This document shows, in pieces, positions 1 through 34,077 of a DNA stretch of 34,077 nt. The notes below the pieces were generated by a model. The model saw only the letters and a list, made by a program, of their open reading frames with translations, did no database searches and had not been told where the DNA came from. The stretch comes from a virus (lineage: Duplodnaviria; Heunggongvirae; Uroviricota; Caudoviricetes), in the IMG/VR virus record IMGVR_UViG_2547132421_000005; one strand, written 5' to 3'. Made by a program: the position numbers and the translations under genes. How positions within the stretch are numbered: position 1 is the first letter of the stretch; every line of letters starts with the position of its first letter.

Positions 1-1284
1 TTACTTCTTCGCCTCTGCAACCACTTTACTACCCACGCCGCGGTTATTGTATTCCCACATGCGGTTGTAGTTAGTGTCATTCAGATTGCGCTGTATTTCG
101 TCGTTATCATCTACGCTGCCGGTATTACCCGCAAACGGACGATTAGAGATCACCGCATCGGCCCACGGTTTAGCCATGTTAAAACCTTCGTTGATGGCGC
201 TATCACGGATCACCACCTGACCGTTGGTATTGGCATCAACATCCAGCGAGCGGCCCAGTTGCGCCACACCATCACCGAAAGCATTGAAACGGCTGTTTAC
301 GGCGAGGAAACCGTAGTAAATGTTGGACAGCGTAGCCGGTGCAAACACATACGCTTCTTGCTGAGTACGTGAGTTCACCACGCGGAATTCGGTGTTATCG
401 AACACCACTGCGCCGCGACCAGAAACGATATCCACATCCCCTTCAATGTAGCTGTTGGTCACCAGCGTACGCGGCTGACGATTCGTTTCCAGACGGTTCT
501 GCACACCGCTGTTGGTGACAAAGAAGGTGTTCTGACGACCGAGAATGTTAACGTTGTTAATCTGTACCTGGTCACCATCAGTACGCAGTGCCACCGCCGG
601 ATGGTTACCTGCATCTACGCTATCGCCCAGCGTGTTTTCGATGGTCAGATTTTGCAGTTGCAGGCCATTGTTTTGTGACCAGAAGACCGCAGAGCAGAGA
701 ACACCGATACTGTCGCTGCGTTTGCTCTGGCAGCTATCGTACATATACCACGCTGGTTTACCTGGCATATATTTGCCGCGCGGGTTGACGTCGTGACGCC
801 AGTCGGCAGGGCTCATGCCACCATCAAGGGAAAGCCCAATCTTCACATCAATCGGTTTTTCACCTGTACCGTACAGAGTAATTCCACCCGGAGCGGCAGG
901 GACATATACCGTTCCCTGATACTCACCAGGCATCACGGCAATATACTGGCGCTTGTTGGTACGCTTGATAATTGCCGCATCTACCGCCGCCTGAATCGTG
1001 GTATGCGTTACACCTTGAGTGCCCGCCGGGCCGACAACAAAGTCAGGTTGCGCAGGCAGGGTAATCGGGGAAGGATTCCACGCTGCAGCACCTGGTGTCA
1101 GGGATGCAAAATAGTGTTGAGCATCGAAATTCTGCGCTTCTTTTGCCGACAGAATCGGGCGAGAAGAGGTACCAGGCGCGGTTTGATCAGAAGGACGTTG
1201 ATCGGGCGGGGTTGAGCTACAGGCGGTCAGCGTCACGCCAAAAGCCAATGCCAGCGCCAGACGGGAAACTGAAAATGTGTTCAC
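1..1284 (-). CDS. ybhC: Host lipoprotein YbhC (pectinesterase-family acyl-CoA thioesterase), complete 427 aa
   Basis: Track ORF 1..1284; N-terminus MNTFSVSRLALALAFGVTLTAC has a lipobox; recognised as E. coli YbhC, the gene next to lambda attB. GTG start. Confidence 0.85.
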   Translation of the reverse strand: MNTFSVSRLALALAFGVTLTACSSTPPDQRPSDQTAPGTSSRPILSAKEAQNFDAQHYFASLTPGAAAWNPSPITLPAQPDFVVGPAGTQGVTHTTIQAAVDAAIIKRTNKRQYIAVMPGEYQGTVYVPAAPGGITLYGTGEKPIDVKIGLSLDGGMSPADWRHDVNPRGKYMPGKPAWYMYDSCQSKRSDSIGVLCSAVFWSQNNGLQLQNLTIENTLGDSVDAGNHPAVALRTDGDQVQINNVNILGRQNTFFVTNSGVQNRLETNRQPRTLVTNSYIEGDVDIVSGRGAVVFDNTEFRVVNSRTQQEAYVFAPATLSNIYYGFLAVNSRFNAFGDGVAQLGRSLDVDANTNGQVVIRDSAINEGFNMAKPWADAVISNRPFAGNTGSVDDNDEIQRNLNDTNYNRMWEYNNRGVGSKVVAEAKK

Positions 1285-1330
1285 AGGTTGCTCCGGGCTA
1301 TGAAATAGAAAAATGAATCCGTTGAAGCCT

Positions 1331-1345
1331 GCTTTTTTATACTAA
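1331..1345. other. Prophage attL: lambda att core flanked by host B arm (left) and phage P' arm (right, to about 1420)
   Basis: Sequence gcttttttatactaa at 1331-1345 followed by gttggcattataaaaaagcattgcttatcaatttgttgcaacgaacaggtcactatcagtcaaaataaaatcatt, which I recognise as the lambda attP P' arm; int lies immediately to the right. Confidence 0.85.
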
Positions 1346-1418
1346 GTTGGCATTATAAAAAAGCATTGCTTATCAATTTGTTGCAACGAACAGGTCACTA
1401 TCAGTCAAAATAAAATCA

Positions 1419-2489
1419 TTATTTGATTTCAATTTTGTCCCACTCCCTGCCTCTGTCATCACGATACTGTGATGCCATGGTGTCCGACTTATGCCCGAGA
1501 AGATGTTGAGCAAACTTATCGCTTATCTGCTTCTCATAGAGTCTTGCAGACAAACTGCGCAACTCGTGAAAGGTAGGCGGATCCCCTTCGAAGGAAAGAC
1601 CTGATGCTTTTCGTGCGCGCATAAAATACCTTGATACTGTGCCGGATGAAAGCGGTTCGCGACGAGTAGATGCAATTATGGTTTCTCCGCCAAGAATCTC
1701 TTTGCATTTATCAAGTGTTTCCTTCATTGATATTCCGAGAGCATCAACATGCAATACTGTTGGGATGGCAATTTTTACGCCTGTTTTGCTTTGCTCGACA
1801 TAAAGATATCCATCTACGATATCAGACCACTTCATTTCGCATAAATCACCAACTCGTTGCCCGGTAACAACAGCCAGTTCCATTGCAAGTCTGAGCCAAC
1901 ATGGTGATGATTCTGCTGCTTGATAAATTTTCAGGTATTCGTCAGCCGTAAGTCTTGATCTCCTTACCTCTGATTTTGCTGCGCGAGTGGCAGCGACAGG
2001 GTTTGTTGTTATATGGCCTTCAGCTATTGCCTCTCGGAATGCATCGCTCAGTGTTGATCTGATTAACTTGGCTGACGCCGCCTTGCCCTCGTCTATGTAT
2101 CCATTGAGCATTGCCGCAATTTCTTTTGTGGTGATGTCTTCAAGTGGAGCATCAGGCAGACCCCTCCTTATTGCTTTAATTTTGCTCATGTAATTTATGA
2201 GTGTCTTCTGCTTGATTCCTCTGCTGGCCAGGATTTTTTCGTAGCGATCAAGCCATGAATGTAACGTAACGGAATTATCACTGTTGATTCTCGCTGTCAG
2301 AGGCTTGTGTTTGTGTCCTGAAAATAACTCAATGTTGGCCTGTATAGCTTCAGTGATTGCGATTCGCCTGTCTCTGCCTAATCCAAACTCTTTACCCGTC
2401 CTTGGGTCCCTGTAGCAGTAATATCCATTGTTTCTTATATAAAGGTTAGGGGGTAAATCCCGGCGCTCATGACTTCGCCTTCTTCCCAT
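1419..2489 (-). CDS. int: Lambda-type integrase (tyrosine recombinase), 356 aa
   Basis: Track ORF; MGRRRSHERRDLPPNLYIRNNGYYCYRDPRTGKEF matches lambda Int; length 356 aa as in lambda; 3' end overlaps the P' arm. Confidence 0.95.
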   Translation of the reverse strand: MGRRRSHERRDLPPNLYIRNNGYYCYRDPRTGKEFGLGRDRRIAITEAIQANIELFSGHKHKPLTARINSDNSVTLHSWLDRYEKILASRGIKQKTLINYMSKIKAIRRGLPDAPLEDITTKEIAAMLNGYIDEGKAASAKLIRSTLSDAFREAIAEGHITTNPVAATRAAKSEVRRSRLTADEYLKIYQAAESSPCWLRLAMELAVVTGQRVGDLCEMKWSDIVDGYLYVEQSKTGVKIAIPTVLHVDALGISMKETLDKCKEILGGETIIASTRREPLSSGTVSRYFMRARKASGLSFEGDPPTFHELRSLSARLYEKQISDKFAQHLLGHKSDTMASQYRDDRGREWDKIEIK

Positions 2490-2685
2490 TTCTGATCCTC
2501 TTCAAAAGGCTACCTGTTACTGGTCGATTTAAGTCAACCTTTACCGCTGATTCGTGGAACAGATACTCTCTTCCATCCTTAACCGGAGGAGGGAATATCC
2601 TGCACTCGCGTACCCATCGACGAACTGTTTCAAGGCTTCTTGGGCGTCGCTGGCGTGCGTTCCACTCCTGAAGTGTCAAGTACAT
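2467..2685 (-). CDS. xis: Excisionase Xis, 72 aa
   Basis: Track ORF; MYLTLQEWNARQRRPRSLETVRRWVRECRIFPPPVKDGREYLF matches lambda Xis; overlaps int start as in lambda. Confidence 0.95.
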   Translation of the reverse strand: MYLTLQEWNARQRRPRSLETVRRWVRECRIFPPPVKDGREYLFHESAVKVDLNRPVTGSLLKRIRNGKKAKS

Positions 2686-2712
2686 CGCAAAGTCTCCGCA
2701 ATTACACGCAAG

Positions 2713-2733
2713 AAAAAACCGCCATCAGGCGGC
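2713..2733 (-). terminator. Candidate intrinsic terminator (minus strand) just after a small ORF
   Basis: Forward aaaaaaccgccatcaggcgg: 5-bp GC stem ccgcc/ggcgg with 4-nt loop, followed on the minus strand by a run of six T. Read by eye. Confidence 0.35.
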
Positions 2734-2892
2734 TTGGTGTTCTTTCAGTTCTTCAATTCGAATATTGGTTACGTCTGCATGTGCTATCTGCGCCCATATC
2801 ATCCAGTGGTTATAACAGTCGTTGATGTTCTCTGCTTCGATAACCCTGTTGAATGGCTCTCCATTCCATTCACCTGTGACTCGGAAGTGCAT
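2725..2892 (-). CDS. Small hypothetical protein, 55 aa (not in ORF track, below size cutoff)
   Basis: My own translation of the minus strand: MHFRVTGEWNGEPFNRVIEAENINDCYNHWMIWAQIAHADVTNIRIEELKEHQAA; GGAG about 7 nt upstream of the ATG; ends in the terminator stem. Hand-read, unverified. Confidence 0.35.
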   Translation of the reverse strand: MHFRVTGEWNGEPFNRVIEAENINDCYNHWMIWAQIAHADVTNIRIEELKEHQAA

Positions 2893-2979
2893 TTATCATC
2901 TCCATAAAACAAAACTCGCCGTAGCGAGTTCAGATATAATTTCCACCAAAGGCAGTAGTTGCTTGATGCTAAGAATTAT

Positions 2980-3411
2980 TCAATATCTATTCCTGTAATA
3001 TCTTTTATCTTTTATCTTTTTCCTTGCAAAGCCTTTTGCTAGTGATTTTGAAACACTCATAAGTGTACTAATTCCCTCATCCTTAAAGTTTGTTTTTATA
3101 GCTTGCCAGACATCCTTTTGACGTAAGTCAGCAATAAAATCATGCCCTCTTGCTGTCAACCTCAGTGGTACTTCGATCCAACTATATCCAACACCTTCCC
3201 CTAACGCTTTGGACAATATATGACCGAACCCAGGTTTTCCATCAACCCTGACTATTAATTCGTAGTCACATAATAATCGCATATGGAAAATAAAATCTTG
3301 GTCATATCTATTAAAGCCATTATCCTCTAGTTCACTAAGCATCGTGTCAGGGCCACGAGTTTTTTCGAATGCGATAAGTAGATCTTTTAGATATTGCTGG
3401 TCTAATTTCAT
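2980..3411 (-). CDS. Hypothetical phage accessory protein, 143 aa (possibly a DUF2513-like family; uncertain)
   Basis: Track ORF; AT-rich coding sequence; no recognisable catalytic motif; lysine/arginine-rich C-terminus. Confidence 0.55.
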   Translation of the reverse strand: MKLDQQYLKDLLIAFEKTRGPDTMLSELEDNGFNRYDQDFIFHMRLLCDYELIVRVDGKPGFGHILSKALGEGVGYSWIEVPLRLTARGHDFIADLRQKDVWQAIKTNFKDEGISTLMSVSKSLAKGFARKKIKDKRYYRNRY

Positions 3412-3439
3412 TGCCGCCTCCGTGACATGTCACAGAGAT

Positions 3440-3778
3440 TTATATCATTAATTTTGTTTCGTGCCAGCCTTTGGTCACCCAGCATTGTGAGTCACCATTA
3501 CACGGGCATGAATTAACAGGAACTCTCTCGCCGCACTTACCGCACCGTTTTCTGCTGATCGATTTTATACGCCAGCGCACACGTGCATCATCCTGGCGGC
3601 TCAGTAACGCGATGTACTCACCAAACTCGCAAGGCGCACGCCTGAAGCGACGCGTGGCACAGTTACGCTCCAGCATTTCAATTTCCTGAGCATCAAGTAC
3701 AAGCTCCAGCTTACGCATACCGGATGATGCTTGCTTGGCTCTCTGATCGGCTTTGTGCTCTGTTGCTGATTTAGCCAT
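3440..3778 (-). CDS. Cys-rich small protein with C-terminal zinc-ribbon-like motif (possibly Ea8.5-like), 112 aa
   Basis: Track ORF; C-terminal RCGKCGERVPVNSCPCNGDSQC cysteine cluster; AGGA about 11 nt upstream of the ATG; position equivalent to the lambda ea region. Confidence 0.55.
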   Translation of the reverse strand: MAKSATEHKADQRAKQASSGMRKLELVLDAQEIEMLERNCATRRFRRAPCEFGEYIALLSRQDDARVRWRIKSISRKRCGKCGERVPVNSCPCNGDSQCWVTKGWHETKLMI

Positions 3779-3963
3779 TCTGCTTTTCCTGCATCAGGAG
3801 AAAGACAATCATGGCGGCGCGGATACTTCCGGTATCTTTTTACGCGATATTCCCCTTCAATGGCACATACAAGAAGAGAGCCATCAACAGGAGTGATTGA
3901 GGAATCGACAACCAGCAACGCTTAATTATCTATAGTGTCGTATTTGCTTCATAAAATATGGCG

Positions 3964-4007
3964 AATAACACAAAGCCCGCAGCAGCTCATTGTGCGGGCT
4001 TTTCTTA
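3964..4007. terminator. Hairpin terminator downstream of the secreted-protein gene
   Basis: aagcccgcagcagctcattgtgcgggctt: 7-bp stem gcccgca/tgcgggc; T-rich on the plus side (tttctta) and an A-run on the other side, so possibly bidirectional. Read by eye. Confidence 0.4.
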
Positions 4008-4071
4008 TACCTACTTCCTAGAGATAATTCTATGGAGGCATTAAATCAATACTGTCATTGGTAATATCATA

Positions 4072-4686
4072 TTATCTAAAAGTCTTTCCACTTTTAACAT
4101 CTAGGTATATTCTGTTCGACAACGTCATTCCTCCGCAATATGTGAAATAGATGTTTTCACCCTTATTGCTTGATGCCATCCACCCTCCGATTTCCTTAAA
4201 ATCGCTTTCCGTGCAGACCCCTTCATTTATTAACTTCCTAGCTGCCGAAGAAAACTCTTTTTTGTATATACGGTAGTCATCAGATCCTTTGATTAAAGTA
4301 TCATCTCCGCTCGCATTTTCAGCAGGATCTGATGGCCTTTCACTGCTAAGATCACTAAGTTTAACCCATTCTGAAAACTTGCCATTAACGATTCCATTTT
4401 TTCTTGTGCAGGATTTATTACCTTCTTTAATATATTCGCTTTCCCCTCCAACACATGAGGCTGAATATGGCTCAGTTATACGAACCCATTCACCTTTTTT
4501 TTCTAGAAAATCTACGCCTTCCCTGAAAAATAGTTTCCCAGCCACTCCACATTTACTTGAAGGGCAGGTATGTCTTTCCGTTCGATCAACAACAACCCAT
4601 AGTTTTGATTCATTTTTTGCCATTGCCGATGGTATTTGAGATGAGACAATTAACGTAAGCCCTAAAATTAGTATTGATTTTTTCAT
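4072..4686 (-). CDS. Secreted/periplasmic Cys-rich protein of unknown function, 204 aa
   Basis: Track ORF; N-terminal signal peptide MKKSILILGLTLIVSSQIPSAMA then mature region with about 10 Cys; AT-rich; own terminator downstream. Confidence 0.65.
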   Translation of the reverse strand: MKKSILILGLTLIVSSQIPSAMAKNESKLWVVVDRTERHTCPSSKCGVAGKLFFREGVDFLEKKGEWVRITEPYSASCVGGESEYIKEGNKSCTRKNGIVNGKFSEWVKLSDLSSERPSDPAENASGDDTLIKGSDDYRIYKKEFSSAARKLINEGVCTESDFKEIGGWMASSNKGENIYFTYCGGMTLSNRIYLDVKSGKTFR

Positions 4687-4984
4687 TGTAATTTCCTTTT
4701 ACTTTTTACAAAGCGTTTAATCATGGCTGATTATCTCTAAGTGTAGTAACAGCCTTGTGCGAAACATGTTACCAAATCGCCATTTCAGTGTATCCGCAGT
4801 TAGGCTGCCACTTCAAGGATTCCTAATTACATGGTACGTAAGCGTAAAATCCCGTTGGTTGGCGGGTAATAACTCTGATCAAATCTCCCTTGTCTTTTGC
4901 TCTTACGTATGCAGCTCTTGTGTATTCAACCCAGGCCTCCAGTTCAGCAATACGCTTACTTCCATCCGAGATAACACCTTCTAC

Positions 4985-5236
4985 TCACGCTGCTCGTTGA
5001 GTTTTGATTTTTGCTGTCTCCAGCTCAACACGCAGTTTCCCCACCGTTAGCGCAATATCCTCGTTCTCCTGGTCGCGGCGTTTGATGTATTGCTGGTTTC
5101 TTTCCCGTTCATCCAGCAGTGTCAGCACAATCGATGGTGTTACCAGCTCATGGAAAAGGTCCGCGTCAAATCCCCAGTTGTCAGGCATTGCCTGCTCTGC
5201 CGCTTCACGCAGTGCCTGAGAGTGAATTACGCTCAC
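4985..5236 (-). CDS. Hypothetical early-left protein, 83 aa, C-terminal coiled coil
   Basis: Track ORF; overlaps the start of the next gene by 4 nt. Confidence 0.5.
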   Translation of the reverse strand: MSVIHSQALREAAEQAMPDNWGFDADLFHELVTPSIVLTLLDERERNQQYIKRRDQENEDIALTVGKLRVELETAKIKTQRAA

Positions 5237-5454
5237 TTCGAACCTCTCTGTTTACTGATAAGCTCCAGATCTTCCTGGCAACTTGCACAAGTCCGACAAC
5301 CCTGAACGGCCAGGCGTCTTAGCTCATCTATGGGATCGCCACACTCACAACAATGAGTGGCAGATACAGCCTGGTGGTTCAGGCGGCGCATTTTTATTGC
5401 TGTGTTGCGCTGTAATTCTTCAATTTCTGATGCTGAATCAATGATGTCTGCCAT
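5233..5454 (-). CDS. TraR/DksA-family C4 zinc-finger protein (lambda orf73-like), 73 aa
   Basis: Track ORF; CCECGDPIDELRR...CRTCASCQ is the typical TraR/DksA C4 zinc-finger pattern. Confidence 0.8.
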   Translation of the reverse strand: MADIIDSASEIEELQRNTAIKMRRLNHQAVSATHCCECGDPIDELRRLAVQGCRTCASCQEDLELISKQRGSK

Positions 5455-5552
5455 CTTCCATTAATCCCTGAATTGTTGGTTAATACGCTTGGGGGTAAAT
5501 GCGAGCAATAAAAAAGGAGCCTGTAGCTCCCTGATAATTTTGCTTTTCATGT

Positions 5553-5768
5553 TCATCGTTCCTTAAAGACGCCGTTTAACATGCCGATTGCCAGGCTTAA
5601 ATGAGTCGGTGTGAATCCCATCAGCGTTACCGTTTCGCGGTGCTTCTTCAGTACGCTACGGCAAATGTCATCGACGTTTTTATCCGGAAACTGCTGTCTG
5701 GCTTTTTTGATTTCAGAATTAGCCTGACGGGCAATGCTGCGAAGGGCGTTTTCTTGCTGAGGTGTCAT
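5553..5768 (-). CDS. Hypothetical small protein (lambda orf61-position), 71 aa
   Basis: Within track ORF 5553..5834; I place the start at the internal Met (MTPQQENALRS...) because the upstream 22 codons overlap the neighbouring gene. Start uncertain. Confidence 0.45.
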   Translation of the reverse strand: MTPQQENALRSIARQANSEIKKARQQFPDKNVDDICRSVLKKHRETVTLMGFTPTHLSLAIGMLNGVFKER

Positions 5769-5844
5769 TGAACAAGCCCCATGTCGGCAAGCATAAGCAC
5801 ACAGAATATGAAGCCCGCTGCCAGAAAAATGCATTCAGTGGTTG

Positions 5845-6036
5845 TCATACCTGGTCTCTCTCATCTGCTTCTGCTTTCGCCACCATCATTTCCAGCTTTT
5901 GTGAAAGGGATGCGGCTAACGTATGAAATTCTTCGTCTGTTTCTACTGGTATTGGCACAAACCTGACTCCAATTTGAGCGAGGCTATGTGCCATCTCGAT
6001 ACACGTTCTTAACTCAACAGGAGATGCTTTGTGCAT
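5845..6036 (-). CDS. Hypothetical small protein (lambda orf63-position), 63 aa
   Basis: Track ORF; tightly packed with neighbours in the pL operon. Confidence 0.5.
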   Translation of the reverse strand: MHKASPVELRTCIEMAHSLAQIGVRFVPIPVETDEEFHTLAASLSQKLEMMVAKAEADERDQV

Positions 6037-6197
6037 ACAGCCCCCCGTTTATTATTTATCTCCTCAGCCAGCCGCTGTGCTTTCAGGGGATTTCTGATAA
6101 CAGAAAGGCCGGGAAATACCCAGCCTCGCTTTGTAACGGAGTAGACGAAAGTGATCGCACCTACCCGGATATTATCGTGAGGATGCTTCATCGCCAT
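6009..6197 (-). CDS. Hypothetical small protein (lambda orf60a-position), 62 aa
   Basis: Track ORF; start overlaps the exo stop, as orf60a does in lambda. Confidence 0.5.
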
Positions 6198-6868
6198 TGC
6201 TCCCCAAATACAAAACCAATTTCAGCCAGTGCCTCGTCCATTTTTTCGATGAACTCCGGCACCATCTCGTCAAAACTCGCCATGTACTTTTCATCCCGCT
6301 CAACCACGACATAATGCAGGCCTTCACGCTTCATACGCGGGTCATAGTTGGCAAAGTACCAGGCATCTTTTCGCGTCACCCACATGCTGTACTGCACCTG
6401 GGCCATGTAAGCCGACTTTATGGCCTCGAAACCACCGAGCCGGAACTTCATGAAATCCCGGGAGGTAAACGGGCATTTCAGCTCAAGGCCATTGCCGTCA
6501 CTGCATAAACCATCGGGAGAGCAGGCGGTACGCATACTTTCGTCGCGATAGATGATCGGGGATTCAGTAACATTCACGCCGGAAGTGAATTCAAACAGAG
6601 TTCTGGCGTCGTTCTCGTACTGTTTTCCCCATGCCAGCGCCTTAGCATTAACTTCCGGAGCCACACCGGTGCAAACCTCAGCCAGCAGGGTGTGGAAGTA
6701 GGACATTTTCATGTCAGGCCACTTTTTTCCGGAGCGGGGTTTTGCTATCACATTGTGAACTTCTGAAGCGGTGATGACGCCGAGCCGTAATTTGTGCCAC
6801 GCATCATCCCCCTGTTCGACAGCTCTCACGTCGATTCCGGTACGCTGCAGGATAATGTCCGGTGTCAT
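6188..6868 (-). CDS. exo: Lambda exonuclease (Red alpha), 226 aa
   Basis: Track ORF; [43 protein letters not shown] recognised as lambda Exo; same length. Confidence 0.95.
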
Positions 6869-7650
6869 GCAGCCACCTTCTGCTCAGTGGCTTTCTGTTT
6901 CAGGAATCCAAGAGCTTTCACTGCTTCGGCCTGTGTCAGTTCTGACGATGCGCGAATGTCGCGGCGAAATATCTGGGAACAGAGCGGCAATAAGTCGTCA
7001 TCCCATGTTTTATCCAGGGCAATCAGCAGAGTGTTAATCTCCTGCATGGTTTCATCGTTAACCGGAGTGATGTCGCGTTCCGGCTGACGTTCTGCAGTGT
7101 ATGCGGTATTTTCGACAATGCGCTCGGCTTCATCCTTGTCATAGATACCAGCAAATCCGAAGGCGAGACGGGCACACTGAATCATGGCTTTATGCCGTAA
7201 CATCCGTTTGGGATGCGACTGCCACGGCCCCGTGATTTCTCTGCCTTCGCGGGTTTTGAATGGTTCGCGGCGGCATTCATCCATCCACTCGGTAACGCAG
7301 ATCGGATGATTGCGGTCTTTGCGGTAAATCCGGCATGTGCAGGATTCATTGTCCTGCTCAAAGTCCATGCCATCAAACTGCTGGTTTTCATTGATGATAC
7401 GGGACCAGCCATCAACGCCCACCACCGGAACGATGCCGTTCTGCTTGTCAGGGAAGGCGTAAATTTCTTTCGTCCACGGATTAAGGCCGTACTGGTTGGC
7501 GACGATCAGCAATGCGATGAACTGCGCATCGCTGGCATCACCTTTAAATGCCGTCTGGCGAAGAGTGGTGATCAGTTCCTGTGGGTCGACAGAATCCATG
7601 CCGACGCGTTCAGCCAGCTTCCCAGCCAGCGTTGCGAGTGCTGTACTCAT
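6865..7650 (-). CDS. bet: Red beta single-strand annealing protein, 261 aa
   Basis: Track ORF; [48 protein letters not shown] recognised as lambda Bet. Confidence 0.95.
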
Positions 7651-7655
7651 CCGTT

Positions 7656-8072
7656 TTATACCTCTGAATCAATATCAACCTGGTGGTGAGCAATGGTTTC
7701 AACCATGTACCGGATGTGTTCTGCCATGCGCTCCTGAAACTCAACATCGTCATCAAACGCACGGGTAATGGCTTTTTTGCTGGCCCCGTGGCGTTGTAAA
7801 TGATCGATGCAGAGTGATTCAAACAGGTGCTGGGGCAGACCTTTTTCCATGTCGTCTGCCAGTTCTGCCTCTTTCTCTTCACGGGCGATCTGCTGGTAGT
7901 GACGCGTCCAGCTCTGAGCCTCAAGACGATCCTGAATGTAATAAGCGTTCATGGCTGAACTCCTGAAATAGCTGTGAAAATATCGCCCGCGAAATGCCGG
8001 GCTGATTAGGAAAACAGGAAAGGAGGTTAGTGAATGCTTTTGCTTGATCTCAGTTTCAGTATTAATATCCAT
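7656..8072 (-). CDS. gam: Gam (RecBCD inhibitor), 138 aa
   Basis: Track ORF; [16 protein letters not shown]...[10 protein letters not shown] recognised as lambda Gam. Confidence 0.95.
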
Positions 8073-8170
8073 TTTTTATAAGCGTCGACGGCCTCACGAA
8101 ACATCTTTTCATCGCCAATAAAAGTGGCGATAGTGAATTTAGTCTGGATAGCCATAAGTGTTTGATCCAT
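8027..8170 (-). CDS. kil: Kil (host cell-division inhibitor), 47 aa
   Basis: Internal Met of track ORF 8027..8296: [47 protein letters not shown] matches lambda Kil; overlaps gam and cIII as in lambda. Confidence 0.85.
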
Positions 8171-8303
8171 TTTTTGGGACTCCTGGCTGATTAAGTATGT
8201 CGATAAGGCGTTTCCATCCGTCACGTAATTTACGGGTGATTCGTTCAAGTAAAGATTCGGAAGGGCAGCCAGCAACAGGCCACCCTGCAATGGCATATTG
8301 CAT
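8139..8303 (-). CDS. cIII: CIII (FtsH inhibitor, stabilises CII), 54 aa
   Basis: My own translation of the minus strand from the ATG at 8303: MQYAIAGWPVAGCPSESLLERITRKLRDG..., matching lambda CIII; not in track (below cutoff). Confidence 0.75.
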   Translation of the reverse strand: MQYAIAGWPVAGCPSESLLERITRKLRDGWKRLIDILNQPGVPKNGSNTYGYPD

Positions 8304-8375
8304 GGTGTGCTCCTTATTTATACATAACGAAAAACGCCTCGAGTGAAGCGTTATTGGTATGCGGTAACGCCGCGC

Positions 8376-8744
8376 TCAGGCGGCTTTGATAGTCATATCA
8401 TCTGAATCAAATATTCCTGATGTATCGATATCGGTAATTCTTATTCCTTCGCTACCATCCATTGGAGGCCATCCTTCCTGACCATTTCCATCATTCCAGT
8501 CGAACTCACACACAACACCATATGCATTTAAGTCGCTTGAAATTGCTATAAGCAGAGCATGTTGCGCCAGCATGATTAATACAGCATTTAATACAGAGCC
8601 GTGTTTATTGAGTCGGTATTCAGAGTCTGACCAGAAATTATTAATCTGGTGAAGTTTTTCCTCTGTCATTACGTCATGGTCGATTTCAATTTCTATTGAT
8701 GCTTTCCAGTCGTAATCAATGATGTATTTTTTGATGTTTGACAT
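8376..8744 (-). CDS. ea10: Ea10-type single-strand binding protein, 122 aa
   Basis: Track ORF; same length and position as lambda ea10. Confidence 0.8.
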   Translation of the reverse strand: MSNIKKYIIDYDWKASIEIEIDHDVMTEEKLHQINNFWSDSEYRLNKHGSVLNAVLIMLAQHALLIAISSDLNAYGVVCEFDWNDGNGQEGWPPMDGSEGIRITDIDTSGIFDSDDMTIKAA

Positions 8745-8764
8745 CTATTCATATCCTCACAGAT

Positions 8765-8792
8765 AAAAAATCGCCCTCACATTGGAGGGCAA
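8765..8792 (-). terminator. Candidate tL2-like intrinsic terminator upstream of ea10 in the pL operon
   Basis: Forward tcgccctcacattggagggc: 6-bp stem gccctc/gagggc, followed on the minus strand by a run of six T. Read by eye. Confidence 0.4.
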
Positions 8793-9004
8793 AGAAGATT
8801 TCCAATAATCAGAACAAGTCGGCTCCTGTTTAGTTACGAGCGACATTGCTCAGTGTATTCACTCGTTGGAATGAATACACAGTGCAGTGTTTATTAGTAT
8901 GCCTGTCTTTTAACCACATCAGGCTCGGTGGTTCTCGTGTACCCCTACAGCGAGAAATCGGATAAACTCTATTCACCCCTACAGAGAGCAAAAGAGAAAC
9001 GCCG

Positions 9005-9586
9005 ATGAACAACTCATGGTGGCAGGAACTAATGCATTTTTTCCTGCAAGGAATGACACTTAAACAGTTGATTCATATGCTAATCATCCTAATCATATTG
9101 ATTATTGTTATGCCTGTAAGCGTAAAAGAATGGATAAACCTGCATAATCCAGAAATCCTTCCTCATTACTGGATGTATTACATCCTGTTGTTTTGCGTTA
9201 GCTATGTGCTTAACGGCGTTGTTAATTCCGCTTATCACGCTGTGACTGAAAGAATTGAGATATTCGCTGCTCAGAAGCGCAAATCTAAAGAAGAGAAATA
9301 CGTGCAAGATTTGTTTGATTCGTTAACTCTTGGAGAAAGAGCGTATTTGGCATTCGCTGTAGCCGCTAATAACCAGCTAAAGACAGAAAAGGGAAGCCCT
9401 GAAGCAATCTCATTGCTCGAAAAAGGGCTTCTTATTCGGGTACCTTCTGCTACTGGATATCCTGAAATCGACCGTTTTGTTATCCCGGAACGCTATAGAA
9501 ATGAGTGCTACATTAGGTTTGCTGGGAAGAAAGACAGTCTTATGGATGAACTTATCGCTCAGGATAAGCATGGCAAAAACAAGTAA
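9005..9586 (+). CDS. sieB: Superinfection exclusion protein B, 193 aa, membrane protein
   Basis: Track ORF; hydrophobic N-terminal segment LIHMLIILIILIIVMPVSV; recognised as lambda/P22-type SieB; plus strand within the leftward operon, as in lambda. Confidence 0.8.
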   Translation: MNNSWWQELMHFFLQGMTLKQLIHMLIILIILIIVMPVSVKEWINLHNPEILPHYWMYYILLFCVSYVLNGVVNSAYHAVTERIEIFAAQKRKSKEEKYVQDLFDSLTLGERAYLAFAVAANNQLKTEKGSPEAISLLEKGLLIRVPSATGYPEIDRFVIPERYRNECYIRFAGKKDSLMDELIAQDKHGKNK

Positions 9587-9602
9587 TTAGCAAATTAATT
9601 TA

Positions 9603-9875
9603 TCATCTCGCCGTCAGTTGTTTTGATTTCCGGTAGCCTGCCGCGTAAATGGCTACGTTTGGCAGGCAAATACTTCCACTGCATTCATCTGCCTTCTTGC
9701 AGCGAAGGCTTCCGAGTGATGCTGCTTTGTCTGCTCTGACGCAACCAGAGAGCTTTAGCGCAATTTTTCGCGCCAGTCGCTGTTCTTGCATTGCCTGCTC
9801 ACGTTGAGCCTGTCTGCGTGCTCTGCGGCGATTTCTGGCGTTATCGTCAGCCAGATATGTAATGACTACTGCCAT
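9603..9875 (-). CDS. N-like transcription antitermination protein (P22 gene 24 / phage 21 N type), 90 aa
   Basis: Track ORF; N-terminal arginine-rich motif NARNRRRARRQAQREQ; first gene downstream of pL/nutL. Confidence 0.75.
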   Translation of the reverse strand: MAVVITYLADDNARNRRRARRQAQREQAMQEQRLARKIALKLSGCVRADKAASLGSLRCKKADECSGSICLPNVAIYAAGYRKSKQLTAR

Positions 9876-9981
9876 GTTGACCTCCGATGATTGACTTTGG
9901 CGGTGACGCGCCGGGTGCTTATCTTCCGGTTGCCGTCGTGCAGCTGCACTTCACGTCACCCCAAAGCCAACTACTCTTTGG

Positions 9982-10023
9982 TTCCCGCATTTCGGCGGGA
10001 CAATCCCATCAATGTTAAAGAGC
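9982..10023 (-). promoter_or_regulatory. nutL (boxA GCTCTTTAACA plus boxB hairpin) on the pL transcript
   Basis: Minus-strand reading gctctttaaca followed about 14 nt later by the hairpin tcccgc-cgaaat-gcggga; the same boxA/boxB pair recurs at nutR. Read by eye. Confidence 0.55.
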
Positions 10024-10070
10024 CTGCCAATCTGTTCCGTTTGGCTACCAGCGTCCTGCCGATGACTTAA

Positions 10071-10098
10071 ATTTAAGATTTCTTTAACTATTGGTCAA
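10071..10098 (-). promoter_or_regulatory. Candidate pL promoter (TTGACC, 16 bp spacer, TTAAAT on the minus strand) within an operator-like TTAAG-rich region
   Basis: Reverse complement of 10071-10098 gives TTGACC aatagttaaagaaatc TTAAAT; oriented toward the N-like gene. Confidence 0.45.
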
Positions 10099-10159
10099 GA
10101 GTGTTTTTGAAGAAAACTTAAATTTTGTTGCGAAGCTTAAGTTTTGCTTTGATTTTTAA

Positions 10160-10188
10160 AGGAAAGAAAAAAAGGGGCGAATGCCCCT
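10160..10188 (-). terminator. Intrinsic terminator immediately after the repressor gene
   Basis: Minus-strand reading aggggc-attc-gcccct followed by seven T; lies at the repressor stop codon. Confidence 0.5.
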
Positions 10189-10838
10189 TATGGAAGGTTT
10201 GCTATTTTTGCATCGACAACTACACCGATGATTTTGCAGTTCCCGTTGATCTCAATCATCGGATATTGTGGGTTAAGTGGTTTTAGAAACCTTCTGCCAG
10301 CATCAATAACTAACTTCTTGAAAGTTGCCTCGTTTTCTCCTTCGAGCTTTGCCACTACCAGCTTCCCATTACGAGGTTCTACTTCAGGATCGACTAGTAT
10401 TATCATCCCTTCCGGGATGCTAAGACCGGCTGGAGCCGTCATCGAATCACCCTTTACGTCCAGCCAAAACGAATCTTCTGAACAATCTACGGTTGTATCG
10501 TACCAGTTATCTATTGCACGCTTATGATATGGCTCTACAGCTTCCATCCAACATCCTGCGCTTACCCAACTAATTAGAGGATACGAACCTCTTGGATCAT
10601 GCCTGCTGTGATAGGCAATGTTTGAAAGACTATCTTCTCCTTTCAACAAGTAATCAGGGGAGCACTGTAAAGCCTTGGCTAAAGCCAATAGGTTTTCGCC
10701 ATTGGGCTCAGTTTCAGAACGCTCCCATTGGGAAATAGCAACATTAGACACGCCAACCATCTTGCCAAGGGCAGCTTGCCTAATCTTAAGTTCTTTTCTG
10801 CGAGCGCGAATACGCTCACCCATCAGTTGTGTATTCAT
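10188..10838 (-). CDS. c2: P22 c2-type (phage 21 cI-type) repressor, 216 aa; HTH plus LexA-like S24 autocleavage domain
   Basis: Track ORF; MNTQLMGERIRARRKELKIRQAALGKMVGVSNVAISQWERSETEPNGENLLALAKAL recognised as P22 c2-like; C-terminal domain with GDSM serine motif. Confidence 0.9.
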   Translation of the reverse strand: MNTQLMGERIRARRKELKIRQAALGKMVGVSNVAISQWERSETEPNGENLLALAKALQCSPDYLLKGEDSLSNIAYHSRHDPRGSYPLISWVSAGCWMEAVEPYHKRAIDNWYDTTVDCSEDSFWLDVKGDSMTAPAGLSIPEGMIILVDPEVEPRNGKLVVAKLEGENEATFKKLVIDAGRRFLKPLNPQYPMIEINGNCKIIGVVVDAKIANLP

Positions 10839-10840
10839 AG

Positions 10841-10906
10841 TTAAGACATCTTAAATAAACTTGACTTAAGATTCCTTTGATAGATAATTTAAGTGTTCTT
10901 TAATTT
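10841..10906. promoter_or_regulatory. Divergent OR/PR/PRM region: three TTAAG...CTTAA-type operators and PR (TTGACT, 16 bp, GATAAT)
   Basis: ttaagacatcttaaat (10841-10856), acttaagattcctttgat and atttaagtgttctttaatt palindrome-like sites; PR -35 ttgact at 10861-10866 and -10 gataat at 10883-10888, upstream of the cro ATG at 10919. Confidence 0.6.
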
Positions 10907-10918
10907 CGGAGCGAGTCT

Positions 10919-11104
10919 ATGTACAAGAAAGATGTTATCGACCACTTCGGAACCCAGCGTGCGGTAGCTAAAGCGTTAGGCATTAGCGATGCAGCAGTCT
11001 CTCAGTGGAAGGAAGTCATCCCAGAGAAAGACGCCTATCGACTGGAAGTCGTTACAGCTGGCGCCCTGAAGTATCAAGAAAGTGCTTATCGCAAAGCGGC
11101 ATAA
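10919..11104 (+). CDS. cro: Cro, 61 aa (P22-type)
   Basis: Track ORF; MYKKDVIDHFGTQRAVAKALGISDAAVSQWKEVIPEKDAYRLEVVTAGALKYQE recognised as P22 Cro. Confidence 0.9.
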   Translation: MYKKDVIDHFGTQRAVAKALGISDAAVSQWKEVIPEKDAYRLEVVTAGALKYQESAYRKAA

Positions 11105-11110
11105 GCAAAT

Positions 11111-11156
11111 TGCTCTTTAACAGTCATGGTCCTTATTCCCGCCGAAATGCGGGAAT
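11111..11156 (+). promoter_or_regulatory. nutR (boxA TGCTCTTTAACA plus boxB hairpin)
   Basis: tgctctttaaca at 11111-11122, then attcccgccgaaatgcgggaat hairpin at 11135-11156; same elements as nutL. Confidence 0.6.
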
Positions 11157-11212
11157 ACAACGCGCATCAGTTGGTGCGTATAACTTCTTATTTGTTAAGG
11201 AAATACTTACAT

Positions 11213-11491
11213 ATGCAACTTACAAGTACTCGCAAGAAAGCGAATGCAATCACAAGCAACATCCTGAATCGAATTGCTGTACGTGGTCAGCGAAAGGTTG
11301 CTGATGCATTAGGGATTAATGAATCGCAAATTTCGCGATGGAAAGACAGCTTTATCCCAAAGATGGCCATGCTTCTGGCTGTGCTGGAGTGGGGTGTTGA
11401 AGACGAGGAATTAGCAAAGCTAGCAAAGAAAGTAGCCATGGTGCTGACAAAAGAAAAGCCTCAAGACTGCTGCAACAGTTTTGAGGCCTGA
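11213..11491 (+). CDS. c1: c1 (CII-like) transcriptional activator, 92 aa
   Basis: Internal ATG of track ORF 11126..11491 (MQLTSTRKKANAITSNILNRIAVRGQRKVADALGINESQISRW...), HTH; the upstream part of the track ORF spans nutR and is not coding. Confidence 0.8.
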   Translation: MQLTSTRKKANAITSNILNRIAVRGQRKVADALGINESQISRWKDSFIPKMAMLLAVLEWGVEDEELAKLAKKVAMVLTKEKPQDCCNSFEA

Positions 11492-11525
11492 TGTAGAAAG
11501 ACTGGATCAATCCACAGGAGTCATT

Positions 11526-12425
11526 ATGACAAATACAGCAAAAATACTCAACTTCGGCAGAGGTAACTTTACCGGACAGGAGCGTAATGTGGCAGATCTC
11601 GATGATGGTTACGCCAGACTATCAAATATGCTGCTTGAGGCTTATTCAGGCGCAGATCTGACCAAGCGACAGTTTAAAGTGCTGCTTGCCATTCTGCGTA
11701 AAACCTATGGGTGGAATAAACCAATGGACAGAATCACCGATTCTCAACTTAGCGAGATTACAAAGTTACCTGTCAAACGGTGCAATGAAGCCAAGTTAGA
11801 ACTCGTCAGAATGAATATTATCAAGCAGCAAGGCGGCATGTTTGGACCAAATAAAAACATCTCAGAATGGTGTATCCCTCAAAACGAGGGAAAATCCCCT
11901 AAAACGAGGGATAAAACATCCCTCAAATTGGGGGATTGCTATCCCTCAAAACAGGGGGACACAAAAGACACTATTACAAAAGAAAAAAGAAAAGATTATT
12001 CGTCCGAGAATTCTGGCGAATCCTCTGACCAGCCAGAAAACGATCTTTCTGTGGTTAAACCGGATGCTGCAATTCAGAGCGGCAGTAAGTGGGGAACAGC
12101 AGAAGACCTGACCGCCGCAGAGTGGATGTTTGACATGGTGAAGACCATCGCGCCATCAGCCAGAAAACCGAATTTTGCTGGGTGGGCTAACGATATCCGC
12201 CTGATGCGTGAACGTGACGGACGTAACCACCGCGATATGTGTGTGCTTTTCCGCTGGGCCTGCCAGGACAACTTCTGGTCCGGTAACGTGCTGAGTCCGG
12301 CCAAACTCCGCGACAAGTGGACCCAGCTCGAAATCAACCGTAACAAGCAACAGGCTGGCGTGACAGCCGGAAAACCAAAACTCGACCTGACAAACACTGA
12401 CTGGATTTACGGGGTGGATCTATGA
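11526..12425 (+). CDS. O: Lambda-type replication initiator O, 299 aa
   Basis: Internal ATG of track ORF 11481..12425 (MTNTAKILNFGRGNFTGQERNVADLDDGYARLSNMLLEAYSG...) recognised as lambda O; contains the ori iterons. Confidence 0.95.
   Translation: MTNTAKILNFGRGNFTGQERNVADLDDGYARLSNMLLEAYSGADLTKRQFKVLLAILRKTYGWNKPMDRITDSQLSEITKLPVKRCNEAKLELVRMNIIKQQGGMFGPNKNISEWCIPQNEGKSPKTRDKTSLKLGDCYPSKQGDTKDTITKEKRKDYSSENSGESSDQPENDLSVVKPDAAIQSGSKWGTAEDLTAAEWMFDMVKTIAPSARKPNFAGWANDIRLMRERDGRNHRDMCVLFRWACQDNFWSGNVLSPAKLRDKWTQLEINRNKQQAGVTAGKPKLDLTNTDWIYGVDL
11873..11960. repeat. ori-lambda iterons: four roughly 18-bp repeats (tccctcaaaacgaggga-like), followed by an AT-rich stretch to about 12000
   Basis: tccctcaaaacgaggga / tcccctaaaacgaggga / atccctcaaattggggga / atccctcaaaacaggggga seen directly; then caaaagacactattacaaaagaaaaaagaaaag. 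Confidence 0.8.
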
Positions 12426-13123
12426 AAAACATCGCCGCACAGATGGTTAACTTTGACCGTGAGCAGATGCGTCGGATCGCCAACAACATGCCGGAACAGT
12501 ACGACGAAAAGCCACAGGTACAGCAGGTAGCGCAGATCATCAACGGTGTGTTCAGCCAGTTACTGGCAACTTTCCCGGCGAGTCTGGCTAACCGTGACCA
12601 GAACGAACTGAACGAAATCCGCCGCCAGTGGGTTCTGGCTTTCCGGGAAAACGGGATCACCACAATGGAACAGGTTAACGCAGGAATGCGCGTAGCCCGT
12701 CGGCAGAATCGACCATTTCTGCCATCACCCGGGCAGTTTGTTGCATGGTGCCGGGAAGAAGCATCCGTTATCGCCGGACTGCCAAACGTCAGCGAGCTGG
12801 TTGATATGGTTTACGAGTATTGCCGGAAGCGAGGCCTGTATCCGGATGCGGAGTCTTATCCGTGGAAATCAAACGCGCACTACTGGCTGGTTACCAACCT
12901 GTATCAGAACATGCGGGCCAATGCGCTTACTGATGCGGAATTACGGCGCAAGGCTGCCGATGAACTGACCTGTATGACAGCGCGAATTAACCGTGGTGAG
13001 ACGATACCTGAACCAGTAAAACAACTTCCTGTTATGGGCGGTAGACCTCTAAATCGTGCACAGGCTCTGGCGAAGATCGCAGAAATTAAAGCTAAGTTCG
13101 GACTGAAAGGAGCAAGTGTATGA
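12422..13123 (+). CDS. P: Replication protein P (DnaB loader), 233 aa
   Basis: Track ORF; MKNIAAQMVNFDREQMRRIANNMPEQYDEKPQVQQVAQIINGVFSQLLATF recognised as lambda P. Confidence 0.95.
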   Translation: MKNIAAQMVNFDREQMRRIANNMPEQYDEKPQVQQVAQIINGVFSQLLATFPASLANRDQNELNEIRRQWVLAFRENGITTMEQVNAGMRVARRQNRPFLPSPGQFVAWCREEASVIAGLPNVSELVDMVYEYCRKRGLYPDAESYPWKSNAHYWLVTNLYQNMRANALTDAELRRKAADELTCMTARINRGETIPEPVKQLPVMGGRPLNRAQALAKIAEIKAKFGLKGASV

Positions 13124-13410
13124 CGGGCAAAGAGGCAATTATTCATTACCTGGGGACGCATAATAGCTTCTGTGCGCCGGACGTTGCCGCGCTAACAGGC
13201 GCAACAGTAACCAGCATAAATCAGGCCGCGGCTAAAATGGCACGGGCAGGTCTTCTGGTTATCGAAGGTAAGGTCTGGCGAACGGTGTATTACCGGTTTG
13301 CTACCAGGGAAGAACGGGAAGGAAAGATGAGCACGAACCTGATTTTTAAGGAGTGTCGCCAGAGTGCCGCGATGAAACGGGTATTGGCGGTATATGGAGT
13401 TAAAAGATGA
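13120..13410 (+). CDS. ren: Ren, 96 aa
   Basis: Track ORF; MTGKEAIIHYLGTHNSFCAPDVAALTGATVTSINQAAAKMARAGLLVIEGK recognised as lambda Ren. Confidence 0.9.
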   Translation: MTGKEAIIHYLGTHNSFCAPDVAALTGATVTSINQAAAKMARAGLLVIEGKVWRTVYYRFATREEREGKMSTNLIFKECRQSAAMKRVLAVYGVKR

Positions 13411-13435
13411 CCATCTACATTACTGAGCTAATAAC

Positions 13436-13467
13436 AGGCCTGCTGGTAATCGCAGGCCTTTTTATTT
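13436..13467 (+). terminator. tR2-like intrinsic terminator between ren and ninB
   Basis: aggcctgc-tggtaatc-gcaggcct: 8-bp perfect stem followed by tttttattt. Confidence 0.55.
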
Positions 13468-13483
13468 GGGGGAGAGGGAAGTC

Positions 13484-13924
13484 ATGAAAAAACTAACCTT
13501 TGAAATTCGATCTCCAGCACATCAGCAAAACGCTATTCACGCAGTACAGCAAATCCTTCCAGACCCAACCAAACCAATCGTAGTAACCATTCAGGAACGC
13601 AACCGCAGCTTAGACCAAAACAGGAAGCTATGGGCCTGCTTAGGTGACGTCTCTCGTCAGGTTGAATGGCATGGTCGCTGGCTGGATGCAGAAAGCTGGA
13701 AGTGTGTGTTTACCGCAGCATTAAAGCAGCAGGATGTTGTTCCTAACCTTGCCGGGAATGGCTTTGTGGTAATAGGCCAGTCAACCAGCAGGATGCGTGT
13801 AGGCGAATTTGCGGAGCTATTAGAGCTTATACAGGCATTCGGTACAGAGCGTGGCGTTAAGTGGTCAGACGAAGCGAGACTGGCTCTGGAGTGGAAAGCG
13901 AGATGGGGAGATCGGGCTGCATGA
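13484..13924 (+). CDS. ninB: NinB (Orf-family recombination mediator), 146 aa
   Basis: Internal ATG of track ORF 13466..13924 (MKKLTFEIRSPAHQQNAIHAVQQILPDPTKPIVVTIQERNRSLDQNRKLWA...). Confidence 0.9.
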   Translation: MKKLTFEIRSPAHQQNAIHAVQQILPDPTKPIVVTIQERNRSLDQNRKLWACLGDVSRQVEWHGRWLDAESWKCVFTAALKQQDVVPNLAGNGFVVIGQSTSRMRVGEFAELLELIQAFGTERGVKWSDEARLALEWKARWGDRAA

Positions 13925-14452
13925 CTATCAAATCAAATACGCCAGCACACGACAAGGACTGCTGGCAAACGAACGCCGCTTTGGCTTTTTGATGCACTGG
14001 ATATTGAGTTTGGATTCTGGCTGGATTCGGCAGCGAGCGACAAAAATGCTCTGTGTGCTCACTGGCTAACTGAGGCCGACGACGCGCTCAATTCTGAGTG
14101 GGTAAGCCACGGTGCAATCTGGAATAACCCACCGTACAGCAATATCAGGCCGTGGGTGGAAAAAGCTGCTGAGCAGTGCATACAACAGCAACAGACGGTA
14201 GTTATGCTTGTGCCAGAGGATATGTCAGTCGGATGGTTCAGCAAGGCTCTGGAGAGTGTCGACGAAGTTCGCATTATCACTGATGGACGGATTAATTTTA
14301 TCGAACCATCGACAGGGCTGGAGAAGAAGGGAAACAGCAAAGGCTCCATGCTGCTGATTTGGCGACCGTTCATCAGTCCTCGACGGATGTTTACTACCGT
14401 ATCCAAAGCGGCATTGATGGCGATCGGGCAGGGCGTCAGGAGGGCGGCATGA
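13921..14452 (+). pseudogene. Phage Dam-like DNA N6-adenine methyltransferase, disrupted by a +1 frameshift (apparent 4-bp tandem duplication aacg-aacg at 13968-13975)
   Basis: ATG at 13921 overlaps the ninB stop; frame 1 reads MTIKSNTPAHDKDCWQTNAALAF then stop; frame 2 continues PLWLFDALDIEFGF...AIWNNPPYSNIRPWVEKAAEQ... with the NPPY catalytic motif, to 14452. Removing one aacg copy gives a continuous ...DCWQTPLWLFDALD... reading. Confidence 0.7.
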
Positions 14453-14625
14453 GGCGACAGCGACGAAGTTTCACCGACATCATCTGCGAAAACTGCAAAT
14501 ACCTTCCAACGAAACGCTCCAGAAATAAACGCAAGCCAATCCCAAAAGAATCTGACGTAAAAACCTTCAATTACACAGCTCACCTGTGGGATATCCGGTG
14601 GCTAAGATATCGTGCGAGGAAATGA
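14449..14625 (+). CDS. ninE: NinE, 58 aa
   Basis: Internal ATG of track ORF 14359..14625: [52 protein letters not shown]; start overlaps the Dam-like stop (ATGA). Confidence 0.8.
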
Positions 14626-14969
14626 CAATGGATTATTCACAGTTAAGTGATTTTGAAATTAACAGAATGGTAGGAGACATAATTTTTAAAGGCCTTTGGG
14701 CAAGTAAACCGGAAACATCAGGGAATAACACCAACAAATGGTATTACGGAAATGCTGATACAACTTTTGAGCCATTAAATCATTTGCCTGACTACTGCAA
14801 TGATCCGAGCGCTTCCTGGCCGATTATTGAGAAATACAGGATTTCTATCTTAGACCAGTTAACTGAATGGTGTGTGGATGCAAAAGGCGTAAGCCCAATA
14901 TTTGATACCAGACCTCTCCGCGCCGCCATGATTGTCTTTCTCCTGATGCAGGAGGCCAATAATGCTTAG
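14622..14969 (+). CDS. Hypothetical nin-region protein (NinX/DUF2591-like), about 115 aa
   Basis: Within track ORF 14586..14969; ATG at 14622 overlaps the ninE stop. Start uncertain (14622 or 14628). Confidence 0.5.
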
Positions 14970-15156
14970 CCCATCTCAATCCCTTCAATACCTGAAAGGA
15001 AGCATAGAGCGGGCTTCAATGTGCACAGAGTGGATTCTATCTAGGTTTAGCGCATACAGAAGATTGCCGGTAAAGGGCATGCCAAGCAAGTCGATGCTGC
15101 ATATGCAAAAGAATGCGCGCTGGAAGGTATGGCGAGAACACAGGTTATCTGGCTGA
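14962..15156 (+). CDS. Hypothetical small protein in NinF position, 64 aa
   Basis: Track ORF; the first 18 residues [18 protein letters not shown] resemble lambda NinF but the rest diverges. Confidence 0.35.
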
Positions 15157-15175
15157 AAGAGGGGGTTATTAAGGC

Positions 15176-15537
15176 GTGAATACCTACAGCATCACATTAC
15201 CCTGGCCTCCGAGCAATAATCGCTATTACCGCCATAATCGCGGGCGCACGCACGTCAGCGCAGAGGGGCAGGCATACCGCGATAACGTCGCCCGAATCAT
15301 TAAAAACGCAATGCTGGATATCGGCCTGGCTATGCCTGTGAAAATCCGCATTGAGTGCCACATGCCGGATCGCCGTCGCCGTGACCTGGATAATCTGCAA
15401 AAAGCCGCTTTTGACGCACTCACTAAAGCAGGTTTCTAGCTGGATGATGCTCAGGTCGTTGATTACCGCGTTGTGAAGATGCCTGTTACCAAAGGTGGGA
15501 GGCTGGAACTGACCATCACCGAAATGGGGAATGAATG
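15176..15537 (+). pseudogene. rusA: RusA Holliday-junction resolvase interrupted by an in-frame amber codon (TAG at 15437-15439, codon 88)
   Basis: Track ORF 15176..15439 stops after ...DALTKAGF; the same frame continues [32 protein letters not shown] to a TGA at 15535-15537, which I recognise as the RusA C-terminus. Confidence 0.75.
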
Positions 15538-15675
15538 ATGTTTGAGTTTAATATGGCAGAACTTCTTCGCCACCGCTGGGGGCGTCTGCGCTTATATCGT
15601 TTCCCCGGTTCTGTTTTGACCGATTACCGAATACTGAAGAATTACGCCAAAACACTGACAGGAGCAGGAGTATGA
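15538..15675 (+). CDS. ylcG: YlcG-like small protein, 45 aa (not in track)
   Basis: My own translation: MFEFNMAELLRHRWGRLRLYRFPGSVLTDYRILKNYAKTLTGAGV; ATG overlaps the rusA stop. Hand-read. Confidence 0.55.
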   Translation: MFEFNMAELLRHRWGRLRLYRFPGSVLTDYRILKNYAKTLTGAGV

Positions 15676-15760
15676 AGTCAGAGATAACAATCAACTAATA
15701 CTGTTTTGTTGATTTTTGCTTGTAATTGGCGTTCTGGTCTGAGTTTTGTGGAGTAAGTTG

Positions 15761-16138
15761 ATGCGTGATATTCAGATGGTTCTTGAGCGTTGGGGAGCGT
15801 GGGCGGCTAATAATCATGAAGATGTGACCTGGTCGTCCATTGCCGCCGGTTTTAAGGGATTAATTCCTTCAAAAGTAAAATCTCGCCCACAATGTTGTGA
15901 CGATGACGCGATGATCATTTGCGGGTGCATGGCCCGTCTGAAAAAGAACAACAGCGATTTGCATGATTTATTGGTGGACTATTATGTCGGCGGCATGACT
16001 TTTATGGCGCTTGCACGTAAGCATGGGCGATCTGATTGTTGGGTTGGCAGGATGCTTCAGAAAGCTGAGGGCGTAGTGGAGGGTATGCTGATGGTGTTGG
16101 ATCTCCGATTGGAGATGGATGCTGATTGTTCGAAATAA
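15761..16138 (+). CDS. Late-gene antiterminator Q (phage 82 / DLP12 QuuD type), 125 aa
   Basis: Internal ATG of track ORF 15746..16138: [60 protein letters not shown]; Cys cluster typical of Q82-type proteins. Confidence 0.85.
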
Positions 16139-16150
16139 TTAAAGGAAAAG

Positions 16151-16180
16151 TTGCTGTCTGATTGTCATTAGTCTAACATT
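16151..16180 (+). promoter_or_regulatory. Candidate late promoter pR' / qut region (TTGCTG, 17 bp, TAACAT)
   Basis: Position immediately downstream of Q and about 60 nt upstream of the tR'-like terminator; hexamers read by eye, weak match. Confidence 0.25.
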
Positions 16181-16237
16181 TTAAATGTTGGAATCGCAAC
16201 GTAGTTATTATCATATAACAGCTTGTTTCCTGATTTA

Positions 16238-16266
16238 GCCAGCCTCCCCAAAGGCTGGTCTTTTTC
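16238..16266 (+). terminator. tR'-like intrinsic terminator downstream of Q
   Basis: gccagcc-tccccaaa-ggctggt hairpin followed by ctttttct. Confidence 0.55.
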
Positions 16267-16293
16267 TAATAAGTATTATTTCGGGTAGGGATT

Positions 16294-16818
16294 TTATTGT
16301 TTAACCCATAATAATTCATTGACATTGAATCCCAACTTTTGAGCGGTTCGCACATAGTCTGCTTTTACTTTATCTGGAATAGTTGGGGTCCTTGCCAGAA
16401 TCCATAGGTATTCTCTGTTCGGACCACTGACAAGAGCATACTTATACTCATCATCCAGTTTGATTACATTATAGCCACCATAGAAGGGGCCAAAAAACGA
16501 AACCTTCAATGCTGCAGTTTTAGTATCTCCAGTAAAGTATGCTTTACCTTCGCTCTCGCTCCATTTATTTTTCGTTGGATCGTATCCACGGTTAAGTACA
16601 CGAATCCCTCCGTCGTTCCGTTTTCCATAAGTAGCGCTGACCTGTTCCAGACCACGTTCGAACCGGTTCTCGAGGCGAGCTATTTCATACCATTTTCCGA
16701 GGTAGCGGTTGGCGTCAAAATTTGTAATCGGCTGCACACCTTTAGGTGGTGTCGGGGCCTTACATGCTATAAGAGTGAAAGAGAGTGCAATGCCAGTCAA
16801 CACAGGCCATAACTTCAT
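16294..16818 (-). CDS. blc: Blc-like outer-membrane lipocalin lipoprotein, 174 aa
   Basis: Track ORF; signal peptide plus lipobox LIAC; YLGKWYEIARLENRFERGLEQVSATY is the lipocalin signature of Blc. Confidence 0.85.
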   Translation of the reverse strand: MKLWPVLTGIALSFTLIACKAPTPPKGVQPITNFDANRYLGKWYEIARLENRFERGLEQVSATYGKRNDGGIRVLNRGYDPTKNKWSESEGKAYFTGDTKTAALKVSFFGPFYGGYNVIKLDDEYKYALVSGPNREYLWILARTPTIPDKVKADYVRTAQKLGFNVNELLWVKQ

Positions 16819-17010
16819 AATAAATCCTGTACTTTTGATAGTTGAGAGTAAGTATGAAAGATAGATGATTACGACCGATCACTTAAAGAACTTTCATACT
16901 ATATTAGGAATAGTCCATAACAGAAAAATTGTCAGTGATGACGCCAGAAAGGCAATTTATTCCGTGCACTACACAGTTTATGTGTTAATGAATTAGTCAA
17001 GGGGGAGAAT

Positions 17011-17970
17011 ATGATAAAAAAACCTGTGATTGGAATCAGCGGTTGTTTGGCCGGTTCTGCTGTTCGTTTTGATGGTGGTCACAAAAGAGCTGACTTTTTA
17101 ATGGACAAATTAGTGGAATGGGTAACATTCAGACCAGTATGTCCGGAAATGGCTATAGGGCTGCCAGTTCCGCGTCCTGCTCTACGTCTTGTGCGCTCGA
17201 TGCAAGGAAATATACGGATGTGTTTCAGCCACGACCAGAATGAGGATGTGACAGAGAGAATGACAGAGTTTAGTCGTTCTTATATGGACAAATTAAAGGA
17301 TGTATCGGGGTTTGTGGTTTGTGCTAAATCTCCCAGCTGTGGCATGGAGCGCGTGCGTGTCTATGATGAAAATGGTAATCGAGGTCGTAAAGATGGAGTG
17401 GGACTATTTACGAGCACTTTGATGGAAAAGTTTTCCTGGCTACCGGTTGAAGAGGATGGGCGATTACATGATCCAGTGCTTCGTGAGAATTTTGTTGAAA
17501 GAGTTTTTGCTTTGCATGAGCTCAATCACCTTTACAAGGAGAAATTATCAAGAAGAGAGTTATTAGCTTTTCATAGTCGTTATAAGCTTCAGTTGTTGGC
17601 GCATAGTCAGGCAGGCTATAAAGATATGGGACCATTTGTGGCTGCAATACACGAGTGGGCGGACCTTGAATCATACTTTGAGGTGTATCGTGATAAGCTG
17701 ATGGCGATTCTCAGAAAACCTGCATCACGTAAAAATCACACGAATGTGCTGATGCATATACAGGGGTATTTTAGTAACTACTTAAGTACACGCCAGCGTA
17801 AAGAGTTGAGCGAGGTTATACTTAACTATCGTTCTGGCACATTACCTCTTCTTGCGCCGTTGACTCTGCTGAAGCATTATCTGGGTGAGTATCCTAATGA
17901 TTACTTGCTTACACAGAATTACTTCGATCCCTATCCGGACGAACTGGCTCTAAGACTGATGGTAAATTAA
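17011..17970 (+). CDS. DUF523-DUF1722 fusion protein (TudS/RudS-like thiouracil/4-thiouridine desulfidase family), 319 aa
   Basis: Track ORF; N-terminal Cys-rich DUF523-like region (GISGCLAG...CPE...SPSCG) and YbgA-like C-terminal half; family assignment from memory. Confidence 0.7.
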   Translation: MIKKPVIGISGCLAGSAVRFDGGHKRADFLMDKLVEWVTFRPVCPEMAIGLPVPRPALRLVRSMQGNIRMCFSHDQNEDVTERMTEFSRSYMDKLKDVSGFVVCAKSPSCGMERVRVYDENGNRGRKDGVGLFTSTLMEKFSWLPVEEDGRLHDPVLRENFVERVFALHELNHLYKEKLSRRELLAFHSRYKLQLLAHSQAGYKDMGPFVAAIHEWADLESYFEVYRDKLMAILRKPASRKNHTNVLMHIQGYFSNYLSTRQRKELSEVILNYRSGTLPLLAPLTLLKHYLGEYPNDYLLTQNYFDPYPDELALRLMVN

Positions 17971-18312
17971 TTGTATGCGATATCATCCAAAAGGATGAGT
18001 TCCTGCATGCAGGATATTTACAATCGTAAAAACTACACTATGATACCCAGAGTGTCAGTTTGTATAAAAACTCTGTTTACGCTGAAGAAACAATTGAGAT
18101 GCAACTTAAAGTTGGTAAACATGCCAGTCAAAATATATAATATTATGATTCCACGCAGCTATATATAATATAACAGATTGGTTTAATAATTTGTCTTTGT
18201 GAGTTAAATACATAATTTTATACTTGTGATGCAATGAAATTTTCCTTATTGTTGAACTGGCGAATATTGATTTTCCACCTATACTTACCTGGTGTAACCC
18301 CAATGATATCAG

Positions 18313-19053
18313 GTGGATAATATGCCATACATATGTTCTATCATTTTGGTGTTGAACTCGTTTGATGTCCGAATCGGTAAAGAAGATATTTTGTTTAAAA
18401 AAGGAAGTGCTGTTCTCATTGATTACAATTTAAAAGATTTTTTTTCATCAAATATAGATCATGTAATGATCGTAGATGTTGAAGAGAAAACAGTTAATGA
18501 TTTCTTTAAAAGCAACACACTCTCACCTTTTTCTGTAAGAAGGTTTTATCCGGCATACTTGATGGTGGAATGTGAAGATTTTTCATTGTTAAAGAACTTG
18601 ATTGCATGCTTGAATTGTGATGGCAGAACTGTGGATTTTGTTAGAAATCAAATATCACTTGCATGTCTTGCTATCTTATCTTCAGAGAAAATAGTGCAAA
18701 GTTTTTTATTTGGATGTCTTAATAGTTTAGGAAGTAAAGTTAAGGCTATTATTCACACGGATATATCTGCAGCATGGAGACTTTGTGATATATCTTCAAG
18801 ACTGTATCTGAGTGAAAGTCTGTTAAAAAGAAAATTAAAGCACGAAGGCTTATCATTTAGTAAGTTAATTCTTGAAGAGCGAATGGTGATGGCGGAAAGG
18901 TTATTAAGCTACAATTTATATTCTGTTGGAAAAGTTGCTGAGATATGCGGTTATGAAAACACGTCATATTTTGTAAGTGTTTTCAGAAGGTATTTTGGTG
19001 TTCCTCCCCATCAATATTCATCAAGATTTTTTTTAGAAAAAGACATGATGTAA
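18313..19053 (+). CDS. AraC-family transcriptional regulator (AppY/EnvY-like), 246 aa
   Basis: Track ORF; C-terminal AraC HTH (LSESLLKRKLKHEGLSFSKLILEERMVMAERLL...VGKVAEICGYENTSYFVSVFRRYFGVPPHQY); strongly AT-rich. Confidence 0.8.
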   Translation: MDNMPYICSIILVLNSFDVRIGKEDILFKKGSAVLIDYNLKDFFSSNIDHVMIVDVEEKTVNDFFKSNTLSPFSVRRFYPAYLMVECEDFSLLKNLIACLNCDGRTVDFVRNQISLACLAILSSEKIVQSFLFGCLNSLGSKVKAIIHTDISAAWRLCDISSRLYLSESLLKRKLKHEGLSFSKLILEERMVMAERLLSYNLYSVGKVAEICGYENTSYFVSVFRRYFGVPPHQYSSRFFLEKDMM

Positions 19054-19114
19054 CGTGATGCGTTTTAATGATTTTGTAATTTTCGTATTTGATAATTGTA
19101 TGATGCTTTCAGCT

Positions 19115-19146
19115 ACGCCAGAATAATCGCGGCGTTTTTCTTTTTG
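19115..19146 (+). terminator. Candidate terminator after the AraC-family gene
   Basis: acgcc-agaataatcgc-ggcgt hairpin (5-bp stem) followed by ttttctttttg; weak stem. Confidence 0.3.
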
Positions 19147-19240
19147 AATAGATGTTCAAGCCTTACGCTAATGTAACTTCTATACCTTTCCTCTTCGTTC
19201 CGAACCGTGTACACCATCCGTTATTTGCGGAGGTGAGGCT

Positions 19241-19296
19241 ATGAAATCCATGGATAAGTTAACAACGGGTGTCGCCTATGGCACCTCAGCAGGTAG
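19241..19296 (+). pseudogene. 5' fragment (18 codons) of a class II holin S (S21/EssD-like), truncated by IS3
   Basis: GGAGGTGAGG RBS, then MKSMDKLTTGVAYGTSAG with the dual-start MKSM motif, directly followed by the IS3 left inverted repeat at 19297. Hand-read. Confidence 0.6.
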
Positions 19297-19361
19297 TGAT
19301 CTTACCCAGCAATAGTGGACACGCGGCTAAGTGAGTAAACTCTCAGTCAGAGGTGACTCAC

Positions 19362-19661
19362 ATGACAAAAACAGTATCAACCAGTAAAAAACCCCGTAAA
19401 CAGCATTCGCCTGAATTTCGCAGTGAAGCCCTGAAGCTTGCTGAACGCATCGGTGTTACTGCCGCAGCCCGTGAACTCAGCCTGTATGAATCACAGCTCT
19501 ACAACTGGCGCAGTAAACAGCAAAATCAGCAGACGTCTTCTGAACGTGAACTGGAGATGTCTACCGAGATTGCACGTCTCAAACGCCAGCTGGCAGAACG
19601 GGATGAAGAGCTGGCTATCCTCCAAAAGGCCGCGACATACTTCGCGAAGCGCCTGAAATGA
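19362..19661 (+). CDS. insE: IS3 transposase OrfA (InsE), 99 aa
   Basis: Track ORF 19353..19661; [54 protein letters not shown]. Confidence 0.9.
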
Positions 19662-20524
19662 AGTATGTCTTTATTGAAAAACATCAGGCTGAGTTCAGCA
19701 TCAAAGCAATGTGCCGCGTGCTCCGGGTGGCCCGCAGCGGCTGGTATACGTGGTGTCAGCGGCGGACAAGGATAAGCACGCGTCAGCAGTTCCGCCAACA
19801 CTGCGACAGCGTTGTCCTCGCGGCTTTTACCCGGTCAAAACAGCGTTACGGTGCCCCACGCCTGACGGATGAACTGCGTGCTCAGGGTTACCCCTTTAAC
19901 GTAAAAACCGTGGCGGCAAGCCTGCGCCGTCAGGGACTGAGGGCAAAGGCCTCCCGGAAGTTCAGCCCGGTCAGCTACCGCGCACACGGCCTGCCTGTGT
20001 CAGAAAATCTGTTGGAGCAGGATTTTTACGCCAGTGGCCCGAACCAGAAGTGGGCAGGAGACATCACGTACTTACGTACAGATGAAGGCTGGCTGTATCT
20101 GGCAGTGGTCATTGACCTGTGGTCACGTGCCGTTATTGGCTGGTCAATGTCGCCACGCATGACGGCGCAACTGGCCTGCGATGCCCTGCAGATGGCGCTG
20201 TGGCGGCGTAAGAGGCCCCGGAACGTTATCGTTCACACGGACCGTGGAGGCCAGTACTGTTCAGCAGATTATCAGGCGCAACTGAAGCGGCATAATCTGC
20301 GTGGAAGTATGAGCGCAAAAGGTTGCTGCTACGATAATGCCTGCGTGGAAAGCTTCTTTCATTCGCTGAAAGTGGAATGTATCCATGGAGAACACTTTAT
20401 CAGCCGGGAAATAATGCGGGCAACGGTATTTAATTATATCGAATGTGATTACAATCGGTGGCGGCGGCACAGTTGGTGTGGCGGCCTCAGTCCGGAACAA
20501 TTTGAAAACCAGAACCTCGCTTAG
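19658..20524 (+). CDS. insF: IS3 transposase OrfB (InsF; normally made as an OrfAB frameshift fusion), 288 aa
   Basis: Track ORF; DDE integrase-core region ([31 protein letters not shown]...HTDRGGQY...). Confidence 0.9.
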
Positions 20525-20554
20525 GCCTGTGTCCATATTACGTGGGTAGGATCA

Positions 20555-20683
20555 AATGCAGCCTCCCCCCGACTGGCAGACACCGCTGAACGGGATTATT
20601 TCACCCTCCGGGAACGACTGGTAATGATGCAGGCCCAACTTGAAGGTGCTCAGCAATACATAACCGAGCAGTGTTTAAAGTAA
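20555..20683 (+). pseudogene. 3' remnant of the spanin genes Rz/Rz1 (5' part, endolysin and most of holin absent)
   Basis: Immediately after IS3: one frame gives MQPPPDWQTPLNGIISPSGNDW-stop (Rz1-like C-terminus), another gives ...RERLVMMQAQLEGAQQYITEQCLK-stop (Rz-like C-terminus). Hand-read. Confidence 0.6.
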
Positions 20684-20820
20684 AATCTTAACTACAATAT
20701 GATTCATTTTGATGATTGTTTCATAAGGAACAGTGAAGTAAGATCTAAGAGGAGTTAAATTTTATACAGTATAATCATAATATTGCAGCAAGGTGGTTAT
20801 AATTGAAAGAATATTTAGAT

Positions 20821-22278
20821 ATGAATACATCTCATGTAAGAGTTGTTACTCATATGTGTGGGTTCCTGGTTTGGCTCTATAGTCTTTCAATGTTGCCACC
20901 AATGGTTGTAGCATTGTTTTATAAAGAAAAAAGCCTGTTCGTTTTCTTTATAACTTTCGTTATATTTTTTTGCATTGGTGGCGGAGCGTGGTATACAACT
21001 AAGAAATCTGGCATTCAATTACGTACCCGTGATGGGTTTATTATAATTGTAATGTTTTGGATTTTGTTTTCTGTTATTAGTGCATTCCCTTTATGGATTG
21101 ACTCAGAACTTAATTTAACGTTCATTGATGCTCTGTTTGAAGGGGTTTCTGGAATAACAACAACAGGAGCAACTGTAATTGATGATGTTAGTTCATTACC
21201 TCGGGCATATTTGTACTATCGGTCACAGTTAAATTTTATAGGTGGTTTAGGAGTTATTGTTCTGGCGGTTGCTGTATTGCCATTATTGGGTATTGGTGGT
21301 ACAAAGCTTTATCAGTCAGAAATGCCGGGGCCATTTAAGGATGACAAACTCACTCCCCGCCTGGCCGATACGTCACGGACACTGTGGATAACTTATTCTT
21401 TATTAGGTATTGCTTGTATTGTCTGTTATAGACTTGCAGGAATGCCTTTGTTTGATGCTATTTGTCACGGGATTTCCACAGTTTCGCTTGGTGGTTTCTC
21501 AACTCATAGCGAGAGTATCGGATATTTTAATAACTATTTGGTTGAGCTGGTGGCTGGTTCTTTTTCCCTGCTATCGGCTTTCAACTTCACTCTTTGGTAT
21601 ATTGTTATTAGCAGGAAAACGATAAAACCTTTAATCAGAGATATTGAACTTCGTTTCTTTCTGTTAATAGCCTTAGGGGTGATCATTGTTACCTCTTTCC
21701 AGGTCTGGCATATAGGTATGTATGACTTGCATGGAAGTTTTATTCATTCGTTTTTTCTTGCCAGCTCCATGCTCACTGATAATGGTTTAGCTACGCAGGA
21801 TTATGCAAACTGGCCCACGCACACGATAGTGTTTTTGCTGTCGTCAAGTTTCTTTGGGGGATGTATAGGTTCAACTTGTGGTGGAATTAAGTCACTTCGA
21901 TTTCTTATACTTTTCAAACAAAGCAAACACGAGATAAATCAGCTTTCTCATCCCAGAGCGTTGTTGAGTGTAAATGTAGGAGGGAAGATAGTTACAGATC
22001 GTGTAATGAGGTCTGTATGGAGTTTCTTTTTTCTTTATACTCTCTTCACGGTGTTTTTTATACTGGTGTTAAATGGTATGGGATATGATTTTCTTACATC
22101 ATTTGCAACAGTGGCTGCATGTATTAATAATATGGGATTAGGTTTTGGGGCTACTGCATCGTCATTCGGAGTGCTTAATGACATTGCAAAATATTTAATG
22201 TGCATAGCTATGATTCTTGGTCGCCTTGAAATTTATCCTGTTATTATATTGTTTTCAGGTTTTTTTTGGCGCTCCTAA
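20821..22278 (+). CDS. trkG: TrkG/TrkH-family K+ uptake membrane protein, 485 aa
   Basis: Internal ATG of track ORF 20803..22278 (MNTSHVRVVTHMCGFLVWLYSLSMLPPMVVALFYK...), recognised as the Rac-prophage trkG type; polytopic membrane protein; AT-rich. Confidence 0.9.
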   Translation: MNTSHVRVVTHMCGFLVWLYSLSMLPPMVVALFYKEKSLFVFFITFVIFFCIGGGAWYTTKKSGIQLRTRDGFIIIVMFWILFSVISAFPLWIDSELNLTFIDALFEGVSGITTTGATVIDDVSSLPRAYLYYRSQLNFIGGLGVIVLAVAVLPLLGIGGTKLYQSEMPGPFKDDKLTPRLADTSRTLWITYSLLGIACIVCYRLAGMPLFDAICHGISTVSLGGFSTHSESIGYFNNYLVELVAGSFSLLSAFNFTLWYIVISRKTIKPLIRDIELRFFLLIALGVIIVTSFQVWHIGMYDLHGSFIHSFFLASSMLTDNGLATQDYANWPTHTIVFLLSSSFFGGCIGSTCGGIKSLRFLILFKQSKHEINQLSHPRALLSVNVGGKIVTDRVMRSVWSFFFLYTLFTVFFILVLNGMGYDFLTSFATVAACINNMGLGFGATASSFGVLNDIAKYLMCIAMILGRLEIYPVIILFSGFFWRS

Positions 22279-22415
22279 TATATGGCTGATTTATAATTGT
22301 GAGTTTAATATTATATTGACTCACTCATTGATCCAATACCTAACTTTACCAGCAACACCTCCGCCCCCAGTAGCACTGGCTGCTGGGGTGCGTTTTATTC
22401 ATAAAGCAAGGCTGT

Positions 22416-23204
22416 ATGAGCGAGAAATTAAAGATAGTCTATCGCCCATTACAAGAATTGTCACCGTATGCGCACAACGCCAGGACGCACAGTACTGAGC
22501 AGGTGGCACAACTGGTAGAAAGTATTAAGCAATTCGGCTGGACTAATCCGGTGCTGATTGACGAAAAGGGCGAAATTATTGCGGGTCACGGTCGTGTTAT
22601 GGCGTCTGAAATGCTCAAAATGGATTCTGTTCCGGTCATTGTTCTGTCTGGCCTGACGGATGAGCAGAAAAAGGCGTACCGCCTGGCAGATAATCGCCTA
22701 CCGATGAATGCTGGCTGGGATGAAGATCTGTTGCGGATGGAGCTGTCGGACCTAATCAATGCTGATTTTGATGTCTCCCTGACAGGCTTCGGCCCGACAG
22801 AAATTGATGAACTGTTGACGGATGTTTTGCCCGGTACAGGAAATAAGGAGGAGCCGTATACGACGAAAATTGATACGCCTGTTTATGAGCCGTCGGGCGG
22901 TAAACCGGATATCAGTGAACTGTACGACGATACGAAAACTCAGGAGCTGATCAGCCGGATACGTTCGGCGTCCCTTGAGCCTGATATTGAGAAATTCCTC
23001 CTGTGTGCGGCAGAACGTCACACGGTGTTTAATTTCAGCAGAATTGCGGACTATTACGCTCATGCCCCCGCTGAAATTCAGTGCCTTTTCGAGGAGTCGG
23101 CGCTGGTGATCATTGATTATCAGCAGGCTATTGAAAATGGATTTGTCCGAATGACGCAGCGCATGGTGGCGATCATGCATAGCGGGGAGGAGGAATATGC
23201 GTGA
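22416..23204 (+). CDS. ParB-like nuclease (ParB N-terminal/sulfiredoxin-fold) domain protein, 262 aa
   Basis: Track ORF; NPVLIDEKGEIIAGHGRVMA contains the ParB-N GxGR-type motif. Confidence 0.7.
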   Translation: MSEKLKIVYRPLQELSPYAHNARTHSTEQVAQLVESIKQFGWTNPVLIDEKGEIIAGHGRVMASEMLKMDSVPVIVLSGLTDEQKKAYRLADNRLPMNAGWDEDLLRMELSDLINADFDVSLTGFGPTEIDELLTDVLPGTGNKEEPYTTKIDTPVYEPSGGKPDISELYDDTKTQELISRIRSASLEPDIEKFLLCAAERHTVFNFSRIADYYAHAPAEIQCLFEESALVIIDYQQAIENGFVRMTQRMVAIMHSGEEEYA

Positions 23205-24060
23205 TGATTTTTGCGCCTTTATTCTGACTCACGGGCGACCGGACAAAGTTCTGACTTACCGGACGTTGCGTCGTGCTGGCTATACCGGGAAAATTTTTAT
23301 CGTTGTTGATGATGAAGATAAGACACGGCATCAGTACATGGCTGAATTTGGTGAACAGGTGCTGGTATTTTCCAAAGCAGATATTGCCAGTCGTTTTGAC
23401 GAAGCCGATAATTTTGGTGACCGCCGCTCAATTTTTTACGCCCGTAATGCCTGTTTCGACCTGGCAAAACTGGTCGGGTGTAAATACTTCATTCAGCTCG
23501 ATGATGATTATCACGAGTTCCAGTTTCGGGTGGATCGCAACTATGACCAGGCCTATTTCCCGATAAGGAAACTGGATGCGATCCTTTCTGAAATGCTGGC
23601 GTATTACGAATCAATACCCGCGCTTTCCATCGCTATGTCGCAGGGCGGGGATTTTCTTGGTGACAATGGCGGCCATGCTTCGTGGGTGAAACGCAAGGCA
23701 ATGAACAGCTTTATCTGTTCGGTTGATCGACCGTTCTCATTCATGGGGCGCATTAACGAGGATGTGAATACGTACACGAATCTCGGTCGCCGTGGTGAAT
23801 TGTTTATGACGATCGGTGCTGTCCAGTTAGGGCAGAAACAGACGCAGAAAAACAGCGGCGGAATGACCGAGCTGTATCTGGATTCCGGGACCTACGTTAA
23901 AAGTTTTTATTCCGTCATTTATGCGCCGTCGTGCGTAAAAATCTCACTGATGGGCGCCAGCCATAAACGCATTCACCATCAGGTCACCTGGAACAACGCT
24001 GCAGTAAAAATCCTTCACGAAAAATACAGGAAGAAGACACCCTGCATATTAATGGGGTGA
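23197..24060 (+). CDS. Hypothetical protein, possibly a GT-A-fold nucleotide-sugar transferase, 287 aa
   Basis: Track ORF; N-terminal FILTHGRPDKVLTYRTL...IFIVVDDEDK and later IQLDDDYHEF resemble the GT-A signature with a DxD motif. Tentative. Confidence 0.45.
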   Translation: MRDDFCAFILTHGRPDKVLTYRTLRRAGYTGKIFIVVDDEDKTRHQYMAEFGEQVLVFSKADIASRFDEADNFGDRRSIFYARNACFDLAKLVGCKYFIQLDDDYHEFQFRVDRNYDQAYFPIRKLDAILSEMLAYYESIPALSIAMSQGGDFLGDNGGHASWVKRKAMNSFICSVDRPFSFMGRINEDVNTYTNLGRRGELFMTIGAVQLGQKQTQKNSGGMTELYLDSGTYVKSFYSVIYAPSCVKISLMGASHKRIHHQVTWNNAAVKILHEKYRKKTPCILMG

Positions 24061-24063
24061 CAA

Positions 24064-24315
24064 ATGATTCCGTATTCGAAAGTCGAGTCTCTGGCAGCGT
24101 GCCGGATGACTGCACAACAAATCGCTGACGTACTGGATGTTGATCTGAACCGACTGAAAGAAAATCGGGAAGCAATGACAAATTTTTACGCGTCCATCCG
24201 TAAGGGCAGAGCGAAAGGTGAAGCCGAGCTACGGGCGGCATTGTTTAAGCTTGCCAGAAAAGGGGATGCCTTTGCCCTGCGCGAACTACTCAGGGTGGAT
24301 AAAAATCAGGACTAA
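24064..24315 (+). CDS. Hypothetical small protein upstream of the terminase, 83 aa
   Basis: Track ORF; helix-rich, basic; tightly coupled to the following gene. Confidence 0.45.
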   Translation: MIPYSKVESLAACRMTAQQIADVLDVDLNRLKENREAMTNFYASIRKGRAKGEAELRAALFKLARKGDAFALRELLRVDKNQD

Positions 24316-24318
24316 CTG

Positions 24319-25413
24319 ATGAGCAGACCGGACTGGGGGGCGTTGCAGCAGGAGTATATTGCTGAATACACCCGCTCCGGTATATCTCCGGTGGCATGGT
24401 GTGAAGCAAGGGGACTGAATTACGCAACAGCCCGTCGTTACATCAAAAAACCTCCGAAAAATGCGCAGACAGAAATGCGCAAAACTGCGCAAAAAAGTGC
24501 GCAGAAAAAATCTGCGCAGACTGCACAAAAGCGGAACGGAAAATCTCAGGAAAAAAAGCCAGTATCCGATGCGTACCTGAATGAGGGCGATGCGGAAGAA
24601 ATTTCGTTCTGTCCCGATGAATTCGGCGTTTCTGACCAGCAGGCGAAATTCGCAATGCTGGTTGCCCAGGGGAAAAAACTCGTTGAGGCATATCGCCTGG
24701 CAGGATACGAGTCAGAGGGGAATGCGGCCTACGTAACCGCCAGCCAGCTCCTAAGAAATCCTAAGGTTTTTCGTGCTATCAGCTACTTCCGCAATCAGTA
24801 CCAGAAACGCTATACCGCAGACCTGGATTTACTGGTGAGTCAGTTGATGGCCATTGTCCAAGCCGACCCCAATCAGTTGGCACAATTTCGCCGTGTTAAC
24901 TGCCGTTATTGCTGGGGCGAGAATCATCACTACCAGTGGCGCGATATAGCAGAATTCGATAAGGCAGCGGCGCAGGCCTCCAGAGATGGCAAACCCGAGC
25001 CGGAATATGGTGGCCTTGGCTTTGTTGATAACGCCATACCCAATCCGGACTGCCCGAAGTGCTGCGGTGAGGGAACGGGGCAGCTTTATATGGCTGATAC
25101 CACTCTGCTTGATGGGGATGCGCGGCAATTATATGCAGGGGCAAAGCTCGGAAAATTTGGTGTTGAGATCCTGCTGGAGGATAAGGCTGCCGCCCGGCGT
25201 GAATTGTTGCGTTTGCTTGCTGCTGGCGGGGCTTTATGTGCAGATAAGCGGCTACAGGAACTGGAAATTGAACGGCGCAGAATGGAAAACCAGAAGCTGC
25301 GCAAAGAGATCGAAACGGTGGAGGATAATGAACATCCCCAACCTGTTGCGATCAATATTAATGTGGTTGATGCCAGAGTAAGGAGTGATGAAGATGATCT
25401 CTCCGACGCTTAA
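24319..25413 (+). CDS. Terminase small subunit (candidate), 364 aa
   Basis: Track ORF; N-terminal HTH-like region (ARGLNYATARRYIKK) typical of TerS; immediately upstream of the terminase large subunit. Confidence 0.6.
   Translation: MSRPDWGALQQEYIAEYTRSGISPVAWCEARGLNYATARRYIKKPPKNAQTEMRKTAQKSAQKKSAQTAQKRNGKSQEKKPVSDAYLNEGDAEEISFCPDEFGVSDQQAKFAMLVAQGKKLVEAYRLAGYESEGNAAYVTASQLLRNPKVFRAISYFRNQYQKRYTADLDLLVSQLMAIVQADPNQLAQFRRVNCRYCWGENHHYQWRDIAEFDKAAAQASRDGKPEPEYGGLGFVDNAIPNPDCPKCCGEGTGQLYMADTTLLDGDARQLYAGAKLGKFGVEILLEDKAAARRELLRLLAAGGALCADKRLQELEIERRRMENQKLRKEIETVEDNEHPQPVAININVVDARVRSDEDDLSDA
24461..24531 (+). repeat. Five to six tandemly spaced TGCGCA(G/A)A units inside the 5' part of the terS gene
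   Basis: atgcgcagac...atgcgcaaaa...tgcgcaaaaaa...tgcgcagaaaaaa...tgcgcagact...tgcacaaaag seen directly; encodes the low-complexity stretch TEMRKTAQKSAQKKSAQTAQK. Confidence 0.6.
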
Positions 25414-26695
25414 TGTGCCTCAGGCGCGATTTCTTTCAATGCCCCACAAATTTAAAGCCTATGTCGCTGGTTTTGGCTCGGGTAAAACATGGATTGGGTG
25501 TGGTGGCATATGCAAGGGGATTTGGGAACATCCTGGTATAAATCAGGGATATTTTGCGCCAACGTATCCCCAAATTCGCGATATTTTTTACCCTACAGTG
25601 GAAGAAGTTGCTGCTGACTGGGGATTGAATGTAAAAATTAATGAGGGAAATAAAGAGGTTCATTTTTATTACGGACGTCAGTATCGGGGAACCACTATCT
25701 GCAGAACGATGGAGAAGCCGCAAACGATCGTCGGTTTCAAAATTGGTAATGCGCTGGTGGATGAACTGGACATTTTGCCGAAGGAAAAAGCCAGAACAGC
25801 GTGGCGCAAGATAATTGCGCGTATGCGTTATAAGGTTGATGGACTTCGCAACGGTATTGACGTTACAACCACGCCGGAAGGATTCAAATTTGTCTACGAG
25901 CAGTTTGTTAAAGCCGTGCGTGAAAAAACAGAGCTGGCCTCACTGTATGGTCTGGTGCAGGCATCTACTTTCGATAATGAAAAGAACCTGCCAGCAGATT
26001 ACATTCCTTCGCTTCTTGAGTCATACCCTCCAGAGCTGATTAAAGCCTATCTTCGAGGACAGTTTACTAACCTGACAAGTGGTACTGTTTACCATCAGTT
26101 TGACCGGAAACTGAATAATTGCGAAGAAGTGGAGCAGCCAGGGGAGCCGATTTATATTGGGATGGATTTTAACGTTGGAAAGATGGCGGGGGGCGTCCAT
26201 GTACTGCGTTTGGGGCTTCCATGTGCGGTAACTGAAATCATCAATGCCTACGATACACCGGATATGATCCGCATCATTAAAGAACGCTTCTGGCTGTATG
26301 ACGGGAATGATTACCGGAAAGTGAGGGAGATTTATATTTATCCAGATGCTTCCGGAGATTCCAGAAAATCAAGTAACGCAAGTACGACGGATATAGCCCA
26401 GCTTAAGCAGGCTGGTTTTAACGTTGTGGTGAACAGCTCGAACCCGCCAGTAAAAGATCGCGTTAACTCAATGAATGCAATGTTCTGCAATGCCAATGGC
26501 GAACGTCGCTATAAAGTTAATGTGAAGCGTTGTCCGGTATATGCCGAATCTCTGGAGCAACAGGTCTGGGATGATAAGGGGGAGCCTGATAAAAAATCAG
26601 GCAACGATCACCCGAATGATGCCGGAGGCTATTTCATCGTTAAGCAATTCCCTATTATCAAACCGACCGGAAGAGTCACATCACTTCGGATTTAA
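25385..26695 (+). CDS. Terminase large subunit, 436 aa
   Basis: Track ORF; Walker A-like AGFGSGKTW near the N-terminus; conserved position upstream of portal. Start codon uncertain. Confidence 0.8.
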   Translation: MMKMISPTLNVPQARFLSMPHKFKAYVAGFGSGKTWIGCGGICKGIWEHPGINQGYFAPTYPQIRDIFYPTVEEVAADWGLNVKINEGNKEVHFYYGRQYRGTTICRTMEKPQTIVGFKIGNALVDELDILPKEKARTAWRKIIARMRYKVDGLRNGIDVTTTPEGFKFVYEQFVKAVREKTELASLYGLVQASTFDNEKNLPADYIPSLLESYPPELIKAYLRGQFTNLTSGTVYHQFDRKLNNCEEVEQPGEPIYIGMDFNVGKMAGGVHVLRLGLPCAVTEIINAYDTPDMIRIIKERFWLYDGNDYRKVREIYIYPDASGDSRKSSNASTTDIAQLKQAGFNVVVNSSNPPVKDRVNSMNAMFCNANGERRYKVNVKRCPVYAESLEQQVWDDKGEPDKKSGNDHPNDAGGYFIVKQFPIIKPTGRVTSLRI

Positions 26696-26697
26696 TT

Positions 26698-28104
26698 ATG
26701 GCTGATATATCAACACCCAACCTCGACTATAACGATATGCTGGAGGCGTGGGATATTAACGACGCACTGATGGGCGGTACGCTTGAAATGCGCAGGCAGG
26801 GGGAAAATTATCTCCCAAAATGGCCTAACGAAGATGAAGACGCTTATAAAAAACGCCTGTCTGTGGCTACGCTACTTCCTGTGTATGAAGAAAGCATTAA
26901 GCAAAATATTGGACGCATATTTGCAGAGCCGACAGTATTGAGTGAGGAAACGCCGGAAAAAATCAGGGAATATGCAGAAAATATCGACATGGAGGGGAGC
27001 CGACTGGATGTGTGGGCGCAGCAATTTTTCAGCCTCGCATTTCAGTATGGTGTGGCACATGCGCTGGTGGACTATCCACGAACGGATATGAAGGAGATCC
27101 GGACAAAAGCCGATGAAAATGCGGCTGGTGGTCGCCCATACGTTACGATGCTGAATCCACGCCAGGTTATTGGATGGAAATCGAAAGTTGAAAAAGGGAA
27201 AGTTGTTCTTACTGATTTGCGTATAAAAGAAGTCATCATTGTTGATGGTGATGATTTCGGGCAGAAGAAGGTGGAGCAGATCCGCCATATTATGCCCCGT
27301 TGCGTTGAAATTTATCGACGCAGCGAAGGTACTAATGGCGAATCTGTCTGGACGCTTCACGAGTCATGGAATACCAGCCGTGATGATATTCCTCTGGTAA
27401 CACTGTATACGAAGAAAACAGGGTTTATGCGTGGTACACCGCCATTGCTTAATCTTGGCTTGCTGAATATCAAGCACTGGCAAAGCCAGAGCGAGCAGGA
27501 CAATATTCTTCATGTTGCCCGCGTCCCATTGCTGGTGGCCTACGGGCTGGACAGGAATGAAGAACTGACGGTTGGTGCATCCACCGCTACGATTTTTGAG
27601 GACAGAACAAAAAATGGCCTCGAATATGTTGAACATAGTGGGGCAGCGATAGAATCTGGCGAAACATCACTGGAGAAGCTGGAAAATCAGATGCGTCATG
27701 CCGGCGCTAAACTTCTGCGGGCTGAAAATACATCCACCAAATCTGTTGATCAGACTAATGAAGAGCGGATGCAGGAAAACTCGCCGCTTTATACAATGGC
27801 GAACTCCCTCGAAGATGCCCTCGATAATATTCTCCAGATAATGGCGGAATGGATCGGAGAGAGTTGCGGCGGCAATGTGAATGTGCGCACTGAACTGGAT
27901 GTATCTGCCCAGGTGTTTGACTCATCCTCCGCGCTGGCTGTTCAGTCATTGCGTCAGGGCGGTGATATACGTCAGATTGATGCGGTTCGGGTGTTGCAGG
28001 CGTTGAAATTTATCGATCAGGATTCCCGTCCAGAGGAAGTGATCGATGAATTAAAAAATCAGAGTGTAATGCTGATGGAAATCAATGATGCAAACCGTGA
28101 ATGA
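26698..28104 (+). CDS. Portal protein, 468 aa
   Basis: Track ORF; size and position between terminase large subunit and head morphogenesis gene. Confidence 0.7.
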   Translation: MADISTPNLDYNDMLEAWDINDALMGGTLEMRRQGENYLPKWPNEDEDAYKKRLSVATLLPVYEESIKQNIGRIFAEPTVLSEETPEKIREYAENIDMEGSRLDVWAQQFFSLAFQYGVAHALVDYPRTDMKEIRTKADENAAGGRPYVTMLNPRQVIGWKSKVEKGKVVLTDLRIKEVIIVDGDDFGQKKVEQIRHIMPRCVEIYRRSEGTNGESVWTLHESWNTSRDDIPLVTLYTKKTGFMRGTPPLLNLGLLNIKHWQSQSEQDNILHVARVPLLVAYGLDRNEELTVGASTATIFEDRTKNGLEYVEHSGAAIESGETSLEKLENQMRHAGAKLLRAENTSTKSVDQTNEERMQENSPLYTMANSLEDALDNILQIMAEWIGESCGGNVNVRTELDVSAQVFDSSSALAVQSLRQGGDIRQIDAVRVLQALKFIDQDSRPEEVIDELKNQSVMLMEINDANRE

Positions 28105-29200
28105 ACGGCTGCGTGATGAATCAATTGCTCATGCAGTCTGGATATCTCGCTATAGCACTGGTGTGGCTGCCAGAATGGTGAAAACACTGAATGACAGCGA
28201 TGCGGAGCTTACAGCTCGCCTGCTGGTGGCACTGGACAGCCTCGATCCAGGTAGTTTCACCGTTACGCGCCTGGAGTCACTTCTGGCGAGTGTCAGAGAG
28301 GTTAACCGCGCTGCTATTAACAGCATGTTTACCAGGCTCTCCGGAGAGCTGAACGAGCTGGCAGTTTATGAGGCTGGTTATCAGTTAAGTCTGTTTGATT
28401 CTCTGCTACCTGATTTTGTTGCTGATGTTCACCCTCTGGTTGGTATCTCACCTGATGCACTTTATGCCGCGGCAATGGCGCGACCATTCCAGGGACGACT
28501 GCTCAGTGAGTGGGCCTCAGATCTTGAGGCGGATCGGCTCAGACGCATAACAAATACGGTGCGTCAGGGTTTTTTGTTGGGGGATACCAATGAGCAGATC
28601 GCAAGAAAAATTCGGGGACATGTCAGTAAGGGATTTCAGGATGGTGCATTGCAGATGAGCCGGGCTAATGCGGCCAGCATTGCAAAAACAGCGGTTGGAC
28701 ATCTTGCTGCTACTGCCCGTGAGAGTTTTGCCAGCGCGAATAATGATTTGATTAAGGGTAAGCAATGGTTATCAACGCTTGATAATCGTACTACGCCACA
28801 ATGTCGAATCAGGGATCGCCTCAAATATACGCTGAATAATAAACCTGTAGGTCACAGCGTGCCTTATTTGCAGGGGCCGGGAAAAATTCATTTCTGCTGC
28901 CGCTCAACGGAAACGTTCATTCTGAAATCAGCGAAGGAACTGGGTATTGATGTTCGTGATATTTCCCCGGCTGAGCGGGCCAGCATGGATGGCGTGGTGG
29001 CCGGAGATACAACCTACAGGGAATGGTTTTTGCGTCAGCCTTACACCAGACAAAAACAGATTGTGGGGGAAACCCGGGCAAAGCTGATTCGGGATGGCGG
29101 TATGTCGCCAGATGAATTTTACACCGATAAAGGCGAATGGCTGACGCTGAAGCAACTCCGTGAGCGTGATGCACAGGTATTCAGAAAAGCAGGGATTTAA
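28085..29200 (+). CDS. Head morphogenesis / minor head protein (SPP1 gp7 / Mu F-like), 371 aa
   Basis: Track ORF; position after portal. Confidence 0.65.
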   Translation: MMQTVNERLRDESIAHAVWISRYSTGVAARMVKTLNDSDAELTARLLVALDSLDPGSFTVTRLESLLASVREVNRAAINSMFTRLSGELNELAVYEAGYQLSLFDSLLPDFVADVHPLVGISPDALYAAAMARPFQGRLLSEWASDLEADRLRRITNTVRQGFLLGDTNEQIARKIRGHVSKGFQDGALQMSRANAASIAKTAVGHLAATARESFASANNDLIKGKQWLSTLDNRTTPQCRIRDRLKYTLNNKPVGHSVPYLQGPGKIHFCCRSTETFILKSAKELGIDVRDISPAERASMDGVVAGDTTYREWFLRQPYTRQKQIVGETRAKLIRDGGMSPDEFYTDKGEWLTLKQLRERDAQVFRKAGI

Positions 29201-29219
29201 ATAAATCATTTATTACAAC

Positions 29220-29246
29220 AGGCTACCTTCGGGTGGCCTTTTTTAT
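29220..29246 (+). terminator. Intrinsic terminator after the head morphogenesis gene
   Basis: ggctacc-ttcg-ggtggcc hairpin (one wobble pair) followed by ttttttatt. Confidence 0.5.
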
Positions 29247-29304
29247 TGCTGCGATCCGGATGGTGAGCAGCGTAACTGTCGGAAGACTTAAACCAGGTAC
29301 TAAT

Positions 29305-30069
29305 ATGAAACTGAAAACGGTCGAGATTAACGGAAAACAATACGCAGAAATTGATACTGCTGGCCTGCCAGTTTATGTGCACGACGATGGTAAAGAAATC
29401 GGCTTCGATGCACCGCTGGCGATAAAAAAAATTACAGAGCTTAATGGCGAGGCAAAAAATCATCGCCTGGCTAAAGAAGCTGCAGAGGAAAAACTGGCTA
29501 AGTTTGCCGCTATCGAAGACCCGAAGAAGGCGATCGAGGCACTGGAAATGCTGTCAAAAATCGACCAGAAAAAGCTGATCGATGCGGGACAGGTTGACCA
29601 GGTTAAGGCAGAAATTACGAAAAATTTTCAGCAGCAATTAGATGAAGAAAAGCAACGCTCTCAGATGCTGGAGACGCAGCTTTACGATTCTATGATTGGC
29701 GGTAGTTTTGCGGGGTCAAAATATATTGCCGATAAAATTGCGATCCCGGCAGATTTATTACAAGCCCGCTTCGGGCAGGCATTCAAAGTGGAAGAAGGGA
29801 AGATCGTTGCTTATGACGCTTCCGGCAACAAAATTTATTCCCGCGCGAAGCCTGGCGAACTGGCGCAGTTTGATGAGGCGCTGGAGTTCCTCGTCGAAAA
29901 TTACCCTCAGAAAGACTACATCCTGAAAGCCAGTGGCAACAATGGCGGCGGCTCCCGTCCGACACAGCATGATATTGGTCAGAAAACGATGAAACGCTCT
30001 GCTTTTGATGCACTGGATGTTGCAGGTAAGCAAAACGCATTGAAAGACGGTATCACAATCGTTGATTAA
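29305..30069 (+). CDS. Scaffolding protein (candidate), 254 aa
   Basis: Internal ATG of track ORF 29233..30069 (MKLKTVEINGKQYAEIDTAG...); acidic, helix-rich; lies directly upstream of the capsid gene. Confidence 0.55.
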   Translation: MKLKTVEINGKQYAEIDTAGLPVYVHDDGKEIGFDAPLAIKKITELNGEAKNHRLAKEAAEEKLAKFAAIEDPKKAIEALEMLSKIDQKKLIDAGQVDQVKAEITKNFQQQLDEEKQRSQMLETQLYDSMIGGSFAGSKYIADKIAIPADLLQARFGQAFKVEEGKIVAYDASGNKIYSRAKPGELAQFDEALEFLVENYPQKDYILKASGNNGGGSRPTQHDIGQKTMKRSAFDALDVAGKQNALKDGITIVD

Positions 30070-30167
30070 CACATTTGTCAGCTTCCGGATGGGAGCTGGT
30101 GTCAGGGCTGGATAGCTCATTACTCCATCTATTCACAATTACGCAAATTTTTAAGGAATATTTAATT

Positions 30168-31307
30168 ATGGCTGGAAATACCCTGACCGGGTTGATCCCG
30201 ACTATTTATACCGCCCTGGATGTTGTATCCCGTGAGCAGGTAGGTTTTATCCCTGCGGTAGCAAAAAACGCAAAAGCTGACGCCGCAGCAAAAGATCAGA
30301 CGGTAACCGCGCCAGTTGCGCCTGAGGCGAAAACCGAAGATATCGTACCAGGGCCGTCAGCTCCGAATACCGGTGATCAAAATATTGGCACTGTTGATGT
30401 AAAAATTACTAAATCCAAAATGGCACCGGTTAAATGGAATGGTGAAGAACAACTGGCTCTTGGCCCTTCAGGGACTTACAACACCATTCTGGCTGATCAG
30501 TTCAAGCAGGCTTTTCGCGCCCTTGCAAACGAGGTTGAGGCTGATCTTGGTGCGTTGTATTTCGGTGCTTCCCGCGCCGTGGGAACCGCAGGGACAACGC
30601 CGTTTGGTGTTAAAGATGATCTTTCTGATGCTGCTCTGGCTCGTCAGGTTCTGGAGGATAACGGCGCACCGACAACCGATCTGCAGATGGTGCTTGGCTC
30701 CACTGCCATTGCTAATTTGCGCGGAAAACAGTCTGTATTGTTTAAAGTGAATGAATCCGGCACTGAACAGCTACTGCGTGAGGGCGTGTTGGGGCGTCTG
30801 GAGGGATTCAATATTCACAGTTCGGCAGGTGTGAAACGAGCGCCAAAGGTTGCTGCAACTGGTTATCTCGTGAATGGAGAGAAAAAAGAAGGCGATGTTC
30901 TTATTTCCATTGATACTGGTTCGGGGAGTATTTCTGCAGGTCAGATTGTTACGTTCGCTGGTGATCCGAATCAGTATGTTGTGGCAGCAGCGACCAGCAA
31001 TCTGATTACTCTTGCAGCGCCCGGACTGCGTCAGGATCTGGCCGATGATACTGCCATCACAGTTGTTGGGGCCTTTACTGCAAATATGGCGTTTGATCGC
31101 AACGCGTTTCTGCTGGCATCCCGTACTCCGGCAATGCCGGAAGGTGGCGATAATGCTGATGATGTAATGAATGTTACGGACCCGATTTCAGGGATTACGT
31201 TCCAGATTGCACTGTATCGTCAGTATCGCCAGGTGCGCTATGAAGTTGGACTGGCATGGGGTGTTTCATCAGTGAAGCCGGCACATGGTTGTCTGATTCT
31301 TGGTTAA
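30168..31307 (+). CDS. Major capsid protein (candidate), 379 aa
   Basis: Internal ATG of track ORF 30075..31307 (MAGNTLTGLIPTIYTALDVVSREQVGFIPAVAKN...); AGGA RBS; followed by a strong terminator. Confidence 0.65.
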   Translation: MAGNTLTGLIPTIYTALDVVSREQVGFIPAVAKNAKADAAAKDQTVTAPVAPEAKTEDIVPGPSAPNTGDQNIGTVDVKITKSKMAPVKWNGEEQLALGPSGTYNTILADQFKQAFRALANEVEADLGALYFGASRAVGTAGTTPFGVKDDLSDAALARQVLEDNGAPTTDLQMVLGSTAIANLRGKQSVLFKVNESGTEQLLREGVLGRLEGFNIHSSAGVKRAPKVAATGYLVNGEKKEGDVLISIDTGSGSISAGQIVTFAGDPNQYVVAAATSNLITLAAPGLRQDLADDTAITVVGAFTANMAFDRNAFLLASRTPAMPEGGDNADDVMNVTDPISGITFQIALYRQYRQVRYEVGLAWGVSSVKPAHGCLILG

Positions 31308-31316
31308 ACATTCAAA

Positions 31317-31337
31317 CGGGGCTTCGGCCCCATTTTT
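31317..31337 (+). terminator. Intrinsic terminator after the capsid gene
   Basis: ggggc-ttcg-gcccc hairpin followed by attttta. Confidence 0.55.
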
Positions 31338-31349
31338 AATGGGGGGCAT

Positions 31350-31526
31350 ATGGCCGGATTAACTAAAGAGCAAAGAGCACAGCGTGAAGCCGCACAAAAA
31401 ACGCAAATTGAGTTAGTGGTTATGGTGACCGATTATCAGATGTTTCCCGGCGCACCAACTATCGCTAATGTTCATCCTGATGAAGTTGACAACTGGAAGG
31501 CTATGGGCTGGAAAACTCAGGAGTAA
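31350..31526 (+). CDS. Small hypothetical head-region protein, 58 aa (not in track)
   Basis: My own translation: MAGLTKEQRAQREAAQKTQIELVVMVTDYQMFPGAPTIANVHPDEVDNWKAMGWKTQE; ends 3 nt before the next gene. Hand-read. Confidence 0.4.
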   Translation: MAGLTKEQRAQREAAQKTQIELVVMVTDYQMFPGAPTIANVHPDEVDNWKAMGWKTQE

Positions 31527-31529
31527 CAC

Positions 31530-31925
31530 ATGATCACTTACGTGACCTGTGATGACGTTGATAATGCGTTTGGGAACGCCTGGACGAGTGAGAACGCTAA
31601 AAATAAAGCTGTTTTAATGGCTAATGCCTGGCTTAATGGTTTCAACCTGAAAATTAACCCATCCCGTATTCCGGAAGAGGTAAAACTTGCGGGAGCGTAT
31701 GCAGCCAGAATTGCCTCATTCGGTAAGTTGTTTCAGCAGAAAAATGATTCTGGCGTTGTTATCAGTAAAGCCGTGTCGGCTGACGGGGTCAGTGTATCGA
31801 AATCATTTTCTGAGTTGCCAGCAAACAGCACTGCATTGCTTGAACCCGATTTACAGCTTGCGATAGCACTGCTGAAACCGTACGGACTTAGTCGCTCACA
31901 AGTCAGGGTTGTGAGGGGGGGATAA
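31530..31925 (+). CDS. Head-tail connector / DNA-packaging (gp6-like) protein, 131 aa
   Basis: Track ORF; position after capsid; translationally coupled to the next gene. Confidence 0.45.
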   Translation: MITYVTCDDVDNAFGNAWTSENAKNKAVLMANAWLNGFNLKINPSRIPEEVKLAGAYAARIASFGKLFQQKNDSGVVISKAVSADGVSVSKSFSELPANSTALLEPDLQLAIALLKPYGLSRSQVRVVRGG

Positions 31926-32308
31926 TGGGGCTTCGTGAAGAGATTCAGTCAGAGGTTGCCGCTGCTTTTGATGAGGATTTAGCGGACGCCGTGAGTGATA
32001 TTTCTGGTTCTTACGTTACGCACCGGCACTGGGATCCTGTGACGGAAACTGGCGGCGAATCCACCGCAATCTATACCGGGCGAGGCGTGTTGACACGTTA
32101 TAAGCTGGGCAGAATTGATGGGATTAATATTTTGCATGGTGACCTTAAATTAACCGCTCTGGTATGCGAGGTTACGGATAAACCAGCTGTCGACCATATT
32201 ATTGAGATTTATGATCCTGTATCAAGGCAGTTACAACGATACGAGGTAATTACAGCAAGTGTAGATCCTTCCGCATCAGTTTACTCTATCCAGTTAAGGA
32301 GAGCGTAA
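31925..32308 (+). CDS. Head-tail adaptor / head closure protein (candidate), 127 aa
   Basis: Track ORF; position. Confidence 0.45.
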   Translation: MGLREEIQSEVAAAFDEDLADAVSDISGSYVTHRHWDPVTETGGESTAIYTGRGVLTRYKLGRIDGINILHGDLKLTALVCEVTDKPAVDHIIEIYDPVSRQLQRYEVITASVDPSASVYSIQLRRA

Positions 32309-32659
32309 ATGGCAAAGGCATGGGATATAGAACCGTCAATATTTGCCGGGATGATTGAGGAAGATGTAGGGCTGAAGATTCGCTACATCGCTATTCAGAT
32401 TCTTACTGCTATTGATATTGCTGCTCCGGTTGATACCGGACGTTTCAGAAATAACAACCTGGTGTCGTTACAGCATCCCGATTTTGGTATATCTGATAAC
32501 GTGGATCCGAACGGTACGATTGCTGTTCAGCGTGGGATCGGGGTTATTTCGAAAGCTGCAAATTACGGGGTTATTTATATCCAAAATAACCTTCCTTATG
32601 CAGAGGCTCTTGAAAACGGTCATTCACAACAAGCGCCAACTGGCGTGTATGCCAACGCT
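32309..32659 (+). pseudogene. Tail-component gene (HK97 gp10-like family, tentative) truncated at its 3' end by IS1
   Basis: Track ORF 32309..32686 runs into IS1; its last residues (GDAANLLI) are encoded by the IS1 terminal repeat, so the native C-terminus is missing. Confidence 0.5.
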
Positions 32660-32714
32660 GGTGATGCTGCCAACTTACTGATTTAGTGTATGATGGTGTT
32701 TTTGAGGTGCTCCA

Positions 32715-32990
32715 GTGGCTTCTGTTTCTATCAGCTGTCCCTCCTGTTCAGCTACTGACGGGGTGGTGCGTAACGGCAAAAGCACCGCCGGACATCAGCG
32801 CTATCTCTGCTCTCACTGCCGTAAAACATGGCAACTGCAGTTCACTTACACCGCTTCTCAACCCGGTACGCACCAGAAAATCATTGATATGGCCATGAAT
32901 GGCGTTGGATGCCGGGCAACAGCCCGCATTATGGGCGTTGGCCTCAACACGATTTTACGTCACTTAAAAAACTCAGGCCGCAGTCGGTAA
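32715..32990 (+). CDS. insA: IS1 InsA, 91 aa
   Basis: Track ORF; [43 protein letters not shown]. Confidence 0.9.
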
Positions 32991-33412
32991 CCTCGCGCAT
33001 ACAGCCGGGCAGTGACGTCATCGTCTGCGCGGAAATGGACGAACAGTGGGGCTATGTCGGGGCTAAATCGCGCCAGCGCTGGCTGTTTTACGCGTATGAC
33101 AGGCTCCGGAAGACGGTTGTTGCGCACGTATTCGGTGAACGCACTATGGCGACGCTGGGGCGTCTTCTGAGCCTGCTGTCGGCCTTTGACGTGGTGATAT
33201 GGATGACGGATGGCTGGCCGCTGTATGAATCCCGCCTGAAGGGAAAGCTGCACGTAATCAGCAAGCGATATACGCAGCGAATTGAGCGGCATAACCTGAA
33301 TCTGAGGCAGCACCTGGCACGGCTGGGACGGAAGTCGCTGTCGTTCTCAAAATCGGTGGAGCTGCATGACAAAGTCATCGGGCATTATCTGAACATAAAA
33401 CACTATCAATAA
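32909..33412 (+). CDS. insB: IS1 InsB reading frame (normally expressed as an InsAB' frameshift fusion)
   Basis: Track ORF; overlaps the 3' end of insA in the -1 frame, as in IS1. Confidence 0.85.
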
Positions 33413-33427
33413 GTTGGAGTCATTACC

Positions 33428-34077
33428 CCCGCGTTATACCACGTCCCATTAATGCAATACTGAATTGGCCTTGCCTGAGTTGTATCAATTAATTCATCAC
33501 GGTTTCCGTTAACTGAACCCGTAACGACATAACCTGACCTGTCAGACCAGCCGGGGCCTTTCCATGTCTGAACAGATGACAGACCGCCAAGGCGAATACC
33601 TGTAATAAACCTTGAGTTACATTCTGCCTGCGTATATGCACCAACATCCCCCGCAGAGGGTTTGCGTGTTGTGGTGTAAAACTCTGACCAGTTAGCTTCA
33701 AAGCCATAACCATCACGCGCTGAACGATAAAAAATACCGCCGTTCCTGTAATTCACGCGGAACTGTACAGCAGGGCAACTCCCCGCATTCATATTGAAGT
33801 GGAGGATTAATGTCGATGCACCACTGATATCTGCATCATAAACACCGCTATTCCAGTTCCAGCCAACAGCTTTATCATTTGCGACCCTGCGTCCTGTTTG
33901 CCCTAAAGCAAATGCAGGCTGCTGGTTTTTCGTGTTGTAGTCTCGTCGCCAGCCAGGAGCGTAAGCATCACCATGATTAATATAAGTGAATTGAGCGTTA
34001 GTAATTCCGCCACCGCTGGACGTGCTCGGCGTAGTAACGCGTATGGTCATTGCGCCGCGAGTGCCAATAACTTCCAC
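33428..34077 (-). pseudogene. Tail-fibre-like gene fragment on the minus strand, 3' end truncated by IS1; 5' end beyond the window
   Basis: Track ORF 33406..34077 (no real start, runs to the window edge); Gly/Ser/Thr/Asn-rich beta-type sequence typical of tail-fibre distal domains; last 6 codons and stop come from the IS1 end. Confidence 0.45.

Follow-up and report, generated by a model that had tools for sequence, protein, structure and literature searches.

The lambdoid prophage at attB-lambda

The window (the whole stretch analysed, 34,077 nucleotides) contains the host gene ybhC and about 33 kb of a lambdoid prophage of approximately 35.5 kb, which sits at attB-lambda with ybhC on one side and ybhB on the other. 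The right end of the prophage lies beyond the window. attR is found about 2.7 kb past the window end and is preceded there by a pin remnant, a tfa remnant and a diguanylate cyclase gene; in strain EC529, a second copy of the att core adjoins ybhB about 2.7 kb past the equivalent of the window end. The first-pass annotation, which spoke of the prophage as a whole, therefore had some 33 kb of it in view but not the last 2.7 kb or so up to attR. The element is an ordinary defective Escherichia coli prophage at the lambda attachment site. Its make-up is mosaic: int/xis, Red, O and P are of lambda type, the immunity region and nin genes of P22 type, and a cargo block after Q is followed by a Rac-type late region with trkG. 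The features up to the cargo block are as follows.

1-1284, minus strand: ybhC, host gene, left chromosomal flank of attB-lambda; open reading frame (ORF) intact (annotation of the near-identical EC529 and PSJ-14)
1331-1345, plus: att core GCTTTTTTATACTAA, int-proximal prophage end (exact match, 0 expected by chance)
1419-2685, minus: int (1419-2489) and xis (2467-2685), both intact, no internal stops, Pfam matches near full length
2980-3411, minus: DUF2513 gene with an extra 7-bp (ATCTTTT) repeat unit at about 2999-3019, private to the window
3811-5188, minus: old scars, a 'DNA repair protein' fragment (about 3811-3921) and an ea22 remnant (about 4937-5188) (PGAP pseudogene flags)
4072-4686, minus: intact 204-aa gene, function unassigned, between the old scars (phrog_8310 full length)
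6188-7952, minus: Red genes, intact, exo (6188-6868), bet (6865-7650) and gam (7656-7952) (Pfam YqaJ, RecT, Gam 98/98)
8027-8316, minus: kil, cIII and cIII RNA thermometer (annotation; Rfam Lambda_thermo, 88.5 bits at 8258-8316)
9005-9586, plus: sieB superinfection-exclusion gene, intact (Pfam SieB)
10070-10122, minus: pL-like promoter with P22-type operators (sequence)
10188-10838, minus: P22 c2-type repressor, 216 aa, intact (HTH_3 and Peptidase_S24)
10839-13924, plus: OR/pR, cro, cII, O, P, ren, ninB, all intact (annotation, ORF check)
13921-14452, plus: Dam-like N6-adenine methyltransferase pseudogene, tandem AACG duplication at 13968-13971
14449-14969, plus: ninE and P22-type ninX (Pfam Phage_P22_NinX 1-114/114)
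about 15090-15179, plus: ybcO/DUF1364 3' remnant, 90 nt, old mosaic joint (flagged in all relatives)
15176-15538, plus: rusA pseudogene, W88 amber, TAG at 15437-15439
15761-16138, plus: Q antiterminator, intact (annotation, ORF check)
16294-19053, mixed strands: cargo block between Q and the lysis genes, all intact (Pfam near full length)
16294-16818, minus: lipocalin/Blc-like gene, intact
17011-17970, plus: YbgA-like gene (DUF523 and DUF1722), intact
18322-19053, plus: AraC-type HTH gene, intact

The genes that had been called intact on first reading (int, xis, exo, bet, gam, the repressor, sieB and the lipocalin- and TrkG-like genes) are all uninterrupted ORFs with near full-length Pfam matches, and so are the YbgA-like and AraC-type genes. 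The matches of int are to Phage_integrase and the lambda Arm-DNA-binding domain, that of xis is to an Excisionase-like family. The extra repeat unit of the DUF2513 gene, which rewrites the last 7-8 codons (translations compared), was not found in any of the 13 relatives covering the site, EC529 and PSJ-14 included. Both old scars are common to every relative, the lambda-late prophage of 025542-1 among them.

Lesions of the lysis, tail and nin regions

The lysis cassette and the late region are composed as follows.

19241-19296, plus: essD (holin) 5' stump, 56 nt (alignment to ET474, 025542-1)
19297-20554, plus: IS3, complete, 1258 bp, no target duplication
20555-20684, plus: Rz/Rz1 3' remnant, 129 nt (20555-20683) (annotation, alignment)
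20821-22278, plus: trkG, intact (Pfam TrkH, E 8.7e-144)
22416-23204, plus: ParB_N-domain gene, 262 aa, intact (Pfam)
23197-24060, plus: TET-associated-glycosyltransferase-like gene, C-terminal 23 aa unlike the Rac/EP91B form
24064-32308, plus: Rac/P22-capsid-type packaging and head module, intact (annotation, ORFs, PHROG)
32309-32659, plus: Neck1/tail-completion gene, cut after codon 117 by IS1 (alignment, PHROG)
32660-33427, plus: IS1 (IS1A type), 768 bp, at the joint of an approximately 16-kb tail-gene deletion
33428-34077, minus: alternative tail-fibre C-terminal cassette, Pin-type invertible segment, cut by the window end (PHROG tail fibre, Pfam gp37_C)

IS3 stands in place of 987 bp of essD-rrrD-Rz that are present in ET474 (L005 32280-33266), and its flanks (TAG and AAT) lack the 3-bp target duplication; the junctions and the missing DNA confirm the holin/endolysin deletion proposed earlier. 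In HeN100 and ET358, IS3 is simply inserted in rrrD and flanked by a GTC duplication. B27 shares the left junction of these two strains and has a right junction identical to that of the window, and in the window, EC529 and PSJ-14 the left junction is shifted into essD; of 5426 complete genomes, just EC529 and PSJ-14 have this arrangement. Because these states form a nested series, IS3 would first have inserted into the endolysin gene rrrD, after which the DNA to its right would have been lost up to Rz and then the DNA to its left up to essD.

In the comparison of orthologous prophages, which had been recommended for ordering the lesions, the distribution of lesions among sister strains is reticulate and at odds with a simple tree. 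The rusA amber codon groups the window with 74-2, whose lysis cassette is intact, and the IS3-Rz junction groups it with B27, whose own single-nucleotide polymorphisms place B27 with HeN100 and MB30. Since these groupings conflict, they call for a minimum of one recombination between lineages or one recurrent event.

At the other end of the late region, the 13 consecutive packaging, head and connector ORFs (24064-32308) are all uninterrupted; the order is small ORF, terS, terL, portal, minor head, scaffold, capsid, small ORF, adaptor Ad1 and head closure Hc1, and the module shares 98.2% identity with Rac of strain 1500 and 99.9% with MB30. Beyond it the Neck1 gene is cut and no tail genes are left in the prophage. 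The IS1 flanks, GCCAACGCT and CCCGCGTTA, lack the 9-bp target duplication, and the left junction recurs only in EC529 and PSJ-14 among the 5426 complete genomes. An IS1-associated deletion probably took away the tail genes, about 16 kb as estimated from Rac of strain 1500. The inversion that had been attributed to the same event is not a product of IS1: the tail-fibre cassette has the opposite orientation in HeN100, where it lies between two gix-like sites (a single one is left in EC529), and represents one state of a Pin/Gin-type invertible segment.

The Dam-like frameshift and the rusA amber codon reported in the nin region are real. The 4-bp AACG duplication in the Dam-like gene leads to a stop at codon 24; removal of the 4 bp restores a 175-aa protein with a full-length Pfam Dam match (E 4.5e-65). 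The un-inserted allele occurs in 1536 records of E. coli complete genomes; among the matches listed, EC529 and PSJ-14 alone carry the inserted one over the full query length, two further records in the band of at least 99% identity lying outside these. In rusA, TGG has become TAG at codon 88 (W88*, changed base 15438); about 3380 records have TGG at this codon versus only 3 with TAG, namely EC529, PSJ-14 and 74-2. Dam and rusA lesions have also arisen independently in 81EVA and ET474. Both genes are accessory, and their lesions do not disable the phage.

The divergent gene reported at the ninF position was rejected as a lesion; it is an intact, full-length P22-type ninX (14628-14969), and every close relative examined has it annotated under an identical protein accession. 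The true scar beside it is the ybcO/DUF1364 remnant, an old one. In ET358 rusA is preceded by a full-length ybcO, and the lambda-late relatives 025542-1 and fS58a, both with intact lysis cassettes, have the remnant too.

Of the 'at least five inactivating lesions' of the first-pass annotation, four are thus real and only those of the lysis and tail regions disable the phage. As predicted from its gene content, the prophage is without the capacity to lyse the cell or to build tails.

Recent neutral decay versus selection

The window is 99.8-100% identical to its relatives, and its own branch amounts to 11 derived substitutions in 30.7 kb, a density of about 3.6 per 10 kb since the split from relatives with those genes intact. 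With only 11 derived substitutions, neutrality by itself predicts intact ORFs. About 2.9 substitutions are expected across the 7.96 kb covered by the 'retained' genes and 2 were observed, both synonymous, and the chance that six independent lesion events would all miss this set is 0.17. The remaining genes are probably intact mainly through shortness of time, and not demonstrably through host selection.

We consider it likely, with good confidence, that the element is a hybrid lambdoid prophage at an early stage of largely neutral, insertion-sequence-driven decay. Two lesions, the loss of lysis genes with IS3 and the IS1-associated loss of tail genes, have disabled the phage; a 4-bp duplication and a nonsense mutation have made pseudogenes of the accessory Dam-like and rusA genes; and the intact state of the cargo, Red, immunity, replication and head genes would be that of a lineage too young for more decay. 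Observed directly are the lesions with their junctions, how rare they are among genomes, the nesting of the IS3 states and the condition of the sisters. Neutrality serves here as an unrejected null model, suggested by substitution counts; like the mechanism of the deletions adjacent to insertion sequences and the order of lesions, it is something we infer. Decay in the sister lineages is independent and strikes different places: their tail regions have suffered seven or more separate deletions, with IS1, IS5 or IS3-family elements at the boundaries; at the joint of the 81EVA deletion no insertion sequence is annotated.

Selection against harmful lytic functions, in which early-promoter changes and the loss of holin, endolysin and spanin genes avert death on SOS induction and the remainder hitchhikes, is a possible but distinctly less probable account. 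Insertion sequences have struck the lysis cassette independently, IS3 in rrrD (HeN100, B27 and the window lineage) and IS5 in essD (MB30), yet the cassette is intact in most sisters (ET474, MB46, YSP8-1, EP91B, 74-2, 81EVA and WP8-S18). The 146 bp of early control DNA have five private mutated sites, against about 0.32 expected, in four lineages: 10102 in the window, 10103 and 10864 in EC529, 10104 in YSP8-1 and 10910 in 81EVA. The window's C>T at 10102 is position -39 of the pL-like promoter (-35 TTGACC at 10098-10093, -10 TAAATT at 10075-10070), 10864 lies inside the pR -35 hexamer and 10910 inside the cro Shine-Dalgarno sequence. Such independent point mutations, clustered at pL, pR and the cro ribosome-binding site, hint at selection on early-gene expression and are at odds with purely neutral decay. 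However, an unbiased sliding-window permutation did not single out the control region (P=0.18), the promoter variants are seen as sequence changes that do not give the direction of their effect, and kil, N, O and P are intact in every relative that still has the early region.

Somewhat more doubtful is the view of a domesticated prophage under purifying selection, in which the host keeps trkG, the lipocalin, YbgA-like and AraC-type regulator genes, sieB, the repressor and Red while the lytic functions decay. Prophage domestication is established (PMC6379469, citing Bobay et al. 2014), and every gene named is intact. In B27 and 74-2, the relatives with the most erosion, the entire early region is gone but lipocalin-YbgA-HTH-trkG-DGC is still present, and on the window branch early and cargo genes have 0 nonsynonymous and 3 synonymous substitutions versus 4 and 2 in late genes; both observations weakly favour such retention, although the substitution contrast is not significant (P=0.12). 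trkG occurs in 1551 of 5426 genomes, with at least 99% identity in 1525 records, and each of the 15 hybrid-type relatives examined has it intact; such conservation could reflect selection or recent spread. Against this view, intactness is what neutrality predicts at such divergence, the head module, of no value to the host, is just as intact, and B27 and 74-2 dispense with exo, bet and gam. Cargo genes in same-locus sisters are hit about as often as other genes: sieB is hit in MB30, the lipocalin gene in MB46 and the YbgA-like gene in YSP8-1; the AraC-type gene is lost in WP8-S18 and frameshifted in 025542-1; and the diguanylate cyclase gene is truncated in MB46 and not annotated in WP8-S18 and 81EVA. 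In PSJ-14, int is hit. The selective retention of host-beneficial functions that was first proposed is supported by none of the tests run.

Helper-dependent mobility, in which the element excises, replicates and packages heads by itself and obtains tails and lysis from a co-resident Rac-type or lambdoid phage, is very improbable. It would agree with the intact int, xis, att core, O, P, Q, terS, terL, portal, scaffold, capsid, adaptor and head-closure genes, but recency explains the intact head genes, the Neck1/tail-completion gene is truncated and sister lineages shed head genes freely. Moreover, trkG very seldom occurs in more than one copy (1558 places in 1551 genomes; a single place in each of the sister hybrid hosts YSP8-1 and WP8-S18 among the matches listed, which do not include EC529 and PSJ-14), giving no sign of a second, trkG-bearing Rac-type tail donor. 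Sequencing or assembly artefacts, earlier named as a possible refutation, found no supporting evidence and are effectively refuted, as the junctions, the Dam duplication and the rusA amber codon are identical in the independently sequenced complete genomes of EC529 (Viet Nam) and PSJ-14 (Ecuador), strains of different continents, the amber codon also occurring in 74-2 (China).

Relation to known prophages

The early, neutrally decaying hybrid that we favour resembles lambda and lambdoid phages at attB-lambda (gal-bio) in its site, 15-bp core, Int arm-binding domain and Xis, and follows lambda gene order through exo-bet-gam-kil-cIII-N, O-P-ren, the nin region and Q. Unlike lambda, it has P22 c2/cro-type immunity, with operators resembling those of P22, and its late region is of Rac type. 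The prophages of 025542-1 and fS58a share its left arm but have a lambda-type late region, the switch point lying in the lysis cassette.

The segment 20555-32659 (Rz', trkG, ParB-like gene, terS to Neck1) is collinear with and 98.2% identical to Rac (ttcA locus) of strain 1500, and this module is present in 685 genomes. Rac differs in its locus and integrase, the window has lambda Red instead of recET, and the early regions are unrelated; Rac of strain 1500 also has its own IS3 at another site in rrrD. In that Rac a sensor diguanylate cyclase gene adjoins tfaR, and a gene of this kind lies outside the window between the tail-fibre-assembly remnant and attR of EC529, PSJ-14 and other relatives. 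Prophage remnants at attB-lambda are known to carry dgcX (Richter et al. 2014, PMC4287979), and the gene, whose location agrees with the published positions of dgcX, may be identical with it.

A grounded prophage is one with defective att sites or recombinase (Ramisetty & Sudhakari 2019, PMC6379469). That term, applied to the element on first reading, does not fit in this strict sense, as int, xis and both att cores are intact. The cryptic prophages DLP12, e14, Rac and Qin (PMC6379469) are likewise defective, with insertion sequences, deletions and retained cargo, and are hotspots of rearrangement and recombination. The window differs from them in its intact int, xis and att core, and its decay is far more recent than that of the K-12 cryptic prophages.

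Location and hybrid architecture

Megablast comparison with 5426 complete E. coli genomes placed the window at the lambda attachment locus. Integration at attB of lambda, between ybhC and ybhB and with a core at both ends, is visible in the sibling genome EC529; the right prophage end lies beyond the window, and the second core, adjoining ybhB, was read in EC529.

1-1284: host gene ybhC, the left flank; the remainder of the window is prophage
1331-1345: lambda att core GCTTTTTTATACTAA, 15 bp, adjoining ybhC
8258-8316, minus strand: lambda cIII RNA thermometer (Rfam RF01804, 88.5 bits), conserved upstream of and inside cIII
22416-24060: intact ParB_N-domain gene overlapping the following TET-associated glycosyltransferase match (Pfam, E 4.9e-36), just 5' of terS
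Left arm, in order: int, xis, accessory genes, exo-bet-gam, kil, cIII, sieB, N, repressor, cro, cII, O, P, ren, ninB, dam, ninE, ninX, rusA, ylcG, Q
Cargo block between Q and the lysis genes: lipocalin/Blc-like, YbgA-like and AraC-type regulator genes
Right arm: Rz remnant, trkG, ParB-like gene, glycosyltransferase-like gene, terS to Neck1

The closest records are the E. coli strains PSJ-14, of human origin from Ecuador, and EC529, from chicken meat in Viet Nam, which are 99.9-100% identical to the window and both carry extra IS insertions relative to it. In EC529, the prophage continues for ~2.7 kb past the window end; this part comprises remnants of pin (195 bp) and of a tail-fibre-assembly gene (99 nt), a gene for a sensor diguanylate cyclase, and the second att core. 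The first-pass annotation spoke of the prophage as a whole; prophage it is, but judged by the EC529 right end the window covers ~33 kb of a ~35.5-kb element. The diguanylate cyclase gene (1332 bp, 7603-8934 of the EC529 locus L001) is situated between the tail-fibre-assembly remnant and attR. It is likewise found next to tfaR in Rac of strain 1500; the MB46 copy is truncated, and neither WP8-S18 nor 81EVA has the gene annotated at the right end. Its place agrees with the published positions of dgcX (PMC4287979), a likeness of position alone.

The prophage follows the canonical lambdoid order (int, Red, N, repressor, cro, cII, O, P, nin, Q, lysis, head, tail), the lysis and tail modules being present as remnants only. 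Its left arm resembles that of lambda in gene order and content, and encodes a lambda-type tyrosine integrase and excisionase (Pfam Phage_integrase, 3.7e-40; Arm-DNA-bind_1, 7.2e-33; Exc, 3.9e-41). The immunity region is of the P22 type (immC), with a c2-like repressor of 216 aa carrying Pfam HTH and S24 domains and a Cro of 61 aa. Direct reading of this region revealed operator-like repeats of the ATTTAAGnnnnCTT type; operators of the form ATTTAAGnnnnCTTAAAT belong to the P22 type. The cIII thermometer was the sole match in an Rfam scan of the window.

The right arm is collinear with, and 98.2% identical to, that of Rac of strain 1500, which occupies its normal locus, and this Rac-type module was found in 685 genomes. 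In 025542-1 and fS58a, a left arm 99.8% identical to that of the window gives way, within the lysis cassette, to a head/tail region of lambda type. The same lambda-early/Rac-late hybrid is present at the same site in ET474, MB30, MB46, YSP8-1, EP91B, 81EVA, WP8-S18, HeN100, B27 and 74-2, and by this distribution it is no recent accident of the window's strain. A recent IS3-mediated chimera with a resident Rac was rejected: ET474, MB46, YSP8-1, 81EVA, WP8-S18 and others have an intact lysis cassette and no IS3, the ybhC and ybhB flanks of the prophage are normal, and trkG occurs almost always as one copy, also in the two sister hosts among the matches listed.

The ParB-like ORF is complete in the window (262 aa), although some RefSeq records call it a truncated ynaK fragment, and the glycosyltransferase-like gene lacks 23 aa that the Rac form has at its C terminus. 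These two genes may constitute a DNA-modification pair of Rac-type late regions. PADLOC analysis of ten accessory/cargo proteins detected no known defence systems, the sole match being to the ParB_N part of a methyltransferase model.

Lesions and their order

The lesions reported previously in the lysis, tail and nin regions were compared with the corresponding sites of the relatives.

2999-3019: ATCTTTT, three tandem copies in the window and two in every relative
13968-13971: AACG tandem duplication in the Dam-like gene
15438: G>A in rusA
19297-20554: complete IS3, 1258 bp, with TGATC...GATCA ends and orfA/orfB
32660-33427: IS1, 768 bp, a length that fits this element
33395-33420 and 36448-36473 of the HeN100 locus L013: gix/pix-like 26-bp crossover sites
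9389-9414 of the EC529 locus L001: gix/pix-like 26-bp crossover site

The deletion of holin/endolysin genes associated with IS3 was confirmed: IS3 stands in place of 987 bp present in ET474, and of essD only 56 nt remain, of Rz/Rz1 129 nt. This copy, 99.6-99.8% identical to other IS3 copies, has no 3-bp target-site duplication (flanks TAG versus AAT), so secondary deletions flank it. In HeN100 and ET358, a simple IS3 insertion is found at nt 111 of rrrD, with GTC duplicated; B27 combines the left junction of HeN100/ET358 with the right junction of the window, and in the window, EC529 and PSJ-14 the left junction is shifted back into essD. By this series, the single lysis lesion is the product of an IS3 insertion and then two flanking deletions. 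The latter could have arisen either by IS-adjacent deletion or by recombination with further IS3 copies; the variation of IS3 copies at positions 200 and 1132, together with a rare C at 1214 common to them, is compatible with the recombination route. A microhomology deletion at the right end was rejected, as the full IS3 terminus is kept and recombination at the shared GGAT would remove the terminal CA. The IS3 of fS58a lies 3' of an intact lysis cassette, and this genome was rejected as a junction intermediate.

An IS1-associated tail deletion/inversion had also been proposed. The deletion stands: IS1 cuts the Neck1/tail-completion gene after codon 117 and adjoins the 3' end of the minus-strand tail-fibre cassette and, measured against Rac of strain 1500, ~16 kb from the tail terminator to the tail-fibre genes would have been lost. 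No 9-bp target duplication was found at the window IS1 (GCCAACGCT versus CCCGCGTTA), whereas the simple IS1 insertions of relatives do have such duplications. The inversion is not the work of IS1 but the orientation state of a Pin-type segment. HeN100 carries the same cassette DNA in the opposite orientation, fused to the tail-fibre gene, within a 3-kb segment between two inverted gix-like sites and adjoining the pin remnant; it has both crossover sites and all tail-fibre cassettes. A Pin/Gin-type invertible segment would need two inverted 26-bp crossover sites around opposed tail-fibre C-terminal and tfa cassettes, beside a serine recombinase gene. The window lineage, in which one site (beyond the window), one cassette and 195 bp of the recombinase gene are left, falls short of this, and the segment is frozen in it. 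Since the recombinase persists in all relatives as such a 195-bp remnant only, any inversion must have been catalysed earlier or in trans. The window IS1 itself differs at 3 positions from the same-site IS1 of EC529 and PSJ-14, compared with only ~10 differing positions in the surrounding 33 kb, which suggests gene conversion among IS1 copies.

Both point lesions were verified. The AACG duplication shifts the frame of the Dam-like gene at codon 17; once it is taken out, the gene again encodes a protein of 175 aa, whose match to Pfam Dam is full-length. The un-inserted allele occurs in 1536 records; the inserted one, over the whole query, is found only in EC529 and PSJ-14 among the matches listed, with two further records in the band of at least 99% identity. 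The rusA change converts Trp88 to an amber codon, common to EC529, PSJ-14 and 74-2 only, among ~3380 genomes with rusA. By contrast with these, the supposedly divergent gene in the ninF position is no lesion, since it encodes an intact, full-length P22-type NinX (Pfam), annotated under a single protein accession throughout the close relatives. True scars are a 90-nt ybcO/DUF1364 stump beside NinX, an ea22 stump and a 'DNA repair protein' fragment; all three are old and recur in 025542-1 and fS58a, lambda-late relatives that have intact lysis cassettes. The ATCTTTT expansion is private to the window and alters the final 7-8 codons of the DUF2513 gene, so that only the C-terminal tail of the protein changes. 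The lesions are not artefacts, since genomes sequenced independently share both the junctions and the point lesions.

Comparison with the sister strains allowed the lesions to be ordered only in part. In the clade formed by the window, EC529 and PSJ-14, the rusA amber, common to 74-2, would have come first. The IS3 state, the IS1A deletion, the 4-nt Dam insertion and three SNPs, found in these three prophages only and in no discernible order among themselves, would have followed. Strain-private events would be the last: the 7-bp repeat of the window, the IS1 in the 204-aa gene of EC529 and PSJ-14, and the ISKox3 and ISEc22 insertions of PSJ-14 only. However, the IS3-Rz junction shared with B27 contradicts this order; B27 groups with HeN100 and MB30 by SNPs and other IS junctions, and the lysis cassette of 74-2 is intact. 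The rusA amber and the IS3-Rz junction thus support conflicting groupings, and a strictly tree-like order fails. The same rrrD::IS3 allele is also present in ET358, on a DLP12-like mosaic. Such reticulate sharing (IS3-Rz with B27, rusA amber with 74-2, rrrD::IS3 with ET358) points either to homologous recombination between sister prophages or to recurrent events.

The tail region is partly lost in all 15 hybrid-type relatives. No fewer than seven separate deletions account for this, and the IS elements at their ends differ; the joint in 81EVA is without an annotated IS. Some deletions form nested series from one fixed IS junction, as with the terL IS1 of YSP8-1, ET474 and MB46, which has three right ends, and likewise with IS1B and IS5 of HeN100/B27.

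Intact genes and proposed selective retention

All the genes listed as intact in the first-pass annotation (int, xis, exo, bet, gam, the repressor, sieB, the Blc-like lipocalin, trkG and the moron genes) are so. The explanation offered, that the host selects for retention of beneficial prophage genes, goes beyond the evidence. It can draw on B27 and 74-2, which keep the lipocalin-YbgA-HTH-trkG-cyclase genes despite loss of the early region, and on trkG, at least 99% identical in 1525 records and split by IS1 in one row only among the matches listed. Substitutions also lean this way, though not significantly, 0N/3S in early and cargo genes versus 4N/2S in late genes, in a purifying-selection test confined to 11 derived substitutions (P = 0.12).

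However, the element is young. The window branch, polarised against the other relatives, carries these 11 substitutions in 30.7 kb; in the 7.96 kb of 'retained' genes, ~2.9 would be expected and 2 were seen, both synonymous. Six independent lesion events would all miss the 'retained' set with P = 0.17. Moreover, 13 consecutive packaging, head and connector ORFs (24064-32308), for which a host benefit is inconceivable, are as intact as the 'retained' genes.

The sister prophages also weaken the case for selection, as their cargo genes are disrupted about as readily as other genes. IS5 is inserted in sieB and cIII of MB30; in MB46 the lipocalin gene is interrupted by an IS3-family element, and an IS1 deletion cuts into the diguanylate cyclase gene; the YbgA-like gene of YSP8-1 carries IS1; the AraC-type gene is replaced by IS1 in WP8-S18 and frameshifted in 025542-1; and in PSJ-14 ISKox3 lies in int and ISEc22 in the DUF2528 gene. 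Tallied by hand from annotation tables, small-scale disruptions amount to approximately 0.8 per kb of cargo and 0.7 per kb of other early genes. In B27 and 74-2, the whole early region is gone, exo/bet/gam included, which makes the latter dispensable. In an element few substitutions old, broken lytic genes beside intact cargo are no evidence of selection.

The term 'grounded', also applied to this prophage, was coined for excision blocked via mutation of an att site or of the recombinase/excisionase (Ramisetty & Sudhakari 2019, PMC6379469). None of int, xis and the att cores is damaged here, so the term is unearned; the accurate label is 'defective for lysis and tails'.

Early-promoter changes and general reading

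Three changes affect adjacent bases: 10102 C>T in the window, 10103 G>T in EC529 and 10104 T>C in YSP8-1. These positions correspond to -39 to -41 of the pL-like promoter, between the -35 hexamer and OL2. PSJ-14 has the ancestral CGT, and the window and EC529 changes are therefore independent. In addition, the pR -35 hexamer of EC529 is changed from TTGACT to TTGGCT (10864 A>G), and the cro Shine-Dalgarno of 81EVA from GGAG to GGGG (10910 A>G). Four sister lineages, separated from one another by no more than a handful of SNPs, thus each carry private early-control mutations within 146 bp of pL/OL and pR/OR/cro-RBS DNA, which hold 5 of the 68 variable sites versus 0.32 expected (a-priori test, P = 2e-5). 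An unbiased window permutation for mutation clustering was not significant (P = 0.18), because one relative has a recombination-like SNP tract elsewhere. Given a strong a-priori test and a null unbiased one, the cluster counts as no more than a lead. Metagenome and viral contigs, scanned by pattern for further pL-region alleles, yielded none.

Selection on the expression of early lytic genes may account for the early-control mutations, in a prophage that would be inducible yet unable to finish its cycle. That selection is still acting on the sister copies, so as to retune or silence their early lytic transcription, seems to us rather unlikely. If true, stepwise prophage 'disarmament' would be traceable almost in real time across natural isolates, and this possible parallel evolution at early promoters is the sole part of the case that might reward experimental effort.

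In our judgement, the window very probably holds an ordinary hybrid lambdoid prophage, recently and neutrally decaying. What had been observed in it is largely correct in its parts, and the interpretation exceeds the evidence. NCBI annotation of both near-identical genomes had already marked the pseudogenes as such. The finding by itself changes little, and serves as a cautionary, well-resolved case in which ~15 sister prophages at one locus reveal decay that is fast, IS-driven, lineage-specific and reshuffled by recombination. As a type, IS-eroded defective lambdoid prophages are textbook material.

Follow-up and report, generated by a model that had tools for sequence, protein, structure and literature searches.

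A mosaic foreign segment in the ea22-xis slot of a lambda-like E. coli prophage, with a moron-like cassette for a predicted exported SH3b protein

Introduction

The concept of the moron, which is said to go back to Hendrix and colleagues, is represented among lambdoid phages by lambda bor and lom and by the morons of HK97. T4 Sp, the lysozyme inhibitors Ivy and PliC/MliC, and the T6SS amidase immunity proteins are small, exported and disulfide-containing; none is an enzyme, and all act at the peptidoglycan layer. The lambdoid exo-xis region, in turn, is built from the conserved block orf60a-orf63-orf61-orf73-ea22, followed by a variable gene set (PMC8614690). In lambda the genes beyond orf73 run in the order ea22-ea8.5-orf55, Orf55 being an uncharacterised protein for which a T7 Gp2-like fold has been proposed speculatively (PMC8614690).

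Here we describe a stretch of 34,077 nt (the window), a lambda-like E. coli prophage in which 2 kb of foreign DNA lies between the truncated ea22 and orf55. The slot is the same as in the exo-xis regions of lambda, phi24B and 933W and orf55 is retained, but ea8.5 is missing, ea22 is truncated, and the genes found instead, encoding a DUF2513 protein, a gp49-like protein and an SH3b protein, are not among the slot genes of those three phages (PMC8614690).

Results

A foreign segment replaces ea8.5 and part of ea22

An earlier note, made from the sequence of the window, had described lambda-like flanks and a location in a known variable slot. Both descriptions hold: int and xis lie on one side and the orf73/orf61/orf63/orf60a/exo/bet block on the other, and the site is the ea22-xis part of the lambdoid exo-xis region (PMC8614690). 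The conserved block of this region is present in order (6197-4985; profile matches to DUF1317, DUF1382, PHROG 303, TraR/DksA-like and Ead_Ea22) and ends in a truncated ea22 that matches only the N-terminal part of the Ead_Ea22 profile and is labelled by PGAP as a frameshifted, incomplete pseudogene. The four minus-strand ORFs for 55, 143, 112 and 204 aa that the note had listed are also present. The features are as follows.

2725-2892, minus strand: orf55, 55 aa, lambda backbone gene (lambdap35; PHROG 676, E = 1.7e-39)
2912-2931, minus strand: terminator-like hairpin, lambda-derived, now 3' of the DUF2513 gene (terminator scan and fold)
2941-4937, no strand: foreign mosaic segment (blastn against lambda)
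2980-3411, minus strand: DUF2513 (winged-helix family) gene, 143 aa (Pfam PF10711, PHROG 585)
2999-3019, plus strand: three copies of TATCTTT (coding strand AAAGATA, three copies; single 7-bp gap in blastn against L001 and L002)
3422-3433, no strand: perfect 12-bp palindrome GTGACATGTCAC, conserved at the stop codon of the 112-aa gene
3440-3778, minus strand: gene for a 112-aa protein of the epsilon15 gp49 / PHROG 536 family (PHROG 536)
3811-3918, minus strand: humD/umuD-like remnant of about 36 codons, pseudogene (NCBIfam HumD)
about 3962-4003, minus strand: terminator-like hairpin with U-tract, 3' of the 204-aa gene (fold)
4072-4686, minus strand: gene for a predicted exported 204-aa protein, PHROG 8310 family (signal peptide, SH3b, unassigned C-terminal domain)
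4687-4828, minus strand: 5' region of 142 bp that travels with the 204-aa ORF (identity to L274)
4985-5236, minus strand: truncated ea22, N-terminal 83 codons only (Pfam Ead_Ea22, E = 1.3e-20)

The limits of 2690-4760 that the note had given for an accessory island had to be redrawn. In a blastn comparison of the window with lambda 27700-33500, the foreign DNA occupies 2941-4937 (1,997 bp) and replaces lambda 29334-30093, that is, ea8.5 and the 3' part of ea22. On the xis side, an identity of 98.9% links window 1331-2940 with lambda 27724-29333; this part includes both orf55 and the hairpin at 2912-2931 (-12.1 kcal/mol, z = -3.2), and lambda homology picks up again at 4938. By this alignment, orf55 is part of the lambda backbone and lies outside the foreign segment. 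Of 5426 complete E. coli genomes, 131 contain the whole block at a coverage of at least 80%; it is also found, with 99.7% identity, in Chlobot, a free-living, isolated phage. The four proteins are indeed uncharacterised, as had been claimed, but to call them impossible to place was too strong, since all belong to existing phage protein families (PHROG 676, DUF2513/PHROG 585, PHROG 536 and PHROG 8310).

The region falls within the lowest 5-9% of same-length windows for GC content, and further low-GC patches lie at about 8.3-9.6 kb and 16-22.5 kb of the window. The description of the region as an AT-rich island applies to the DUF2513 gene (36.3% GC) and the 204-aa gene (38.0%, in the lowest 6% of same-length windows), but not to the 112-aa gene between them, which has 50.4% GC, compared with 45.8% for orf55 and a window mean of 46.6%.

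The 112-aa gene, its palindrome and the DUF2513 gene

The 112-aa protein is a full-length member of the epsilon15 gp49 / N15 gp46 family (PHROG 536, "transcriptional regulator"; residues 1-111, E = 7.3e-48), whose stop-codon palindrome it shares. It is 70% identical to epsilon15 gp49 and has the same Cys pattern; epsilon15 gp49 is among the matches that tblastn with the 112-aa protein returned in 55 phage records. The gene occurs in 633 of 5426 complete E. coli genomes and, on its own, at about 90% identity in TL-2011b, HEMP4 and ZX5. The N-terminus is ribbon-helix-helix-like (residues 9-48 give a weak CopG-type match to YbfE, E = 0.007, below the cut-off), the C-terminus carries a zinc-ribbon-like Cys cluster, and C79, C82, C91 and C99 are invariant in the family; the protein is probably a DNA binder of the ribbon-helix-helix plus zinc-ribbon type. 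The copy in the window has C at the conserved position Y50 and S at the conserved position I60. A literature search on the function of epsilon15 gp49 returned nothing. The gp49-type gene is located in the early-left operon here, whereas in epsilon15-like phages it closes the series of early-right genes, ahead of terS.

The palindrome GTGACATGTCAC lies 6 nt past the stop codon of the 112-aa gene and just 5' of the ribosome-binding site of the DUF2513 gene. It is kept at or beside the stop codon of 112-aa homologs whatever the downstream gene, and in many phages other genes or a terminator come after the 112-aa gene. The 12-mer is present as a single copy in the window and in two to three copies at transcription-unit ends in epsilon15, phiV10 and TL-2011b; it is not annotated in the phage records examined, and no mention of it was found in the searchable literature. 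A CRP, FNR or LexA box was ruled out by spacing and sequence, as reasoned from the aligned loci, and the palindrome is not the operator of the epsilon15 repressor either, because the annotated operators read ATTACC-N5-GGTAAT. More generally, transcription-unit ends of epsilon15-like phages are marked by this palindrome.

The DUF2513 protein matches PF10711 with 42.5 bits (cut-off 29.6; residues 2-115 on profile positions 1-100 of 100). All 90 of its 90 database homologs carry PF10711, and all align only to residues 1-135: the last residues (about 8) are frameshifted by the triplication of a 7-bp repeat, and the conserved tail of the homologs, ...KKKIKDLTGxDxx, is missing. Relatives have two copies of the repeat, and the three-copy allele is also found in one IMG/VR contig (L107). 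No paper mentioning DUF2513 by name was found in a literature search.

The DUF2513 gene occurs in 183 of 5426 complete E. coli genomes. Of about 40 divergent DUF2513 loci, 16-20 also have the 112-aa gene as its partner, and epsilon15-like prophages of Cronobacter carry the pair with the same palindrome in the spacer and with protein identities of 60% and 61%. In the aligned loci, the 112-aa gene, GTGACATGTCAC and the DUF2513 gene form a trio that recurs in epsilon15-like prophages. A type II toxin-antitoxin pair (ribbon-helix-helix antitoxin plus toxin) was considered and rejected because either gene occurs without the other: co-occurrence is not obligate (633 versus 183 genomes), and DUF2513 is found without the 112-aa gene in Serratia prophages and a Klebsiella phage.

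A humD remnant

The stretch at 3811-3918 is a pseudogene, since only about 36 codons survive. It covers HumD profile positions 47-99 of 129 with 53.4 bits (cut-off 120), leaving an incomplete S24 peptidase domain; compared with P1 HumD, an UmuD' homolog, it is the central S24 peptidase region that is matched. In the PGAP annotation, the orthologous stretch is a pseudogene, partial, of a "DNA repair protein". The remnant shares 75% identity with residues 47-82 of the HumD of a P1-like element (contig L274), where a full humD adjoins the 204-aa gene, whereas the remnant here lies on the opposite side of that gene.

The 204-aa protein

The signal peptide that had been noticed in the 204-aa protein was borne out as a Sec-type sequence (MKK...AMA/K, with residues 1-24 at low model confidence); some homologs have lipoboxes in its place. 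It is followed by an SH3b domain (residues 28-110, approximately) and an unassigned alpha/beta C-terminal domain (residues 125-204, approximately). The protein has the SH3b fold, and 37 of 39 homologs match Pfam SH3_3. For the C-terminal domain, no Pfam model, no structural neighbour and no catalytic signature were found; sequence searches against solved structures gave nothing useful, and the matches to de novo TIM barrels that they returned are compositional artefacts. The count of about 10 cysteines given in the note was wrong: there are 6, at positions 41, 46, 78, 93, 158 and 184, each at least 90% conserved in homologs. In distant homologs Cys pairs are lost together, and C158 and C184 are retained even in stand-alone C-domain lipoproteins of about 105 aa. 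The fusion partners of the family are binding or anchoring modules only (ankyrin repeats, extra SH3b copies, zinc-ribbon/TM anchors).

The family comprises about 1,494 representatives at 50% identity (E <= 1e-3) and ranges over Alpha- and Gammaproteobacteria, Acidobacteriota and Vampirovibrionales, being common in Rhodobacterales. Unlike the SH3b proteins among endolysins, lysostaphin and NlpC/P60 enzymes, the 204-aa protein has no hydrolase domain, and it differs from SH3b cell-wall-binding domains in its predicted location, the Gram-negative periplasm, and in an extra insert predicted to bear a disulfide (C78-C93). It may also be likened to periplasmic protective proteins such as T4 Sp, Ivy, PliC/MliC and the T6SS amidase immunity proteins, as a functional analogy only; some family members are lipoproteins of about 105 aa that consist of the C-terminal domain alone.

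The cassette that carries the 204-aa gene

Window 4828-4070, which holds the 204-aa ORF and its 5' region, shares 84.8% identity with the P1-like contig L274. The note had proposed that the gene has its own terminator and promoter. A terminator is plausible, as the hairpin with U-tract at 3962-4003 reaches -19.2 kcal/mol (z = -2.2) on the minus strand; the scan found its plus-strand reading terminator-like as well (-17.5 kcal/mol, z = -3.3), and it lies outside the DNA common to the window and L274. For the promoter, on the other hand, a consensus scan of the minus strand over 2400-5400 gave no sigma-70-like site. A weak candidate, TTGAAG-N18-TACACT at about 4787-4816 on the minus strand, is below the threshold of that scan, and both of its hexamers are conserved between the lambda-like and P1-like contexts. 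No Rfam match was found in 2400-5400 at E <= 1.

In Pseudomonas the gene adjoins integrases, in an Aeromonas prophage it comes between Q and the lysis genes, and in the P1-like element it lies beside humD; the copies from E. coli, Pseudomonas and Aeromonas share 60-69% identity across orders. It is present in 132 of 5426 complete E. coli genomes, with 97-100% conservation of the ORF in 130 genomes; IS1 has inserted into it in a few E. coli genomes, which shows that the gene is dispensable. The suggestion of a moron is supported by the foreign insertion, the deviant GC content, the predicted terminator, the travelling 142-bp 5' region and the cargo-type sites; for a promoter of its own there is the weak candidate in the 5' region. 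As far as these comparisons go, the 204-aa gene, with its 5' region and terminator, behaves like a moron-type cassette. Like the lambdoid morons, it is a single inserted gene of lower GC content with a predicted terminator downstream and a predicted envelope protein as its product, although this product has no sequence kinship to Bor, Lom or other known moron products.

Discussion

The GC contents of the DUF2513, 112-aa and 204-aa genes (36, 50 and 38%), their separate relatives and their genome counts (183, 633 and 132) argue for different origins, and we hold it to be very probable that 2941-4937 is a recombinational patchwork of three independently derived pieces rather than one system. The first is made up of the 112-aa gene, GTGACATGTCAC and DUF2513 and corresponds to the module that ends the early-right operon in epsilon15-like (Uetakevirus-type) phages, DUF2513 occupying a position for swappable cargo just 3' of GTGACATGTCAC; the second is the dead humD fragment; the third is the moron-like cassette of 5' region, 204-aa ORF and terminator. 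It is conceivable that the genes of 2690-4760 instead co-function as one undescribed anti-phage or superinfection-exclusion system, as they lie side by side in the same orientation, in a slot that is known for accessory genes (PMC8614690), and the whole block is present in nearly as many E. coli genomes (131) as the 204-aa gene (132). However, this co-occurrence stems from one prophage lineage of at least 95% identity, the E. coli cases with DUF2513 only being IS1 deletions of the same prophage, and in the loci examined outside E. coli the 204-aa gene is never beside the DUF2513 or 112-aa genes. When flanking ORFs were clustered over 77 loci from many phyla, the 204-aa gene had no conserved neighbour, and what the loci shared was confined to integrases near the gene in Pseudomonas and to genus-level synteny in Vibrio. 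Within the segment, the predicted terminator and the pseudogene fragment part it from the rest. The genes therefore do not travel as a unit: orf55 belongs to the backbone and only the 112-aa/DUF2513 pair recurs elsewhere. Nor did the idea of anti-phage or superinfection-exclusion cargo gain support from PADLOC-DB v2, in which the five products of the region had no match at E <= 0.1; the Pseudomonas neighbours of the 204-aa gene had no PADLOC match either. The comparative data largely refute a single system, and we regard it as highly improbable.

The 204-aa protein would be exported through the Sec pathway, and three disulfides (41-46, 78-93 and 158-184) probably keep it stable, with the SH3b domain probably tethering it to peptidoglycan and presenting the alpha/beta domain of 80 residues. 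Expressed in the lysogen, it could act as a lysogenic-conversion factor by binding at the cell wall rather than by catalysis, most likely shielding peptidoglycan from, or inhibiting, an incoming protein that degrades or crosses the wall, for instance a phage tail lysin, a lysozyme or a T6SS amidase. A mosaic segment together with some conversion role of this gene is the explanation that we favour with moderate confidence; the specific mechanism, a peptidoglycan-tethered periplasmic binding or inhibitor protein carried as conversion cargo, is put forward tentatively. Against a conversion role, the gene could be expressed from pL only, during lytic growth. It is also possible, though less likely than not, that the protein does general housekeeping in the envelope or cell wall, for example as a peptidoglycan-associated scaffold or stress protein, and is simply carried along by mobile elements, playing no part in conflicts between phages or between phage and host. 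The size and breadth of the family and the stand-alone C-domain lipoproteins are consistent with this, and because the gene is chromosomal with synteny in Vibrio and the family is common in Rhodobacterales, a general envelope role is suggested over a phage-specific one. However, the gene is found in just 132 of 5426 E. coli genomes, and the identity of 60-69% across orders, at sites beside integrases or in prophages, points to recent horizontal transfer as cargo, and transfer of this kind usually implies an accessory benefit open to selection. Yet another possibility is that the segment is mostly decaying recombination debris that serves neither prophage nor host at present. It may be non-functional in part, since ea22, humD and the DUF2513 tail (by expansion of its repeat) have decayed and the 112-aa protein has substitutions at near-invariant positions (Y50C, I60S), and IS1 is present in some genomes. 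Yet three full ORFs are intact, the same block persists in the isolated phage Chlobot, the 204-aa ORF is hardly altered across the E. coli genomes, and many positions, the six cysteines among them, are conserved in the wider family. We consider debris improbable as an account of the whole segment.

A bolder scenario than the conversion role as such would make the 204-aa protein the first of a new class of protection at the envelope. In it, an SH3b anchor would hold a novel, disulfide-stapled domain of 80 residues on the peptidoglycan, where the domain would neutralise incoming proteins that degrade or cross the wall, such as phage tail lysins, lysozymes or T6SS amidases, and the gene would spread alone, as cargo of lambda-like, P1-like and other mobile elements in Gammaproteobacteria. 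The same scenario has a separate part, in which the gp49-family protein and GTGACATGTCAC may constitute a portable pair of DNA-binding protein and site that marks transcription-unit ends beside terminators in epsilon15-like phages. Taken together, this is unlikely, with an outside chance of being right.

Neither the 204-aa domain nor the palindrome alters current understanding unless a phenotype is found. For the most part the locus reflects ordinary phage mosaicism and documents a further variant of the variable slot in the exo-xis region, showing epsilon15-like and P1-like phage modules pasted into a lambda backbone. Two of its elements deserve attention beyond this locus: a widespread, unannotated and predicted exported domain that is fused to SH3b and found on mobile elements, and a strictly conserved 12-bp palindrome that is tied to the gp49 family and to terminator-proximal sites in Uetakevirus genomes.

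The foreign segment and its boundaries

The window begins inside ybhC and runs on into an int of the lambda type (1419-2489) and xis (2467-2685), which places it in a lambdoid prophage at attB-lambda. Alignment with lambda gives 98.9% identity over 1331-2940 (lambda 27724-29333) and 97.1% over 4938-8340 (lambda 30094-33500). Since this identity ends at 2940 and resumes at 4938, the foreign segment occupies 2941-4937 (1,997 bp), and not 2690-4760 as the earlier note had placed it. The 760 bp of lambda DNA that it has displaced carry the 3' part of ea22 together with ea8.5. The segment sits in the variable tail of the lambdoid exo-xis region. The four predicted open reading frames were all found, and every gene of the 2-kb slot is on the minus strand, the strand along which pL transcription runs:

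2725-2892, minus strand: 55-aa ORF, lambda orf55 (PHROG 676)
2980-3411, minus strand: 143-aa ORF, DUF2513
3422-3433: perfect 12-nt palindrome GTGACATGTCAC in the spacer between the 112-aa and DUF2513 genes, single copy in the window
3440-3778, minus strand: 112-aa ORF, PHROG 536
3811-3918 (ORF 3601-3918), minus strand: humD remnant, about 36 residues corresponding to HumD positions 47-82
4072-4686, minus strand: 204-aa ORF, PHROG 8310
4985-5236, minus strand: ea22 remnant, an N-terminal stump of 83 codons whose 3' part is replaced by the foreign segment

The 55-aa protein, previously considered unplaceable, is thus an ordinary lambda product, and the hairpin at 2912-2931 is lambda DNA too. The ea22 stump is annotated as a pseudogene by PGAP in identical prophages. 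Given that Ea22 promotes lysogeny (PMC7093339, PMC10834534), its truncation may cause the lysis-lysogeny decision of this prophage to differ from that of lambda.

The proposal of an AT-rich island holds only in part. The slot region as a whole falls in the lowest 9% of same-length windows in GC, and the 143-aa and 204-aa genes are AT-rich (36.3% and 38.0% GC), but they are parted by the 112-aa gene with its normal-to-high GC content (50.4%; 55-aa gene, 45.8%; window, 46.6%). Further patches below 40% GC over 500 nt lie outside the slot, at 8.3-9.6 kb (8300-9560) and 16-22.5 kb (16000-22500).

A mosaic of independent units

The foreign segment is most safely described as a mosaic whose units are independent. 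The isolated phage Chlobot carries the whole block at 99.7% identity. Of 5426 complete E. coli genomes, 131 contain it at 80% coverage or more, in a few cases on large plasmids. Among the same genomes, 132 carry the 204-aa gene, 183 the DUF2513 gene and 633 the 112-aa gene. All copies of the 204-aa gene within E. coli are at least 95% identical, and in the examined case of DUF2513 without it, the same prophage has suffered an IS1 deletion, so co-occurrence in E. coli reflects descent and is no evidence of functional linkage. In one ETEC genome (L084, H102), IS1 directly follows DUF2513 and the rest of the prophage genes are missing from the adjoining sequence. Large-plasmid copies of the block (e.g. 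on pABWA45_1) adjoin chromosomal-type genes.

The internal humD/umuD-like fragment, which separates the 112-aa gene from the terminator of the 204-aa gene, is recombination debris; PGAP calls the orthologous stretch a partial pseudogene. In the Chlobot annotation, an ORF overlapping it is named 'UmuD-like protein' and the 112-aa gene is split. This annotation looks wrong because the 112-aa gene product matches PHROG 536 over its full length (profile search, E = 7e-48).

A palindrome that accompanies the gp49-like gene

The 112-aa protein is 70% identical to epsilon15 gp49. Its gene is the last early-right gene, directly before terS, in epsilon15-like phages and prophages, and lies within the nin region in Salmonella lambdoid prophages. 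The 143-aa protein clearly belongs to DUF2513 (42.5 bits, cut-off 29.6) and has homologs across Enterobacterales. In epsilon15-like prophages of Cronobacter, 27 nt separate a 112-aa homolog (60% identity) from the DUF2513 homolog (61% identity) downstream of it, and this spacer holds the same perfect palindrome as that of the window. A 112-aa homolog is detectable upstream in 16 of about 40 divergent DUF2513 loci on viral contigs, and several more have the coding end of that family (...GWHETKL and stop) directly upstream. Elsewhere, what comes after the 112-aa gene is a Y11B-like gene (70 aa), a UmuD-like gene, an excisionase or a terminator alone. DUF2513 occurs without it in Serratia prophages, where it is near int, and in a Klebsiella phage, where the lysis genes and terS flank it. 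In our reading, the place just 3' of the gp49-like gene can be taken by several alternative cargo genes, of which DUF2513 is one. A toxin-antitoxin reading is rejected on the co-occurrence test, as each gene occurs without the other.

At 2999-3019, within the DUF2513 gene, the window has three copies of a 7-bp unit (plus strand TATCTTT, coding strand AAAGATA) instead of the two found in nearly all relatives. The extra copy, which looks like a slipped-strand expansion, shifts the reading frame of the last ~8 residues and replaces the conserved C-terminal ...KDLTGxDxx tail. One IMG/VR contig (L107) has the three-copy allele as well. The 112-aa protein of this E. coli lineage has C at conserved Y50, S at conserved I60 and F-R for the family P-G at 45-46, substitutions that may reflect relaxed constraint after transfer into a lambda backbone.

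The palindrome GTGACATGTCAC lies at or beside the stop codon of every gp49-family gene with at least about 55% identity, regardless of the next gene. It is kept in Pectobacterium ZF40 and a Klebsiella phage, has one mismatch in Pantoea AH07, and is missing beside the 31-37% identical homologs of Yersinia and Aeromonas phages. Among 12-nt palindromes it alone recurs inside each of three Uetakevirus genomes, where by our calculation one given 12-mer is expected about 0.002 times by chance in 40 kb:

epsilon15 (L187): 2142, 19517, 39612
phiV10 (L279): 2262, 19493
TL-2011b (L188): 11500, 32282

These sites mark transcription-unit ends: the stop codon of the gp49-family gene, the end of the ant gene in TL-2011b and, in epsilon15 and phiV10, the position just after terL and the end of the structural operon. 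Several are 0-5 nt from an intrinsic terminator. The palindrome is not the epsilon15 repressor operator, as it differs from the annotated operators; it has no annotation in the RefSeq record or records read and was not found in the searchable literature. It is quite possible, if a little short of probable, that the gp49-like protein is a DNA-binding regulator with the palindrome as its predicted cognate site. Residues 9-48 give a weak CopG/ribbon-helix-helix-type match (E = 0.007, below cut-off), and the family has an invariant Cys cluster (C79, C82, C91, C99).

The putatively exported 204-aa protein and its cassette

The window (4828-4070) and a P1/P7-like element (L274, contig from SRR12184017) share 85% DNA identity that sets in 142 bp 5' of the start codon and ends exactly at the stop codon; the 5' region therefore travels with the 204-aa ORF. 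This region contains a conserved weak candidate promoter (TTGAAG-N18-TACACT); as for the promoter-like region suspected earlier, a sigma-70 consensus scan returned no minus-strand site in 2400-5400. The expected terminator was recovered as a terminator-like hairpin 3' of the gene at 3962-4003 (predicted -19.2 kcal/mol, z = -2.2), outside the DNA common to the window and L274. In L274 the cassette is immediately downstream of humD, beside a Tad2-like (Thoeris anti-defence 2-like) gene and a dUTPase, a group that may be a cargo cluster of P1-like elements. Across 77 loci, the 204-aa gene has no conserved neighbour. Its places on mobile elements are classic ones for cargo: in an Aeromonas prophage the Q antiterminator and the lysis genes flank its homolog, and in Pseudomonas islands (L003-L005, L276-L278) the homolog directly follows a tyrosine integrase. 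The Pseudomonas island is a small, uncharacterised integrative element; for its four or five remaining genes, Pfam and PADLOC gave nothing beyond weak KilA-N and DUF6971 hits.

Homologs 60-69% identical occur in Pseudomonas and Aeromonas and more distant ones in Vibrio, Shewanella, Rhodobacterales, Acidobacteriota and others. The family search gave about 1,494 cluster representatives at E <= 1e-3. Of 50,697 phage records, only that of Chlobot encodes the protein. AlphaFold models it with good confidence (pLDDT 89.9). Residues 1-24 are a predicted signal peptide, replaced by a lipobox in some homologs. The protein has six cysteines, not about ten as first counted, each with a conservation of at least 90%. 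In distant homologs C41/C46 and C78/C93 disappear as pairs, and C158/C184 is kept even in stand-alone ~105-aa lipoproteins consisting of the C-domain alone, a pattern that suggests three disulfides. Fusion partners in longer relatives are limited to ankyrin repeats, extra SH3b copies and zinc-ribbon or transmembrane anchors.

What such a protein might do can be proposed only tentatively. It would be exported by Sec, fold with the assistance of disulfides and be tethered to peptidoglycan via its SH3b domain, where its non-catalytic C-domain would act by binding, as a lysogenic-conversion factor at the wall that would most likely shield against, or inhibit, an incoming wall-degrading or wall-crossing protein. 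We consider this mechanism possible but doubtful. The main rival, a general envelope role without a link to phage conflict, finds support in chromosomal syntenic family copies in Vibrio, and we give it about the same probability. The suggestion of an anti-phage system was not borne out: PADLOC detected no defence-family membership for the slot products or for the Pseudomonas neighbours of the 204-aa gene.

The exo-xis variable slot, the moron-like cassette and the uncharacterised PHROG and DUF families are all of known kinds. The new elements are modest, namely this particular mosaic, a family of exported domains that lacks annotation and occurs on mobile elements, and the conserved palindrome with its link to the gp49 family. 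In some E. coli genomes (H31, H61, H74), the 204-aa gene is broken by IS1 insertions.

Follow-up and report, generated by a model that had tools for sequence, protein, structure and literature searches.

Modules of different ancestries in the early regulatory region of a lambda-like prophage

We analyzed how the early regulatory (lysis/lysogeny) region is built in a lambdoid prophage within a 34,077 nt stretch of viral DNA (hereafter, the window; IMG/VR record IMGVR_UViG_2547132421_000005). With a probability of about 0.88, this region, which lies at the lambda attachment site, is composed of known modules with different ancestries. The host element is a lambda-like, apparently lysis-defective E. 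coli prophage; in complete E. coli genomes with a 100% identical arrangement, it abuts ybhC, the attachment site shared with lambda. The gene positions and identities proposed in an earlier, sequence-only reading of this DNA were all recovered, with Pfam matches above the cut-off throughout (N_peptide, HTH_3 and Peptidase_S24, P22_Cro, Phage_CII, SieB, and Phage_rep_O).

Genes and control sites of the region

The c2 gene (10188–10838, minus strand) encodes a 216-aa repressor with an HTH domain (HTH_3) and an S24 autocleavage domain (Peptidase_S24). It is 98.6% identical to 21 cI, 93% to P22 c2, and 34% to lambda cI, and 66 of its first 68 residues are identical to those of the P22 c2 N-terminal domain (PDB 1ADR/2R1J). 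The 61-aa product of cro (10919–11104, plus strand; P22_Cro, 9e-28) shares 96.7% identity with 21 Cro and 95% with P22 Cro, and matches the P22 Cro structure (PDB 1RZS). Half-site scoring located OR3 (10839–10856), OR2 (10864–10881), and OR1 (10887–10904); OR1 and OR3 are identical to those of phage 21, and OR2 has one mismatch. The same interval (10839–10904) contains PR, with a −35 element at 10861–10866 and a −10 element at 10883–10888 (10/12 in the consensus scan). On the left side (10071–10142), scoring against ATTTAAG placed OL1 at 10071–10088, OL2 at 10106–10123, and OL3 at about 10125–10142. The consensus scan also detected PL (10070–10098, minus strand; −35 TTGACC, 17-nt spacer, −10 TAAATT) at the position where pL is annotated in phage 21 and P22. 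OL2 matches that of P22 exactly, but OL1 has three differences from the 21/P22 OL1 and OL3 retains only a conserved right half-site, so that it is uncertain how strongly PL would be repressed. Matches to the operator core pattern are enriched (five vs. 0.57 expected, four of the five in operators), and no lambda operator was found within three mismatches. At the end of c2, an intrinsic terminator (10172–10189, minus strand; AAGGGGCATTCGCCCCTT followed by a T run; z = −2.55 in the fold) occupies the same place as the terminator annotated in phage 21.

The N antiterminator (9603–9875, minus strand; 90 aa; N_peptide, 2e-15) aligns in three parts: an N-terminal segment with an arginine-rich motif designated type A (aa 1–31, 9875–9783), a center shared with phage 21 N (aa 32–64, 9782–9684), and a P22-like C-terminal tail (aa 65–90, 9683–9606), which tblastn also found in 933W-type N proteins. 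The protein is 98.9% identical to JEP4 N and 96.7% to HK140 N, compared with 56% for 21 N (residues 1–64 only), 36% for P22 gp24, and 21% for lambda N in the alignment. Both nut sites consist of boxA GCTCTTTAAC and boxB TCCCGCCGAAATGCGGGA, the latter different from the boxB of both 21 and P22. In nutL (9983–10023, minus strand), boxA spans 10023–10014 and boxB 10000–9983, and the hairpin appears in the predicted minimum-free-energy fold; the site is identical in HK140, N7, CUS-3, and JEP4. In nutR (11112–11154, plus strand), boxA spans 11112–11121 and boxB 11137–11154; the hairpin is again present in the predicted fold, and the pattern had no matches in shuffled sequences. N and the two boxB hairpins constitute a third type, common to HK140, JEP4, N7, and CUS-3. 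The specificity of this N/nut system should be of a third type as well, 'type A'; N and nut form a separate module, and the immunity type is not defined by them.

The c1 gene (11213–11491, plus strand; Phage_CII, 2e-44) encodes a 92-aa CII-family activator that is 100% identical to HK140 cII, 89% to P22 c1, and 55% to lambda cII, with no blastp match to 21 cII. A 121-aa version of this ORF starting at 11126 is probably unused, given that it lacks a Shine-Dalgarno motif and overlaps boxB, and RefSeq gives the 92-aa form. A C1 box of PRE, TTGCGAGTACTTGT (11235–11222, minus strand), fits TTGY-N6-TTGY at the position annotated in P22. An oop-like antisense unit (11446–11551, minus strand; z = −3.1) comprises Po (11551–11523; −35 TTGAGT, −10 CATAAT) and a terminator hairpin (11489–11456) followed by a U run, corresponding to the annotated P22 oop promoter and terminator and to the oop feature of HK629. 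The replication gene O (11526–12425, plus strand) is of the lambda type, 99.3% identical to both lambda O and 21 O, with ori iterons visible at about 11870–11965. At the other end of the region, sieB (superinfection exclusion B, with an internal Esc start; 9005–9586, plus strand; Pfam SieB, 1.1e-25; PHROG 1301, 6e-124) is of the P22 type: its product is 99% identical to HK140 SieB and 85% to P22 SieB, and blastp found no match to lambda SieB.

The assignment of the immunity proteins to a common P22/21 type in the sequence-only reading therefore holds in only part of the interior: c2, the operators, and cro alone are of this type. The CII-like protein is indeed P22-type, but not 21-type, and N is of neither type. 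The boxA sequence, which had been taken as a mark of P22/21 immunity, is present as described, at 11112 on the plus strand and 10023 on the minus strand; however, this boxA, which 21, HK140, and N7 have in common with the window, closely resembles that of the host rrn (TGCTCTTTAACAA) and is not diagnostic of immunity type. At the repressor level, the expectation that the prophage would not confer immunity to lambda is sustained by the distant lambda cI and the missing lambda operators; the prophage is predicted to have the immunity specificity of phage 21/P22 immC.

Alternatively, the region could be decaying within a cryptic prophage, with regulators no longer functional or selected and a mosaic that records old history. 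The replacement of the lysis cassette by an HTH gene and IS3 in this prophage version, the IS1 in the late region, and the missing ral would fit such decay. Nevertheless, this explanation is unlikely: all five regulatory ORFs are intact and full length, as are the promoters, operators, terminator, and both nut sites, and the region is 99.9–100% conserved across many unrelated isolates. Moreover, substitutions are almost all synonymous, with 54 synonymous vs. 2 non-synonymous codons in the C-terminal half of c2 compared to 21. For codons 106–216 of c2 vs. 21, pS was 0.73 and pN 0.012; for codons 1–105, pS was 0.10, similar to the arms vs. lambda (0.09–0.12), and pN was 0. Such values point to strong purifying selection, so the genes have probably been kept functional.

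Ancestry of the segments

The flanks are of the lambda type, as had been proposed, with 97.4% identity to lambda on the left (5001–8895) and 98.0% on the right (11501–13924). Between 8985 and 11500, blastn detected no similarity to lambda; therefore, the junctions are discrete, also in agreement with the earlier proposal. The right junction lies where it had been placed, in the c1-O spacer (11492–11525), within which similarity to lambda and 21 resumes at about 11501 and the O-proximal part of which is kept in all seven phages compared. The left junction, in contrast, had been misplaced by about 600 bp: it is not in the sieB/N interval but upstream of the P22-type sieB, at about 8985. Here, a linker common to lambda, P22, and HK140 (8900–8984) is 94% identical to lambda, and lambda similarity stops at 8984; the bins covering 8900–8999 are 100% identical to HK140 and 96–98% to P22. 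Immediately to the left, at 8896–8899, ral (together with orf28 of lambda) is missing compared to lambda, 21, and HK140; 6057–6396 of the lambda locus and 4192–4531 of the HK140 locus have no counterpart in the window, which reads TTTATT-AGTA-TGCCTGTC at this junction.

The sequence-only reading held that N, nutL, c2, cro, nutR, and c1 had been swapped as one P22/21 unit into a lambda backbone, with joints at sieB/N and c1-O. The lambda-type flanks around a non-lambda interior, the 21/P22 type of c2 and cro, and the right joint all agree with this model, and N7 contains one contiguous relative of 9684–11719 (91%). However, the interior falls into at least five segments, which differ in their nearest relatives. 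The stretch from sieB through N to nutL (8900–10064) is HK140/JEP4-like, and ral is missing; OL and the C-terminal half of c2 (10065–10521) are N7/CUS-3/JEP4-like (about 92%); the N-terminal half of c2, OR, and cro (10534–11111) are 96.4% identical to phage 21; and nutR and c1 (11112–11500) are HK140-like, with the boxA of nutR as the point of the switch. A breakpoint within c2 (10522–10533, codons 102–106) is significant (chi-square 66): on its 5' side, 45 of 45 informative sites match 21, whereas on its 3' side 44 of 54 match N7 and 10 match 21. N and boxB are neither 21- nor P22-type, c1 is unrelated to 21 cII, and sieB is non-lambda as well. No single donor with a uniform match of 97% or more to 8985–11500 emerged among sequenced phages: none of the 452 matching phage records covers at least 80% of 8300–12500, and the best phage cover of 9590–11530 is about 92% identical. 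The flanks, furthermore, match phage 21 (96.9% left, 97.9% right) as well as they match lambda, and the arms (5243–8895 and 11501–13924) and the core are each about 96–98% identical to 21, that is, similarly diverged. A swap of one cassette is thus improbable, slightly more so than decay.

Because 21 carries the same arms and the flanks and core are equally 21-like, the immunity core is not what was exchanged compared to this nearest characterized relative; the exchanged parts are N-nutL, nutR-c1, sieB for ral, and the C-terminal half of c2 with OL. As to the order and direction of the exchanges, a 21-like backbone with patches and an HK140/JEP4-like cassette with a 21 patch are equally economical, at four breakpoints each. 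We infer that the joints lie at short conserved sequences that span the types, namely the linker upstream of sieB, the interior of N, the pL leader/boxA-L, the c2 domain boundary, boxA-R, and the c1-O spacer. That the mosaic is a chimera created when the source genome was assembled or scaffolded has a negligible probability. Nothing specific speaks for it beyond the tendency of prophage repeats to mis-assemble, whereas nine listed independent complete genomes contain the 4.2-kb stretch with 100% identity, at least 80% of it is present in 83 genomes, and the full module combination recurs in IMG/VR.

Related phages and distribution

Phage 21 (imm21, GenBank OL657228; also in lambda imm21 and prophage DE3) has the lambda-type exo-bet-gam-kil-cIII-ea10 to the left and O-P-ren to the right of its 21-type repressor/Cro core. 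It differs in the arginine-rich motif of N and in boxB (CACCTCTAACCGGGTG and CAACCTAACCGTTG), in the lambda-like C-terminal tail of N, in its unrelated cII, and in having ral but no sieB, the reverse of the window; for OL and the C-terminal half of c2, DNA identity is 82%, and synonymous sites are saturated. P22 immC (sieB-24-c2-cro-c1; Salmonella phage, NC_002371) shares the gene order, including the convergence of sieB with the antiterminator gene, an identical OR1 in addition to OL2, and the gp24 tail, which resembles that of the window N. Yet its DNA identity is only 80–88% throughout, the arginine-rich motif of gp24 and boxB (GCGCTGACAAAGCGC and CCGCCGACAACGCGG) differ, and its erf/abc recombination and gene 18/12 replication genes are not of the lambda types.

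Further close relatives are the E. coli siphoviruses HK140 and HK630 and the P22-like podoviruses JEP4, N7, IME10, CUS-3, and Gally, most of which carry replication genes other than those of the window. HK140 is 98–99% identical over sieB, N, and nutL and 97.7% identical over 11112–14622 (nutR, c1, O, P, ren, and ninB onward), but differs in its repressor and Cro, which are of the unrelated HK620 type (42% identical), in the presence of ral, and in 204 additional bp before N. N7, CUS-3, and JEP4 carry a 21/P22-type c2-cro together with the type-A arginine-rich motif and boxB, as the window does, and provide the best match to OL and the C-terminal half of c2; N7 and CUS-3 differ, however, in a lambda-like N tail, ral in place of sieB, and a c2 N-terminal half that is only 84% identical, and CUS-3 and JEP4 in a lambda-type cII. 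Lambda itself is 97–98% identical over int-xis...exo-bet-gam-kil-cIII-ea10 and O-P-ren-ninB and equal in circuit logic, whereas the window lacks rexAB and ral.

At least 80% of the region is carried by 130 of 5,426 complete E. coli genomes, and the combination of type-A nutR, window-type c1, lambda-type O, and P22-type sieB was found in at least five IMG/VR contigs. In an IMG/VR survey of 120 contigs among the matches listed, selected for an exact OR1-cro 37-mer, the type of the N arginine-rich motif agreed with that of the nutL and nutR boxB in all 96 readable loci (50 of type A, 36 of type 21, and 10 of type P22), whereas the types of cII and of the replication genes, as well as sieB/ral, varied freely; these contigs are redundant, so the counts do not represent independent events.

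Proposed circuit and implications

The following scheme is modeled on the homologous lambda, 21, and P22 circuits, the window itself providing the sequence features. Binding of c2 to three OL and three OR operators would shut PL and PR and maintain lysogeny, until RecA activation leads to c2 autocleavage. Upon induction or infection, PR would express Cro and PL would express N, the arginine-rich motif of which would bind the nutL and nutR boxB hairpins. Together with host Nus factors at boxA, N would allow RNA polymerase to read through terminators, leftward into the sieB-distal recombination genes and rightward into c1-O-P. C1 would then establish repression by activating PRE, which lies within the 5' end of the c1 gene, with oop antisense RNA countering c1. 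From homology, we infer that c2 occupies the operators, which immunity specificity it confers, that N recognizes boxB, and that C1 activates PRE.

The region exemplifies the usual shuffling of modules among phages, and its architecture is already found in phage 21. With neither holin nor endolysin genes in the prophage, the region may now act solely as an immunity/exclusion locus.

Genes, repressor and operators

The early lysis/lysogeny control region of this lambdoid E. coli prophage contains sieB (9005-9586, plus strand, 193 aa; Pfam SieB), an N-like ORF (9603-9875, minus strand, 90 aa; N_peptide), the c2 repressor gene (10188-10838, minus strand, 216 aa; HTH_3 and Peptidase_S24), cro (10919-11104, plus strand, 61 aa; P22_Cro), the CII-like gene c1 (11213-11491, plus strand, 92 aa; Phage_CII) and O (11526-12425, plus strand, 299 aa; Phage_rep_O). 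All six Pfam matches exceed the curated cut-offs, and the PHROGs assignments agree. As lambdoid early control regions go, this one is ordinary; it looks intact and is composite in ancestry. It is real sequence rather than a chimera, as several independent complete genomes share the surrounding 4.2 kb at 100% identity; at least 80% of this 4.2-kb stretch is present in 83 genomes, and at least 80% of the region is carried by 130 of 5,426 complete E. coli genomes. In E. coli, the prophage adjoins ybhC, the lambda attachment site. Across 7500-12500, an Rfam search (E ≤ 1) returned only the cIII translational thermoregulator (Lambda_thermo, 8258-8316, minus strand; 88.5 bits, gathering score 50), which sits in front of the lambda-type cIII gene, and nothing credible in the immunity region itself.

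Outside the control region, this prophage differs from that of strain WP8-S18-CRE-02, to which it is otherwise 99.9% identical, at 18183-20554, where a gene for an HTH-domain protein and an IS3-family element take the place of the holin/endolysin genes (essD, rrrD). What is left is limited to Rz/Rz1 remnants, and this prophage copy is probably lysis-defective. The late (head/tail) region contains an inserted 768-bp IS1-like copy (32660-33427) with 95% identity to the IS1 that lies elsewhere in the comparison strain. The late region also carries cargo genes at 20803-22278 and 16294-17970, namely a homologue of the potassium transporter gene trkG (cf. the Rac prophage) and, between Q and the lysis region, genes of the lipocalin and ybgA families.

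The sequence-only reading had assigned c2 and cro to the 21/P22 type, and the comparisons bear this out. The c2 protein is 98.6% identical to full-length 21 cI, 93% to P22 c2 and 34% to lambda cI. It has the 21/P22-type helix-turn-helix DNA-binding domain: 66 of residues 1-68 are identical to the N-terminal domain of P22 c2 (PDB 1ADR, 2R1J), with both differences outside the SNVAISQWER helix, and codons 1-105 encode no amino-acid difference from 21 cI. The Peptidase_S24 match (107 bits) and the motifs VSAG, GDSM and FKKL, the same as in P22 c2 and 21 cI, provide the Ala-Gly site and Ser/Lys dyad expected of a LexA/cI-type repressor, and c2 would accordingly be classed by sequence as RecA-inducible. 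Cro is 96.7% identical to 21 Cro and 95% to P22 Cro; its gene, divergent from the repressor gene at PR, belongs to the P22_Cro family (96 bits, cut-off 30), and the protein matches the P22 Cro structure (PDB 1RZS, 6e-35).

On each side of c2, three 18-bp operators of the type ATTTAAG-N4-CTTAAAT overlap PL and PR. OR3 (10839-10856) and OR1 (10887-10904) are identical to those of 21, and OR2 (10864-10881) has one mismatch to its 21 counterpart; on the left, OL1 (10071-10088) has three differences, OL2 (10106-10123) is identical to that of P22, and the weaker OL3 beside them has one good half-site, the same as OL3 of 21. The operator core TNAAG-N4-CTTNA occurs five times in 34 kb, compared with 0.57 expected occurrences, and four of the five matches fall within the operator clusters; no lambda operator was found in the window. 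PR, PL and Po are predicted at the expected positions and fit the sigma-70 consensus, and intrinsic terminators are predicted after c2 and after oop. From the repressor, Cro and operator features we infer 21/P22 immC operator specificity, which would not provide repressor-level immunity to lambda. This operator specificity is reportedly common to 21 and P22 immC (Botstein & Herskowitz 1974; Poteete et al. 1980); a literature search for a statement of 21/P22 cross-immunity found nothing usable.

For c1, the assignment to a P22/21 type held for P22 but not for 21: the protein is 89% identical to P22 c1, whereas blastp at E ≤ 1 found no match to 21 cII. It is 100% identical to HK140 cII and 55% to lambda cII, with a Phage_CII match of 150 bits. 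The C1 box of PRE, TTGCGAGTACTTGT (11235-11222, minus strand), sits within the 5' part of c1 but on the other strand, at a position homologous to the annotated P22 site. By sequence, c1 is thus a CII family activator of the P22 c1 type that would act at the predicted PRE. A second perfect TTGC-N6-TTGC match, TTGCTTGTGATTGC (11259-11246, minus strand), lies inside c1, 11 bp upstream of the PRE box (24 bp from start to start), and could be a chance occurrence or a second C1 site; it was set aside as PRE in favor of the P22-homologous site. An extended 121-aa c1 ORF (11126-11491), annotated in HK140 and N7, is unlikely, since it lacks a Shine-Dalgarno motif and would start within nutR, and the 92-aa form fits both P22 c1 and RefSeq.

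Ancestry of the segments and their junctions

The sequence-only reading had proposed a single immunity cassette spanning N to c1 within lambda-type genes, with exchange boundaries at the sieB/N interval and in the c1-O spacer. We compared the region with the corresponding regions of eight reference phages (21, HK140, P22, lambda, N7, CUS-3, HK629 and JEP4) by blastn and sliding-window identities. A single-donor model was dropped, since coverage of 8300-12500 stays below 80% in every phage record.

The lambda-type nature of the flanks was borne out, and they are not equally diverged from lambda; the junctions with lambda are abrupt. The recombination genes on the left (5001-8895) are 97.4% identical to lambda and, from 5243, 96.9% to phage 21. 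The replication segment on the right (11501-13924; O, P, ren and ninB) is 98.0% identical to lambda, 97.9% to 21 and 97.8% to HK140, and the O protein is 99.3% identical to lambda O and to 21 O. Between these arms, lambda yielded no blastn HSP over 8985-11500. The right junction lies in the c1-O spacer, as proposed: lambda/21 identity resumes at about 11501, and all seven phages compared conserve the O-proximal end of the spacer, with its oop promoter and O ribosome-binding site. The left junction does not lie where it had been placed. Lambda similarity stops at 8984, about 20 bp before the start of sieB, and sieB itself is of the P22 type (SieB is 99% identical to HK140 and 85% to P22, with no match to lambda SieB). 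Upstream of it, ral and lambda orf28 are missing at 8896-8899, where AGTA replaces some 340 bp that lambda, 21 and HK140 possess; this joint shows no clean direct repeat. The linker at 8900-8984 is 94% identical to lambda, and the bins covering 8900-8999 are 96-98% identical to P22 and 100% to HK140.

Within the interval, the closest relative changes from segment to segment. The stretch with sieB and the 3' end of N (8900-9683) is 98.6% identical to HK140 and 86.8% to P22, and its part beyond 8984 has no match in lambda or 21. The middle of N (9684-9782) matches 21, HK629, N7 and HK140 at 96-99%. The arginine-rich motif of N, the N leader and nutL (9783-10064) are closest to HK140 (99.4%), N7 (98.6%) and JEP4 (97.9%), compared with 76% for 21. 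PL/OL, the c2 terminator and the C-terminal half of c2 (10065-10521) are 92% identical to N7 and JEP4, 82% to 21 and 80% to P22. The core, consisting of the N-terminal half of c2, OR/PR and cro (10534-11111), is 96.4% identical to 21 and HK629, 90% to N7 and 88% to P22. nutR and c1 (11112-11500) are 97.2% identical to HK140, 90% to N7 and 79% to P22, with no match in 21. HK140 and CUS-3 differ from the window, N7 and JEP4 in carrying an extra 204 bp between nutL and the start of N, opposite window position 9890 (HK140 locus 5522-5724; CUS-3 locus 2708-2912), in which HK140 annotates a 41-aa ORF and CUS-3 the boundary sequence bsq5. Conserved "boundary sequences" are annotated between N and cI in the CUS-3 record.

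The limits of the core are sharp. Of 106 sites that distinguish 21 from N7, those on the 5' side all agree with 21 (45 of 45) and most of those on the 3' side with N7 (44 of 54). The switch lies inside c2 between 10533 and 10522, at codons 102-106, just past the hinge; a Fisher test on the change in divergence from 21 gives p = 2e-11. On the right, the switch from 21-like to HK140-like sequence falls exactly at boxA-R; left of the core, all phages have in common the sequence that runs from the start of the pL transcript to the end of boxA-L.

The C-terminal half of c2 differs from 21 at 57 of 321 nt, corresponding to 54 synonymous and two non-synonymous codons. For codons 106-216 (10188-10521), pS is 0.73 and pN 0.012 (Nei-Gojobori) with about 98% protein identity, so that the synonymous sites are saturated while the protein is very strongly constrained. 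Such constraint on the C-terminal domain of a repressor is unusually strong, and the comparison shows that several old DNA lineages encode a near-identical 21/P22-type repressor. Codons 1-105, at pS = 0.10 and pN = 0 relative to 21, are of the same order of divergence as the arms relative to lambda (pS 0.09-0.12 for O, bet and exo). The simplest reading derives the arms and the core, like those of phage 21, from a recent common ancestor and the intervening patches from elsewhere. The exchanges may also have occurred in the reverse order, which requires an equal number of crossovers. The region combines an imm21/P22 core and a phage-21-like backbone with N-nut, c1 and sieB of the HK140/JEP4 type, and ral is missing.

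The N protein and its nut sites

N is the first gene of the PL operon and follows the PL -10 element at a distance of 195 bp; RefSeq labels it inconsistently, as "hypothetical protein" for several genomes but as "transcriptional antitermination N peptide" for others. Its product is small and basic and carries an arginine-rich motif (NARNRRRARRQ, aa 12-22) in its N-terminal part, as in lambda-type N/nut systems, and matches N_peptide with 57.5 bits (cut-off 27.9) and PHROG 271. A PDB search with the sequence gave no meaningful match. boxA GCTCTTTAAC and, after it, the hairpin TCCCGCCGAAATGCGGGA are present in identical form downstream of both PL (nutL) and PR (nutR).

N had been thought to be of the P22/21 type, and this did not hold. 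It is 96.7% identical to HK140 N, 36% to P22 gp24 and 56% to 21 N over the first 64 residues only. The alignment divides N into three parts. The arginine-rich motif, which we call type A, is common to the window, HK140, N7 and CUS-3; the center is common to the type-A phages, 21 and HK629; and the C-terminal tail resembles those of P22, HK140 and HK629, whereas the tails of 21, N7 and CUS-3 are lambda-like. Thus, only the middle fits 21 and only the tail fits P22. Membership in the specificity class of P22 gp24 or of 21 also had to be given up: the arginine-rich motif DDNARNRRRARRQ and boxB CCCGCCGAAATGCGGG of the window differ from those of P22 (GNAKTRRHERRRK and GCGCTGACAAAGCGC, with CCGCCGACAACGCGG as the second boxB of the P22 nut sites) and of phage 21 (GTAKSRYKARRA and CACCTCTAACCGGGTG, with CAACCTAACCGTTG as the second). 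The type-A boxB occurs in exactly two copies in five of five loci with a type-A N, and is absent from four of four others.

We give about even odds, a probability of roughly 0.5, to the reading that the type-A pair (N motif DDNARNRRRARRQAQREQ and boxB CCCGC-CGAAAU-GCGGG) represents a distinct, biochemically uncharacterized peptide-RNA specificity. Two readings of the hairpin are possible, a GAAA loop with a closing C/U mismatch and a hexaloop. If the reading is correct, the type-A pair joins the N/boxB pairs of lambda, 21 and P22. A search for studies of HK620/HK140-type N/boxB found nothing usable, and the pair appears to have escaped biochemical characterization so far. Domain-level mosaicism of N proteins has been described for P22 compared with L (PMC8022706) and for epsilon34 (PMC2629481), and the same two cases are noted for N domains exchanged between related phages and for new N-terminal motifs that imply a new boxB specificity.

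Module combinations around the immunity core

To check the concordance of N and boxB beyond the eight phages, IMG/VR was scanned for the exact OR1-cro 37-mer, and each of the at least 120 matching contigs was classified; these contigs are redundant, and many loci are too short for typing every module. Among the matches listed, N motif type, nutL boxB and nutR boxB were concordant in all 96 fully readable loci (50 type A, 36 type 21 and 10 type P22), so that type A is the most common partner of the imm21/P22 core in this set. This co-occurrence argues for cognate pairing of the arginine-rich motif with boxB. N and its two nut sites lie on opposite sides of the core and yet are always matched, which, on the reading of a distinct type-A specificity, would imply selection against each single-crossover product that separates them. 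The other modules vary: eight of the nine possible combinations of N motif and tail type were seen among the matches listed, and the same core occurs with cII of the window/P22 type in at least 38 loci, of the 21/HK629 type in at least 34 and of the lambda type in at least 21. Replication genes are of the lambda-O type in at least 17 loci and of the P22 gene-18 type in at least 23, and the gene beyond N is sieB in at least 15 and ral in at least 21. The complete module combination of the window was found in at least five contigs.

Phage 21 has been known since the 1960s. The exact module combination described here is absent from the phage collection, in which the record that best covers 9590-11530 does so at about 92% identity, yet it is frequent among E. 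coli genomes. Phage 21 has the same layout as the window, with an imm21 core between lambda-type arms (genome announcement PMC9119081). Altogether, the earlier observation is partly confirmed and its interpretation partly supported; a specialist would not be surprised by this region, and the finding matters little beyond correct annotation. The prophage should be annotated as imm21-type with a non-21 N/nut system. Its carriers are predicted to be immune to phages of the 21/P22 immC type but not to lambda, and they also possess a P22-type SieB. A single immunity type is found here with three N/nut specificities, several cII types and two or more replication types, and the N motif and the two boxB elements were never separated in the sample, which is what the modular theory of lambdoid phage evolution would lead one to expect.

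Follow-up and report, generated by a model that had tools for sequence, protein, structure and literature searches.

A 4-bp tandem duplication in the Dam-type adenine methyltransferase gene of a defective lambdoid prophage

The window, by which we mean the whole stretch of 34,077 nucleotides that was analysed (IMG/VR record IMGVR_UViG_2547132421_000005), belongs to an E. coli prophage that adjoins ybhC, at the lambda attachment site, and contains a lambdoid nin region with the gene order ren, ninB, methyltransferase, ninE, ninX, ninG remnant, rusA and Q. Many lambdoid phages carry a small Dam-type methyltransferase between ninB and ninE, and the window holds in this slot, on the plus strand, a pseudogene of a phage N-6-adenine methyltransferase (Dam-type, PF05869/TIGR01712; 13921-14452), assigned from its sequence and translation, from profile scores and from the label that PGAP gives to the same locus in other genomes. 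The pseudogene measures 532 nt, as opposed to the 528 nt expected. Its upstream neighbour on the same strand, ninB (13484-13924), which encodes a recombination protein, is intact according to translation and annotation, and the ninB stop (TGA, 13922-13924) overlaps the methyltransferase start codon (ATG, 13921-13923) in an ATGA at 13921-13924, just as an earlier reading of the letters alone (hereafter the sequence-only reading) had stated. A second ATGA on the plus strand (14449-14452) joins the methyltransferase stop to the start of ninE (14449-14625, plus strand), which has an AGGAGG of its own at 14438-14443 and could therefore be translated without being coupled to the broken gene. Such ATGA-type overlaps are typical of closely packed nin regions (PMC8022706).

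The start frame of the methyltransferase gene encodes MTIKSNTPAHDKDCWQT, followed by six out-of-frame residues (NAALAF) and a premature TGA on the plus strand at 13990-13992, giving 23 codons in all, 17 native and six out of frame. The sequence-only reading was thus right about an early stop in the frame of the ATG but quoted a slightly too short peptide, since six codons run past the shift before the TGA is reached. The frameshift is caused by a perfect 4-bp tandem duplication, AACG-AACG, at 13968-13975 (plus strand), evident in the sequence and in the alignment to orthologues, where it is placed as 'ins4(AACG)' after wild-type nt 47. It changes AACG into AACGAACG and falls exactly between the codons for Thr17 and Pro18, the inserted copy not being distinguishable from the original one. 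From here on the methyltransferase body (13976-14452, plus strand) is encoded in a frame displaced by +1 from that of the start codon, and this +1 frame is open from 13925 to 14452 and includes the catalytic NPPY motif (AAC CCA CCG TAC, 14126-14137, plus strand). The first ATG, GTG or TTG of the body frame is a GTG at 14156, downstream of NPPY, and the 98-aa ORF that it opens (14156-14452) matches PF05869 at profile positions 77-167 only. No uninterrupted ORF therefore spans the whole domain, the frameshift at 13968-13975 and the stop at 13990-13992 standing in its way; when one AACG is removed in silico, an unbroken ORF of 528 nt and 175 aa is obtained, reading ...DCWQTPLWLFDALD... The coordinates of the repeat, a +1 frame that encodes the methyltransferase body with NPPY, and the continuity of the ORF after deletion of one AACG all bear out what had been read from the letters.

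The repaired 175-aa protein matches both family profiles over their full length: PF05869 ('Dam') with 218.9 bits at profile positions 1-167 of 169 (curated cut-off 28.1 bits) and the TIGR01712 equivalog ('phage N-6-adenine-methyltransferase') with 266.1 bits at positions 1-165 of 165 (curated cut-off 97.05 bits). This protein was aligned with six diverse homologues, from phages of Proteus, Vibrio, Escherichia (T1-like), Fusobacterium, Lactococcus and Staphylococcus, and all seven sequences agree at W15, T17, P18 and N68-P69-P70-Y71. Both the (N/D)PPY motif and the N-terminal W-x-T-P motif are accordingly found in the window, NPPY being encoded intact though out of frame, while W-x-T-P is split by the duplication, with P18 lost in the actual reading frame. 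PF05869 was the sole Pfam match in the profile search, with no match to the orthodox Dam family (PF02086), and a sequence search of solved structures returned no relative of the repaired protein; the name 'Dam-like' fits by function and Pfam name only.

M.EcoVT2Dam (dam, H0105) of the Stx2 phage VT2-Sakai is identical to the repaired window protein at 174 of 175 positions, and its gene, as well as the 933W/Phi24B equivalent, belongs to the same family (PF05869/TIGR01712) and occupies the same ninB-ninE slot with ATGA overlaps; the window copy differs from it by the 4-bp duplication after codon 17 and by R89Q, and cannot encode the full protein. M.EcoVT2Dam is reported to be GATC-specific in a passage of PMC6602927 that cites Radlinska & Bujnicki 2001, and in lysogen cultures the Phi24B copy of the methyltransferase was found to be one of the expressed genes (PMC3342100). 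From the 99% identity to M.EcoVT2Dam, together with that passage of PMC6602927, we infer N6-adenine methylation of GATC for the ancestral allele only. The Dam of the E. coli host belongs to a different Pfam family (PF02086), and the phage protein, with 175 aa, is much smaller, but GATC is reported to be the methylation target of the wild-type form of the window gene too, so that the phage enzyme would be functionally redundant in E. coli.

Taken by itself, the twofold AACG repeat is statistically unremarkable, as the window contains 145 perfect 4-mer x2 repeats, versus about 129 in shuffled sequences, and five of them lie within the methyltransferase gene. It is the comparison with orthologues, and not the repeat itself, by which AACG-AACG is recognised as an insertion. 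A 76-nt query centred on the repeat and compared with 5,426 complete E. coli genomes gave 1,545 matching records from 1,537 of them. A clean single-copy match to this query corresponds to 94.7% identity, and 1,541 of the 1,545 records fall in the 90-95% identity band, the duplication being present in full in two records only; among phages, all 244 matching records have a single AACG. The prophage of ET474 lies at the same lambda attachment site with the same neighbours and is identical to the window over a 1,175-bp ninB-to-ninX query except for the 4 bp; its allele, with a single AACG, is annotated as an intact, functional protein of 175 aa (WP_001752315.1). The alignment with single-copy orthologues, including the difference of 4 bp alone from ET474, confirms the insertion that the sequence-only reading had postulated. 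A natural arrangement of two ORFs was rejected, because the orthologues are single ORFs with no such two-frame layout and because no start of the body frame precedes the GTG beyond NPPY.

Two complete genomes share the insertion exactly, that of PSJ-14, of human origin from Ecuador, and that of EC529, from chicken meat in Viet Nam; PGAP (NCBI) labels the CDS at this locus 'frameshifted' in each of them. The exact duplication-bearing 29-mer was found in four IMG/VR contigs, and nine further assemblies from NCBI, ENA and Logan, reached via the 98-aa downstream fragment, all carry 'ins4(AACG)', so that the allele is found in at least 15 other, independent assemblies (the two complete genomes and at least 13 more). 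Exact-pattern scans of GTDB species-representative genomes and of JGI metagenome contigs gave no duplication allele. Both complete genomes have an extra IS1 at the window junction 4473-4482, and PSJ-14 has in addition an ISEc22 inside a DUF2528 gene; identity of the window with either of them was rejected, and the window, having neither the IS1 nor the ISEc22, comes from a third strain. The family profiles, the identity to the VT2-Sakai enzyme, the ET474 allele and the PGAP label agree with the original claim of a Dam-type N6-adenine methyltransferase inactivated by a 4-bp duplication, and the pseudogene as such is already known, being flagged 'frameshifted' in public genome annotation (RefSeq/PGAP).

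The same methyltransferase gene has been broken independently elsewhere, by 1-bp insertions in three orthologues (L109, L112 and L133), and further broken orthologues have a 2-bp deletion (L135), a 1-bp deletion (L149) or several frame-breaking indels (L063). C-terminal fragments of 82 aa and 98 aa are deposited in public protein collections as 'phage N-6-adenine-methyltransferase'. The 492 contigs with the 82-aa fragment were rejected as a count of the AACG mutation, since they are mostly short contigs and others have different lesions; in six of the ten places shown, the 82-aa fragment begins at a contig end.

The prophage of the window is clearly defective. In the region at about 19353-20683, an IS3 element (about 19353-20524, with ORFs at 19353-19661 and 19658-20524) has taken the place of most of the lysis cassette, of which only Rz/Rz1 remnants are left, whereas essD-rrrD-Rz are intact at this place in the ET474 prophage. 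In rusA (15176-15538), the gene of a Holliday-junction resolvase, an internal stop interrupts the frame after 87 codons, and the rusA lesion of the near-identical ET474 prophage is a different one, namely a frameshift. A fragment of the ninG type is all that remains of this gene, and an IS1 copy (32660-33427) truncates the head/tail (structural) module. The segment from Q to the lysis region (16294-19053) carries cargo genes, one of the lipocalin family on the minus strand, one of the YbgA/DUF523-DUF1722 type and one with an HTH domain. In other carriers of the duplication allele, a porin gene stands after Q instead. Also inside the prophage, at 20803-22673, are trkG (a potassium transporter) and a ynaK-like ParB/Srx gene, both known from the Rac prophage of K-12.

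These results make it highly probable that the window holds a dead copy of a small Dam-type adenine methyltransferase gene, i.e., an ordinary pseudogene in a decaying prophage. The tandem duplication between the Thr17 and Pro18 codons would have arisen probably by replication slippage or a small-duplication error, and ribosomes starting at the normal ATG would lose the frame and terminate after 23 codons. The other 152 codons, among them those for the catalytic NPPY, would stay untranslated, and this motif has no in-frame start ahead of it; given the frameshift and the lack of a restart before NPPY, no active enzyme is expected from the window allele. The loss was probably tolerated because the prophage was already defective and, probably as well, because the host Dam already methylates GATC, the target of the wild-type enzyme. 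The broken allele would then have persisted and moved between related prophages by homologous recombination.

The number of times that the duplication arose is an issue of origin, compatible with the pseudogene reading. Three duplication haplotypes can be distinguished within the gene among the carriers, whose upstream P, ren and ninB genes show differing patches of clustered SNPs. The gene found after Q is one for a lipocalin in some carriers and one for a porin in others, corresponding to two prophage contexts. Apart from the duplication, the gene of one carrier (L009) does not differ from a common wild-type haplotype, that of L024, L057, L102 and L124. With at least three gene haplotypes, a carrier so close to the wild type and prophages that differ downstream of Q, it might be supposed that AACG is a mutational hotspot at which the duplication arose more than once. 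However, ninB of L009 is of the window type right up to the duplication, and wild-type carriers of its 3' haplotype differ at 13802-13901 (among the carriers listed in full), so that one crossover between 13976 and 14055 explains the combination of a window-type ninB with a wild-type 3' half. The upstream SNP clusters of the other carriers are likewise the usual lambdoid mosaic patches, and an origin of the duplication from a local template, a nearby AAACGAACGCC copy, was rejected, the only other match being a site with one mismatch 17 kb away, as expected by chance. Recurrent duplication at a hotspot thus appears unlikely, and we favour a duplication that arose once and was then passed on by mosaic recombination of the ordinary lambdoid kind.

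Most duplication alleles have R89Q in common (CGA to CAA, window 14190, repaired codon 89), which L009 lacks. In wild-type alleles, R89Q was found in ET474 only, among about 100 alleles sampled, which marks the ET474 haplotype as the progenitor. The presence of the allele on several mosaic backgrounds implies that it is not very recent, and the 'recent' inactivation suggested by the sequence-only reading is at odds with an allele shared by at least 15 other assemblies on several recombinant backgrounds.

Alternatively, the occurrence of at least three haplotypes in two prophage contexts could mean that the mutation recurred or that the broken form was selected, and not simple neutral decay. 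The broken allele may perhaps be favoured if a lysogen bears a cost for the additional GATC methylase that its prophage expresses; Dam overproduction disturbs mismatch repair, which suggests what this cost might be. We regard it as improbable, and more so than a hotspot, that recombination has carried a favoured broken allele from one co-resident lambdoid prophage to another, or that the one- and two-copy forms interconvert slowly and act as a crude switch.

Considerably less probable, and not supported, is a phase-variable switch proper, in which slippage of the AACG tract would toggle phage methylation on and off; it had been offered as the less likely option of the sequence-only reading. 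The likeness to phase-variable mod (phasevarion) genes consists in a tandem tetranucleotide repeat that sets the frame in the 5' part of a methyltransferase ORF, a suitable place for a switch, and among near-identical prophages both the two-copy form and its exact wild-type counterpart (the haplotype of ET474 and FG92-1) occur. Known phase-variable tracts, however, have many repeat units, while the ORF in the window has two, and the states seen are one and two copies, never three: all but two of the full-length matches in the 1,545 E. coli records are single-copy, as are the 244 phage records. Neither query nor pattern with three AACG copies gave any match in complete E. coli genomes or IMG/VR, and no tetranucleotide array of at least three copies occurs anywhere in the window. 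Unlike a hypermutable tract, moreover, the two-copy state is stably inherited: many assemblies, originating on different continents, share it, and it has been kept when recombination placed it on other backgrounds.

The premature stop stands in the context GCU UUU UGA U (13984-13993), within a T5 run (13986-13990). Ribosomes might be imagined to shift +1 at UUU UGA (13987-13992) and so produce a near-full-length enzyme, as in RF2 (prfB), whose 'shifty stop' the combination of a shifty P-site codon with a stop resembles. tRNA-Phe could re-pair on the UUU at 13988-13990, and with GAU as the next +1 codon the product would continue as ...FDALD... and reach 176 aa. Yet no Shine-Dalgarno-like stimulator is seen just upstream of 13987 on reading the sequence, and the two-frame layout is missing from virtually all orthologues and is therefore not an evolved feature; the product, moreover, would have TNAALAF in place of TPLWLF, with the invariant Pro18 lost and one residue gained. 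Low-level +1 slippage at the frame-0 stop in the T5 run is conceivable, but programmed recoding is even less credible than the switch. Last and least, an artefact of sequencing or assembly, the true sequence having one AACG, can be dismissed as next to impossible, since nothing specific speaks for it beyond indels being the commonest assembly errors, the site is not a homopolymer, and independent sequencing reproduces two copies, and not a single one, in the two complete genomes, the four IMG/VR contigs and the nine further assemblies.

With the locus read as an ordinary pseudogene, its correct annotation is a pseudogene, and not two genes or a truncated methylase, and the finding has little significance beyond that. 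Fragment entries deposited under the full family name could, however, mislead methylome or restriction-modification inventories, and the locus provides a tidy case of one inactivating allele moving between mosaic lambdoid prophages.

Follow-up and report, generated by a model that had tools for sequence, protein, structure and literature searches.

A derived amber codon in rusA, probably a young pseudogene in a decaying lambdoid prophage of Escherichia coli

The window, meaning the whole 34,077-nucleotide stretch that was analysed, is a segment of an E. coli chromosome that carries a lambdoid prophage inserted at attB-lambda, with ybhC on one side and ybhB/bioA on the other. Its left end holds ybhC, int and xis, and in the closest genomes ybhB/bioA lies just past the right end. 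The prophage retains the repressor, cro, cII, O, P and the nin genes, and it is within this nin region that rusA is located. Translation of the window places the rusA start at a GTG at 15176 on the plus strand. From there the former reading frame, which PGAP and identity to K-12 identify as a rusA pseudogene, runs over 15176-15538 (plus strand; 120 codons and a TGA), while the ORF that remains translatable covers only 15176-15439 (plus strand; GTG, 87 codons and a premature TAG) and matches PF05866. The premature stop is an amber codon at 15437-15439 (plus strand), in place of codon 88. Its ancestral form, as read from the alignment with K-12, ATCC 43896, WP8-S18-CRE-02 and 81EVA, is TGG (Trp), and the mutated base is the A at 15438. 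The untranslated C-terminal remnant (15440-15538, plus strand) consists of codons 89-120 and the original stop and encodes Asp90/Asp91 as well as beta-strands 3 and 4.

Beyond the TAG, 32 sense codons follow in frame before the TGA at 15536-15538. An open run of this length has a probability of (61/64)^32, or about 0.2, of arising by chance and is unremarkable alone; the truncated frame is accepted as real because of its homology to intact rusA (32 of 32 residues and 362 of 363 nt) and not because of the length of the run. The original prediction of a rusA gene with an amber at codon 88 and an intact frame downstream is therefore borne out by translation of the window. Its extent had been given as 15176-15537, of which the start is correct and the end falls one base short of the TGA.

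On the left, the last 90 nt of ybcO (DUF1364) remain at 15090-15179 (plus strand) and overlap the start of rusA; these coordinates are taken from PSJ-14, whose collinear record, as annotated by PGAP, is shifted by one base relative to the window. Homology to the K-12 prophage DLP12 also begins at 15090. On the right, ylcG (15535-15675, plus strand) is intact and encodes the YlcG family protein WP_000971055.1. Its ATG at 15535-15537 shares the sequence ATGA (15535-15538) with the original rusA stop, as had been expected from the overlap proposed for the two genes. The premature stop sits 96 nt upstream of ylcG, and any translational coupling of ylcG to rusA through the ATGA is probably lost by early termination. 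Q is likewise intact downstream. A scan for promoters and terminators around rusA found nothing above the shuffled expectation.

Comparison with intact rusA genes points to the origin of the amber codon. The sole difference from the DLP12 rusA of K-12 is G>A at 15438. Codons 89-120 encode the same residues as positions 89-120 of K-12 RusA (PDB 1Q8R), and once Trp88 is restored, the whole product is identical to 1Q8R (120 of 120 residues). In WP8-S18-CRE-02, 81EVA and ATCC 43896, whose copies of this prophage occupy the same locus and diverge from the window by no more than about 1 SNP per kb, codon 88 is TGG. A single TGG-to-TAG transition had been proposed, and this one-base difference from both K-12 and the sister prophages at the same site agrees with it. 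Similarly, the expected tryptophan at codon 88 was found when homologues were aligned: all 25 of them (69-94% identity) have Trp88, Asp90 and Asp91. Natural termination at this position would have spoken for a short form of the protein, but no complete RusA homologue ends near position 88, and all extend about 32 residues beyond it. On these alignments, the TAG allele is a derived state. Deamination at a Dcm site (CCWGG) was considered as the source of the G>A change and was rejected; the minus-strand context is GCCAGA, which contains no Dcm site, and the mutated base is therefore not a 5-methylcytosine hotspot.

The TAG allele is rare among sequenced genomes. A 60-mer centred on the TAG is matched exactly in 3 of about 3,330 rusA-bearing complete E. 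coli genomes (3,326 with any match to the 60-mer), whereas its TGG version is matched exactly in 1,973 complete genomes. The three carriers are PSJ-14 (human, Ecuador), 74-2 (broiler, China) and EC529 (chicken meat, Vietnam), and in PSJ-14 and EC529 the 60-mer occurs at a single place per genome. RefSeq already flags the allele as a pseudogene: PGAP annotates the identical sequence in these three genomes as rusA, crossover junction endodeoxyribonuclease, pseudogene with an internal stop (AABJ92_RS15120 in PSJ-14, G9P51_RS15230 in 74-2 and ACZ5CO_RS15615 in EC529). The exact 87-residue product is also present in public protein collections, for example as BEB26321.1 and EMZ94485.1 in GenBank. 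All of these records have the same rusA as the window, including the TAG, and the window represents a further strain.

One of these relatives is PSJ-14 (NZ_AP027626.1), with which the window is collinear over 8557-34077. A rounded identity of 100.0% had suggested that the two were the same; at base level this was rejected, as there are 8 SNPs over 25.5 kb and the IS1 and ISEc22 insertions of PSJ-14 are absent from the window. The window accordingly belongs to a different strain with the same prophage lineage. Bases found only in the window occur at 10102, 22605, 24861, 25706 and 29715 in comparison with PSJ-14, EC529, WP8-S18-CRE-02 and 81EVA (and, at 10102, ATCC 43896), counting only the relatives that cover the given position. 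These five SNPs place the strain of the window outside the complete RefSeq genomes searched. A further small difference lies at 2999-3005, where an extra TATCTTT heptamer gives three copies in the window relative to two in 74-2, EC529, WP8-S18-CRE-02 and 81EVA; this slippage-type indel alters the C-terminus of a DUF2513 gene (2980-3411, minus strand).

The TAG allele is found in three mosaic contexts, and the rusA sequence is identical across the backgrounds that carry it. The first is that of the window, with NinX, the ybcO remnant, the truncated rusA, ylcG, a 125-residue Q, the lipocalin and YbgA. The second, in L014 and L019, has the same left arm and crosses over within Q, near 15964, into a DLP12-like arm with Q127, a porin and a holin. 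The third, in L021, is a DLP12-like prophage with a full-length ybcO, and it matches the window identically at 15090-15653 only. Because this common 564-nt tract includes three SNPs that differ from K-12 DLP12, its sequence favours homologous recombination between lambdoid prophages over recurrent mutation as the source of the TAG in L021. This pattern suggests that the dead rusA allele moves between prophages by recombination. The relative age of the allele can also be bounded: 74-2 has the TAG and yet retains the ancestral A at 14816, and the TAG therefore predates the change at 14816. By the same kind of comparison, the TAG also predates the differing IS insertions and deletions of the individual carriers. 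Three mosaics on three continents are a spread somewhat wider than that of a pseudogene that has just happened. Thus, of the earlier description as a very recent pseudogene, the second part stands and "very recent" has to be qualified, the allele being present in three complete genomes, in drafts, in metagenomes and in three mosaics.

In K-12 DLP12, which is likewise a defective prophage, rusA also should not be transcribed in the lysogen, and its neighbourhood of ybcO remnant, rusA, ylcG and Q is the same. The two differ at codon 88, which is TGG in K-12 and TAG here, where only 87 residues are made. They differ also in that the window prophage is at attB-lambda and in the Q gene and the morons downstream of it (lipocalin and YbgA).

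Several other phage functions of the window prophage have been lost. An IS3 element (19295-20554, plus strand) replaces the holin and endolysin genes, beside which only remnants of rz1 and of a lysis protein survive, at about 20556-20683, and an IS1 element (about 32715-33412) truncates the morphogenesis (head-tail) module, from which the tail genes are missing. In contrast, the less decayed sister prophages still have lysis and tail genes, and those of 81EVA and WP8-S18-CRE-02 retain essD, rrrD and rzpD. A 4-bp insertion (AACG, 13968-13971) frameshifts the gene for a Dam-like phage N-6-adenine methyltransferase; the insertion is common to PSJ-14 and EC529 and absent in WP8-S18-CRE-02 and ATCC 43896, while the methyltransferase gene of 81EVA has another frameshift, at 14332. 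By its gene content, the prophage is evidently unable to complete a lytic cycle. The rusA allele has the marks of a young nonsense pseudogene in a decaying prophage, namely a single derived disabling change, its recurrence in independent assemblies and other decay around it. The prophage also carries cargo: a Blc-like lipocalin, a YbgA/DUF523-DUF1722 protein, an AraC-type HTH regulator and trkG occupy the interval from Q to the former lysis cassette and the region past it (16294-16818, minus strand; 17011-17970, plus strand; about 20821-22278, plus strand). These genes are intact amid the decaying phage functions.

The truncation removes parts of RusA that are known to be important. In the RusA monomer, two helices flank a sheet of four strands, and it is through these sheets that the monomers meet in the dimer (PMC1636454). 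Asp70, Asp72, Lys76 and Asp90/91 are critical for endonuclease activity, and Asp91 lies within the cation-binding site (Macmaster et al. 2006, PMC1636454); roles for Arg69, Asp70, Asp72 and Lys76 are described in the same study. The 87-residue product keeps the catalytic and DNA-binding residues Arg66-69, Asp70, Asp72 and Lys76, all within residues 64-76, and lacks Asp90/Asp91, as codons 90 and 91 are downstream of the TAG. Against PF05866 (RusA; curated cut-off 22.8 bits), the 87-residue ORF scores 55.1 bits over profile positions 1-95 of 124, and the 120-residue form with Trp88 restored scores 82 bits over positions 1-123 of 124; both are above the cut-off. In an AlphaFold2 model of the 97%-identical homologue P0004 (mean pLDDT 83.8), strands are placed at 3-9, 55-62, 94-102 and 109-116 and helices at 29-44 and 71-85. 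The strands at 94-102 and 109-116 are both downstream of the rusA stop, such that two of the four are lost and the ORF falls short of the full RusA fold of about 120 residues with its four-stranded sheet and two helices. With Asp90/Asp91 and two strands removed, the 87-residue product should therefore be inactive, and sequence and model together predict a fragment that is misfolded or catalytically dead.

Taken together, rusA in the window is very probably (about 0.93) a loss-of-function nonsense allele of a prophage Holliday-junction resolvase, and a young pseudogene in a decaying prophage. A G:C>A:T transition at 15438 would have converted Trp88 (TGG) to amber (TAG), such that translation would end after 87 residues. 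IS elements have cost this prophage its lysis and tail genes while its repressor remains, and rusA would therefore go unexpressed in the lysogen and never be called upon in lytic growth. K-12 rusA is itself "normally quiescent", and its expression requires insertion of IS2 or IS10 upstream (PMC1636454; PMC10956419). With the gene silent and lytic growth absent, there would therefore be no purifying selection on rusA, and a nonsense hit would be ordinary decay. The mutation is most simply explained as neutral decay, after which the allele may have spread by clonal descent and probably also via recombination between lambdoid prophages. Near-cognate read-through of the UAG could still yield traces of full-length RusA.

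It is very unlikely that the truncation is instead adaptive or functional, that is, that loss of RusA was selected, for instance because toxic junction cleavage is avoided when the nin region is transcribed, or that the 87-residue fragment acts as a junction-binding or dominant-negative protein. The persistence of the allele in chicken and human isolates, across three continents and three mosaics, would agree with such a role, as would the retention of the DNA-binding loop together with Arg66-69, Asp70, Asp72 and Lys76. However, only 3 of the roughly 3,330 rusA-bearing complete genomes carry the allele, the fragment is without half of the beta-sheet at the dimer interface, and clonal spread and the usual recombination among lambdoid prophages explain the distribution. 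Less probable still is a TAG that is not neutral in that the fragment, which retains the Arg-rich DNA-binding loop and, of three catalytic aspartates, two, is junction-binding or dominant-negative, or in that rare read-through of UAG-C gives a tolerated dose of nuclease. If true, this could explain the persistence of the allele over such a range of places and prophage mosaics.

The original prediction also allowed that rusA is functional and conditional, with full-length protein made only in an amber-suppressing background where a suppressor tRNA of the host or prophage decodes the stop. In-frame UAG codons within otherwise intact lambdoid phage genes are familiar from the laboratory lambda alleles Sam7, Oam29 and Pam80, which were engineered or selected and are grown on supE or supF hosts. 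The downstream frame of rusA is fully intact, which speaks for suppression. However, a nonsense mutation of recent origin would leave the frame intact in any case, and the TAG is rare and derived where a stop maintained for read-through would be conserved among orthologues (TAG in 3 genomes against TGG in 1,973, with Trp88 invariant). A cognate suppressor was sought among the tRNA genes that are able to become amber suppressors in one step, by searching 5,426 complete genomes for CUA-anticodon versions of K-12 glnV/X, tyrT/V, serU, leuX and trpT. No CUA version of tyrT/V or trpT, and no full-length one of leuX, was present among the 5,426 genomes, and one genome (DSM 498) had a CUA serU. CUA alleles of glnV/X (supE) do occur, in 155 genomes, and all 45 among the matches listed look like K-12 laboratory derivatives. 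Some of the listed supE genomes are labelled as coming from mouse gut or Homo sapiens.

Within the carriers themselves, the glnV/glnX clusters of PSJ-14, 74-2 and EC529 were read directly and have wild-type CTG anticodons. CUA versions of tyrT/V, trpT, leuX and serU are absent from these three genomes, in a search bounded by those loci, with tyrU, plasmids and other acquired tRNAs outside it. ARAGORN found no tRNA gene in the window, to which the scan of the window's own strain was confined, or in 12 TAG-carrying prophage segments. Unlike the suppressor hosts of the lambda alleles, the natural hosts of the rusA TAG are thus without a detectable amber suppressor, and no cognate CUA tRNA is found in the searched loci of the carriers. 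Expression only in an amber-suppressing background therefore has little to recommend it and is barely credible.

Finally, a sequencing or assembly artefact with a true G (TGG), also raised in the original prediction, might be entertained for a difference of one base in a window with several SNPs missing from its closest relatives (at the five positions given above), but its likelihood is practically negligible, as the identical TAG recurs in three complete genomes that were sequenced independently and in all ten further contigs read (NCBI isolates, ENA metagenomes and a Logan assembly), and the 87-residue product is indexed in 94 blocks of an assembly collection.

The rusA TAG allele is an ordinary nonsense pseudogene, and its geographic spread and three mosaic contexts are only mildly interesting extras. 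The finding has little import beyond correct annotation and leaves current understanding unchallenged. For strains in which the TAG allele is the only close copy of rusA, it means that RusA would not be available as a back-up Holliday-junction resolvase, unlike in the rus-1 and rus-2 mutants of K-12. Overall, the locus offers a tidy case of stepwise prophage decay, in which a dead allele appears to have travelled between lambdoid mosaics.

Follow-up and report, generated by a model that had tools for sequence, protein, structure and literature searches.

The lipocalin Blc of Escherichia coli is described in the Blc structure literature as binding lysophospholipids and fatty acids. In 2020, blc was listed as a moron present in over 50% of the lambda phages of the infant gut (PMC6969025), and in 2024 it was shown that overexpression of RudS_vir in E. 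coli lowers tRNA 4-thiouridine (s4U), RudS_vir being the weaker of the enzymes tested while its protein levels were good, and that RudS expression reduces the UVA growth delay of E. coli (PMC11417400). Note that the tRNA-modification literature considers E. coli itself to be without RudS (e.g., PMC11417400). In addition, the prophage-encoded AraC regulators PatE, PsrB and AppY are activators of gadE/hdeA (PMC10877973, PMC10057817).

Here we analyzed a phage-derived stretch of 34,077 nucleotides (hereafter the window), in which three intact genes, representing each of these groups, occupy positions 16294-19053 and are flanked by the antiterminator gene Q and a tR'-like terminator on one side and by the holin start (19241) on the other. 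The original prediction of a three-gene island between Q/tR' and the holin is borne out, since the open reading frames lie at the predicted positions and the holin ATG abuts the end coordinate of the island. We consider that this island is probably a moron cassette conserved among lambda-like coliphages (Jouyvirus and Rac-type prophages), which combines an envelope lipocalin, an s4U eraser and a stress regulator, the first two being a jointly captured pair. The features of the locus are the following:

15761..16138, + strand: late antiterminator Q, which borders the cargo site upstream
16238..16265, + strand: tR'-like intrinsic terminator, a GC-rich hairpin (16238-16259) followed by a T-run to 16265
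16294..16818, - strand: Blc-type outer-membrane lipocalin lipoprotein, 174 aa
16819..17010, no strand: divergent intergenic region between lipocalin and RudS, 192 bp (spacer comparison, promoter scan)
17011..17970, + strand: RudS, a TudS(DUF523)-DUF1722 fusion, 319 aa
18001..18014, no strand: 14-bp perfect palindrome tcctgcatgcagga, 30 nt past the RudS stop codon
18017..18044, + strand: sigma-70-like promoter candidate for the regulator gene, TTTACA-N16-TATGAT
18322..19053, + strand: PatE-like AraC/XylS-family regulator, 243 aa
18438..18445, + strand: T8 homopolymer in regulator codons 39-42, a frameshift hot-spot, in frame in the window
19241..19296, + strand: holin S remnant, ~18 codons, which borders the cargo site downstream
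19297..20554, + strand: IS3 insertion, outside the cassette (transposase domains; RefSeq IS3 annotation)

Q was identified by its match to Phage_antitermQ (PF06530, 2.5e-51) and is annotated in RefSeq as 'antiterminator Q family protein', with a start at 15761 instead of the 15746 of the ORF call (15746-16138). In a scan of 15700-19400, the sole terminator-like site was the one at 16238-16265, which is a putative tR' because it lies downstream of Q, and no terminator was found 3' of any cargo gene. The holin as downstream border could be retained in part: its ATG is present, but only ~18 codons are left and the rest is truncated by IS3, whose left end cuts at 19297. This remnant reads MKSMDKLTTGVAYGTSAG(S), which matches the Lambda_2E9 and IdasGreatGrand holins. 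Adjoining the IS3, a deletion has removed the endolysin gene and most of Rz, and an Rz/Rz1 remnant and trkG follow (RefSeq annotation); further lesions of the window prophage are a rusA gene with an internal stop and a frameshifted methylase gene. Because IS3 truncates the holin, the window prophage is lysis-defective, and therefore a lytic-cycle role of the cassette is moot here. The strong AT-richness noticed for the AraC-family gene is real, as this gene and its upstream spacer have a GC content of 32%, while the lipocalin and RudS genes are at 43-44% and the window as a whole is at 46.6%.

On a larger scale, 12 sequenced phages and 80 IMG/VR contigs were found to have the cassette in their Q-S interval, with a fixed spacing in the contigs, and the order Q-blc-rudS-araC-S is also that of the packaged phage genomes Lambda_2E9, 1H12 and IdasGreatGrand, which argues that the DNA is phage-borne; the originally proposed Q-to-S cargo position is correct. 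Of the 79 IMG/VR loci long enough to include Q, 78 have one and the same Q allele (97-100% identity) ahead of the cassette, the identity falling to 77% in the remaining one (L131). Among 5,426 complete E. coli genomes, 992 carry the whole island (coverage of at least 80%), 1,151 the blc-rudS pair and 1,033 the regulator, and the co-occurrence of the three genes, which had been put forward for checking, extends to about 1,000 E. coli genomes in addition to the 80 IMG/VR contigs. Indeed, these are extra genes between conserved phage genes, always located in the Q-S interval and variable among relatives, as is typical of morons; the Q-S interval of the EDL933 prophages holds other cargo. That the region would be host chromosomal DNA moved beside phage genes by a rearrangement can practically be discounted. 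Close chromosomal lipocalin-RudS relatives do exist in other Enterobacteriaceae, but they are just 66-81% identical, whereas the copies with 89-100% identity are all located between Q and S in phages or prophages, including linear packaged genomes such as the three cited above, and the E. coli K-12 chromosome contains only ybgA and a 60%-identical blc.

Between two phage allele lineages, dN/dS was 0.065 for Blc, 0.11 for RudS, 0.25 for AraC and 0.095 for Q, demonstrating purifying selection on the cassette genes. Losses also occur: RudS is reduced to a 49-codon stump in the E. coli B lineage, and RudS or the lipocalin is broken by IS elements in some strains. The IS disruptions, the frequent frameshift of the regulator and the defects of the window prophage (IS3 in the holin, rusA stop, methylase frameshift) are what would be expected if the cassette genes were functionless at present, either neutral or decaying, and simply carried along by a defective prophage. 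Nevertheless, this explanation appears highly improbable, as the three ORFs are intact in the window, dN/dS of the cassette genes remains at 0.07-0.25 between phage lineages, the cassette is carried by viable phages and the lipocalin has been detected as a protein. The moron cassette is real and very common in lambda-like E. coli phages, and its parts are mostly already described. In this respect, these parts are less new than first thought, since RudS_vir has been tested (PMC11417400) and blc has been listed as a lambda moron (PMC6969025), and our results leave the understanding of such cargo islands unchanged. What is new here is the chromosomal model of the lipocalin-RudS pair, the T8/T7 frameshift of the regulator and a limit on the statement that E. 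coli lacks RudS.

In the RudS protein, PF04463 (2-thiour_desulf, DUF523; 4.5e-40) covers residues 7-149 (profile positions 1-141 of 141), and PF08349 (DUF1722; 5.8e-41) covers residues 192-309 of the same polypeptide. With the lipocalin and AraC profiles given below, all the domain assignments of the original prediction are thus supported by Pfam profile search. The link of this fusion to RudS/TudS is confirmed as well, by 93.4% identity to RudS_vir (phage 1H12 gp66) and by the retention of the ligands Cys12, Cys44 and Cys110, which are the positions listed for RudS_vir and RudS_ST (Table 1 of PMC11417400). In a set of 60 sequences, Cys12, Cys44, Glu46, Cys104, Ser107, Ser109 and Cys110 are invariant, and the protein aligns with TudS 6z92 across Cys10/Cys43/Glu45; three Cys ligands and a catalytic Glu next to the second Cys, as expected for a [4Fe-4S] enzyme, are all present. 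The TudS domain would carry a [4Fe-4S] cluster on Cys12/Cys44/Cys110 and desulfurate s4U at tRNA position 8, while the DUF1722 domain would grip the tRNA, and the loss of s4U would reduce the tRNA photosensor behind the near-UV growth delay. An apparently intact prophage RudS was found in 1,047-1,151 of the 5,426 complete E. coli genomes, about a fifth, and the statement that E. coli lacks RudS is thus true for K-12 and laboratory strains only. Because the presence of prophage RudS varies, natural isolates may vary in tRNA s4U, near-UV growth delay and stringent signalling.

The lipocalin scores 316.1 bits against the NCBIfam Blc subfamily model NF007786 (cut-off of 267), with E-values of 3.5e-69 against PDB Blc 3mbt and 7e-44 against Lipocalin_2 (PF08212). 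Its lipoprotein signal, read by eye (MKLWPVLTGIALSFTLIAC19-K), has the lipobox L-I-A-C19 and no Asp at +2, consistent with outer-membrane sorting. By analogy with Blc, the product would be an outer-membrane-anchored lipoprotein with lysophospholipids and fatty acids as ligands. We also considered that it could be an orthologue of the ampC-adjacent chromosomal blc, and rejected this, as it shows 59.8% identity to K-12 Blc versus ~80% to the lipocalins beside chromosomal RudS; the phage lipocalin is rather a RudS-linked paralogue, of a lineage separate from chromosomal blc. The identical protein WP_000780581.1, which RefSeq gives as the lipocalin at the window locus, was quantified in a proteomic study of a clinical strain, where its level increased 2.0-fold and 3.0-fold following meropenem, alongside envelope-stress lipoproteins, some prophage proteins also being up in this experiment (PMC13459554); note that peptides shared with chromosomal Blc (60% identity) could in principle be mixed into these values. 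The lipocalin may act within the envelope-stress response. Of the three cassette products, it is the one for which evidence of expression was found.

The regulator starts at GTG 18313 or at ATG 18322 (the RefSeq start) and ends at 19053, with a C-terminal double helix-turn-helix (HTH_18, PF12833, 1.1e-14, residues 161-237; HTH_AraC, PF00165, 2.1e-11). It had been described as AppY/EnvY-like, a likeness that has to be corrected, since the identity is only 31.8% to AppY and 29.4% to EnvY (32% to YdeO, which is also the best NCBIfam model, with 127 bits, under the cut-off of 348), whereas the nearest characterized relative is PatE of EDL933, with 53.6% identity over 235 of 243 aa (E-value of 9e-87), the DNA-binding domain being more alike (71%) than the N-terminal domain (40%). 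Given this relationship, the regulator may activate host stress genes silenced by H-NS, with gadE/hdeA of the acid-resistance system as the likeliest targets, and would then be another, uncharacterized prophage AraC regulator of the kind by which acid resistance is rewired. Its T8 homopolymer is a point of variation: exact T8 matches were found in 242 complete E. coli genomes and exact T7 matches in 232, and the T7 allele is annotated as 'frameshifted'. Since the regulator is frameshifted in ~43% of the carriers of the window's regulator allele, it seems often dispensable; in some cassette copies it is missing or partial.

Instead of acting on host acid resistance, the AraC-family protein could be a local regulator of cassette or phage genes, for example at the blc/rudS divergent promoter. 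It co-occurs with blc-rudS in ~1,000 genomes, and in the chromosomal source locus an MlrA-like regulator, gone in the phage, sits between the lipocalin and RudS, so that its replacement by the AraC-family regulator is plausible. However, a frameshift or the absence of the regulator leaves blc and rudS intact and identical, and the DNA-binding domain of the regulator is 71% identical to that of PatE, whose known targets are host genes, which together make a local role doubtful. The proposal of a divergent promoter region at 16819-17010 was weakened, as this spacer contains a single weak promoter-like match (16842-16869, + strand), not above chance, and consensus promoter matches in the region were no commoner than in shuffled sequence; the spacer is near-identical among phage alleles and does not align to the Citrobacter chromosomal spacer. 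The 14-bp palindrome noted near 18000 is present, but it is unlikely to be an AraC operator, because the divergent allele does not conserve its letters. Indeed, in the 2E9/1H12 allele the sequence has changed while the inverted repeat is kept as TTCTC-CTTA-GAGAA, which favours a hairpin over a sequence-specific operator. Next to it, the promoter candidate at 18017-18044 is one of the two top matches (both 10 of 12), and this block differs between alleles at a single spacer base, within an intergenic region of only 74% average identity, which suggests independent expression of the regulator.

In a lysogen, the cassette genes would need their own promoters, and induction would in addition place RudS and the regulator on the late transcript antiterminated by Q. 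This raises the possibility that RudS, and perhaps the regulator, serve the phage, s4U erasure after UV keeping cross-linked tRNA, translation arrest and the stringent response from blocking late synthesis. Both genes are in the sense orientation of the late operon, downstream of tR' and upstream of S, and no strong terminator intervenes; the UVA growth delay of E. coli is diminished by RudS (PMC11417400), and a single Q allele and a single holin family accompany the cassette in tight linkage. We nevertheless regard a role for the phage as unlikely, as late transcription runs antisense to the lipocalin gene, expression at so late a stage may no longer alter the tRNA pool, RudS stays intact in prophages that are unable to lyse, that of the window included, and the conserved promoter-like block before the regulator points to independent expression. 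A wider scenario, somewhat more speculative still, would make the cassette a coordinated conversion module for sunlight and gut passage, in which RudS erases s4U in about a fifth of natural E. coli strains, the lipocalin repairs photo-oxidized lipids and T8 slippage switches the tuning of acid resistance. If true, the near-UV growth delay and the stringent arrest would be removed, and SOS and phage late protein synthesis would proceed after solar UV. For the preferred reading of a conserved moron cassette, a benefit to host or phage may be presumed.

In Enterobacter and Citrobacter, the lipocalin-RudS pair has its counterpart in a conserved chromosomal neighbourhood, of which the phage arrangement is a copy: a ~80%-identical lipocalin was found at most 8 kb upstream of RudS, on the opposite strand, in 43 of 62 enterobacterial chromosomal RudS loci, and the regulator in none of these 62. 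In the Enterobacter-type cluster (blc2 / mlrA-like / transthyretin-like / rudS; compare Salmonella SPI-2 ORF242-ORF319), the lipocalin likewise lies on the opposite strand upstream of RudS; in contrast, the phage copy is without the MlrA-like MerR regulator and the transthyretin-like gene, its intergenic DNA is non-homologous, and the PatE-like regulator is a phage addition. Two Citrobacter species, Citrobacter sedlakii and Citrobacter sp. JGM124, have the lipocalin directly beside RudS as in the phage, with a spacer of ~190-230 bp versus 192 bp. The lipocalin and RudS would thus have been captured jointly from an enterobacterial chromosomal locus, the AT-rich regulator being gained separately, which implies that phages may take up a whole chromosomal stress neighbourhood as a single piece.

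With E. coli Blc (PDB 1qwd, 2aco, 3mbt), the phage lipocalin shares the Lipocalin_2 fold, the lipobox-Cys lipoprotein signal and the length, but it differs from K-12 Blc in sequence (59.8% identity) and in not lying beside ampC, its own lineage (~80% identity) being found beside RudS in Enterobacter, Leclercia and Citrobacter chromosomes. PatE (Z0321) of EHEC O157:H7 is also prophage-borne, AT-rich and of ~245 aa with a C-terminal double HTH; the window regulator belongs to a clade apart, being 49-56% identical to proteins of the PatE clade, with only 40% identity to PatE itself over the N-terminal domain, and AppY and YdeO are more distant relatives than PatE (29-32%, including EnvY). Also related are PsrA and PsrB, AraC-like regulators from prophages of the same EHEC O157:H7, and the Q-to-holin interval of one EDL933 prophage contains an AraC-like gene, likely PsrB. 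A further counterpart is RudS_vir (1H12 gp66, H3V29_gp66; Jamontas et al. 2024), which has the same TudS-DUF1722 fusion, the same 319 aa and the same Cys12/Cys44/Cys110, and is encoded in the same Q-to-holin cassette; the window RudS differs from it by 21 substitutions and lies in a lysis-defective chromosomal prophage, the assayed activity being that of the RudS_vir allele.

ORF calling showed that three ORFs occupy nucleotides 16140-19240 of the window, and both the ORFs and their Pfam matches agree with the original prediction of a three-gene island with lipocalin, DUF523-DUF1722 and AraC domains. The features of the interval are as follows:

15761-16138, plus strand: Q, the upstream ORF (Pfam Phage_antitermQ, 2.5e-51)
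16238-16259 with a T-run to 16265, plus strand: tR'-like terminator, the sole terminator-like hairpin in 15700-19400
16294-16818, minus strand: lipocalin ORF, 174 aa (Pfam Lipocalin_2, 7e-44)
17011-17970, plus strand: RudS ORF, 319 aa, divergent from the lipocalin (Pfam 2-thiour_desulf/DUF523, 4.5e-40, and DUF1722, 5.8e-41)
18001-18014: 14-bp palindrome
18322-19053 (RefSeq start), plus strand: regulator ORF, 243 aa (Pfam HTH_18/HTH_AraC)
19241: holin start codon, the product reading MKSMDKLTTGVAYGTSAG(S)
19297-20554: IS3, interrupting the holin

An alternative GTG start of the regulator, at 18313, is likewise open. GC is 32% across the regulator gene plus the spacer ahead of it, compared with 43-44% for the lipocalin and RudS genes and 46.6% for the window. 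The hairpin lies where tR' is expected, and the proposed setting between Q/tR' and the holin therefore stands at both borders, except that the holin is cut by IS3 after only ~18 codons. Within 19241-20700, endolysin and most of Rz are also deleted, with only an Rz/Rz1 fragment left between IS3 and trkG, and the prophage in the window is therefore lysis-defective. Decay is also evident at 13921-15538, where the methylase is frameshifted and rusA has an internal stop, its ORF ending after 87 aa (15176-15439). For the matching locus of E. coli PSJ-14, RefSeq likewise labels rusA with an 'internal stop' and treats the N6-adenine methyltransferase gene as frameshifted and a DUF1364 gene as partial. 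No RNA gene was found in the island by Rfam and tRNA scans (the sole Rfam match in the window is Lambda_thermo, the cIII thermoregulator, at 8258-8316 on the minus strand, with 88.5 bits), and PADLOC gave no match to defence systems. Families exist in PHROGs for all three cargo proteins, every one labelled 'unknown function'.

The 3.1-kb region was matched in 12 sequenced phages, at 99.2% identity in IdasGreatGrand and ~89% in the other 11, all of them lambda-like members of the genus Jouyvirus from the infant gut. In the linear phage genomes the gene order is Q, lipocalin (minus strand), DUF523-DUF1722, AraC-family gene, holin, endolysin and Rz, and this same order excludes the possibility that the island is host DNA brought in by a rearrangement. 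Spacing is also constant across 80 IMG/VR contigs, at 193 bp from the upstream lipocalin to RudS and, counted from the RudS start, ~1.3 kb to the start of the regulator and ~2.2 kb to that of the holin, with one Q allele ahead of the cassette. Among 5,426 complete E. coli genomes, the region was matched in 1,156 (at least 80% of it in 992), the lipocalin-RudS part in 1,151 and the regulator part in 1,033. Thus, the three genes do co-occur well beyond this prophage, and about a fifth of sequenced E. coli carry the cassette. Its location on the chromosome varies, and a genome can hold as many as three copies. The island in the window is 100% identical to that of PSJ-14 and many other strains; the prophage early region differs from that of PSJ-14, which contains additional copies of IS1 and IS66. 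Note that two short contigs of a 'Candidatus Nanosynbacter' MAG (L062 and L067) also hold the lipocalin, RudS and the regulator at 94-99% identity to the window, and are almost certainly mis-binned E. coli prophage DNA.

RudS has been defined as a TudS-DUF1722 fusion removing 4-thiouridine (s4U) from tRNA, and RudS_vir, gp66 of Escherichia phage 1H12, was among the enzymes tested (Jamontas et al. 2024, PMC11417400). Every variant decreased the s4U of E. coli tRNA; RudS_vir, though well produced, had a weaker effect than the enzymes from Pseudomonas and Salmonella (PMC11417400). Phage 1H12 is one of those matching the region, its gp66 lies in the same cassette, and the RudS of the window is 93.4% identical to it (298/319 residues). 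It retains Cys12, Cys44 and Cys110, the cluster ligands (PMC11417400); indeed, C12, C44, E46, C104, S107, S109 and C110 were invariant in 60 phage and enterobacterial RudS sequences, and the N-terminus aligned with the TudS crystal structure 6z92 over Cys10, Cys43 and Glu45. Together with the two Pfam domains, these results bear out the RudS/TudS-like assignment, and the middle gene product, which carries all sequence-level defining features, is a member of the RudS family. It is a new point that the published statement that E. coli lacks RudS is true of laboratory strains only. In the B lineage, a Qin-like prophage of E. coli B95.deltaA (locus L156, 4492-7081) holds Q, an intact lipocalin and a RudS cut by IS3 after 49 codons, and therefore this common expression host has the lipocalin moron and no working RudS.

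The Blc-like assignment of the lipocalin was equally sound, since the protein scored 316 bits against the NCBIfam Blc subfamily (cut-off 267). In addition, it matched Blc structures at 3.5e-69 and has a lipobox, LIAC19, followed by Lys. Judged by sequence, it is a Blc-family protein, and a paralogue of the chromosomal gene rather than its orthologue. The blc gene had already been listed among the morons of lambda phages from the infant gut, over half of the 19 phages carrying it (Mathieu et al. 2020, PMC6969025). The accession at the window locus, WP_000780581.1, was quantified in the proteomics of a carbapenem-resistant strain in a 2026 study, in which it rose 2.0-fold and 3.0-fold within 15 min of meropenem, together with envelope-stress lipoproteins (PMC13459554); this is the sole direct expression evidence that we found for the cassette. 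Two other literature leads were discarded: the lipocalin of a prophage-hybridisation preprint is mouse lipocalin-2, and this locus lacks the sites of the phiv142-3 orf6 and orf10 primers.

The likeness of the regulator to AppY/EnvY did not hold, as its identity to the K-12 proteins is 32% for AppY, 32% for YdeO and 29% for EnvY, and the best NCBIfam model, YdeO, scored far under its cut-off. PatE (product of Z0321, prophage CP-933H of EDL933) is nearer, with 53.6% identity over 235 residues, the DNA-binding domain (71%) being better conserved than the N-terminal one (40%). The regulator is thus PatE-like and forms a new clade within the PatE/YdeO/AppY group. The acid-resistance genes gadE/hdeA are activated by PatE, PsrB and AppY, all of them AraC-like regulators of prophages (PMC10877973, PMC10057817), and by analogy the protein of the window may activate H-NS-silenced host stress genes, most likely those of acid resistance. 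A search for PsrA/PsrB in EDL933 found no AraC-like gene in two 50-kb and one 25-kb stretches; a third 50-kb stretch (L155) holds a 237-aa AraC-like gene, 39.6% identical to the window regulator, at 25274-25987 (chromosome 1,905,274-1,905,987), which is probably PsrB. It lies in an EHEC prophage between a Q-like gene and tRNA genes plus the holin, and AraC-like cargo in the Q-to-holin interval appears to be a recurring theme.

Our analysis also revealed a frameshift-prone T tract in the regulator gene, which is a new point. The run, T8 at 18438-18445 (codons 39-42), is exactly T7, and thus frameshifted, in 232 of the 534 complete E. coli genomes carrying this allele, and exactly T8 in 242; RefSeq labels the T7 copy 'frameshifted', the adjoining lipocalin and RudS being intact. 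IMG/VR copies comprise 44 T8, five T7, two T6 and one T9, the non-T8 copies forming one T7/T6 clade and, in addition, three or more singletons, each closest to a T8 haplotype and possibly a sequencing error. The length variation may reflect a mutational hot-spot or serve as an on/off switch.

Comparison of the two phage allele lineages (window and Lambda_2E9) gave dN/dS values of 0.065 for the lipocalin, 0.11 for RudS, 0.25 for the regulator and 0.095 for Q, and therefore all three cargo genes are under purifying selection. Within the RudS-to-regulator spacer, which shows 74% mean identity between the alleles, a block with TTTACA-N16-TATGAT (18017-18044) is invariant but for one spacer base. 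This element is one of the two best promoter-like matches (both 10 of 12), in a scan whose 13 matches, versus 11.9 in shuffles, are at chance level. The palindrome was found as predicted, but we rejected its proposed role as an operator of the AraC protein, since the alleles do not share its sequence: the 2E9/1H12 allele has another inverted repeat, TTCTC-CTTA-GAGAA, in its place, which points to a hairpin and away from a protein operator. Since the terminator search of 15700-19400 detected no strong terminator between tR' and the holin, Q-antiterminated late transcription should cover the cargo; such a transcript would read RudS and the regulator in sense and the lipocalin in antisense.

Each part of the cassette belongs to an already described kind, and the claim that the combination is undescribed holds only for the trio as a unit, of which the literature searched gave no description. 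The chromosomal origin of the lipocalin-RudS pair is a new point. Scanning one genome per species, we identified chromosomal RudS genes in Citrobacter, Enterobacter, Leclercia, Kluyvera and relatives (66-76% identity), and 43 of 62 such loci have an opposite-strand lipocalin at most 8 kb upstream. These RudS-linked lipocalins are ~80% identical to the phage lipocalin, and K-12 Blc only 60%. The AraC-family gene is absent from all 62 loci. In the commonest layout (36 loci, e.g., L032 of Enterobacter cloacae, 6021-8960), a minus-strand lipocalin is followed by an MlrA-like MerR regulator (MerR_1, MlrA_helical and MlrA_C domains), a transthyretin/HIUase-family gene whose product has an N-terminal signal-like segment, and RudS, which suggests a shared regulon for lipocalin and RudS in species with this conserved cluster. 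A regulatory spacer common to the phage and Citrobacter pairs was rejected because the intergenic DNA is not homologous and does not align. In two of the chromosomal loci, those of Citrobacter sedlakii and Citrobacter sp. JGM124, lipocalin and RudS are direct neighbours, as they are in the phage. The simplest reading is that these two genes were captured together, with the AT-rich regulator joining them in a separate event.

Follow-up and report, generated by a model that had tools for sequence, protein, structure and literature searches.

The window, that is, the whole stretch of 34,077 nucleotides analysed here, holds a defective lambdoid prophage of E. coli that lies between ybhC and bio (the attB-lambda region) and carries trkG as cargo. 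The features relevant to its lysis region and to its general state are the following:

15761..16138, + strand: intact gene of the antiterminator Q (annotation of colinear genomes, intact translation)
19226..19240, + strand: ribosome-binding region of the holin gene, GCGGAGGTGAGGCT before the ATG, read directly
19241..19296, + strand: 5' remnant of essD, a class II (phage 21 S-type) holin gene; nt 1-56, i.e. 18 codons and 2 nt
19297-20554, + strand: complete IS3 of 1258 bp, with the left inverted repeat starting at 19297 and the right one ending at 20554
19362-19661, + strand: orfA of IS3 (HTH_Tnp_1, PF01527)
19658-20524, + strand: orfB of IS3 with the DDE/rve core (PF00665, PF13333, PF13276)
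20555..20683, + strand: 3' remnant of the i-spanin gene Rz, codons 113-154 of 154 (20555-20680, stop at 20681-20683)
20556..20624, + strand: 3' remnant of the embedded o-spanin gene Rz1 in the +1 frame (20556-20621 plus stop)
20803..22278, + strand: cargo gene trkG, encoding a TrkH-family K+ transporter (PF02386, E=9e-144)
32660..33427, strand not given: IS1 copy, a second and independent lesion

The Q gene marks the start of the late operon that housed the lysis cassette, and the AT-rich trkG (GC 0.37) follows directly downstream of the cassette and is kept in every variant examined (loci L001-L017). A consensus promoter scan of positions 15700-20900 returned no signal that could be interpreted (17 sites, compared with 11.5 expected). 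Irrespective of the lysis genes, the prophage is defective anyway: colinearity with the complete relative ends at the IS1 copy, the tail genes are absent through an IS1-associated loss, and rusA carries a nonsense codon.

At the left end of the former cassette, the Shine-Dalgarno sequence GGAGGTGAGG precedes the ATG at 19241, and the entire region 19226..19240 is identical to that upstream of the intact essD in 81EVA and BKQWHE. The remnant has kept the M1-K-S-M4 dual-start motif, and its residues MKSMDKLTTGVAYGTSAG(S) are identical to EssD residues 1-19 at 19 of 19 positions (tblastn), which bears out the preliminary description, where an S21-type holin start with ribosome-binding site and MKSM motif had been recognized that runs for 18 codons and is then abutted by the left repeat of IS3. 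The break falls after nt 56; codon 19 takes its last base from IS3, whose first letter is a T, and the frame continues as DLTQQ-stop. Class II holins (PF04971) comprise about 68-71 aa with two transmembrane domains and a dual start, and the intact EssD of the relative matches this family with E=2e-35; in the window, both transmembrane segments are gone, and the remaining piece of the gene does not encode a protein of this family.

At the right end, the Rz remnant starts at Rz nt 337 (codon 113) and comprises 42 codons that are 100% identical to the intact Rz (tblastn), without the N-terminal membrane anchor. Of Rz1, the last 22 of 61 codons (40-61) are left, which encode MQPPPDWQTPLNGIISPSGNDW, just as at the C-terminal end of the intact protein; the signal peptide and the lipobox are missing, as the …VVGC… falls in the deleted part. 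The earlier statement that the right repeat is directly followed by the 3' ends of Rz and Rz1 thus holds, while the accompanying figure of roughly 45 Rz codons has to be lowered to 42. Whereas the intact Rz and the intact 61-aa Rz1 match PF03245 (E=4e-53) and PF06085 (E=2e-19), respectively, neither component of a two-component spanin is present here at full length. On either side of IS3 there hence lie remnants of holin and spanin genes, as had been assumed: the start of a holin gene of the phage-21 S type on the left, and the ends of Rz and Rz1 on the right.

Of rrrD, the SAR-type lysozyme gene that lies between essD and Rz in the intact cassette, nothing is left, and no lysozyme ORF (PF00959) adjoins the holin gene. 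Within the window, no tblastn match to a lysozyme (RrrD, GH24; PF00959 type) was better than E=1.9, tblastn searches with EssD and a lambda-type holin revealed no second holin, and neither the PHROG scan of the unnamed ORFs nor the RefSeq annotation of the colinear genomes EC529 and PSJ-14 contains an endolysin or a second holin. The claim that no endolysin gene exists in the window is in line with these searches, which likewise returned no intact holin-endolysin pair elsewhere in it. Judging from this gene content, a prophage without holin transmembrane domains, endolysin and functional spanins would be incapable of lysing its host by genes of its own, as had been concluded before.

The element that occupies the place of the lost genes is an intact IS3. 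Its termini read TGATC...GATCA, the terminal inverted repeats are complementary at 28 of 40 positions, and it has the orientation of phage late transcription. The two reading frames overlap in the -1 direction at ATGA and are predicted to be joined by a programmed -1 frameshift; the identical copy in EC529 and PSJ-14 is labelled 'IS3-like element IS3 family transposase, programmed frameshift' in RefSeq. With one of the IS3 copies of K-12 MG1655 it shares the length of 1258 bp, the orfA/orfB overlap, the HTH and DDE (rve) domains, the imperfect TG...CA repeats and 1255 of 1258 positions (99.8%, 3 differences). What sets it apart is the lack of the flanking 3-bp (occasionally 4-bp) duplication typical of a simple insertion: the K-12 copy has an ATC target duplication, whereas the triplets next to the window copy, TAG (left) and AAT (right), do not match, as noted already in the preliminary description. 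This has no bearing on its identity as IS3, but the copy is not in the state of a simple insertion. The missing duplication is meaningful, since the six simple IS3 insertions found in related loci all carry duplications of 3-4 bp (GTC, ACT, GCC, GGT, GTTC and CTGG).

The extent of the loss can be read from the prophage of 81EVA, which is 99.9% identical, occupies the same ybhC-bio site, carries the same trkG allele and has an intact essD-rrrD-Rz/Rz1 cassette. Viable lambdoid phages, among them ev207, 2G7b and mEp332, have cassettes with 96-97% identity to the intact one. The alignment to an intact cassette, suggested earlier as a means to define the deletion endpoints, places the left flank of the window at essD nt 56 of 81EVA and the right one at Rz nt 337, in the same orientation and with exactly 989 bp between them that are missing here. 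An intact insertion sequence, junctions at its exact termini, no duplication and flanks that are colinear but non-adjacent in the relative are what is found in an IS-associated deletion. Because both junctions coincide exactly with the IS3 termini, the underlying process was specific for IS ends. Nor are the junctions an assembly artefact, since PSJ-14, from a human in Ecuador, and EC529, from chicken meat in Viet Nam, are independent complete genomes in which both recur identically. It had been proposed that the arrangement reflects an adjacent deletion or recombination between two IS3 copies rather than simple insertion, and the absent duplication and the exact termini fit this proposal, which we would refine in that the loss was probably stepwise.

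Evidence for such steps comes from related genomes. HeN100 carries a simple IS3 insertion after rrrD nt 111, flanked by a GTC duplication, and B27 combines the left junction of HeN100 with the right junction of the window, so that only the right-hand 719 bp are gone; a comparison of the flanks of B27 and the window gave no more than 1 mismatch over 3.2 kb to the left of the element and 0 over 1.7 kb to its right. Since both a simple insertion and a half-deleted state exist, the loss was probably not a single event. In our survey of junctions in 5426 complete genomes, the right junction IS3|Rz337 occurs in about 9-11 genomes with at least 5 different left junctions (the left partners being rrrD, essD, two positions in recE and a position next to ral), and the contiguous left junction of the window was found only in PSJ-14 and EC529. 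A pattern in which one end is fixed and the other varies is typical of IS-adjacent deletion or of recombination between IS3 copies.

From our point of view, it is very probable that the original cassette of essD (pinholin type), rrrD (SAR lysozyme type) and Rz/Rz1 was gutted by rearrangements nucleated by one IS3 copy. IS3 would first have transposed into the cassette, giving a state like that of HeN100; the DNA to its right would then have been lost up to Rz nt 336 and, subsequently, the DNA to its left back to essD nt 57. The end product would be a complete IS3 whose ends touch sequences once 989 bp apart, without a matching duplication. Each loss could have been brought about by the IS3 transposase within the molecule (adjacent deletion) or by a second IS3 nearby and homologous recombination, both of which would yield the same product.

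One could also imagine that the deletion came first, by illegitimate recombination between essD and Rz, and that IS3 inserted later at the scar. IS-free deletions in this cassette do occur, as FG92-1 of the same prophage lineage carries an IS-free in-frame essD::Rz fusion with 599 bp lost. However, a later simple insertion would leave a duplication of 3-4 bp where TAG and AAT are found instead, the IS3-free essD56|Rz337 junction that marks the 989-bp deletion is present in none of the 5426 genomes, and the right junction also has other left partners, including rrrD nt 111. We consider this order of events extremely improbable and reject it on account of the missing duplication and the missing IS3-free junction.

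B27 itself cannot be taken for the literal ancestor of the window. A junction with ISKpn26 just behind trkG is common to HeN100 and B27 but absent from the window, and the window IS3 differs from their copy at positions 200 and 1132; we therefore keep B27 solely as evidence that the half-deleted configuration exists. It follows from the shared ISKpn26 junction that the Rz337 junction arose more than once, or that ISKpn26 inserted twice, or that segments recombined. The IS3 copies at this junction show three right-end haplotypes at positions 1132/1214, namely (A,C), (G,C) and (G,A), and carry either G or A at position 200. The three right-end haplotypes need gene conversion, recombination between IS3 copies or a recurrent origin.

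As to the enzymology, it is quite possible, if somewhat below an even chance, that the losses were caused directly by the IS3 transposase through intramolecular transposition from the resident copy, with no second IS3 involved. The window contains a single IS3 copy and no second or partial one, both junctions are exact IS3 ends, and two direct IS3 copies bracketing essD56-rrrD111 were found in none of the 5426 complete genomes. According to PMC8860574, which cites Sekine et al. 1994, IS3 makes adjacent deletions of various lengths, also on plasmids, with endpoint homology of at most 6 bp, and deletions by the IS3-family element IS150 extend stepwise in the long-term evolution experiment (PMC11708052). 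However, a copy that had simply stayed in place while DNA beside it was lost would not be expected to differ from its putative parent in HeN100/B27, as the window IS3 does at positions 200 and 1132. Furthermore, copy-out-paste-in, the pathway standard for the IS3 family, does not on its own remove the DNA flanking the donor (Chandler et al. 2015, as cited in PMC11708052).

Coming close to an even chance is the possibility that a second IS3 in direct orientation was present at essD codon 19 and/or Rz nt 337, and that RecA-dependent recombination removed the interval; such a copy could also have arrived on DNA from another strain or prophage. The mosaic of IS3 alleles at Rz337 speaks for exchange between copies, as does the occurrence of the same right junction in prophages at ttcA and at ybhC-bio with different trkG alleles, a distribution that recombination through homologous IS3 and trkG sequences would readily account for. 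L73 even carries IS3 and a partial IS3 in tandem within Rz. In addition, IS3 has demonstrably inserted at holin codons 19-22 and at Rz nt 337-345: independent simple insertions lie 6-9 bp from each window junction, which makes both sites genuine IS3 targets, and the one nearest to the Rz junction, in A23 and USMARC-51688, sits 6 bp further into Rz with the target-site duplication GCC. On the other hand, the precursor junctions predicted for simple insertions at the very sites would read GGCGTGGATAAT|TGATCTTACC and GGTAGGATCA|TAGTGCCGG, and neither direct-orientation insertion, at essD codon 19 (expected duplication TAG) or at Rz nt 337 (expected duplication AAT), was found in the 5426 complete genomes or in metagenome contigs. 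An exchange of position 1214 would moreover require that the crossover fell in the terminal 44 bp of the element. By eye, the Rz target resembles the right end of IS3 (GGAT), a likeness too weak to claim.

A further question is why IS3 was kept. It might drive trkG from an outward promoter at its right end, in which case its retention would reflect adaptive promoter capture and not neutral decay. IS3 has been reported to contain a strong promoter, P3R, that faces outward and is codirectional with the transposase gene (PMC8860574). In the window, trkG starts 248 bp downstream of the right end of the element, and IS3|Rz337-trkG persists in the above 9-11 or so genomes while the left side varies. 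But IS3 shows no orientation bias in cassettes of this type (direct in 24 genomes at ~10 positions, inverted in 15 genomes at ~8 positions), and trkG is equally kept in relatives with an intact cassette and without IS3. Selection for an IS3 promoter that drives trkG is hence unsupported, and we regard it as highly unlikely.

Taken by itself, a cassette gutted around one IS3 copy is an instance of ordinary and well-understood IS-driven prophage decay. It explains the missing endolysin of this prophage and flags an unannotated 56-nt holin remnant, but carries little weight beyond annotation. It also offers a tidy natural example of stepwise prophage erosion by an IS3-family element, with intact, simple-insertion, half-deleted and fully deleted states all represented among sequenced isolates. 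The apparent clustering of independent IS3 junctions, only a few bases apart in the holin gene as well as in Rz, could be of interest for work on IS3 target choice and prophage domestication. One could speculate further that holin codons 19-22 and Rz nt 337-345 are sequence-preferred IS3 spots and that IS3 is a recurrent, possibly selected, disarming agent of trkG-carrying lambdoid prophages, in which a copy anchored beside trkG progressively erases genes for lysis, replication and immunity but spares the cargo. The junction would pass by recombination between prophages that occupy different attachment sites. We consider this extension rather unlikely.

Among known systems, phage 21 (S21-R21-Rz/Rz1) and DLP12 (essD-rrrD-rzpD/rzoD) have the same gene order as the intact relative, which also shows the phage-21-like traits PF04971, PF00959, PF03245 and PF06085, an MKSM dual start and an N-terminal hydrophobic lysozyme segment. 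Of such a cassette, the window has kept no lysozyme gene at all; what it does retain amounts to 56 nt for the holin, 129 nt for Rz and 69 nt for Rz1.

The Rac prophage of E. coli K-12 (ydaW'-rzpR'-rzoR-trkG) is likewise a defective lambdoid prophage in which trkG directly follows a decayed Rz/Rz1 region, and Rac-site variants of other strains have an IS3|Rz337 junction identical to that of the window. The K-12 Rac remnant differs in that it is not known to have an IS3 at the corresponding position, has kept the full rzoR and lies at ttcA as opposed to ybhC-bio.

The closest parallel for the process is provided by IS150, for which 14 of 14 deletion events in the Lenski experiment lacked a target-site duplication, each having come after an earlier insertion and often being enlarged stepwise (PMC11708052). 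The IS150 deletions and the plasmid deletions by IS3 resemble the window in the intact element, the missing duplication, the one fixed end and the varying other endpoint, and the sequence of insertion, deletion and enlargement seen with IS150 in real time is paralleled by the natural series described here. The window differs from both cases in that its pattern is deduced from natural isolates instead of a time series, in that deletions lie on both sides of the element, and in that exchange between prophages may have contributed in its lineage.

The lysis cassette of the prophage is broken by a complete IS3 element at holin codon 19, as the preliminary description had stated, and the interrupted region is made up of the following features:

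19241 onward, 56 nt: holin (essD) 5' remnant
19297-20554: complete IS3, 1258 bp, ends TGATC...GATCA, 28 of 40 terminal positions complementary
19362-19661: IS3 orfA, HTH_Tnp_1 domain
19658-20524: IS3 orfB, domains rve, rve_2 and HTH_21, overlapping orfA in the -1 frame
20555-20683: Rz 3' remnant, codons 113-154 plus stop
20556-20624: Rz1 3' remnant, last 22 codons, +1 frame
20803-22278: trkG, AT-rich cargo to the right of the lysis position (GC 0.37)

To the left of IS3, a ribosome-binding sequence (GGAGGTGAGG) precedes the ATG at 19241, and the 56 nt that start there encode MKSMDKLTTGVAYGTSAG and end with the first two bases of codon 19. Since the serine codon is completed by the first T of IS3, this remnant matches the class II holin EssD at 19 of 19 residues (tblastn), after which the frame reads DLTQQ-stop within the element. 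On the right, both spanin remnants are 100% identical to intact Rz and Rz1, so that the assignment of the flanks to holin and Rz/Rz1 holds, with 42 Rz codons left instead of the roughly 45 given previously. The intact EssD of a relative matches PF04971 (bacteriophage P21 holin S, E=2e-35), and intact Rz and Rz1 match PF03245 and PF06085, respectively.

The same prophage, at 99.9% identity and with the same trkG allele, is present in 81EVA as well as in MB30, GSH8M-2 and WP8-S18-CRE-02, where essD-rrrD-rzpD is intact. Aligned to this cassette, which is 96-97% identical to those of viable lambdoid phages, ev207, 2G7b, PhiR11_1 and mEp332 among them, the left flank of the window stops at essD nt 56 and the right flank begins at Rz nt 337; therefore, 989 bp are missing, namely the entire lysozyme gene rrrD (498 nt), 160 nt from essD and 336 nt from Rz together with the 5' portion of Rz1. 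When EssD, RrrD, a GH24 lysozyme and a lambda-type holin were used as tblastn queries, no other holin or endolysin was detected in the window; the same result came from scanning the unnamed ORFs against PHROGs and from the RefSeq annotations, in line with the earlier claim that an endolysin gene is missing. In FG92-1, which has the prophage lineage and trkG allele of the window, an IS-free, in-frame essD::Rz fusion (locus L017, 2525-3097) lacks 599 bp, with rrrD removed completely, and represents an independent route to endolysin loss.

The three base pairs outside IS3 differ (TAG on the left, AAT on the right), and the absence of a target duplication, already noted before, is informative because six simple IS3 insertions in related loci have one of 3-4 bp (GTC, ACT, GCC, GGT, GTTC, CTGG). 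The K-12 MG1655 copy used for comparison, which differs from the window IS3 at 3 of 1258 positions, is flanked by ATC duplications. A deletion that came first and received IS3 later is contradicted by the missing duplication, and a direct junction of essD nt 56 to Rz nt 337 without IS3 is absent from all 5426 complete E. coli genomes searched. Three states of the cassette could be compared:

HeN100: IS3 left junction after rrrD nt 111, right junction from rrrD nt 109 (GTC repeated); simple insertion with GTC duplication
B27: left after rrrD nt 111, right at Rz nt 337; 719 bp gone on the right
Window, PSJ-14 and EC529: left after essD nt 56, right at Rz nt 337; another 270 bp gone on the left

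HeN100, B27 and the window have a trkG allele in common, and over 3.2 kb of left flank they differ at no more than one position, over 1.7 kb of right flank at none. The junction of IS3 to Rz nt 337, followed by trkG, also occurs in Rac prophages at ttcA (2018-05-2CC and MB50), with left ends at two positions in recE, and in a lambda-like prophage of the pig ETEC strains ETEC1720 and ETEC1739 and of PM4, with the left end beside ral; these Rac and lambda-like prophages retain trkG but have lost >10 kb of genes for replication, immunity and late control. Overall, this right junction is found in about 9-11 of the 5426 genomes with at least five different left junctions, the left junction of the window in only two; the right junction is the more widespread and probably the older one. 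One right junction with varied left junctions, a pattern of one fixed and one variable end, is characteristic of IS-associated deletion, which supports the former proposal of an adjacent deletion by IS3 or recombination between IS3 copies and refines it to a loss that was probably stepwise. A passage in PMC8860574, citing Sekine et al. (1994), states that IS3 makes adjacent deletions of varied lengths, and for IS150, of the same family, insertion, adjacent deletion and enlargement of the deletion have been described, never with a duplication (PMC11708052).

The observed product can be reached by two routes, namely that (i) the transposase acts within the molecule on the resident IS3 copy; or (ii) a second IS3 copy arrives and homologous recombination follows. 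Recombination or conversion is favored by the haplotypes, as the window IS3 is G200/A1132 versus A200/G1132 in HeN100 and B27, and copies with the Rz nt 337 junction show three haplotypes at positions 1132/1214. However, the two-copy or simple-insertion precursors predicted by recombination were found neither in complete genomes nor in metagenome contigs. A search of the window gave no IS3 sequence beyond 19297-20554.

An ISKpn26 element (IS5 family) lies directly downstream of trkG in several genomes, including B27 (L002, 6449 onward), HeN100 (L003, 7172 onward) and MB50 (L007, 9116-10096); between HeN100 and B27 its trkG-side junction is the same and the far-side DNA different, which is another fixed-end, variable-end pattern. 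Because B27 and HeN100 share this junction and the window lacks it, B27 is ruled out as the literal ancestor of the window state. This leaves a repeated origin of the Rz nt 337 junction, two separate ISKpn26 insertions, or an exchange of segments via IS3 and trkG homology.

Both window junctions lie exactly at the IS3 termini, and independent simple insertions are located 6-9 bp from each site, which argues that the sites were picked by IS3 transposition chemistry and not by random breakage. In A23, whose prophage has a lambda-type holin and a GH24 lysozyme, IS3 sits in Rz (L011, 4084-4086, duplication GCC) 6 bp further in, so that Rz nt 337-345 holds two independent junctions within 6 bp (window 20555 and A23). 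Inverted simple insertions at holin codons 20-22 are found in STEC383 (L018, 2583-2586, CTGG) and STK78-E (L019, 2573-2575, GGT); together with the window (19294-19297), three independent junctions from three different prophages fall into a stretch of 9 bp at class II holin codons 19-22, a candidate local hot spot for IS3 targeting.

Additional IS3 insertions within Rz occur in L73, MB22 and 23CRST025. In L73 a complete IS3 is directly followed by a 331-bp 3' IS3 fragment (L005, 3811-5399), and more than one copy can therefore land in the cassette. The recurrence of IS3 in essD-rrrD-Rz cassettes is striking as raw counts over the 5426 genomes: at distances of up to about 600 bp from the holin start, IS3 is direct in 24 genomes (about 10 positions) and inverted in 15 (about 8 positions). 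Adaptive capture of an outward IS3 promoter by trkG is not supported, given that both orientations occur in this cassette type and that trkG is kept equally without IS3.

The window is colinear with a lambdoid prophage sited between ybhC and ybhB-bioA, in the order int, xis, exo-bet-gam-kil-cIII, sieB, N, cI-like repressor, cro, cII, O, P, ren, nin region and Q, followed by an AT-rich cargo block, the lysis position, trkG, a ParB/Srx gene, terminase, portal and a P22-type capsid gene. AT-rich cargo flanks the lysis position on both sides (whole-window GC 0.47). Further features are:

15176-15538: rusA, in which a stop takes the place of the Trp88 codon of 81EVA (nonsense codon at about 15437-15439)
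16160-19240: AT-rich cargo (GC 0.38) with a lipocalin gene (minus strand), a YbgA-like gene (2-thiouracil desulfurase and DUF1722 domains) and an AraC-type regulator gene
32660-33427: IS1, where colinearity with the complete relative 81EVA stops
33428-34077: tail-fibre gene fragment, minus strand

The IS1 region is a second IS-linked deletion, and the prophage lacks tail genes including those for the tail terminator, tube and tape measure, so that, with the rusA lesion, it is defective in several ways beyond its lysis cassette. PSJ-14 and EC529 share the rusA lesion and, at 100% identity, both IS3 junctions; they carry additional IS1 and ISEc22 insertions not present in the window, which therefore stems from a third, related strain.

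Overall, both the phenomenon and its components are well known, and identical sequences are already annotated in RefSeq except for the 56-nt holin remnant. What remains of note is that the states of decay form a natural series and that independent IS3 junctions cluster tightly in the 5' end of the holin gene and in Rz.

Follow-up and report, generated by a model that had tools for sequence, protein, structure and literature searches.

A near-obligate phage gene pair of a ParB-fold partner protein and a TAGT-family glycosyltransferase, a candidate two-component enzyme for the sugar modification of DNA

Among described enzymes, the glycosyltransferase (GT) considered here can be likened to the beta-glucosyl-HMC-alpha-glucosyltransferase of phages T2 and T6, with which it shares membership of PF20691 and phrog_842 and a GT-A fold with a DxD site. 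The T2/T6 enzyme of PF20691 acts on glucosyl-5hmC in DNA (PMC13216743). It is phage-encoded and soluble and acts after replication, a description that would also apply to our GT if, as we propose below, its substrate is DNA. The T-even enzyme, however, adds a second glucose to a glucosyl-5hmC that comes from a pathway of dCMP hydroxymethylase and alpha-GT, and this pathway is absent here. The distance between the two is also considerable, with tblastn at an E value of 1e-3 reaching only homologues in Aeromonas T4-like phages (23-25% identity), and no counterpart of the C-terminal partner domain (CTD) described below was detected alongside the T4-like homologue that was checked.

The GT-A enzymes of phage C5-methyltransferase/5mYOX (TET) clusters (Burke 2021; Pyle 2024) show the same R...DDD...ED pattern. 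They act on 5hmC in DNA (bioRxiv 10.1101/2023.12.21.572611), and their post-replicative action is shared with the reading proposed here. ParB-like and terminase neighbours are common to both, as are the second GTs, epimerases, and methyltransferases of some clusters, but the cluster enzymes use 5hmC/5hmU from an adjacent dioxygenase, whereas no dioxygenase or methyltransferase was found in the window, as we call the whole stretch of 34,077 nucleotides that was analysed. Outside phages, the base J glucosyltransferase (JGT) is homologous to phage GT-As at the level of structure; it glucosylates 5hmU in DNA and depends on the JBP thymine hydroxylases. RefSeq labels homologues of the window GT 'GREB1-related', GREB1 being a protein that bears a glycosyltransferase domain and is reported to glycosylate a protein (PMC7968844). 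Both JGT and GREB1 are eukaryotic, and neither has a CTD-type partner. 'Solitary' TAGT GTs account for 288 of 753 GT-encoding phage genomes (PMC13216743), and in the data of Pyle et al. about 65% of GT contigs lack a hydroxymethylating neighbour; both surveys leave the function of solitary GTs open.

For the partner protein, the point of reference is ParB176, which consists of an NBD and a CTD with no DNA-binding domain and is needed for the dioxygenase 5mYOX176 to act on dsDNA (PMC13229309). No complex of the two could be trapped, NTP-site mutants are still active, and the commonest neighbours of phage 5mYOXs in the accompanying survey are GTs, ParBs, and terminases (PMC13229309). The partner studied here resembles ParB176 in its described architecture of ParB domain, short structured segment, unstructured linker, and CTD. 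Each of the two is encoded beside the enzyme that it serves, or in our case would serve, often near terminase genes, and the cognate-pair specificity reported for ParB176 is matched by strict pairing in the clade of the window GT. The client of ParB176 is, in contrast, a dioxygenase, whereas the gene neighbour here is a GT, and ParB176 needs both of its domains, while here the CTD alone often suffices as partner. A prophage ParB fold is likewise coupled to a DNA-modifying enzyme in the fusions to N6/N4 DNA methyltransferases (PMC12704722; phrog_498), which are enriched in prophages (PMC12704722). Those fusions are covalent and serve methylation, whereas the present pair consists of a separate CTD protein and a GT from an overlapping gene and would serve glycosylation.

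The window is a Rac-like lambdoid prophage of E. coli in which three co-directional, closely packed ORFs lie between trkG and the terminase genes, as the original prediction had described. The upstream neighbour (20803-22278) encodes a multi-span membrane protein of 491 aa whose 100%-identical RefSeq copy is annotated TrkG, and 3' of it a consensus scan places a terminator-like hairpin with a 10-bp stem followed by a T-run (22365..22388, +). If this hairpin ends the cargo gene, then the ParB-like gene would be the first gene of the late/packaging block. The partner protein (22416..23204, +; full-length ynaK type, 262 aa, pI 4.6) is followed by the TAGT-family GT-A glycosyltransferase (23197..24060, +; 287 aa, pI 8.8), with an 8-nt overlap between the stop codon of the former and the start codon of the latter (23197..23204, +), and by a small basic TerS-like protein (24064..24315, +; 83 aa, pI 9.5). 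The third ORF begins 3 nt past the GT ORF and ends 3 nt ahead of the TerS gene, and the packaging context continues with TerS (24319-25413, +), TerL (25385-26695, +), and portal (26698-28104, +). Of 5426 complete E. coli genomes, 1607 contain the 2.1-kb stretch, 867 of them over 80% or more of its length; thousands of homologues exist for each of the two larger proteins, and such conservation is far beyond chance.

The partner opens with a ParB/Srx nucleotide-binding domain (aa 1-100; 22416..22715, +), within which lie the N-x-R box HNARTH (22473-22490, +), the GxxRxxA P-motif AGHGRVMA (22581-22604, +), and a DN[RK] box (22680-22697, +). These motifs confirm the ParB-N-type domain previously proposed for this protein, as do a ParB_N match (PF02195) that scores 28.4 bits where 26.3 are required and the Spo0J/ParB N-domains that rank first in a sequence search of the PDB (E 4e-5). 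The protein also matches phrog_620 (E 1e-89) and, over aa 3-141, phrog_498, the ParB domain of the ParB-methyltransferase fusions (E 4e-50). The label of 'nuclease' that came with the proposal is, on the other hand, unsupported, as PHROG annotations carry it by name only and no specific nuclease motif was identified. A role as a partition ParB was rejected. Partition ParB shares the N-terminal ParB/Srx fold with its GxxRxxA motif, but the window protein is acidic, is 262 aa long, and matched no HTH DNA-binding family in profile searches, no ParA-family match was found among the scanned window proteins, and the TIGR00180 score (37.1 bits) lies below the threshold of 58.45. The annotation 'chromosome partitioning protein' in phage records is misleading.

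In the predicted model, the ParB domain is followed by the very acidic linker or 'helix-helix' segment (aa 101-140, pI 4.05; 22716..22835, +), a low-confidence linker, and a helical CTD. A conserved linear motif, YTTKIDTPVYEPS (aa 148-160; 22857..22895, +; consensus Y[ST]xK[IM]xxPxYEP), falls in a region predicted to be unstructured, and the Tyr of its PxY is invariant across viruses of bacteria plus one archaeon. The CTD itself (about aa 161-262, roughly 100 aa; 22896..23204, +) contains the invariant blocks AAxRHxxF and ExSALVIID; no Pfam family matched it and no fold relative was found for its model, which is of low confidence. It is also encoded by itself, in proteins of about 133 aa, the copy in Vibrio phage pv27 being 57% identical to the window CTD, and the ParB domain is dispensable in many relatives while the GT never is. 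The CTD is previously undescribed, and it is the essential part of the partner, not the ParB domain.

Over aa 8-222 the GT scores 125 bits with the profile PF20691 (TAGT), for which the cut-off is 27.5 (E 4.9e-36), and it matches phrog_842 with an E value of 1.7e-101. Its motifs are HGR (23230-23238, +), VVDDED (23302-23319, +; IFIVVDDED at aa 33-41), LDDDY with the DxD (aa 101-105; 23497-23511, +), and NEDVNTY (23755-23775, +), and an alignment of 30 homologues shows R14, D38, D41, D102-D104, and E188-D189 to be invariant. Phage DNA GT-As have been described with an active site R...DDD...ED[Y/F] (bioRxiv 10.1101/2023.12.21.572611), and the window GT has V at the third position of the last element in place of Y or F. 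The 287-aa protein has the GT-A (nucleotide-diphospho-sugar transferase) fold. A structure search against a viral Foldseek library returned other TAGT proteins only, no PDB sequence matched even at an E value of 1, and the C-terminal half of the model is of low confidence. The interpretation of the VVDD and DDD pattern as that of a nucleotide-sugar transferase is upheld by the PF20691 match, the fold, and the invariance of the motif residues, and the protein is a TAGT-family member with the GT-A fold and intact catalytic motifs.

Co-occurrence of the two larger genes in other genomes, raised in the original prediction as a check, proved near-obligate in both directions. The partner gene accompanies the GT at 47 of 47 evaluable genome loci, which span Proteobacteria, Bacteroidota, Firmicutes, Saccharibacteria, Planctomycetota, and others, and is directly upstream in 43 of them, the exceptions being three loci with intervening genes (L119, L124, and L129) and one that is split (L123). 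In the reverse test, for which viral loci were seeded with the CTD, the GT is directly downstream in 77 of 79 and within 2.5 kb in the other 2. This diversity was drawn from the genome scan and the CTD-seeded scan, and at four loci with longer antisense ORFs the pair was located by tblastn. The first viral-contig scan returned near-identical E. coli prophages only. The same gene arrangement is found in Lactobacillus, Nocardia, and Porphyromonas phages and in the archaeal virus HHTV-2, and one representative protein has the TAGT domain fused to the CTD. Overlaps between the two genes are mostly of 8 or 11 nt and recur across phyla, which suggests translational coupling of partner and GT. Across pairs, the partner is always acidic (median pI 4.55) and the GT usually basic (median 8.7, range 6.25-9.51). 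The CTD and this GT clade are thus an almost obligate pair, and at least one large clade of 'solitary' GTs is not solitary but has a constant companion, an acidic domain dedicated to it that is in many cases joined to a ParB nucleotide-binding fold; the two genes travel together as a cassette among unrelated bacterial and archaeal viruses.

We propose that the pair constitutes a two-component, post-replicative DNA sugar-modification enzyme, a reading that we consider evenly balanced between right and wrong. The 287-aa GT would be the catalytic subunit, with its DxD / R / ED site engaging a nucleotide-sugar donor, and the partner CTD with the preceding Y[ST]xKIxxPxYEP motif would bind or activate it, presumably within a physical complex. 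The optional ParB domain would probably act as an NTP-gated clamp or dimeriser that keeps the GT on duplex DNA, a model taken from the ParB-like protein without a DNA-binding domain that activates a phage thymine dioxygenase on dsDNA. Both proteins would come from the overlapping genes that open the late operon, whose translation is probably coupled, and it could follow from this position that concatemeric DNA is sugar-modified just ahead of packaging by the terminase. The benefit would presumably lie in blunting host nucleases, as a form of anti-restriction. Of the earlier idea of a DNA-modification module, the part that stands is the fit to a family whose characterised members glycosylate DNA, along with the precedent of a ParB-like activator; what counts against it is that no enzyme making a hydroxyl acceptor was found. 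The acidity of the partner is a further counter-point, being unexpected for a DNA-binding subunit. Also to be weighed against the proposal are the untrapped complex and the still active NTP-site mutants of the ParB176 precedent, the protein substrate of GREB1, the low confidence of the models of the CTD and of the C-terminal half of the GT, and the defective look of this prophage copy. If the substrate is DNA, the role of ParB-like activators would extend from dioxygenases to glycosyltransferases.

Canonical DNA bases carry no hydroxyl, and no 5hmC/5hmU-making enzyme was found in the window or in the surveyed relatives. The window proteins include no detected TET/JBP, thymidylate-synthase-like hydroxymethylase, or C5-methyltransferase; the annotations of the Lactobacillus phages phi jlb1 and c5, both complete genomes, list no 5hmC/5hmU-making enzyme, nor is one seen among the 25 commonest Pfam families listed per tally for 44 diverse loci or in the precomputed Pfam calls of four metagenomic loci (two distinct phages). 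It is conceivable that the GT is an ordinary hydroxymethyl-pyrimidine transferase whose 5hmU/5hmC comes from an unlinked or very divergent dioxygenase or hydroxymethylase missed by the searches. All characterised relatives use acceptors of the 5hmC/5hmU type, thousands of 5mYOX-like sequences have no TET/JBP Pfam call (PMC13229309), single occurrences could escape tallies of the 25 commonest families, and a P-loop fusion occurs at one locus and a dCMP deaminase at another. We nevertheless regard such a hidden source as quite unlikely, as all ORFs of more than 200 aa but one are assigned in phage c5 (31.8 kb) and none is dioxygenase-like, the phi jlb1 genome likewise leaves no room, and the window, a lambdoid prophage, otherwise holds standard genes, its two unknown ORFs (204 and 174 aa) matching unknown-function PHROGs only. 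The replication of lambdoid phages, moreover, runs on canonical dNTPs and the polymerase of the host.

If the substrate is DNA, then, the acceptor must differ from 5hmC/5hmU, which would amount to new DNA chemistry. It could be speculated that the CTD-coupled TAGT clade places sugar on DNA without prior hydroxymethylation, on a canonical base or the backbone, with the partner giving access to the duplex; we hold this specific form of the proposal to be possible but rather doubtful. Were it true, roughly one in three complete E. coli genomes would encode a new DNA modification, as would viruses of many bacterial phyla and of haloarchaea. One candidate acceptor in that case is the exocyclic amine of a canonical base, by analogy with GT-A arginine glycosyltransferases, which modify guanidinium groups.

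The genomic contexts of the pair are of two kinds, directly upstream of unrelated terminases or within replication modules, where the neighbours are DNA polymerase A, sliding clamp, primase, DnaB, SNF2 helicases, FEN, and recombinases. Other neighbours in relatives are UDP-glucose dehydrogenase with an epimerase, sugar methyltransferases, second TAGT paralogues, and radical SAM enzymes. These contexts bear on the possibility that the acceptor is a protein, the GT glycosylating either the partner, at the invariant Tyr or a Ser/Thr of Y[ST]xKIxxPxYEP, or another phage or host protein. Such a reaction might proceed in a glycogenin-like or an O-GlcNAc-like manner. A protein acceptor would agree with the lack of an available hydroxylated base in the genomes examined, with the strict conservation of a motif with an invariant Tyr in a predicted unstructured region, and with the presence of such a partner for every GT of the clade. 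Further points are that TAGT-domain GREB1 is reported to O-GlcNAcylate ER-alpha (PMC7968844), that glycogenin is among the GT-A fold matches, although this match is generic, and that the T4-like Aeh1 homologue has 'PRYEPK' in cis, although this match is not significant. The contexts, however, are DNA replication and packaging modules and not structural or host-takeover ones, and the loci with second GTs, sugar-tailoring genes, and radical SAM genes resemble DNA hypermodification clusters. In addition, phages typically use the ParB fold found in the partner in fusions with DNA methyltransferases or together with DNA dioxygenases, and a docking peptide explains the conserved motif equally well. 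A protein acceptor is judged unlikely; if correct, it would still mean an undescribed and very widespread phage enzyme-substrate or enzyme-adaptor system.

The terminase-proximal context could also be taken to mean that the pair is a packaging accessory, in which a ParB-like nuclease or site-recognition factor aids the terminase and the GT is incidental. HNH proteins aid the terminase in some cos phages. The pair is immediately upstream of TerS/TerL in the window and in about half or more of the diverse loci, and in phage c5 it comes first after the cos site. The proposal of Iyer et al. 2013, as cited in PMC8256090, has ParB direct modification machinery during packaging. Against an accessory role, the terminases that adjoin the pair come from several unrelated families, with the TerLs directly downstream belonging to several different Pfam families, and many pairs reside in replication modules far from any terminase. 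The lack of an identified nuclease motif in the ParB-like protein points the same way, as does the fact that its ParB domain, but never the GT, is dispensable in many relatives, and we find a mere packaging accessory very unlikely.

It appears highly improbable that the GT acts on the cell envelope, by altering one of its glycans as in seroconversion or like the prophage enzyme TarP, or on some other molecule that is not a nucleic acid. The pair does lie beside cargo genes in the prophage, and nucleotide-sugar genes adjoin the GT in some relatives, but no membrane segment or signal peptide was found in the GT, and the partner is a cytoplasmic, acidic protein with a ParB fold. The pair is, moreover, located downstream of the cargo-gene terminator and inside the late block, and it occurs also in an archaeal virus and in lytic phages inside replication modules.

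The small gene that follows the pair had been grouped with it, and this grouping does not hold. The 83-aa protein matches phrog_309 (TerS; E 2.5e-22) over profile positions 145-218 of 319 only, has no Pfam or NCBIfam match, and is encoded by a gene conserved only in enterobacterial loci (L081-L083 and L127). On the strength of this profile match and distribution, it is a putative TerS-like packaging component outside the pair.

In an identical RefSeq genome, PGAP flags both genes of the pair as pseudogenes. For the GT, the 'frameshifted' flag results from a G4 run (24052..24055, +) that is G5 in relatives and shortens the protein from 310 to 287 aa, at the cost of only a non-conserved tail of 23 aa. 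The ParB-like ORF is full length, with 98% identity to a 263-aa cluster of 1812 sequences. The reading of the pair as decayed pseudogenes was therefore rejected, both ORFs being intact across all conserved columns. This prophage copy itself looks defective, with IS3 in place of the lysis genes and an internal stop in rusA. More generally, the Rac-type prophage of E. coli offers a genetically easy test system for the pair. Nothing on the function of ynaK/ydaY was found in the literature; going by the PGAP gene name ynaK, the K-12 ynaK/ydaY genes are presumably truncated remnants of the pair.

The window is a Rac-like lambdoid prophage of E. coli, in which a first block (integrase, exonuclease/RecT/Gam, cI-like repressor, cII, O, P, NinB and Q) is followed by cargo and then by the late genes for TerS, TerL, portal and head proteins. 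Downstream of antiterminator Q, the cargo comprises a lipocalin on the minus strand, a YbgA-family protein that combines a 2-thiouracil desulfurase-like domain with DUF1722, an AraC-type regulator (these three together 16294-19053), an IS3 element (19353-20524) and trkG, the last closed by a terminator-like hairpin (22365-22388, +). Three plus-strand ORFs occupy the interval from trkG to TerS, at the very positions given in the original prediction: the ParB-like partner (262 aa, 22416-23204), the transferase (287 aa, 23197-24060), which overlaps the partner ORF by 8 nt, and a small basic protein (83 aa, 24064-24315) with 3-nt gaps on both sides. Of 5426 complete E. coli genomes, 1607 have this 2.1-kb stretch, as do ten records of Escherichia or Salmonella phages in the phage collection. 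The IS3 element occupies the expected place of the lysis cassette; in the identical RefSeq copy (L221:4063-5384), only Rz1 and lysis-protein fragments of the lysis genes are kept. Because IS3 replaces the lysis genes and rusA has an internal stop, this copy of the prophage is probably defective, and its lytic cycle is likely not completable. The nature of the partner and transferase genes as a module is unaffected by these defects.

The 287-aa protein is, as predicted, a glycosyltransferase. It matches Pfam PF20691 (TET-associated glycosyltransferase, TAGT) with 125 bits against a cut-off of 27.5 and phrog_842 over its full length, and its closest viral fold matches are other TAGT proteins. 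The VVDD and DDD motifs first noticed are real and invariant (VVDDED, aa 36-41; LDDDY, aa 101-105), as are R14 and E188-D189, and R14, LDDDY and E188-D189 match the R...DDD...ED[Y/F] site of phage DNA glycosyltransferases of GT-A fold (bioRxiv 10.1101/2023.12.21.572611). The protein is basic (pI 8.8), has no membrane segment and is very strongly conserved in the genome scan, with 50-57% identity between Enterobacteria and Bacteroidota, Firmicutes or candidate phyla. PGAP flags its gene as "frameshifted" in the RefSeq copy: a G4 run at 24052-24055, which is G5 in four relatives, moves the stop from 310 aa to 287 aa, and the G5 form overlaps the 83-aa ORF by 65 nt. As the tail lost through G4 is not conserved and distant homologues stop at the same place, the flag is not a sign of decay.

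The ParB-like domain proposed for the partner was located at aa 1-100, a ParB/Srx nucleotide-binding domain with PF02195 barely over threshold, Spo0J/ParB N-domains as best PDB sequence matches and a GxxRxxA motif reading AGHGRVMA; nothing speaks for the accompanying label of nuclease. Residues 101-140, which come next, are very acidic; aa 148-160 form a linear motif that is conserved (YTTKIDTPVYEPS), and the protein ends in a helical C-terminal domain (CTD) whose AAxRHxxF and ExSALVIID blocks are invariant. The pI of the whole protein is 4.6. The CTD matched no Pfam family, and a search with a low-confidence model found no fold relative. A partition ParB was considered and rejected, the protein falling below the TIGR00180 cut-off and having no HTH domain; no ParA-family match was found among the window proteins scanned. 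PGAP annotates just the first 86 codons (L221:7117-7374) as a partial ynaK pseudogene, an annotation artefact, since the ORF has no interruption and shares 98% identity with a 263-aa protein whose cluster counts 1812 members.

Co-occurrence of the two genes, a check suggested at the outset, proved near-universal in both directions. Scanning one genome per species gave 49 loci with a transferase relative across many phyla, and a gene with the partner CTD adjoins the transferase in every one of the 47 uncut by a contig end. It lies directly upstream in 43, the commonest overlaps being 8 or 11 nt; the two are separated by further genes at L119, L124 and L129, a second TAGT paralogue among them, and at L123 the partner is split. 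The pair is likewise annotated in Lactobacillus phages phi jlb1 and c5, Nocardia phage NTR1, haloarchaeal virus HHTV-2 and Porphyromonas phages, where the transferase shows just 27% identity. Conversely, among 79 evaluable viral contigs (of 80 retrieved by the CTD alone), the transferase is directly downstream in 77 and within 2.5 kb in the other 2. Most partners in these contigs are missing the ParB domain, and in several loci and Vibrio phage pv27 the partner is motif and CTD alone (~133 aa; 57% identity to the window CTD in pv27). About 1200 clusters (50% identity) hold the CTD in an exhaustive search, at the C-terminal end in nearly all CTD proteins among the matches listed, and P0381, a 534-aa protein from the representative library, is a natural fusion of an N-terminal TAGT domain (Pfam match aa 5-193) with a C-terminal partner CTD (aa 403-511). 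It is therefore the motif-bearing CTD that forms the obligate partner; a ParB domain is often added to it but is optional. A usually basic transferase (median pI 8.7, range 6.25-9.51) goes with a partner that is acidic at every locus (median 4.55).

A terminase large subunit lies at most two genes downstream of the pair in roughly 20-25 of 43 diverse loci, with families as different as Terminase_6N, Terminase_3, T7-type, GpA-type and TerL_ATPase, and the pair also precedes the terminase in the window, phi jlb1, c5, NTR1 and the Porphyromonas phages. The remaining pairs, stand-alone CTDs especially, are found among DNA polymerase A, sliding clamp, primase, DnaB, SNF2 helicases, FEN, recombinases and N6/N4 methyltransferases. 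A role of the pair as a packaging accessory is contradicted by its occurrence in replication modules, by how varied the terminase families are and by the dispensability of the ParB domain; we consider it highly improbable. The 83-aa protein, by contrast, would by its sequence belong to the packaging block: it matches the middle of the TerS profile phrog_309 (E 2.5e-22) and is known only in enterobacterial relatives, between the pair and TerS. Some relatives carry glycan-building-type genes near the pair, namely a second TAGT, fused to a SAM methyltransferase (L119:3581-5275) or to a P-loop domain and accompanied by an additional CTD gene (L124:571-2004), UDP-glucose 6-dehydrogenase with NAD epimerase/dehydratase (L128:10844-13104), sugar methyltransferases and a radical SAM enzyme (L123:10840-11799; L129:10860-11819). 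An envelope glycan as acceptor is scarcely credible given soluble proteins, a ParB-fold partner and the presence of the pair in lytic and archaeal viruses.

Characterised members of the TAGT family glycosylate DNA, the T2/T6 enzyme putting a second glucose on glucosyl-5hmC (PMC13216743), and 5hmC is the substrate of GT-A enzymes from phage methyltransferase/TET clusters, which are similar to the base-J glucosyltransferase of trypanosomes (bioRxiv 10.1101/2023.12.21.572611). A phage thymine dioxygenase was found in 2026 to require, specifically on double-stranded DNA, a ParB-like protein that has a CTD and a domain for nucleotide binding but lacks a DNA-binding domain, and the commonest neighbours of such dioxygenases are glycosyltransferases, ParBs and terminases (PMC13229309). 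Prophages are enriched in ParB folds fused to DNA methyltransferases (PMC12704722), which the ParB domain of the window partner matches (phrog_498, E 4e-50), and an older proposal, as cited in PMC8256090, has ParB proteins guiding modification machinery during packaging.

No TET/JBP, thymidylate-synthase-like hydroxymethylase or recurrent C5-methyltransferase was found in the window or among the 25 commonest families listed for the surveyed neighbourhoods, nor were TET/JBP, such a hydroxymethylase or a C5-methyltransferase in the complete genomes of phi jlb1 and c5. To our knowledge, all enzymes of this type depend on a hydroxyl carried either by the base or by a sugar that the base already bears, and no source of one was seen in these genomes. 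That a divergent dioxygenase was overlooked is very unlikely because the complete genomes are small, and direct modification of canonical DNA by the pair is conceivable, if doubtful. What is new here is a ParB/CTD partner coupled to a TAGT cassette without any hydroxymethylating enzyme. Surveys had already recorded such enzymes as "solitary TAGTs" (PMC13216743), and within the reach of our search no analysis or explanation of them was found in the literature.

The best-supported reading, which we regard as an evenly balanced call, is that a basic TAGT and an acidic CTD/ParB partner modify newly made phage DNA. The TAGT would be the catalytic subunit, bound by the partner through its CTD or motif, and a partner with a ParB domain could act as a nucleotide-gated clamp or dimeriser that opens duplex DNA to the enzyme. 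Placing the coupled genes in the replication module or at the start of the late operon would ensure that new DNA is modified before packaging, presumably to the benefit of the phage. Of all this, the pairing, the motifs, the fold, the family and the genomic context are shown, and complex formation, action on DNA, the clamp and the advantage to the phage are inferred. The DNA-modification module of the original prediction gains strong comparative support as a paired module, with DNA modification itself plausible and not proven. It could also be speculated that the partner itself or another protein is glycosylated, in line with the invariant tyrosine of the partner motif and with GREB1, a TAGT-domain protein described in PMC7968844 as glycosylating a protein; we consider this unlikely. 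The pair is readily testable in E. coli.

Two minus-strand ORFs of the window, 4072-4686 (204 aa, in a low-GC stretch of 0.39) and 14059-14583 (174 aa), have as sole matches the unknown-function PHROGs 8310 and 37455, with no dioxygenase likeness at profile level. In Aeh1, a T4-like phage of Aeromonas, no CTD was detected in the neighbours of the TAGT-like gene, whose product gp093 (L218:2689-3888), a T4-like TAGT homologue, has an N-terminal extension with the sequence "MPRYEPK"; this sequence is similar to the partner motif PxYEP, at a profile match that is not significant. A Faecousia prophage has, directly downstream of its TAGT gene, a gene for another ParB_N-domain protein that differs from the first (L091:10875-11447). 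Four family-2 glycosyltransferase genes follow in a row right after the capsid gene of a phage that has the ParB-TAGT pair as well (L134:17837-20316; L135:8659-11138), which may point to virion glycosylation.
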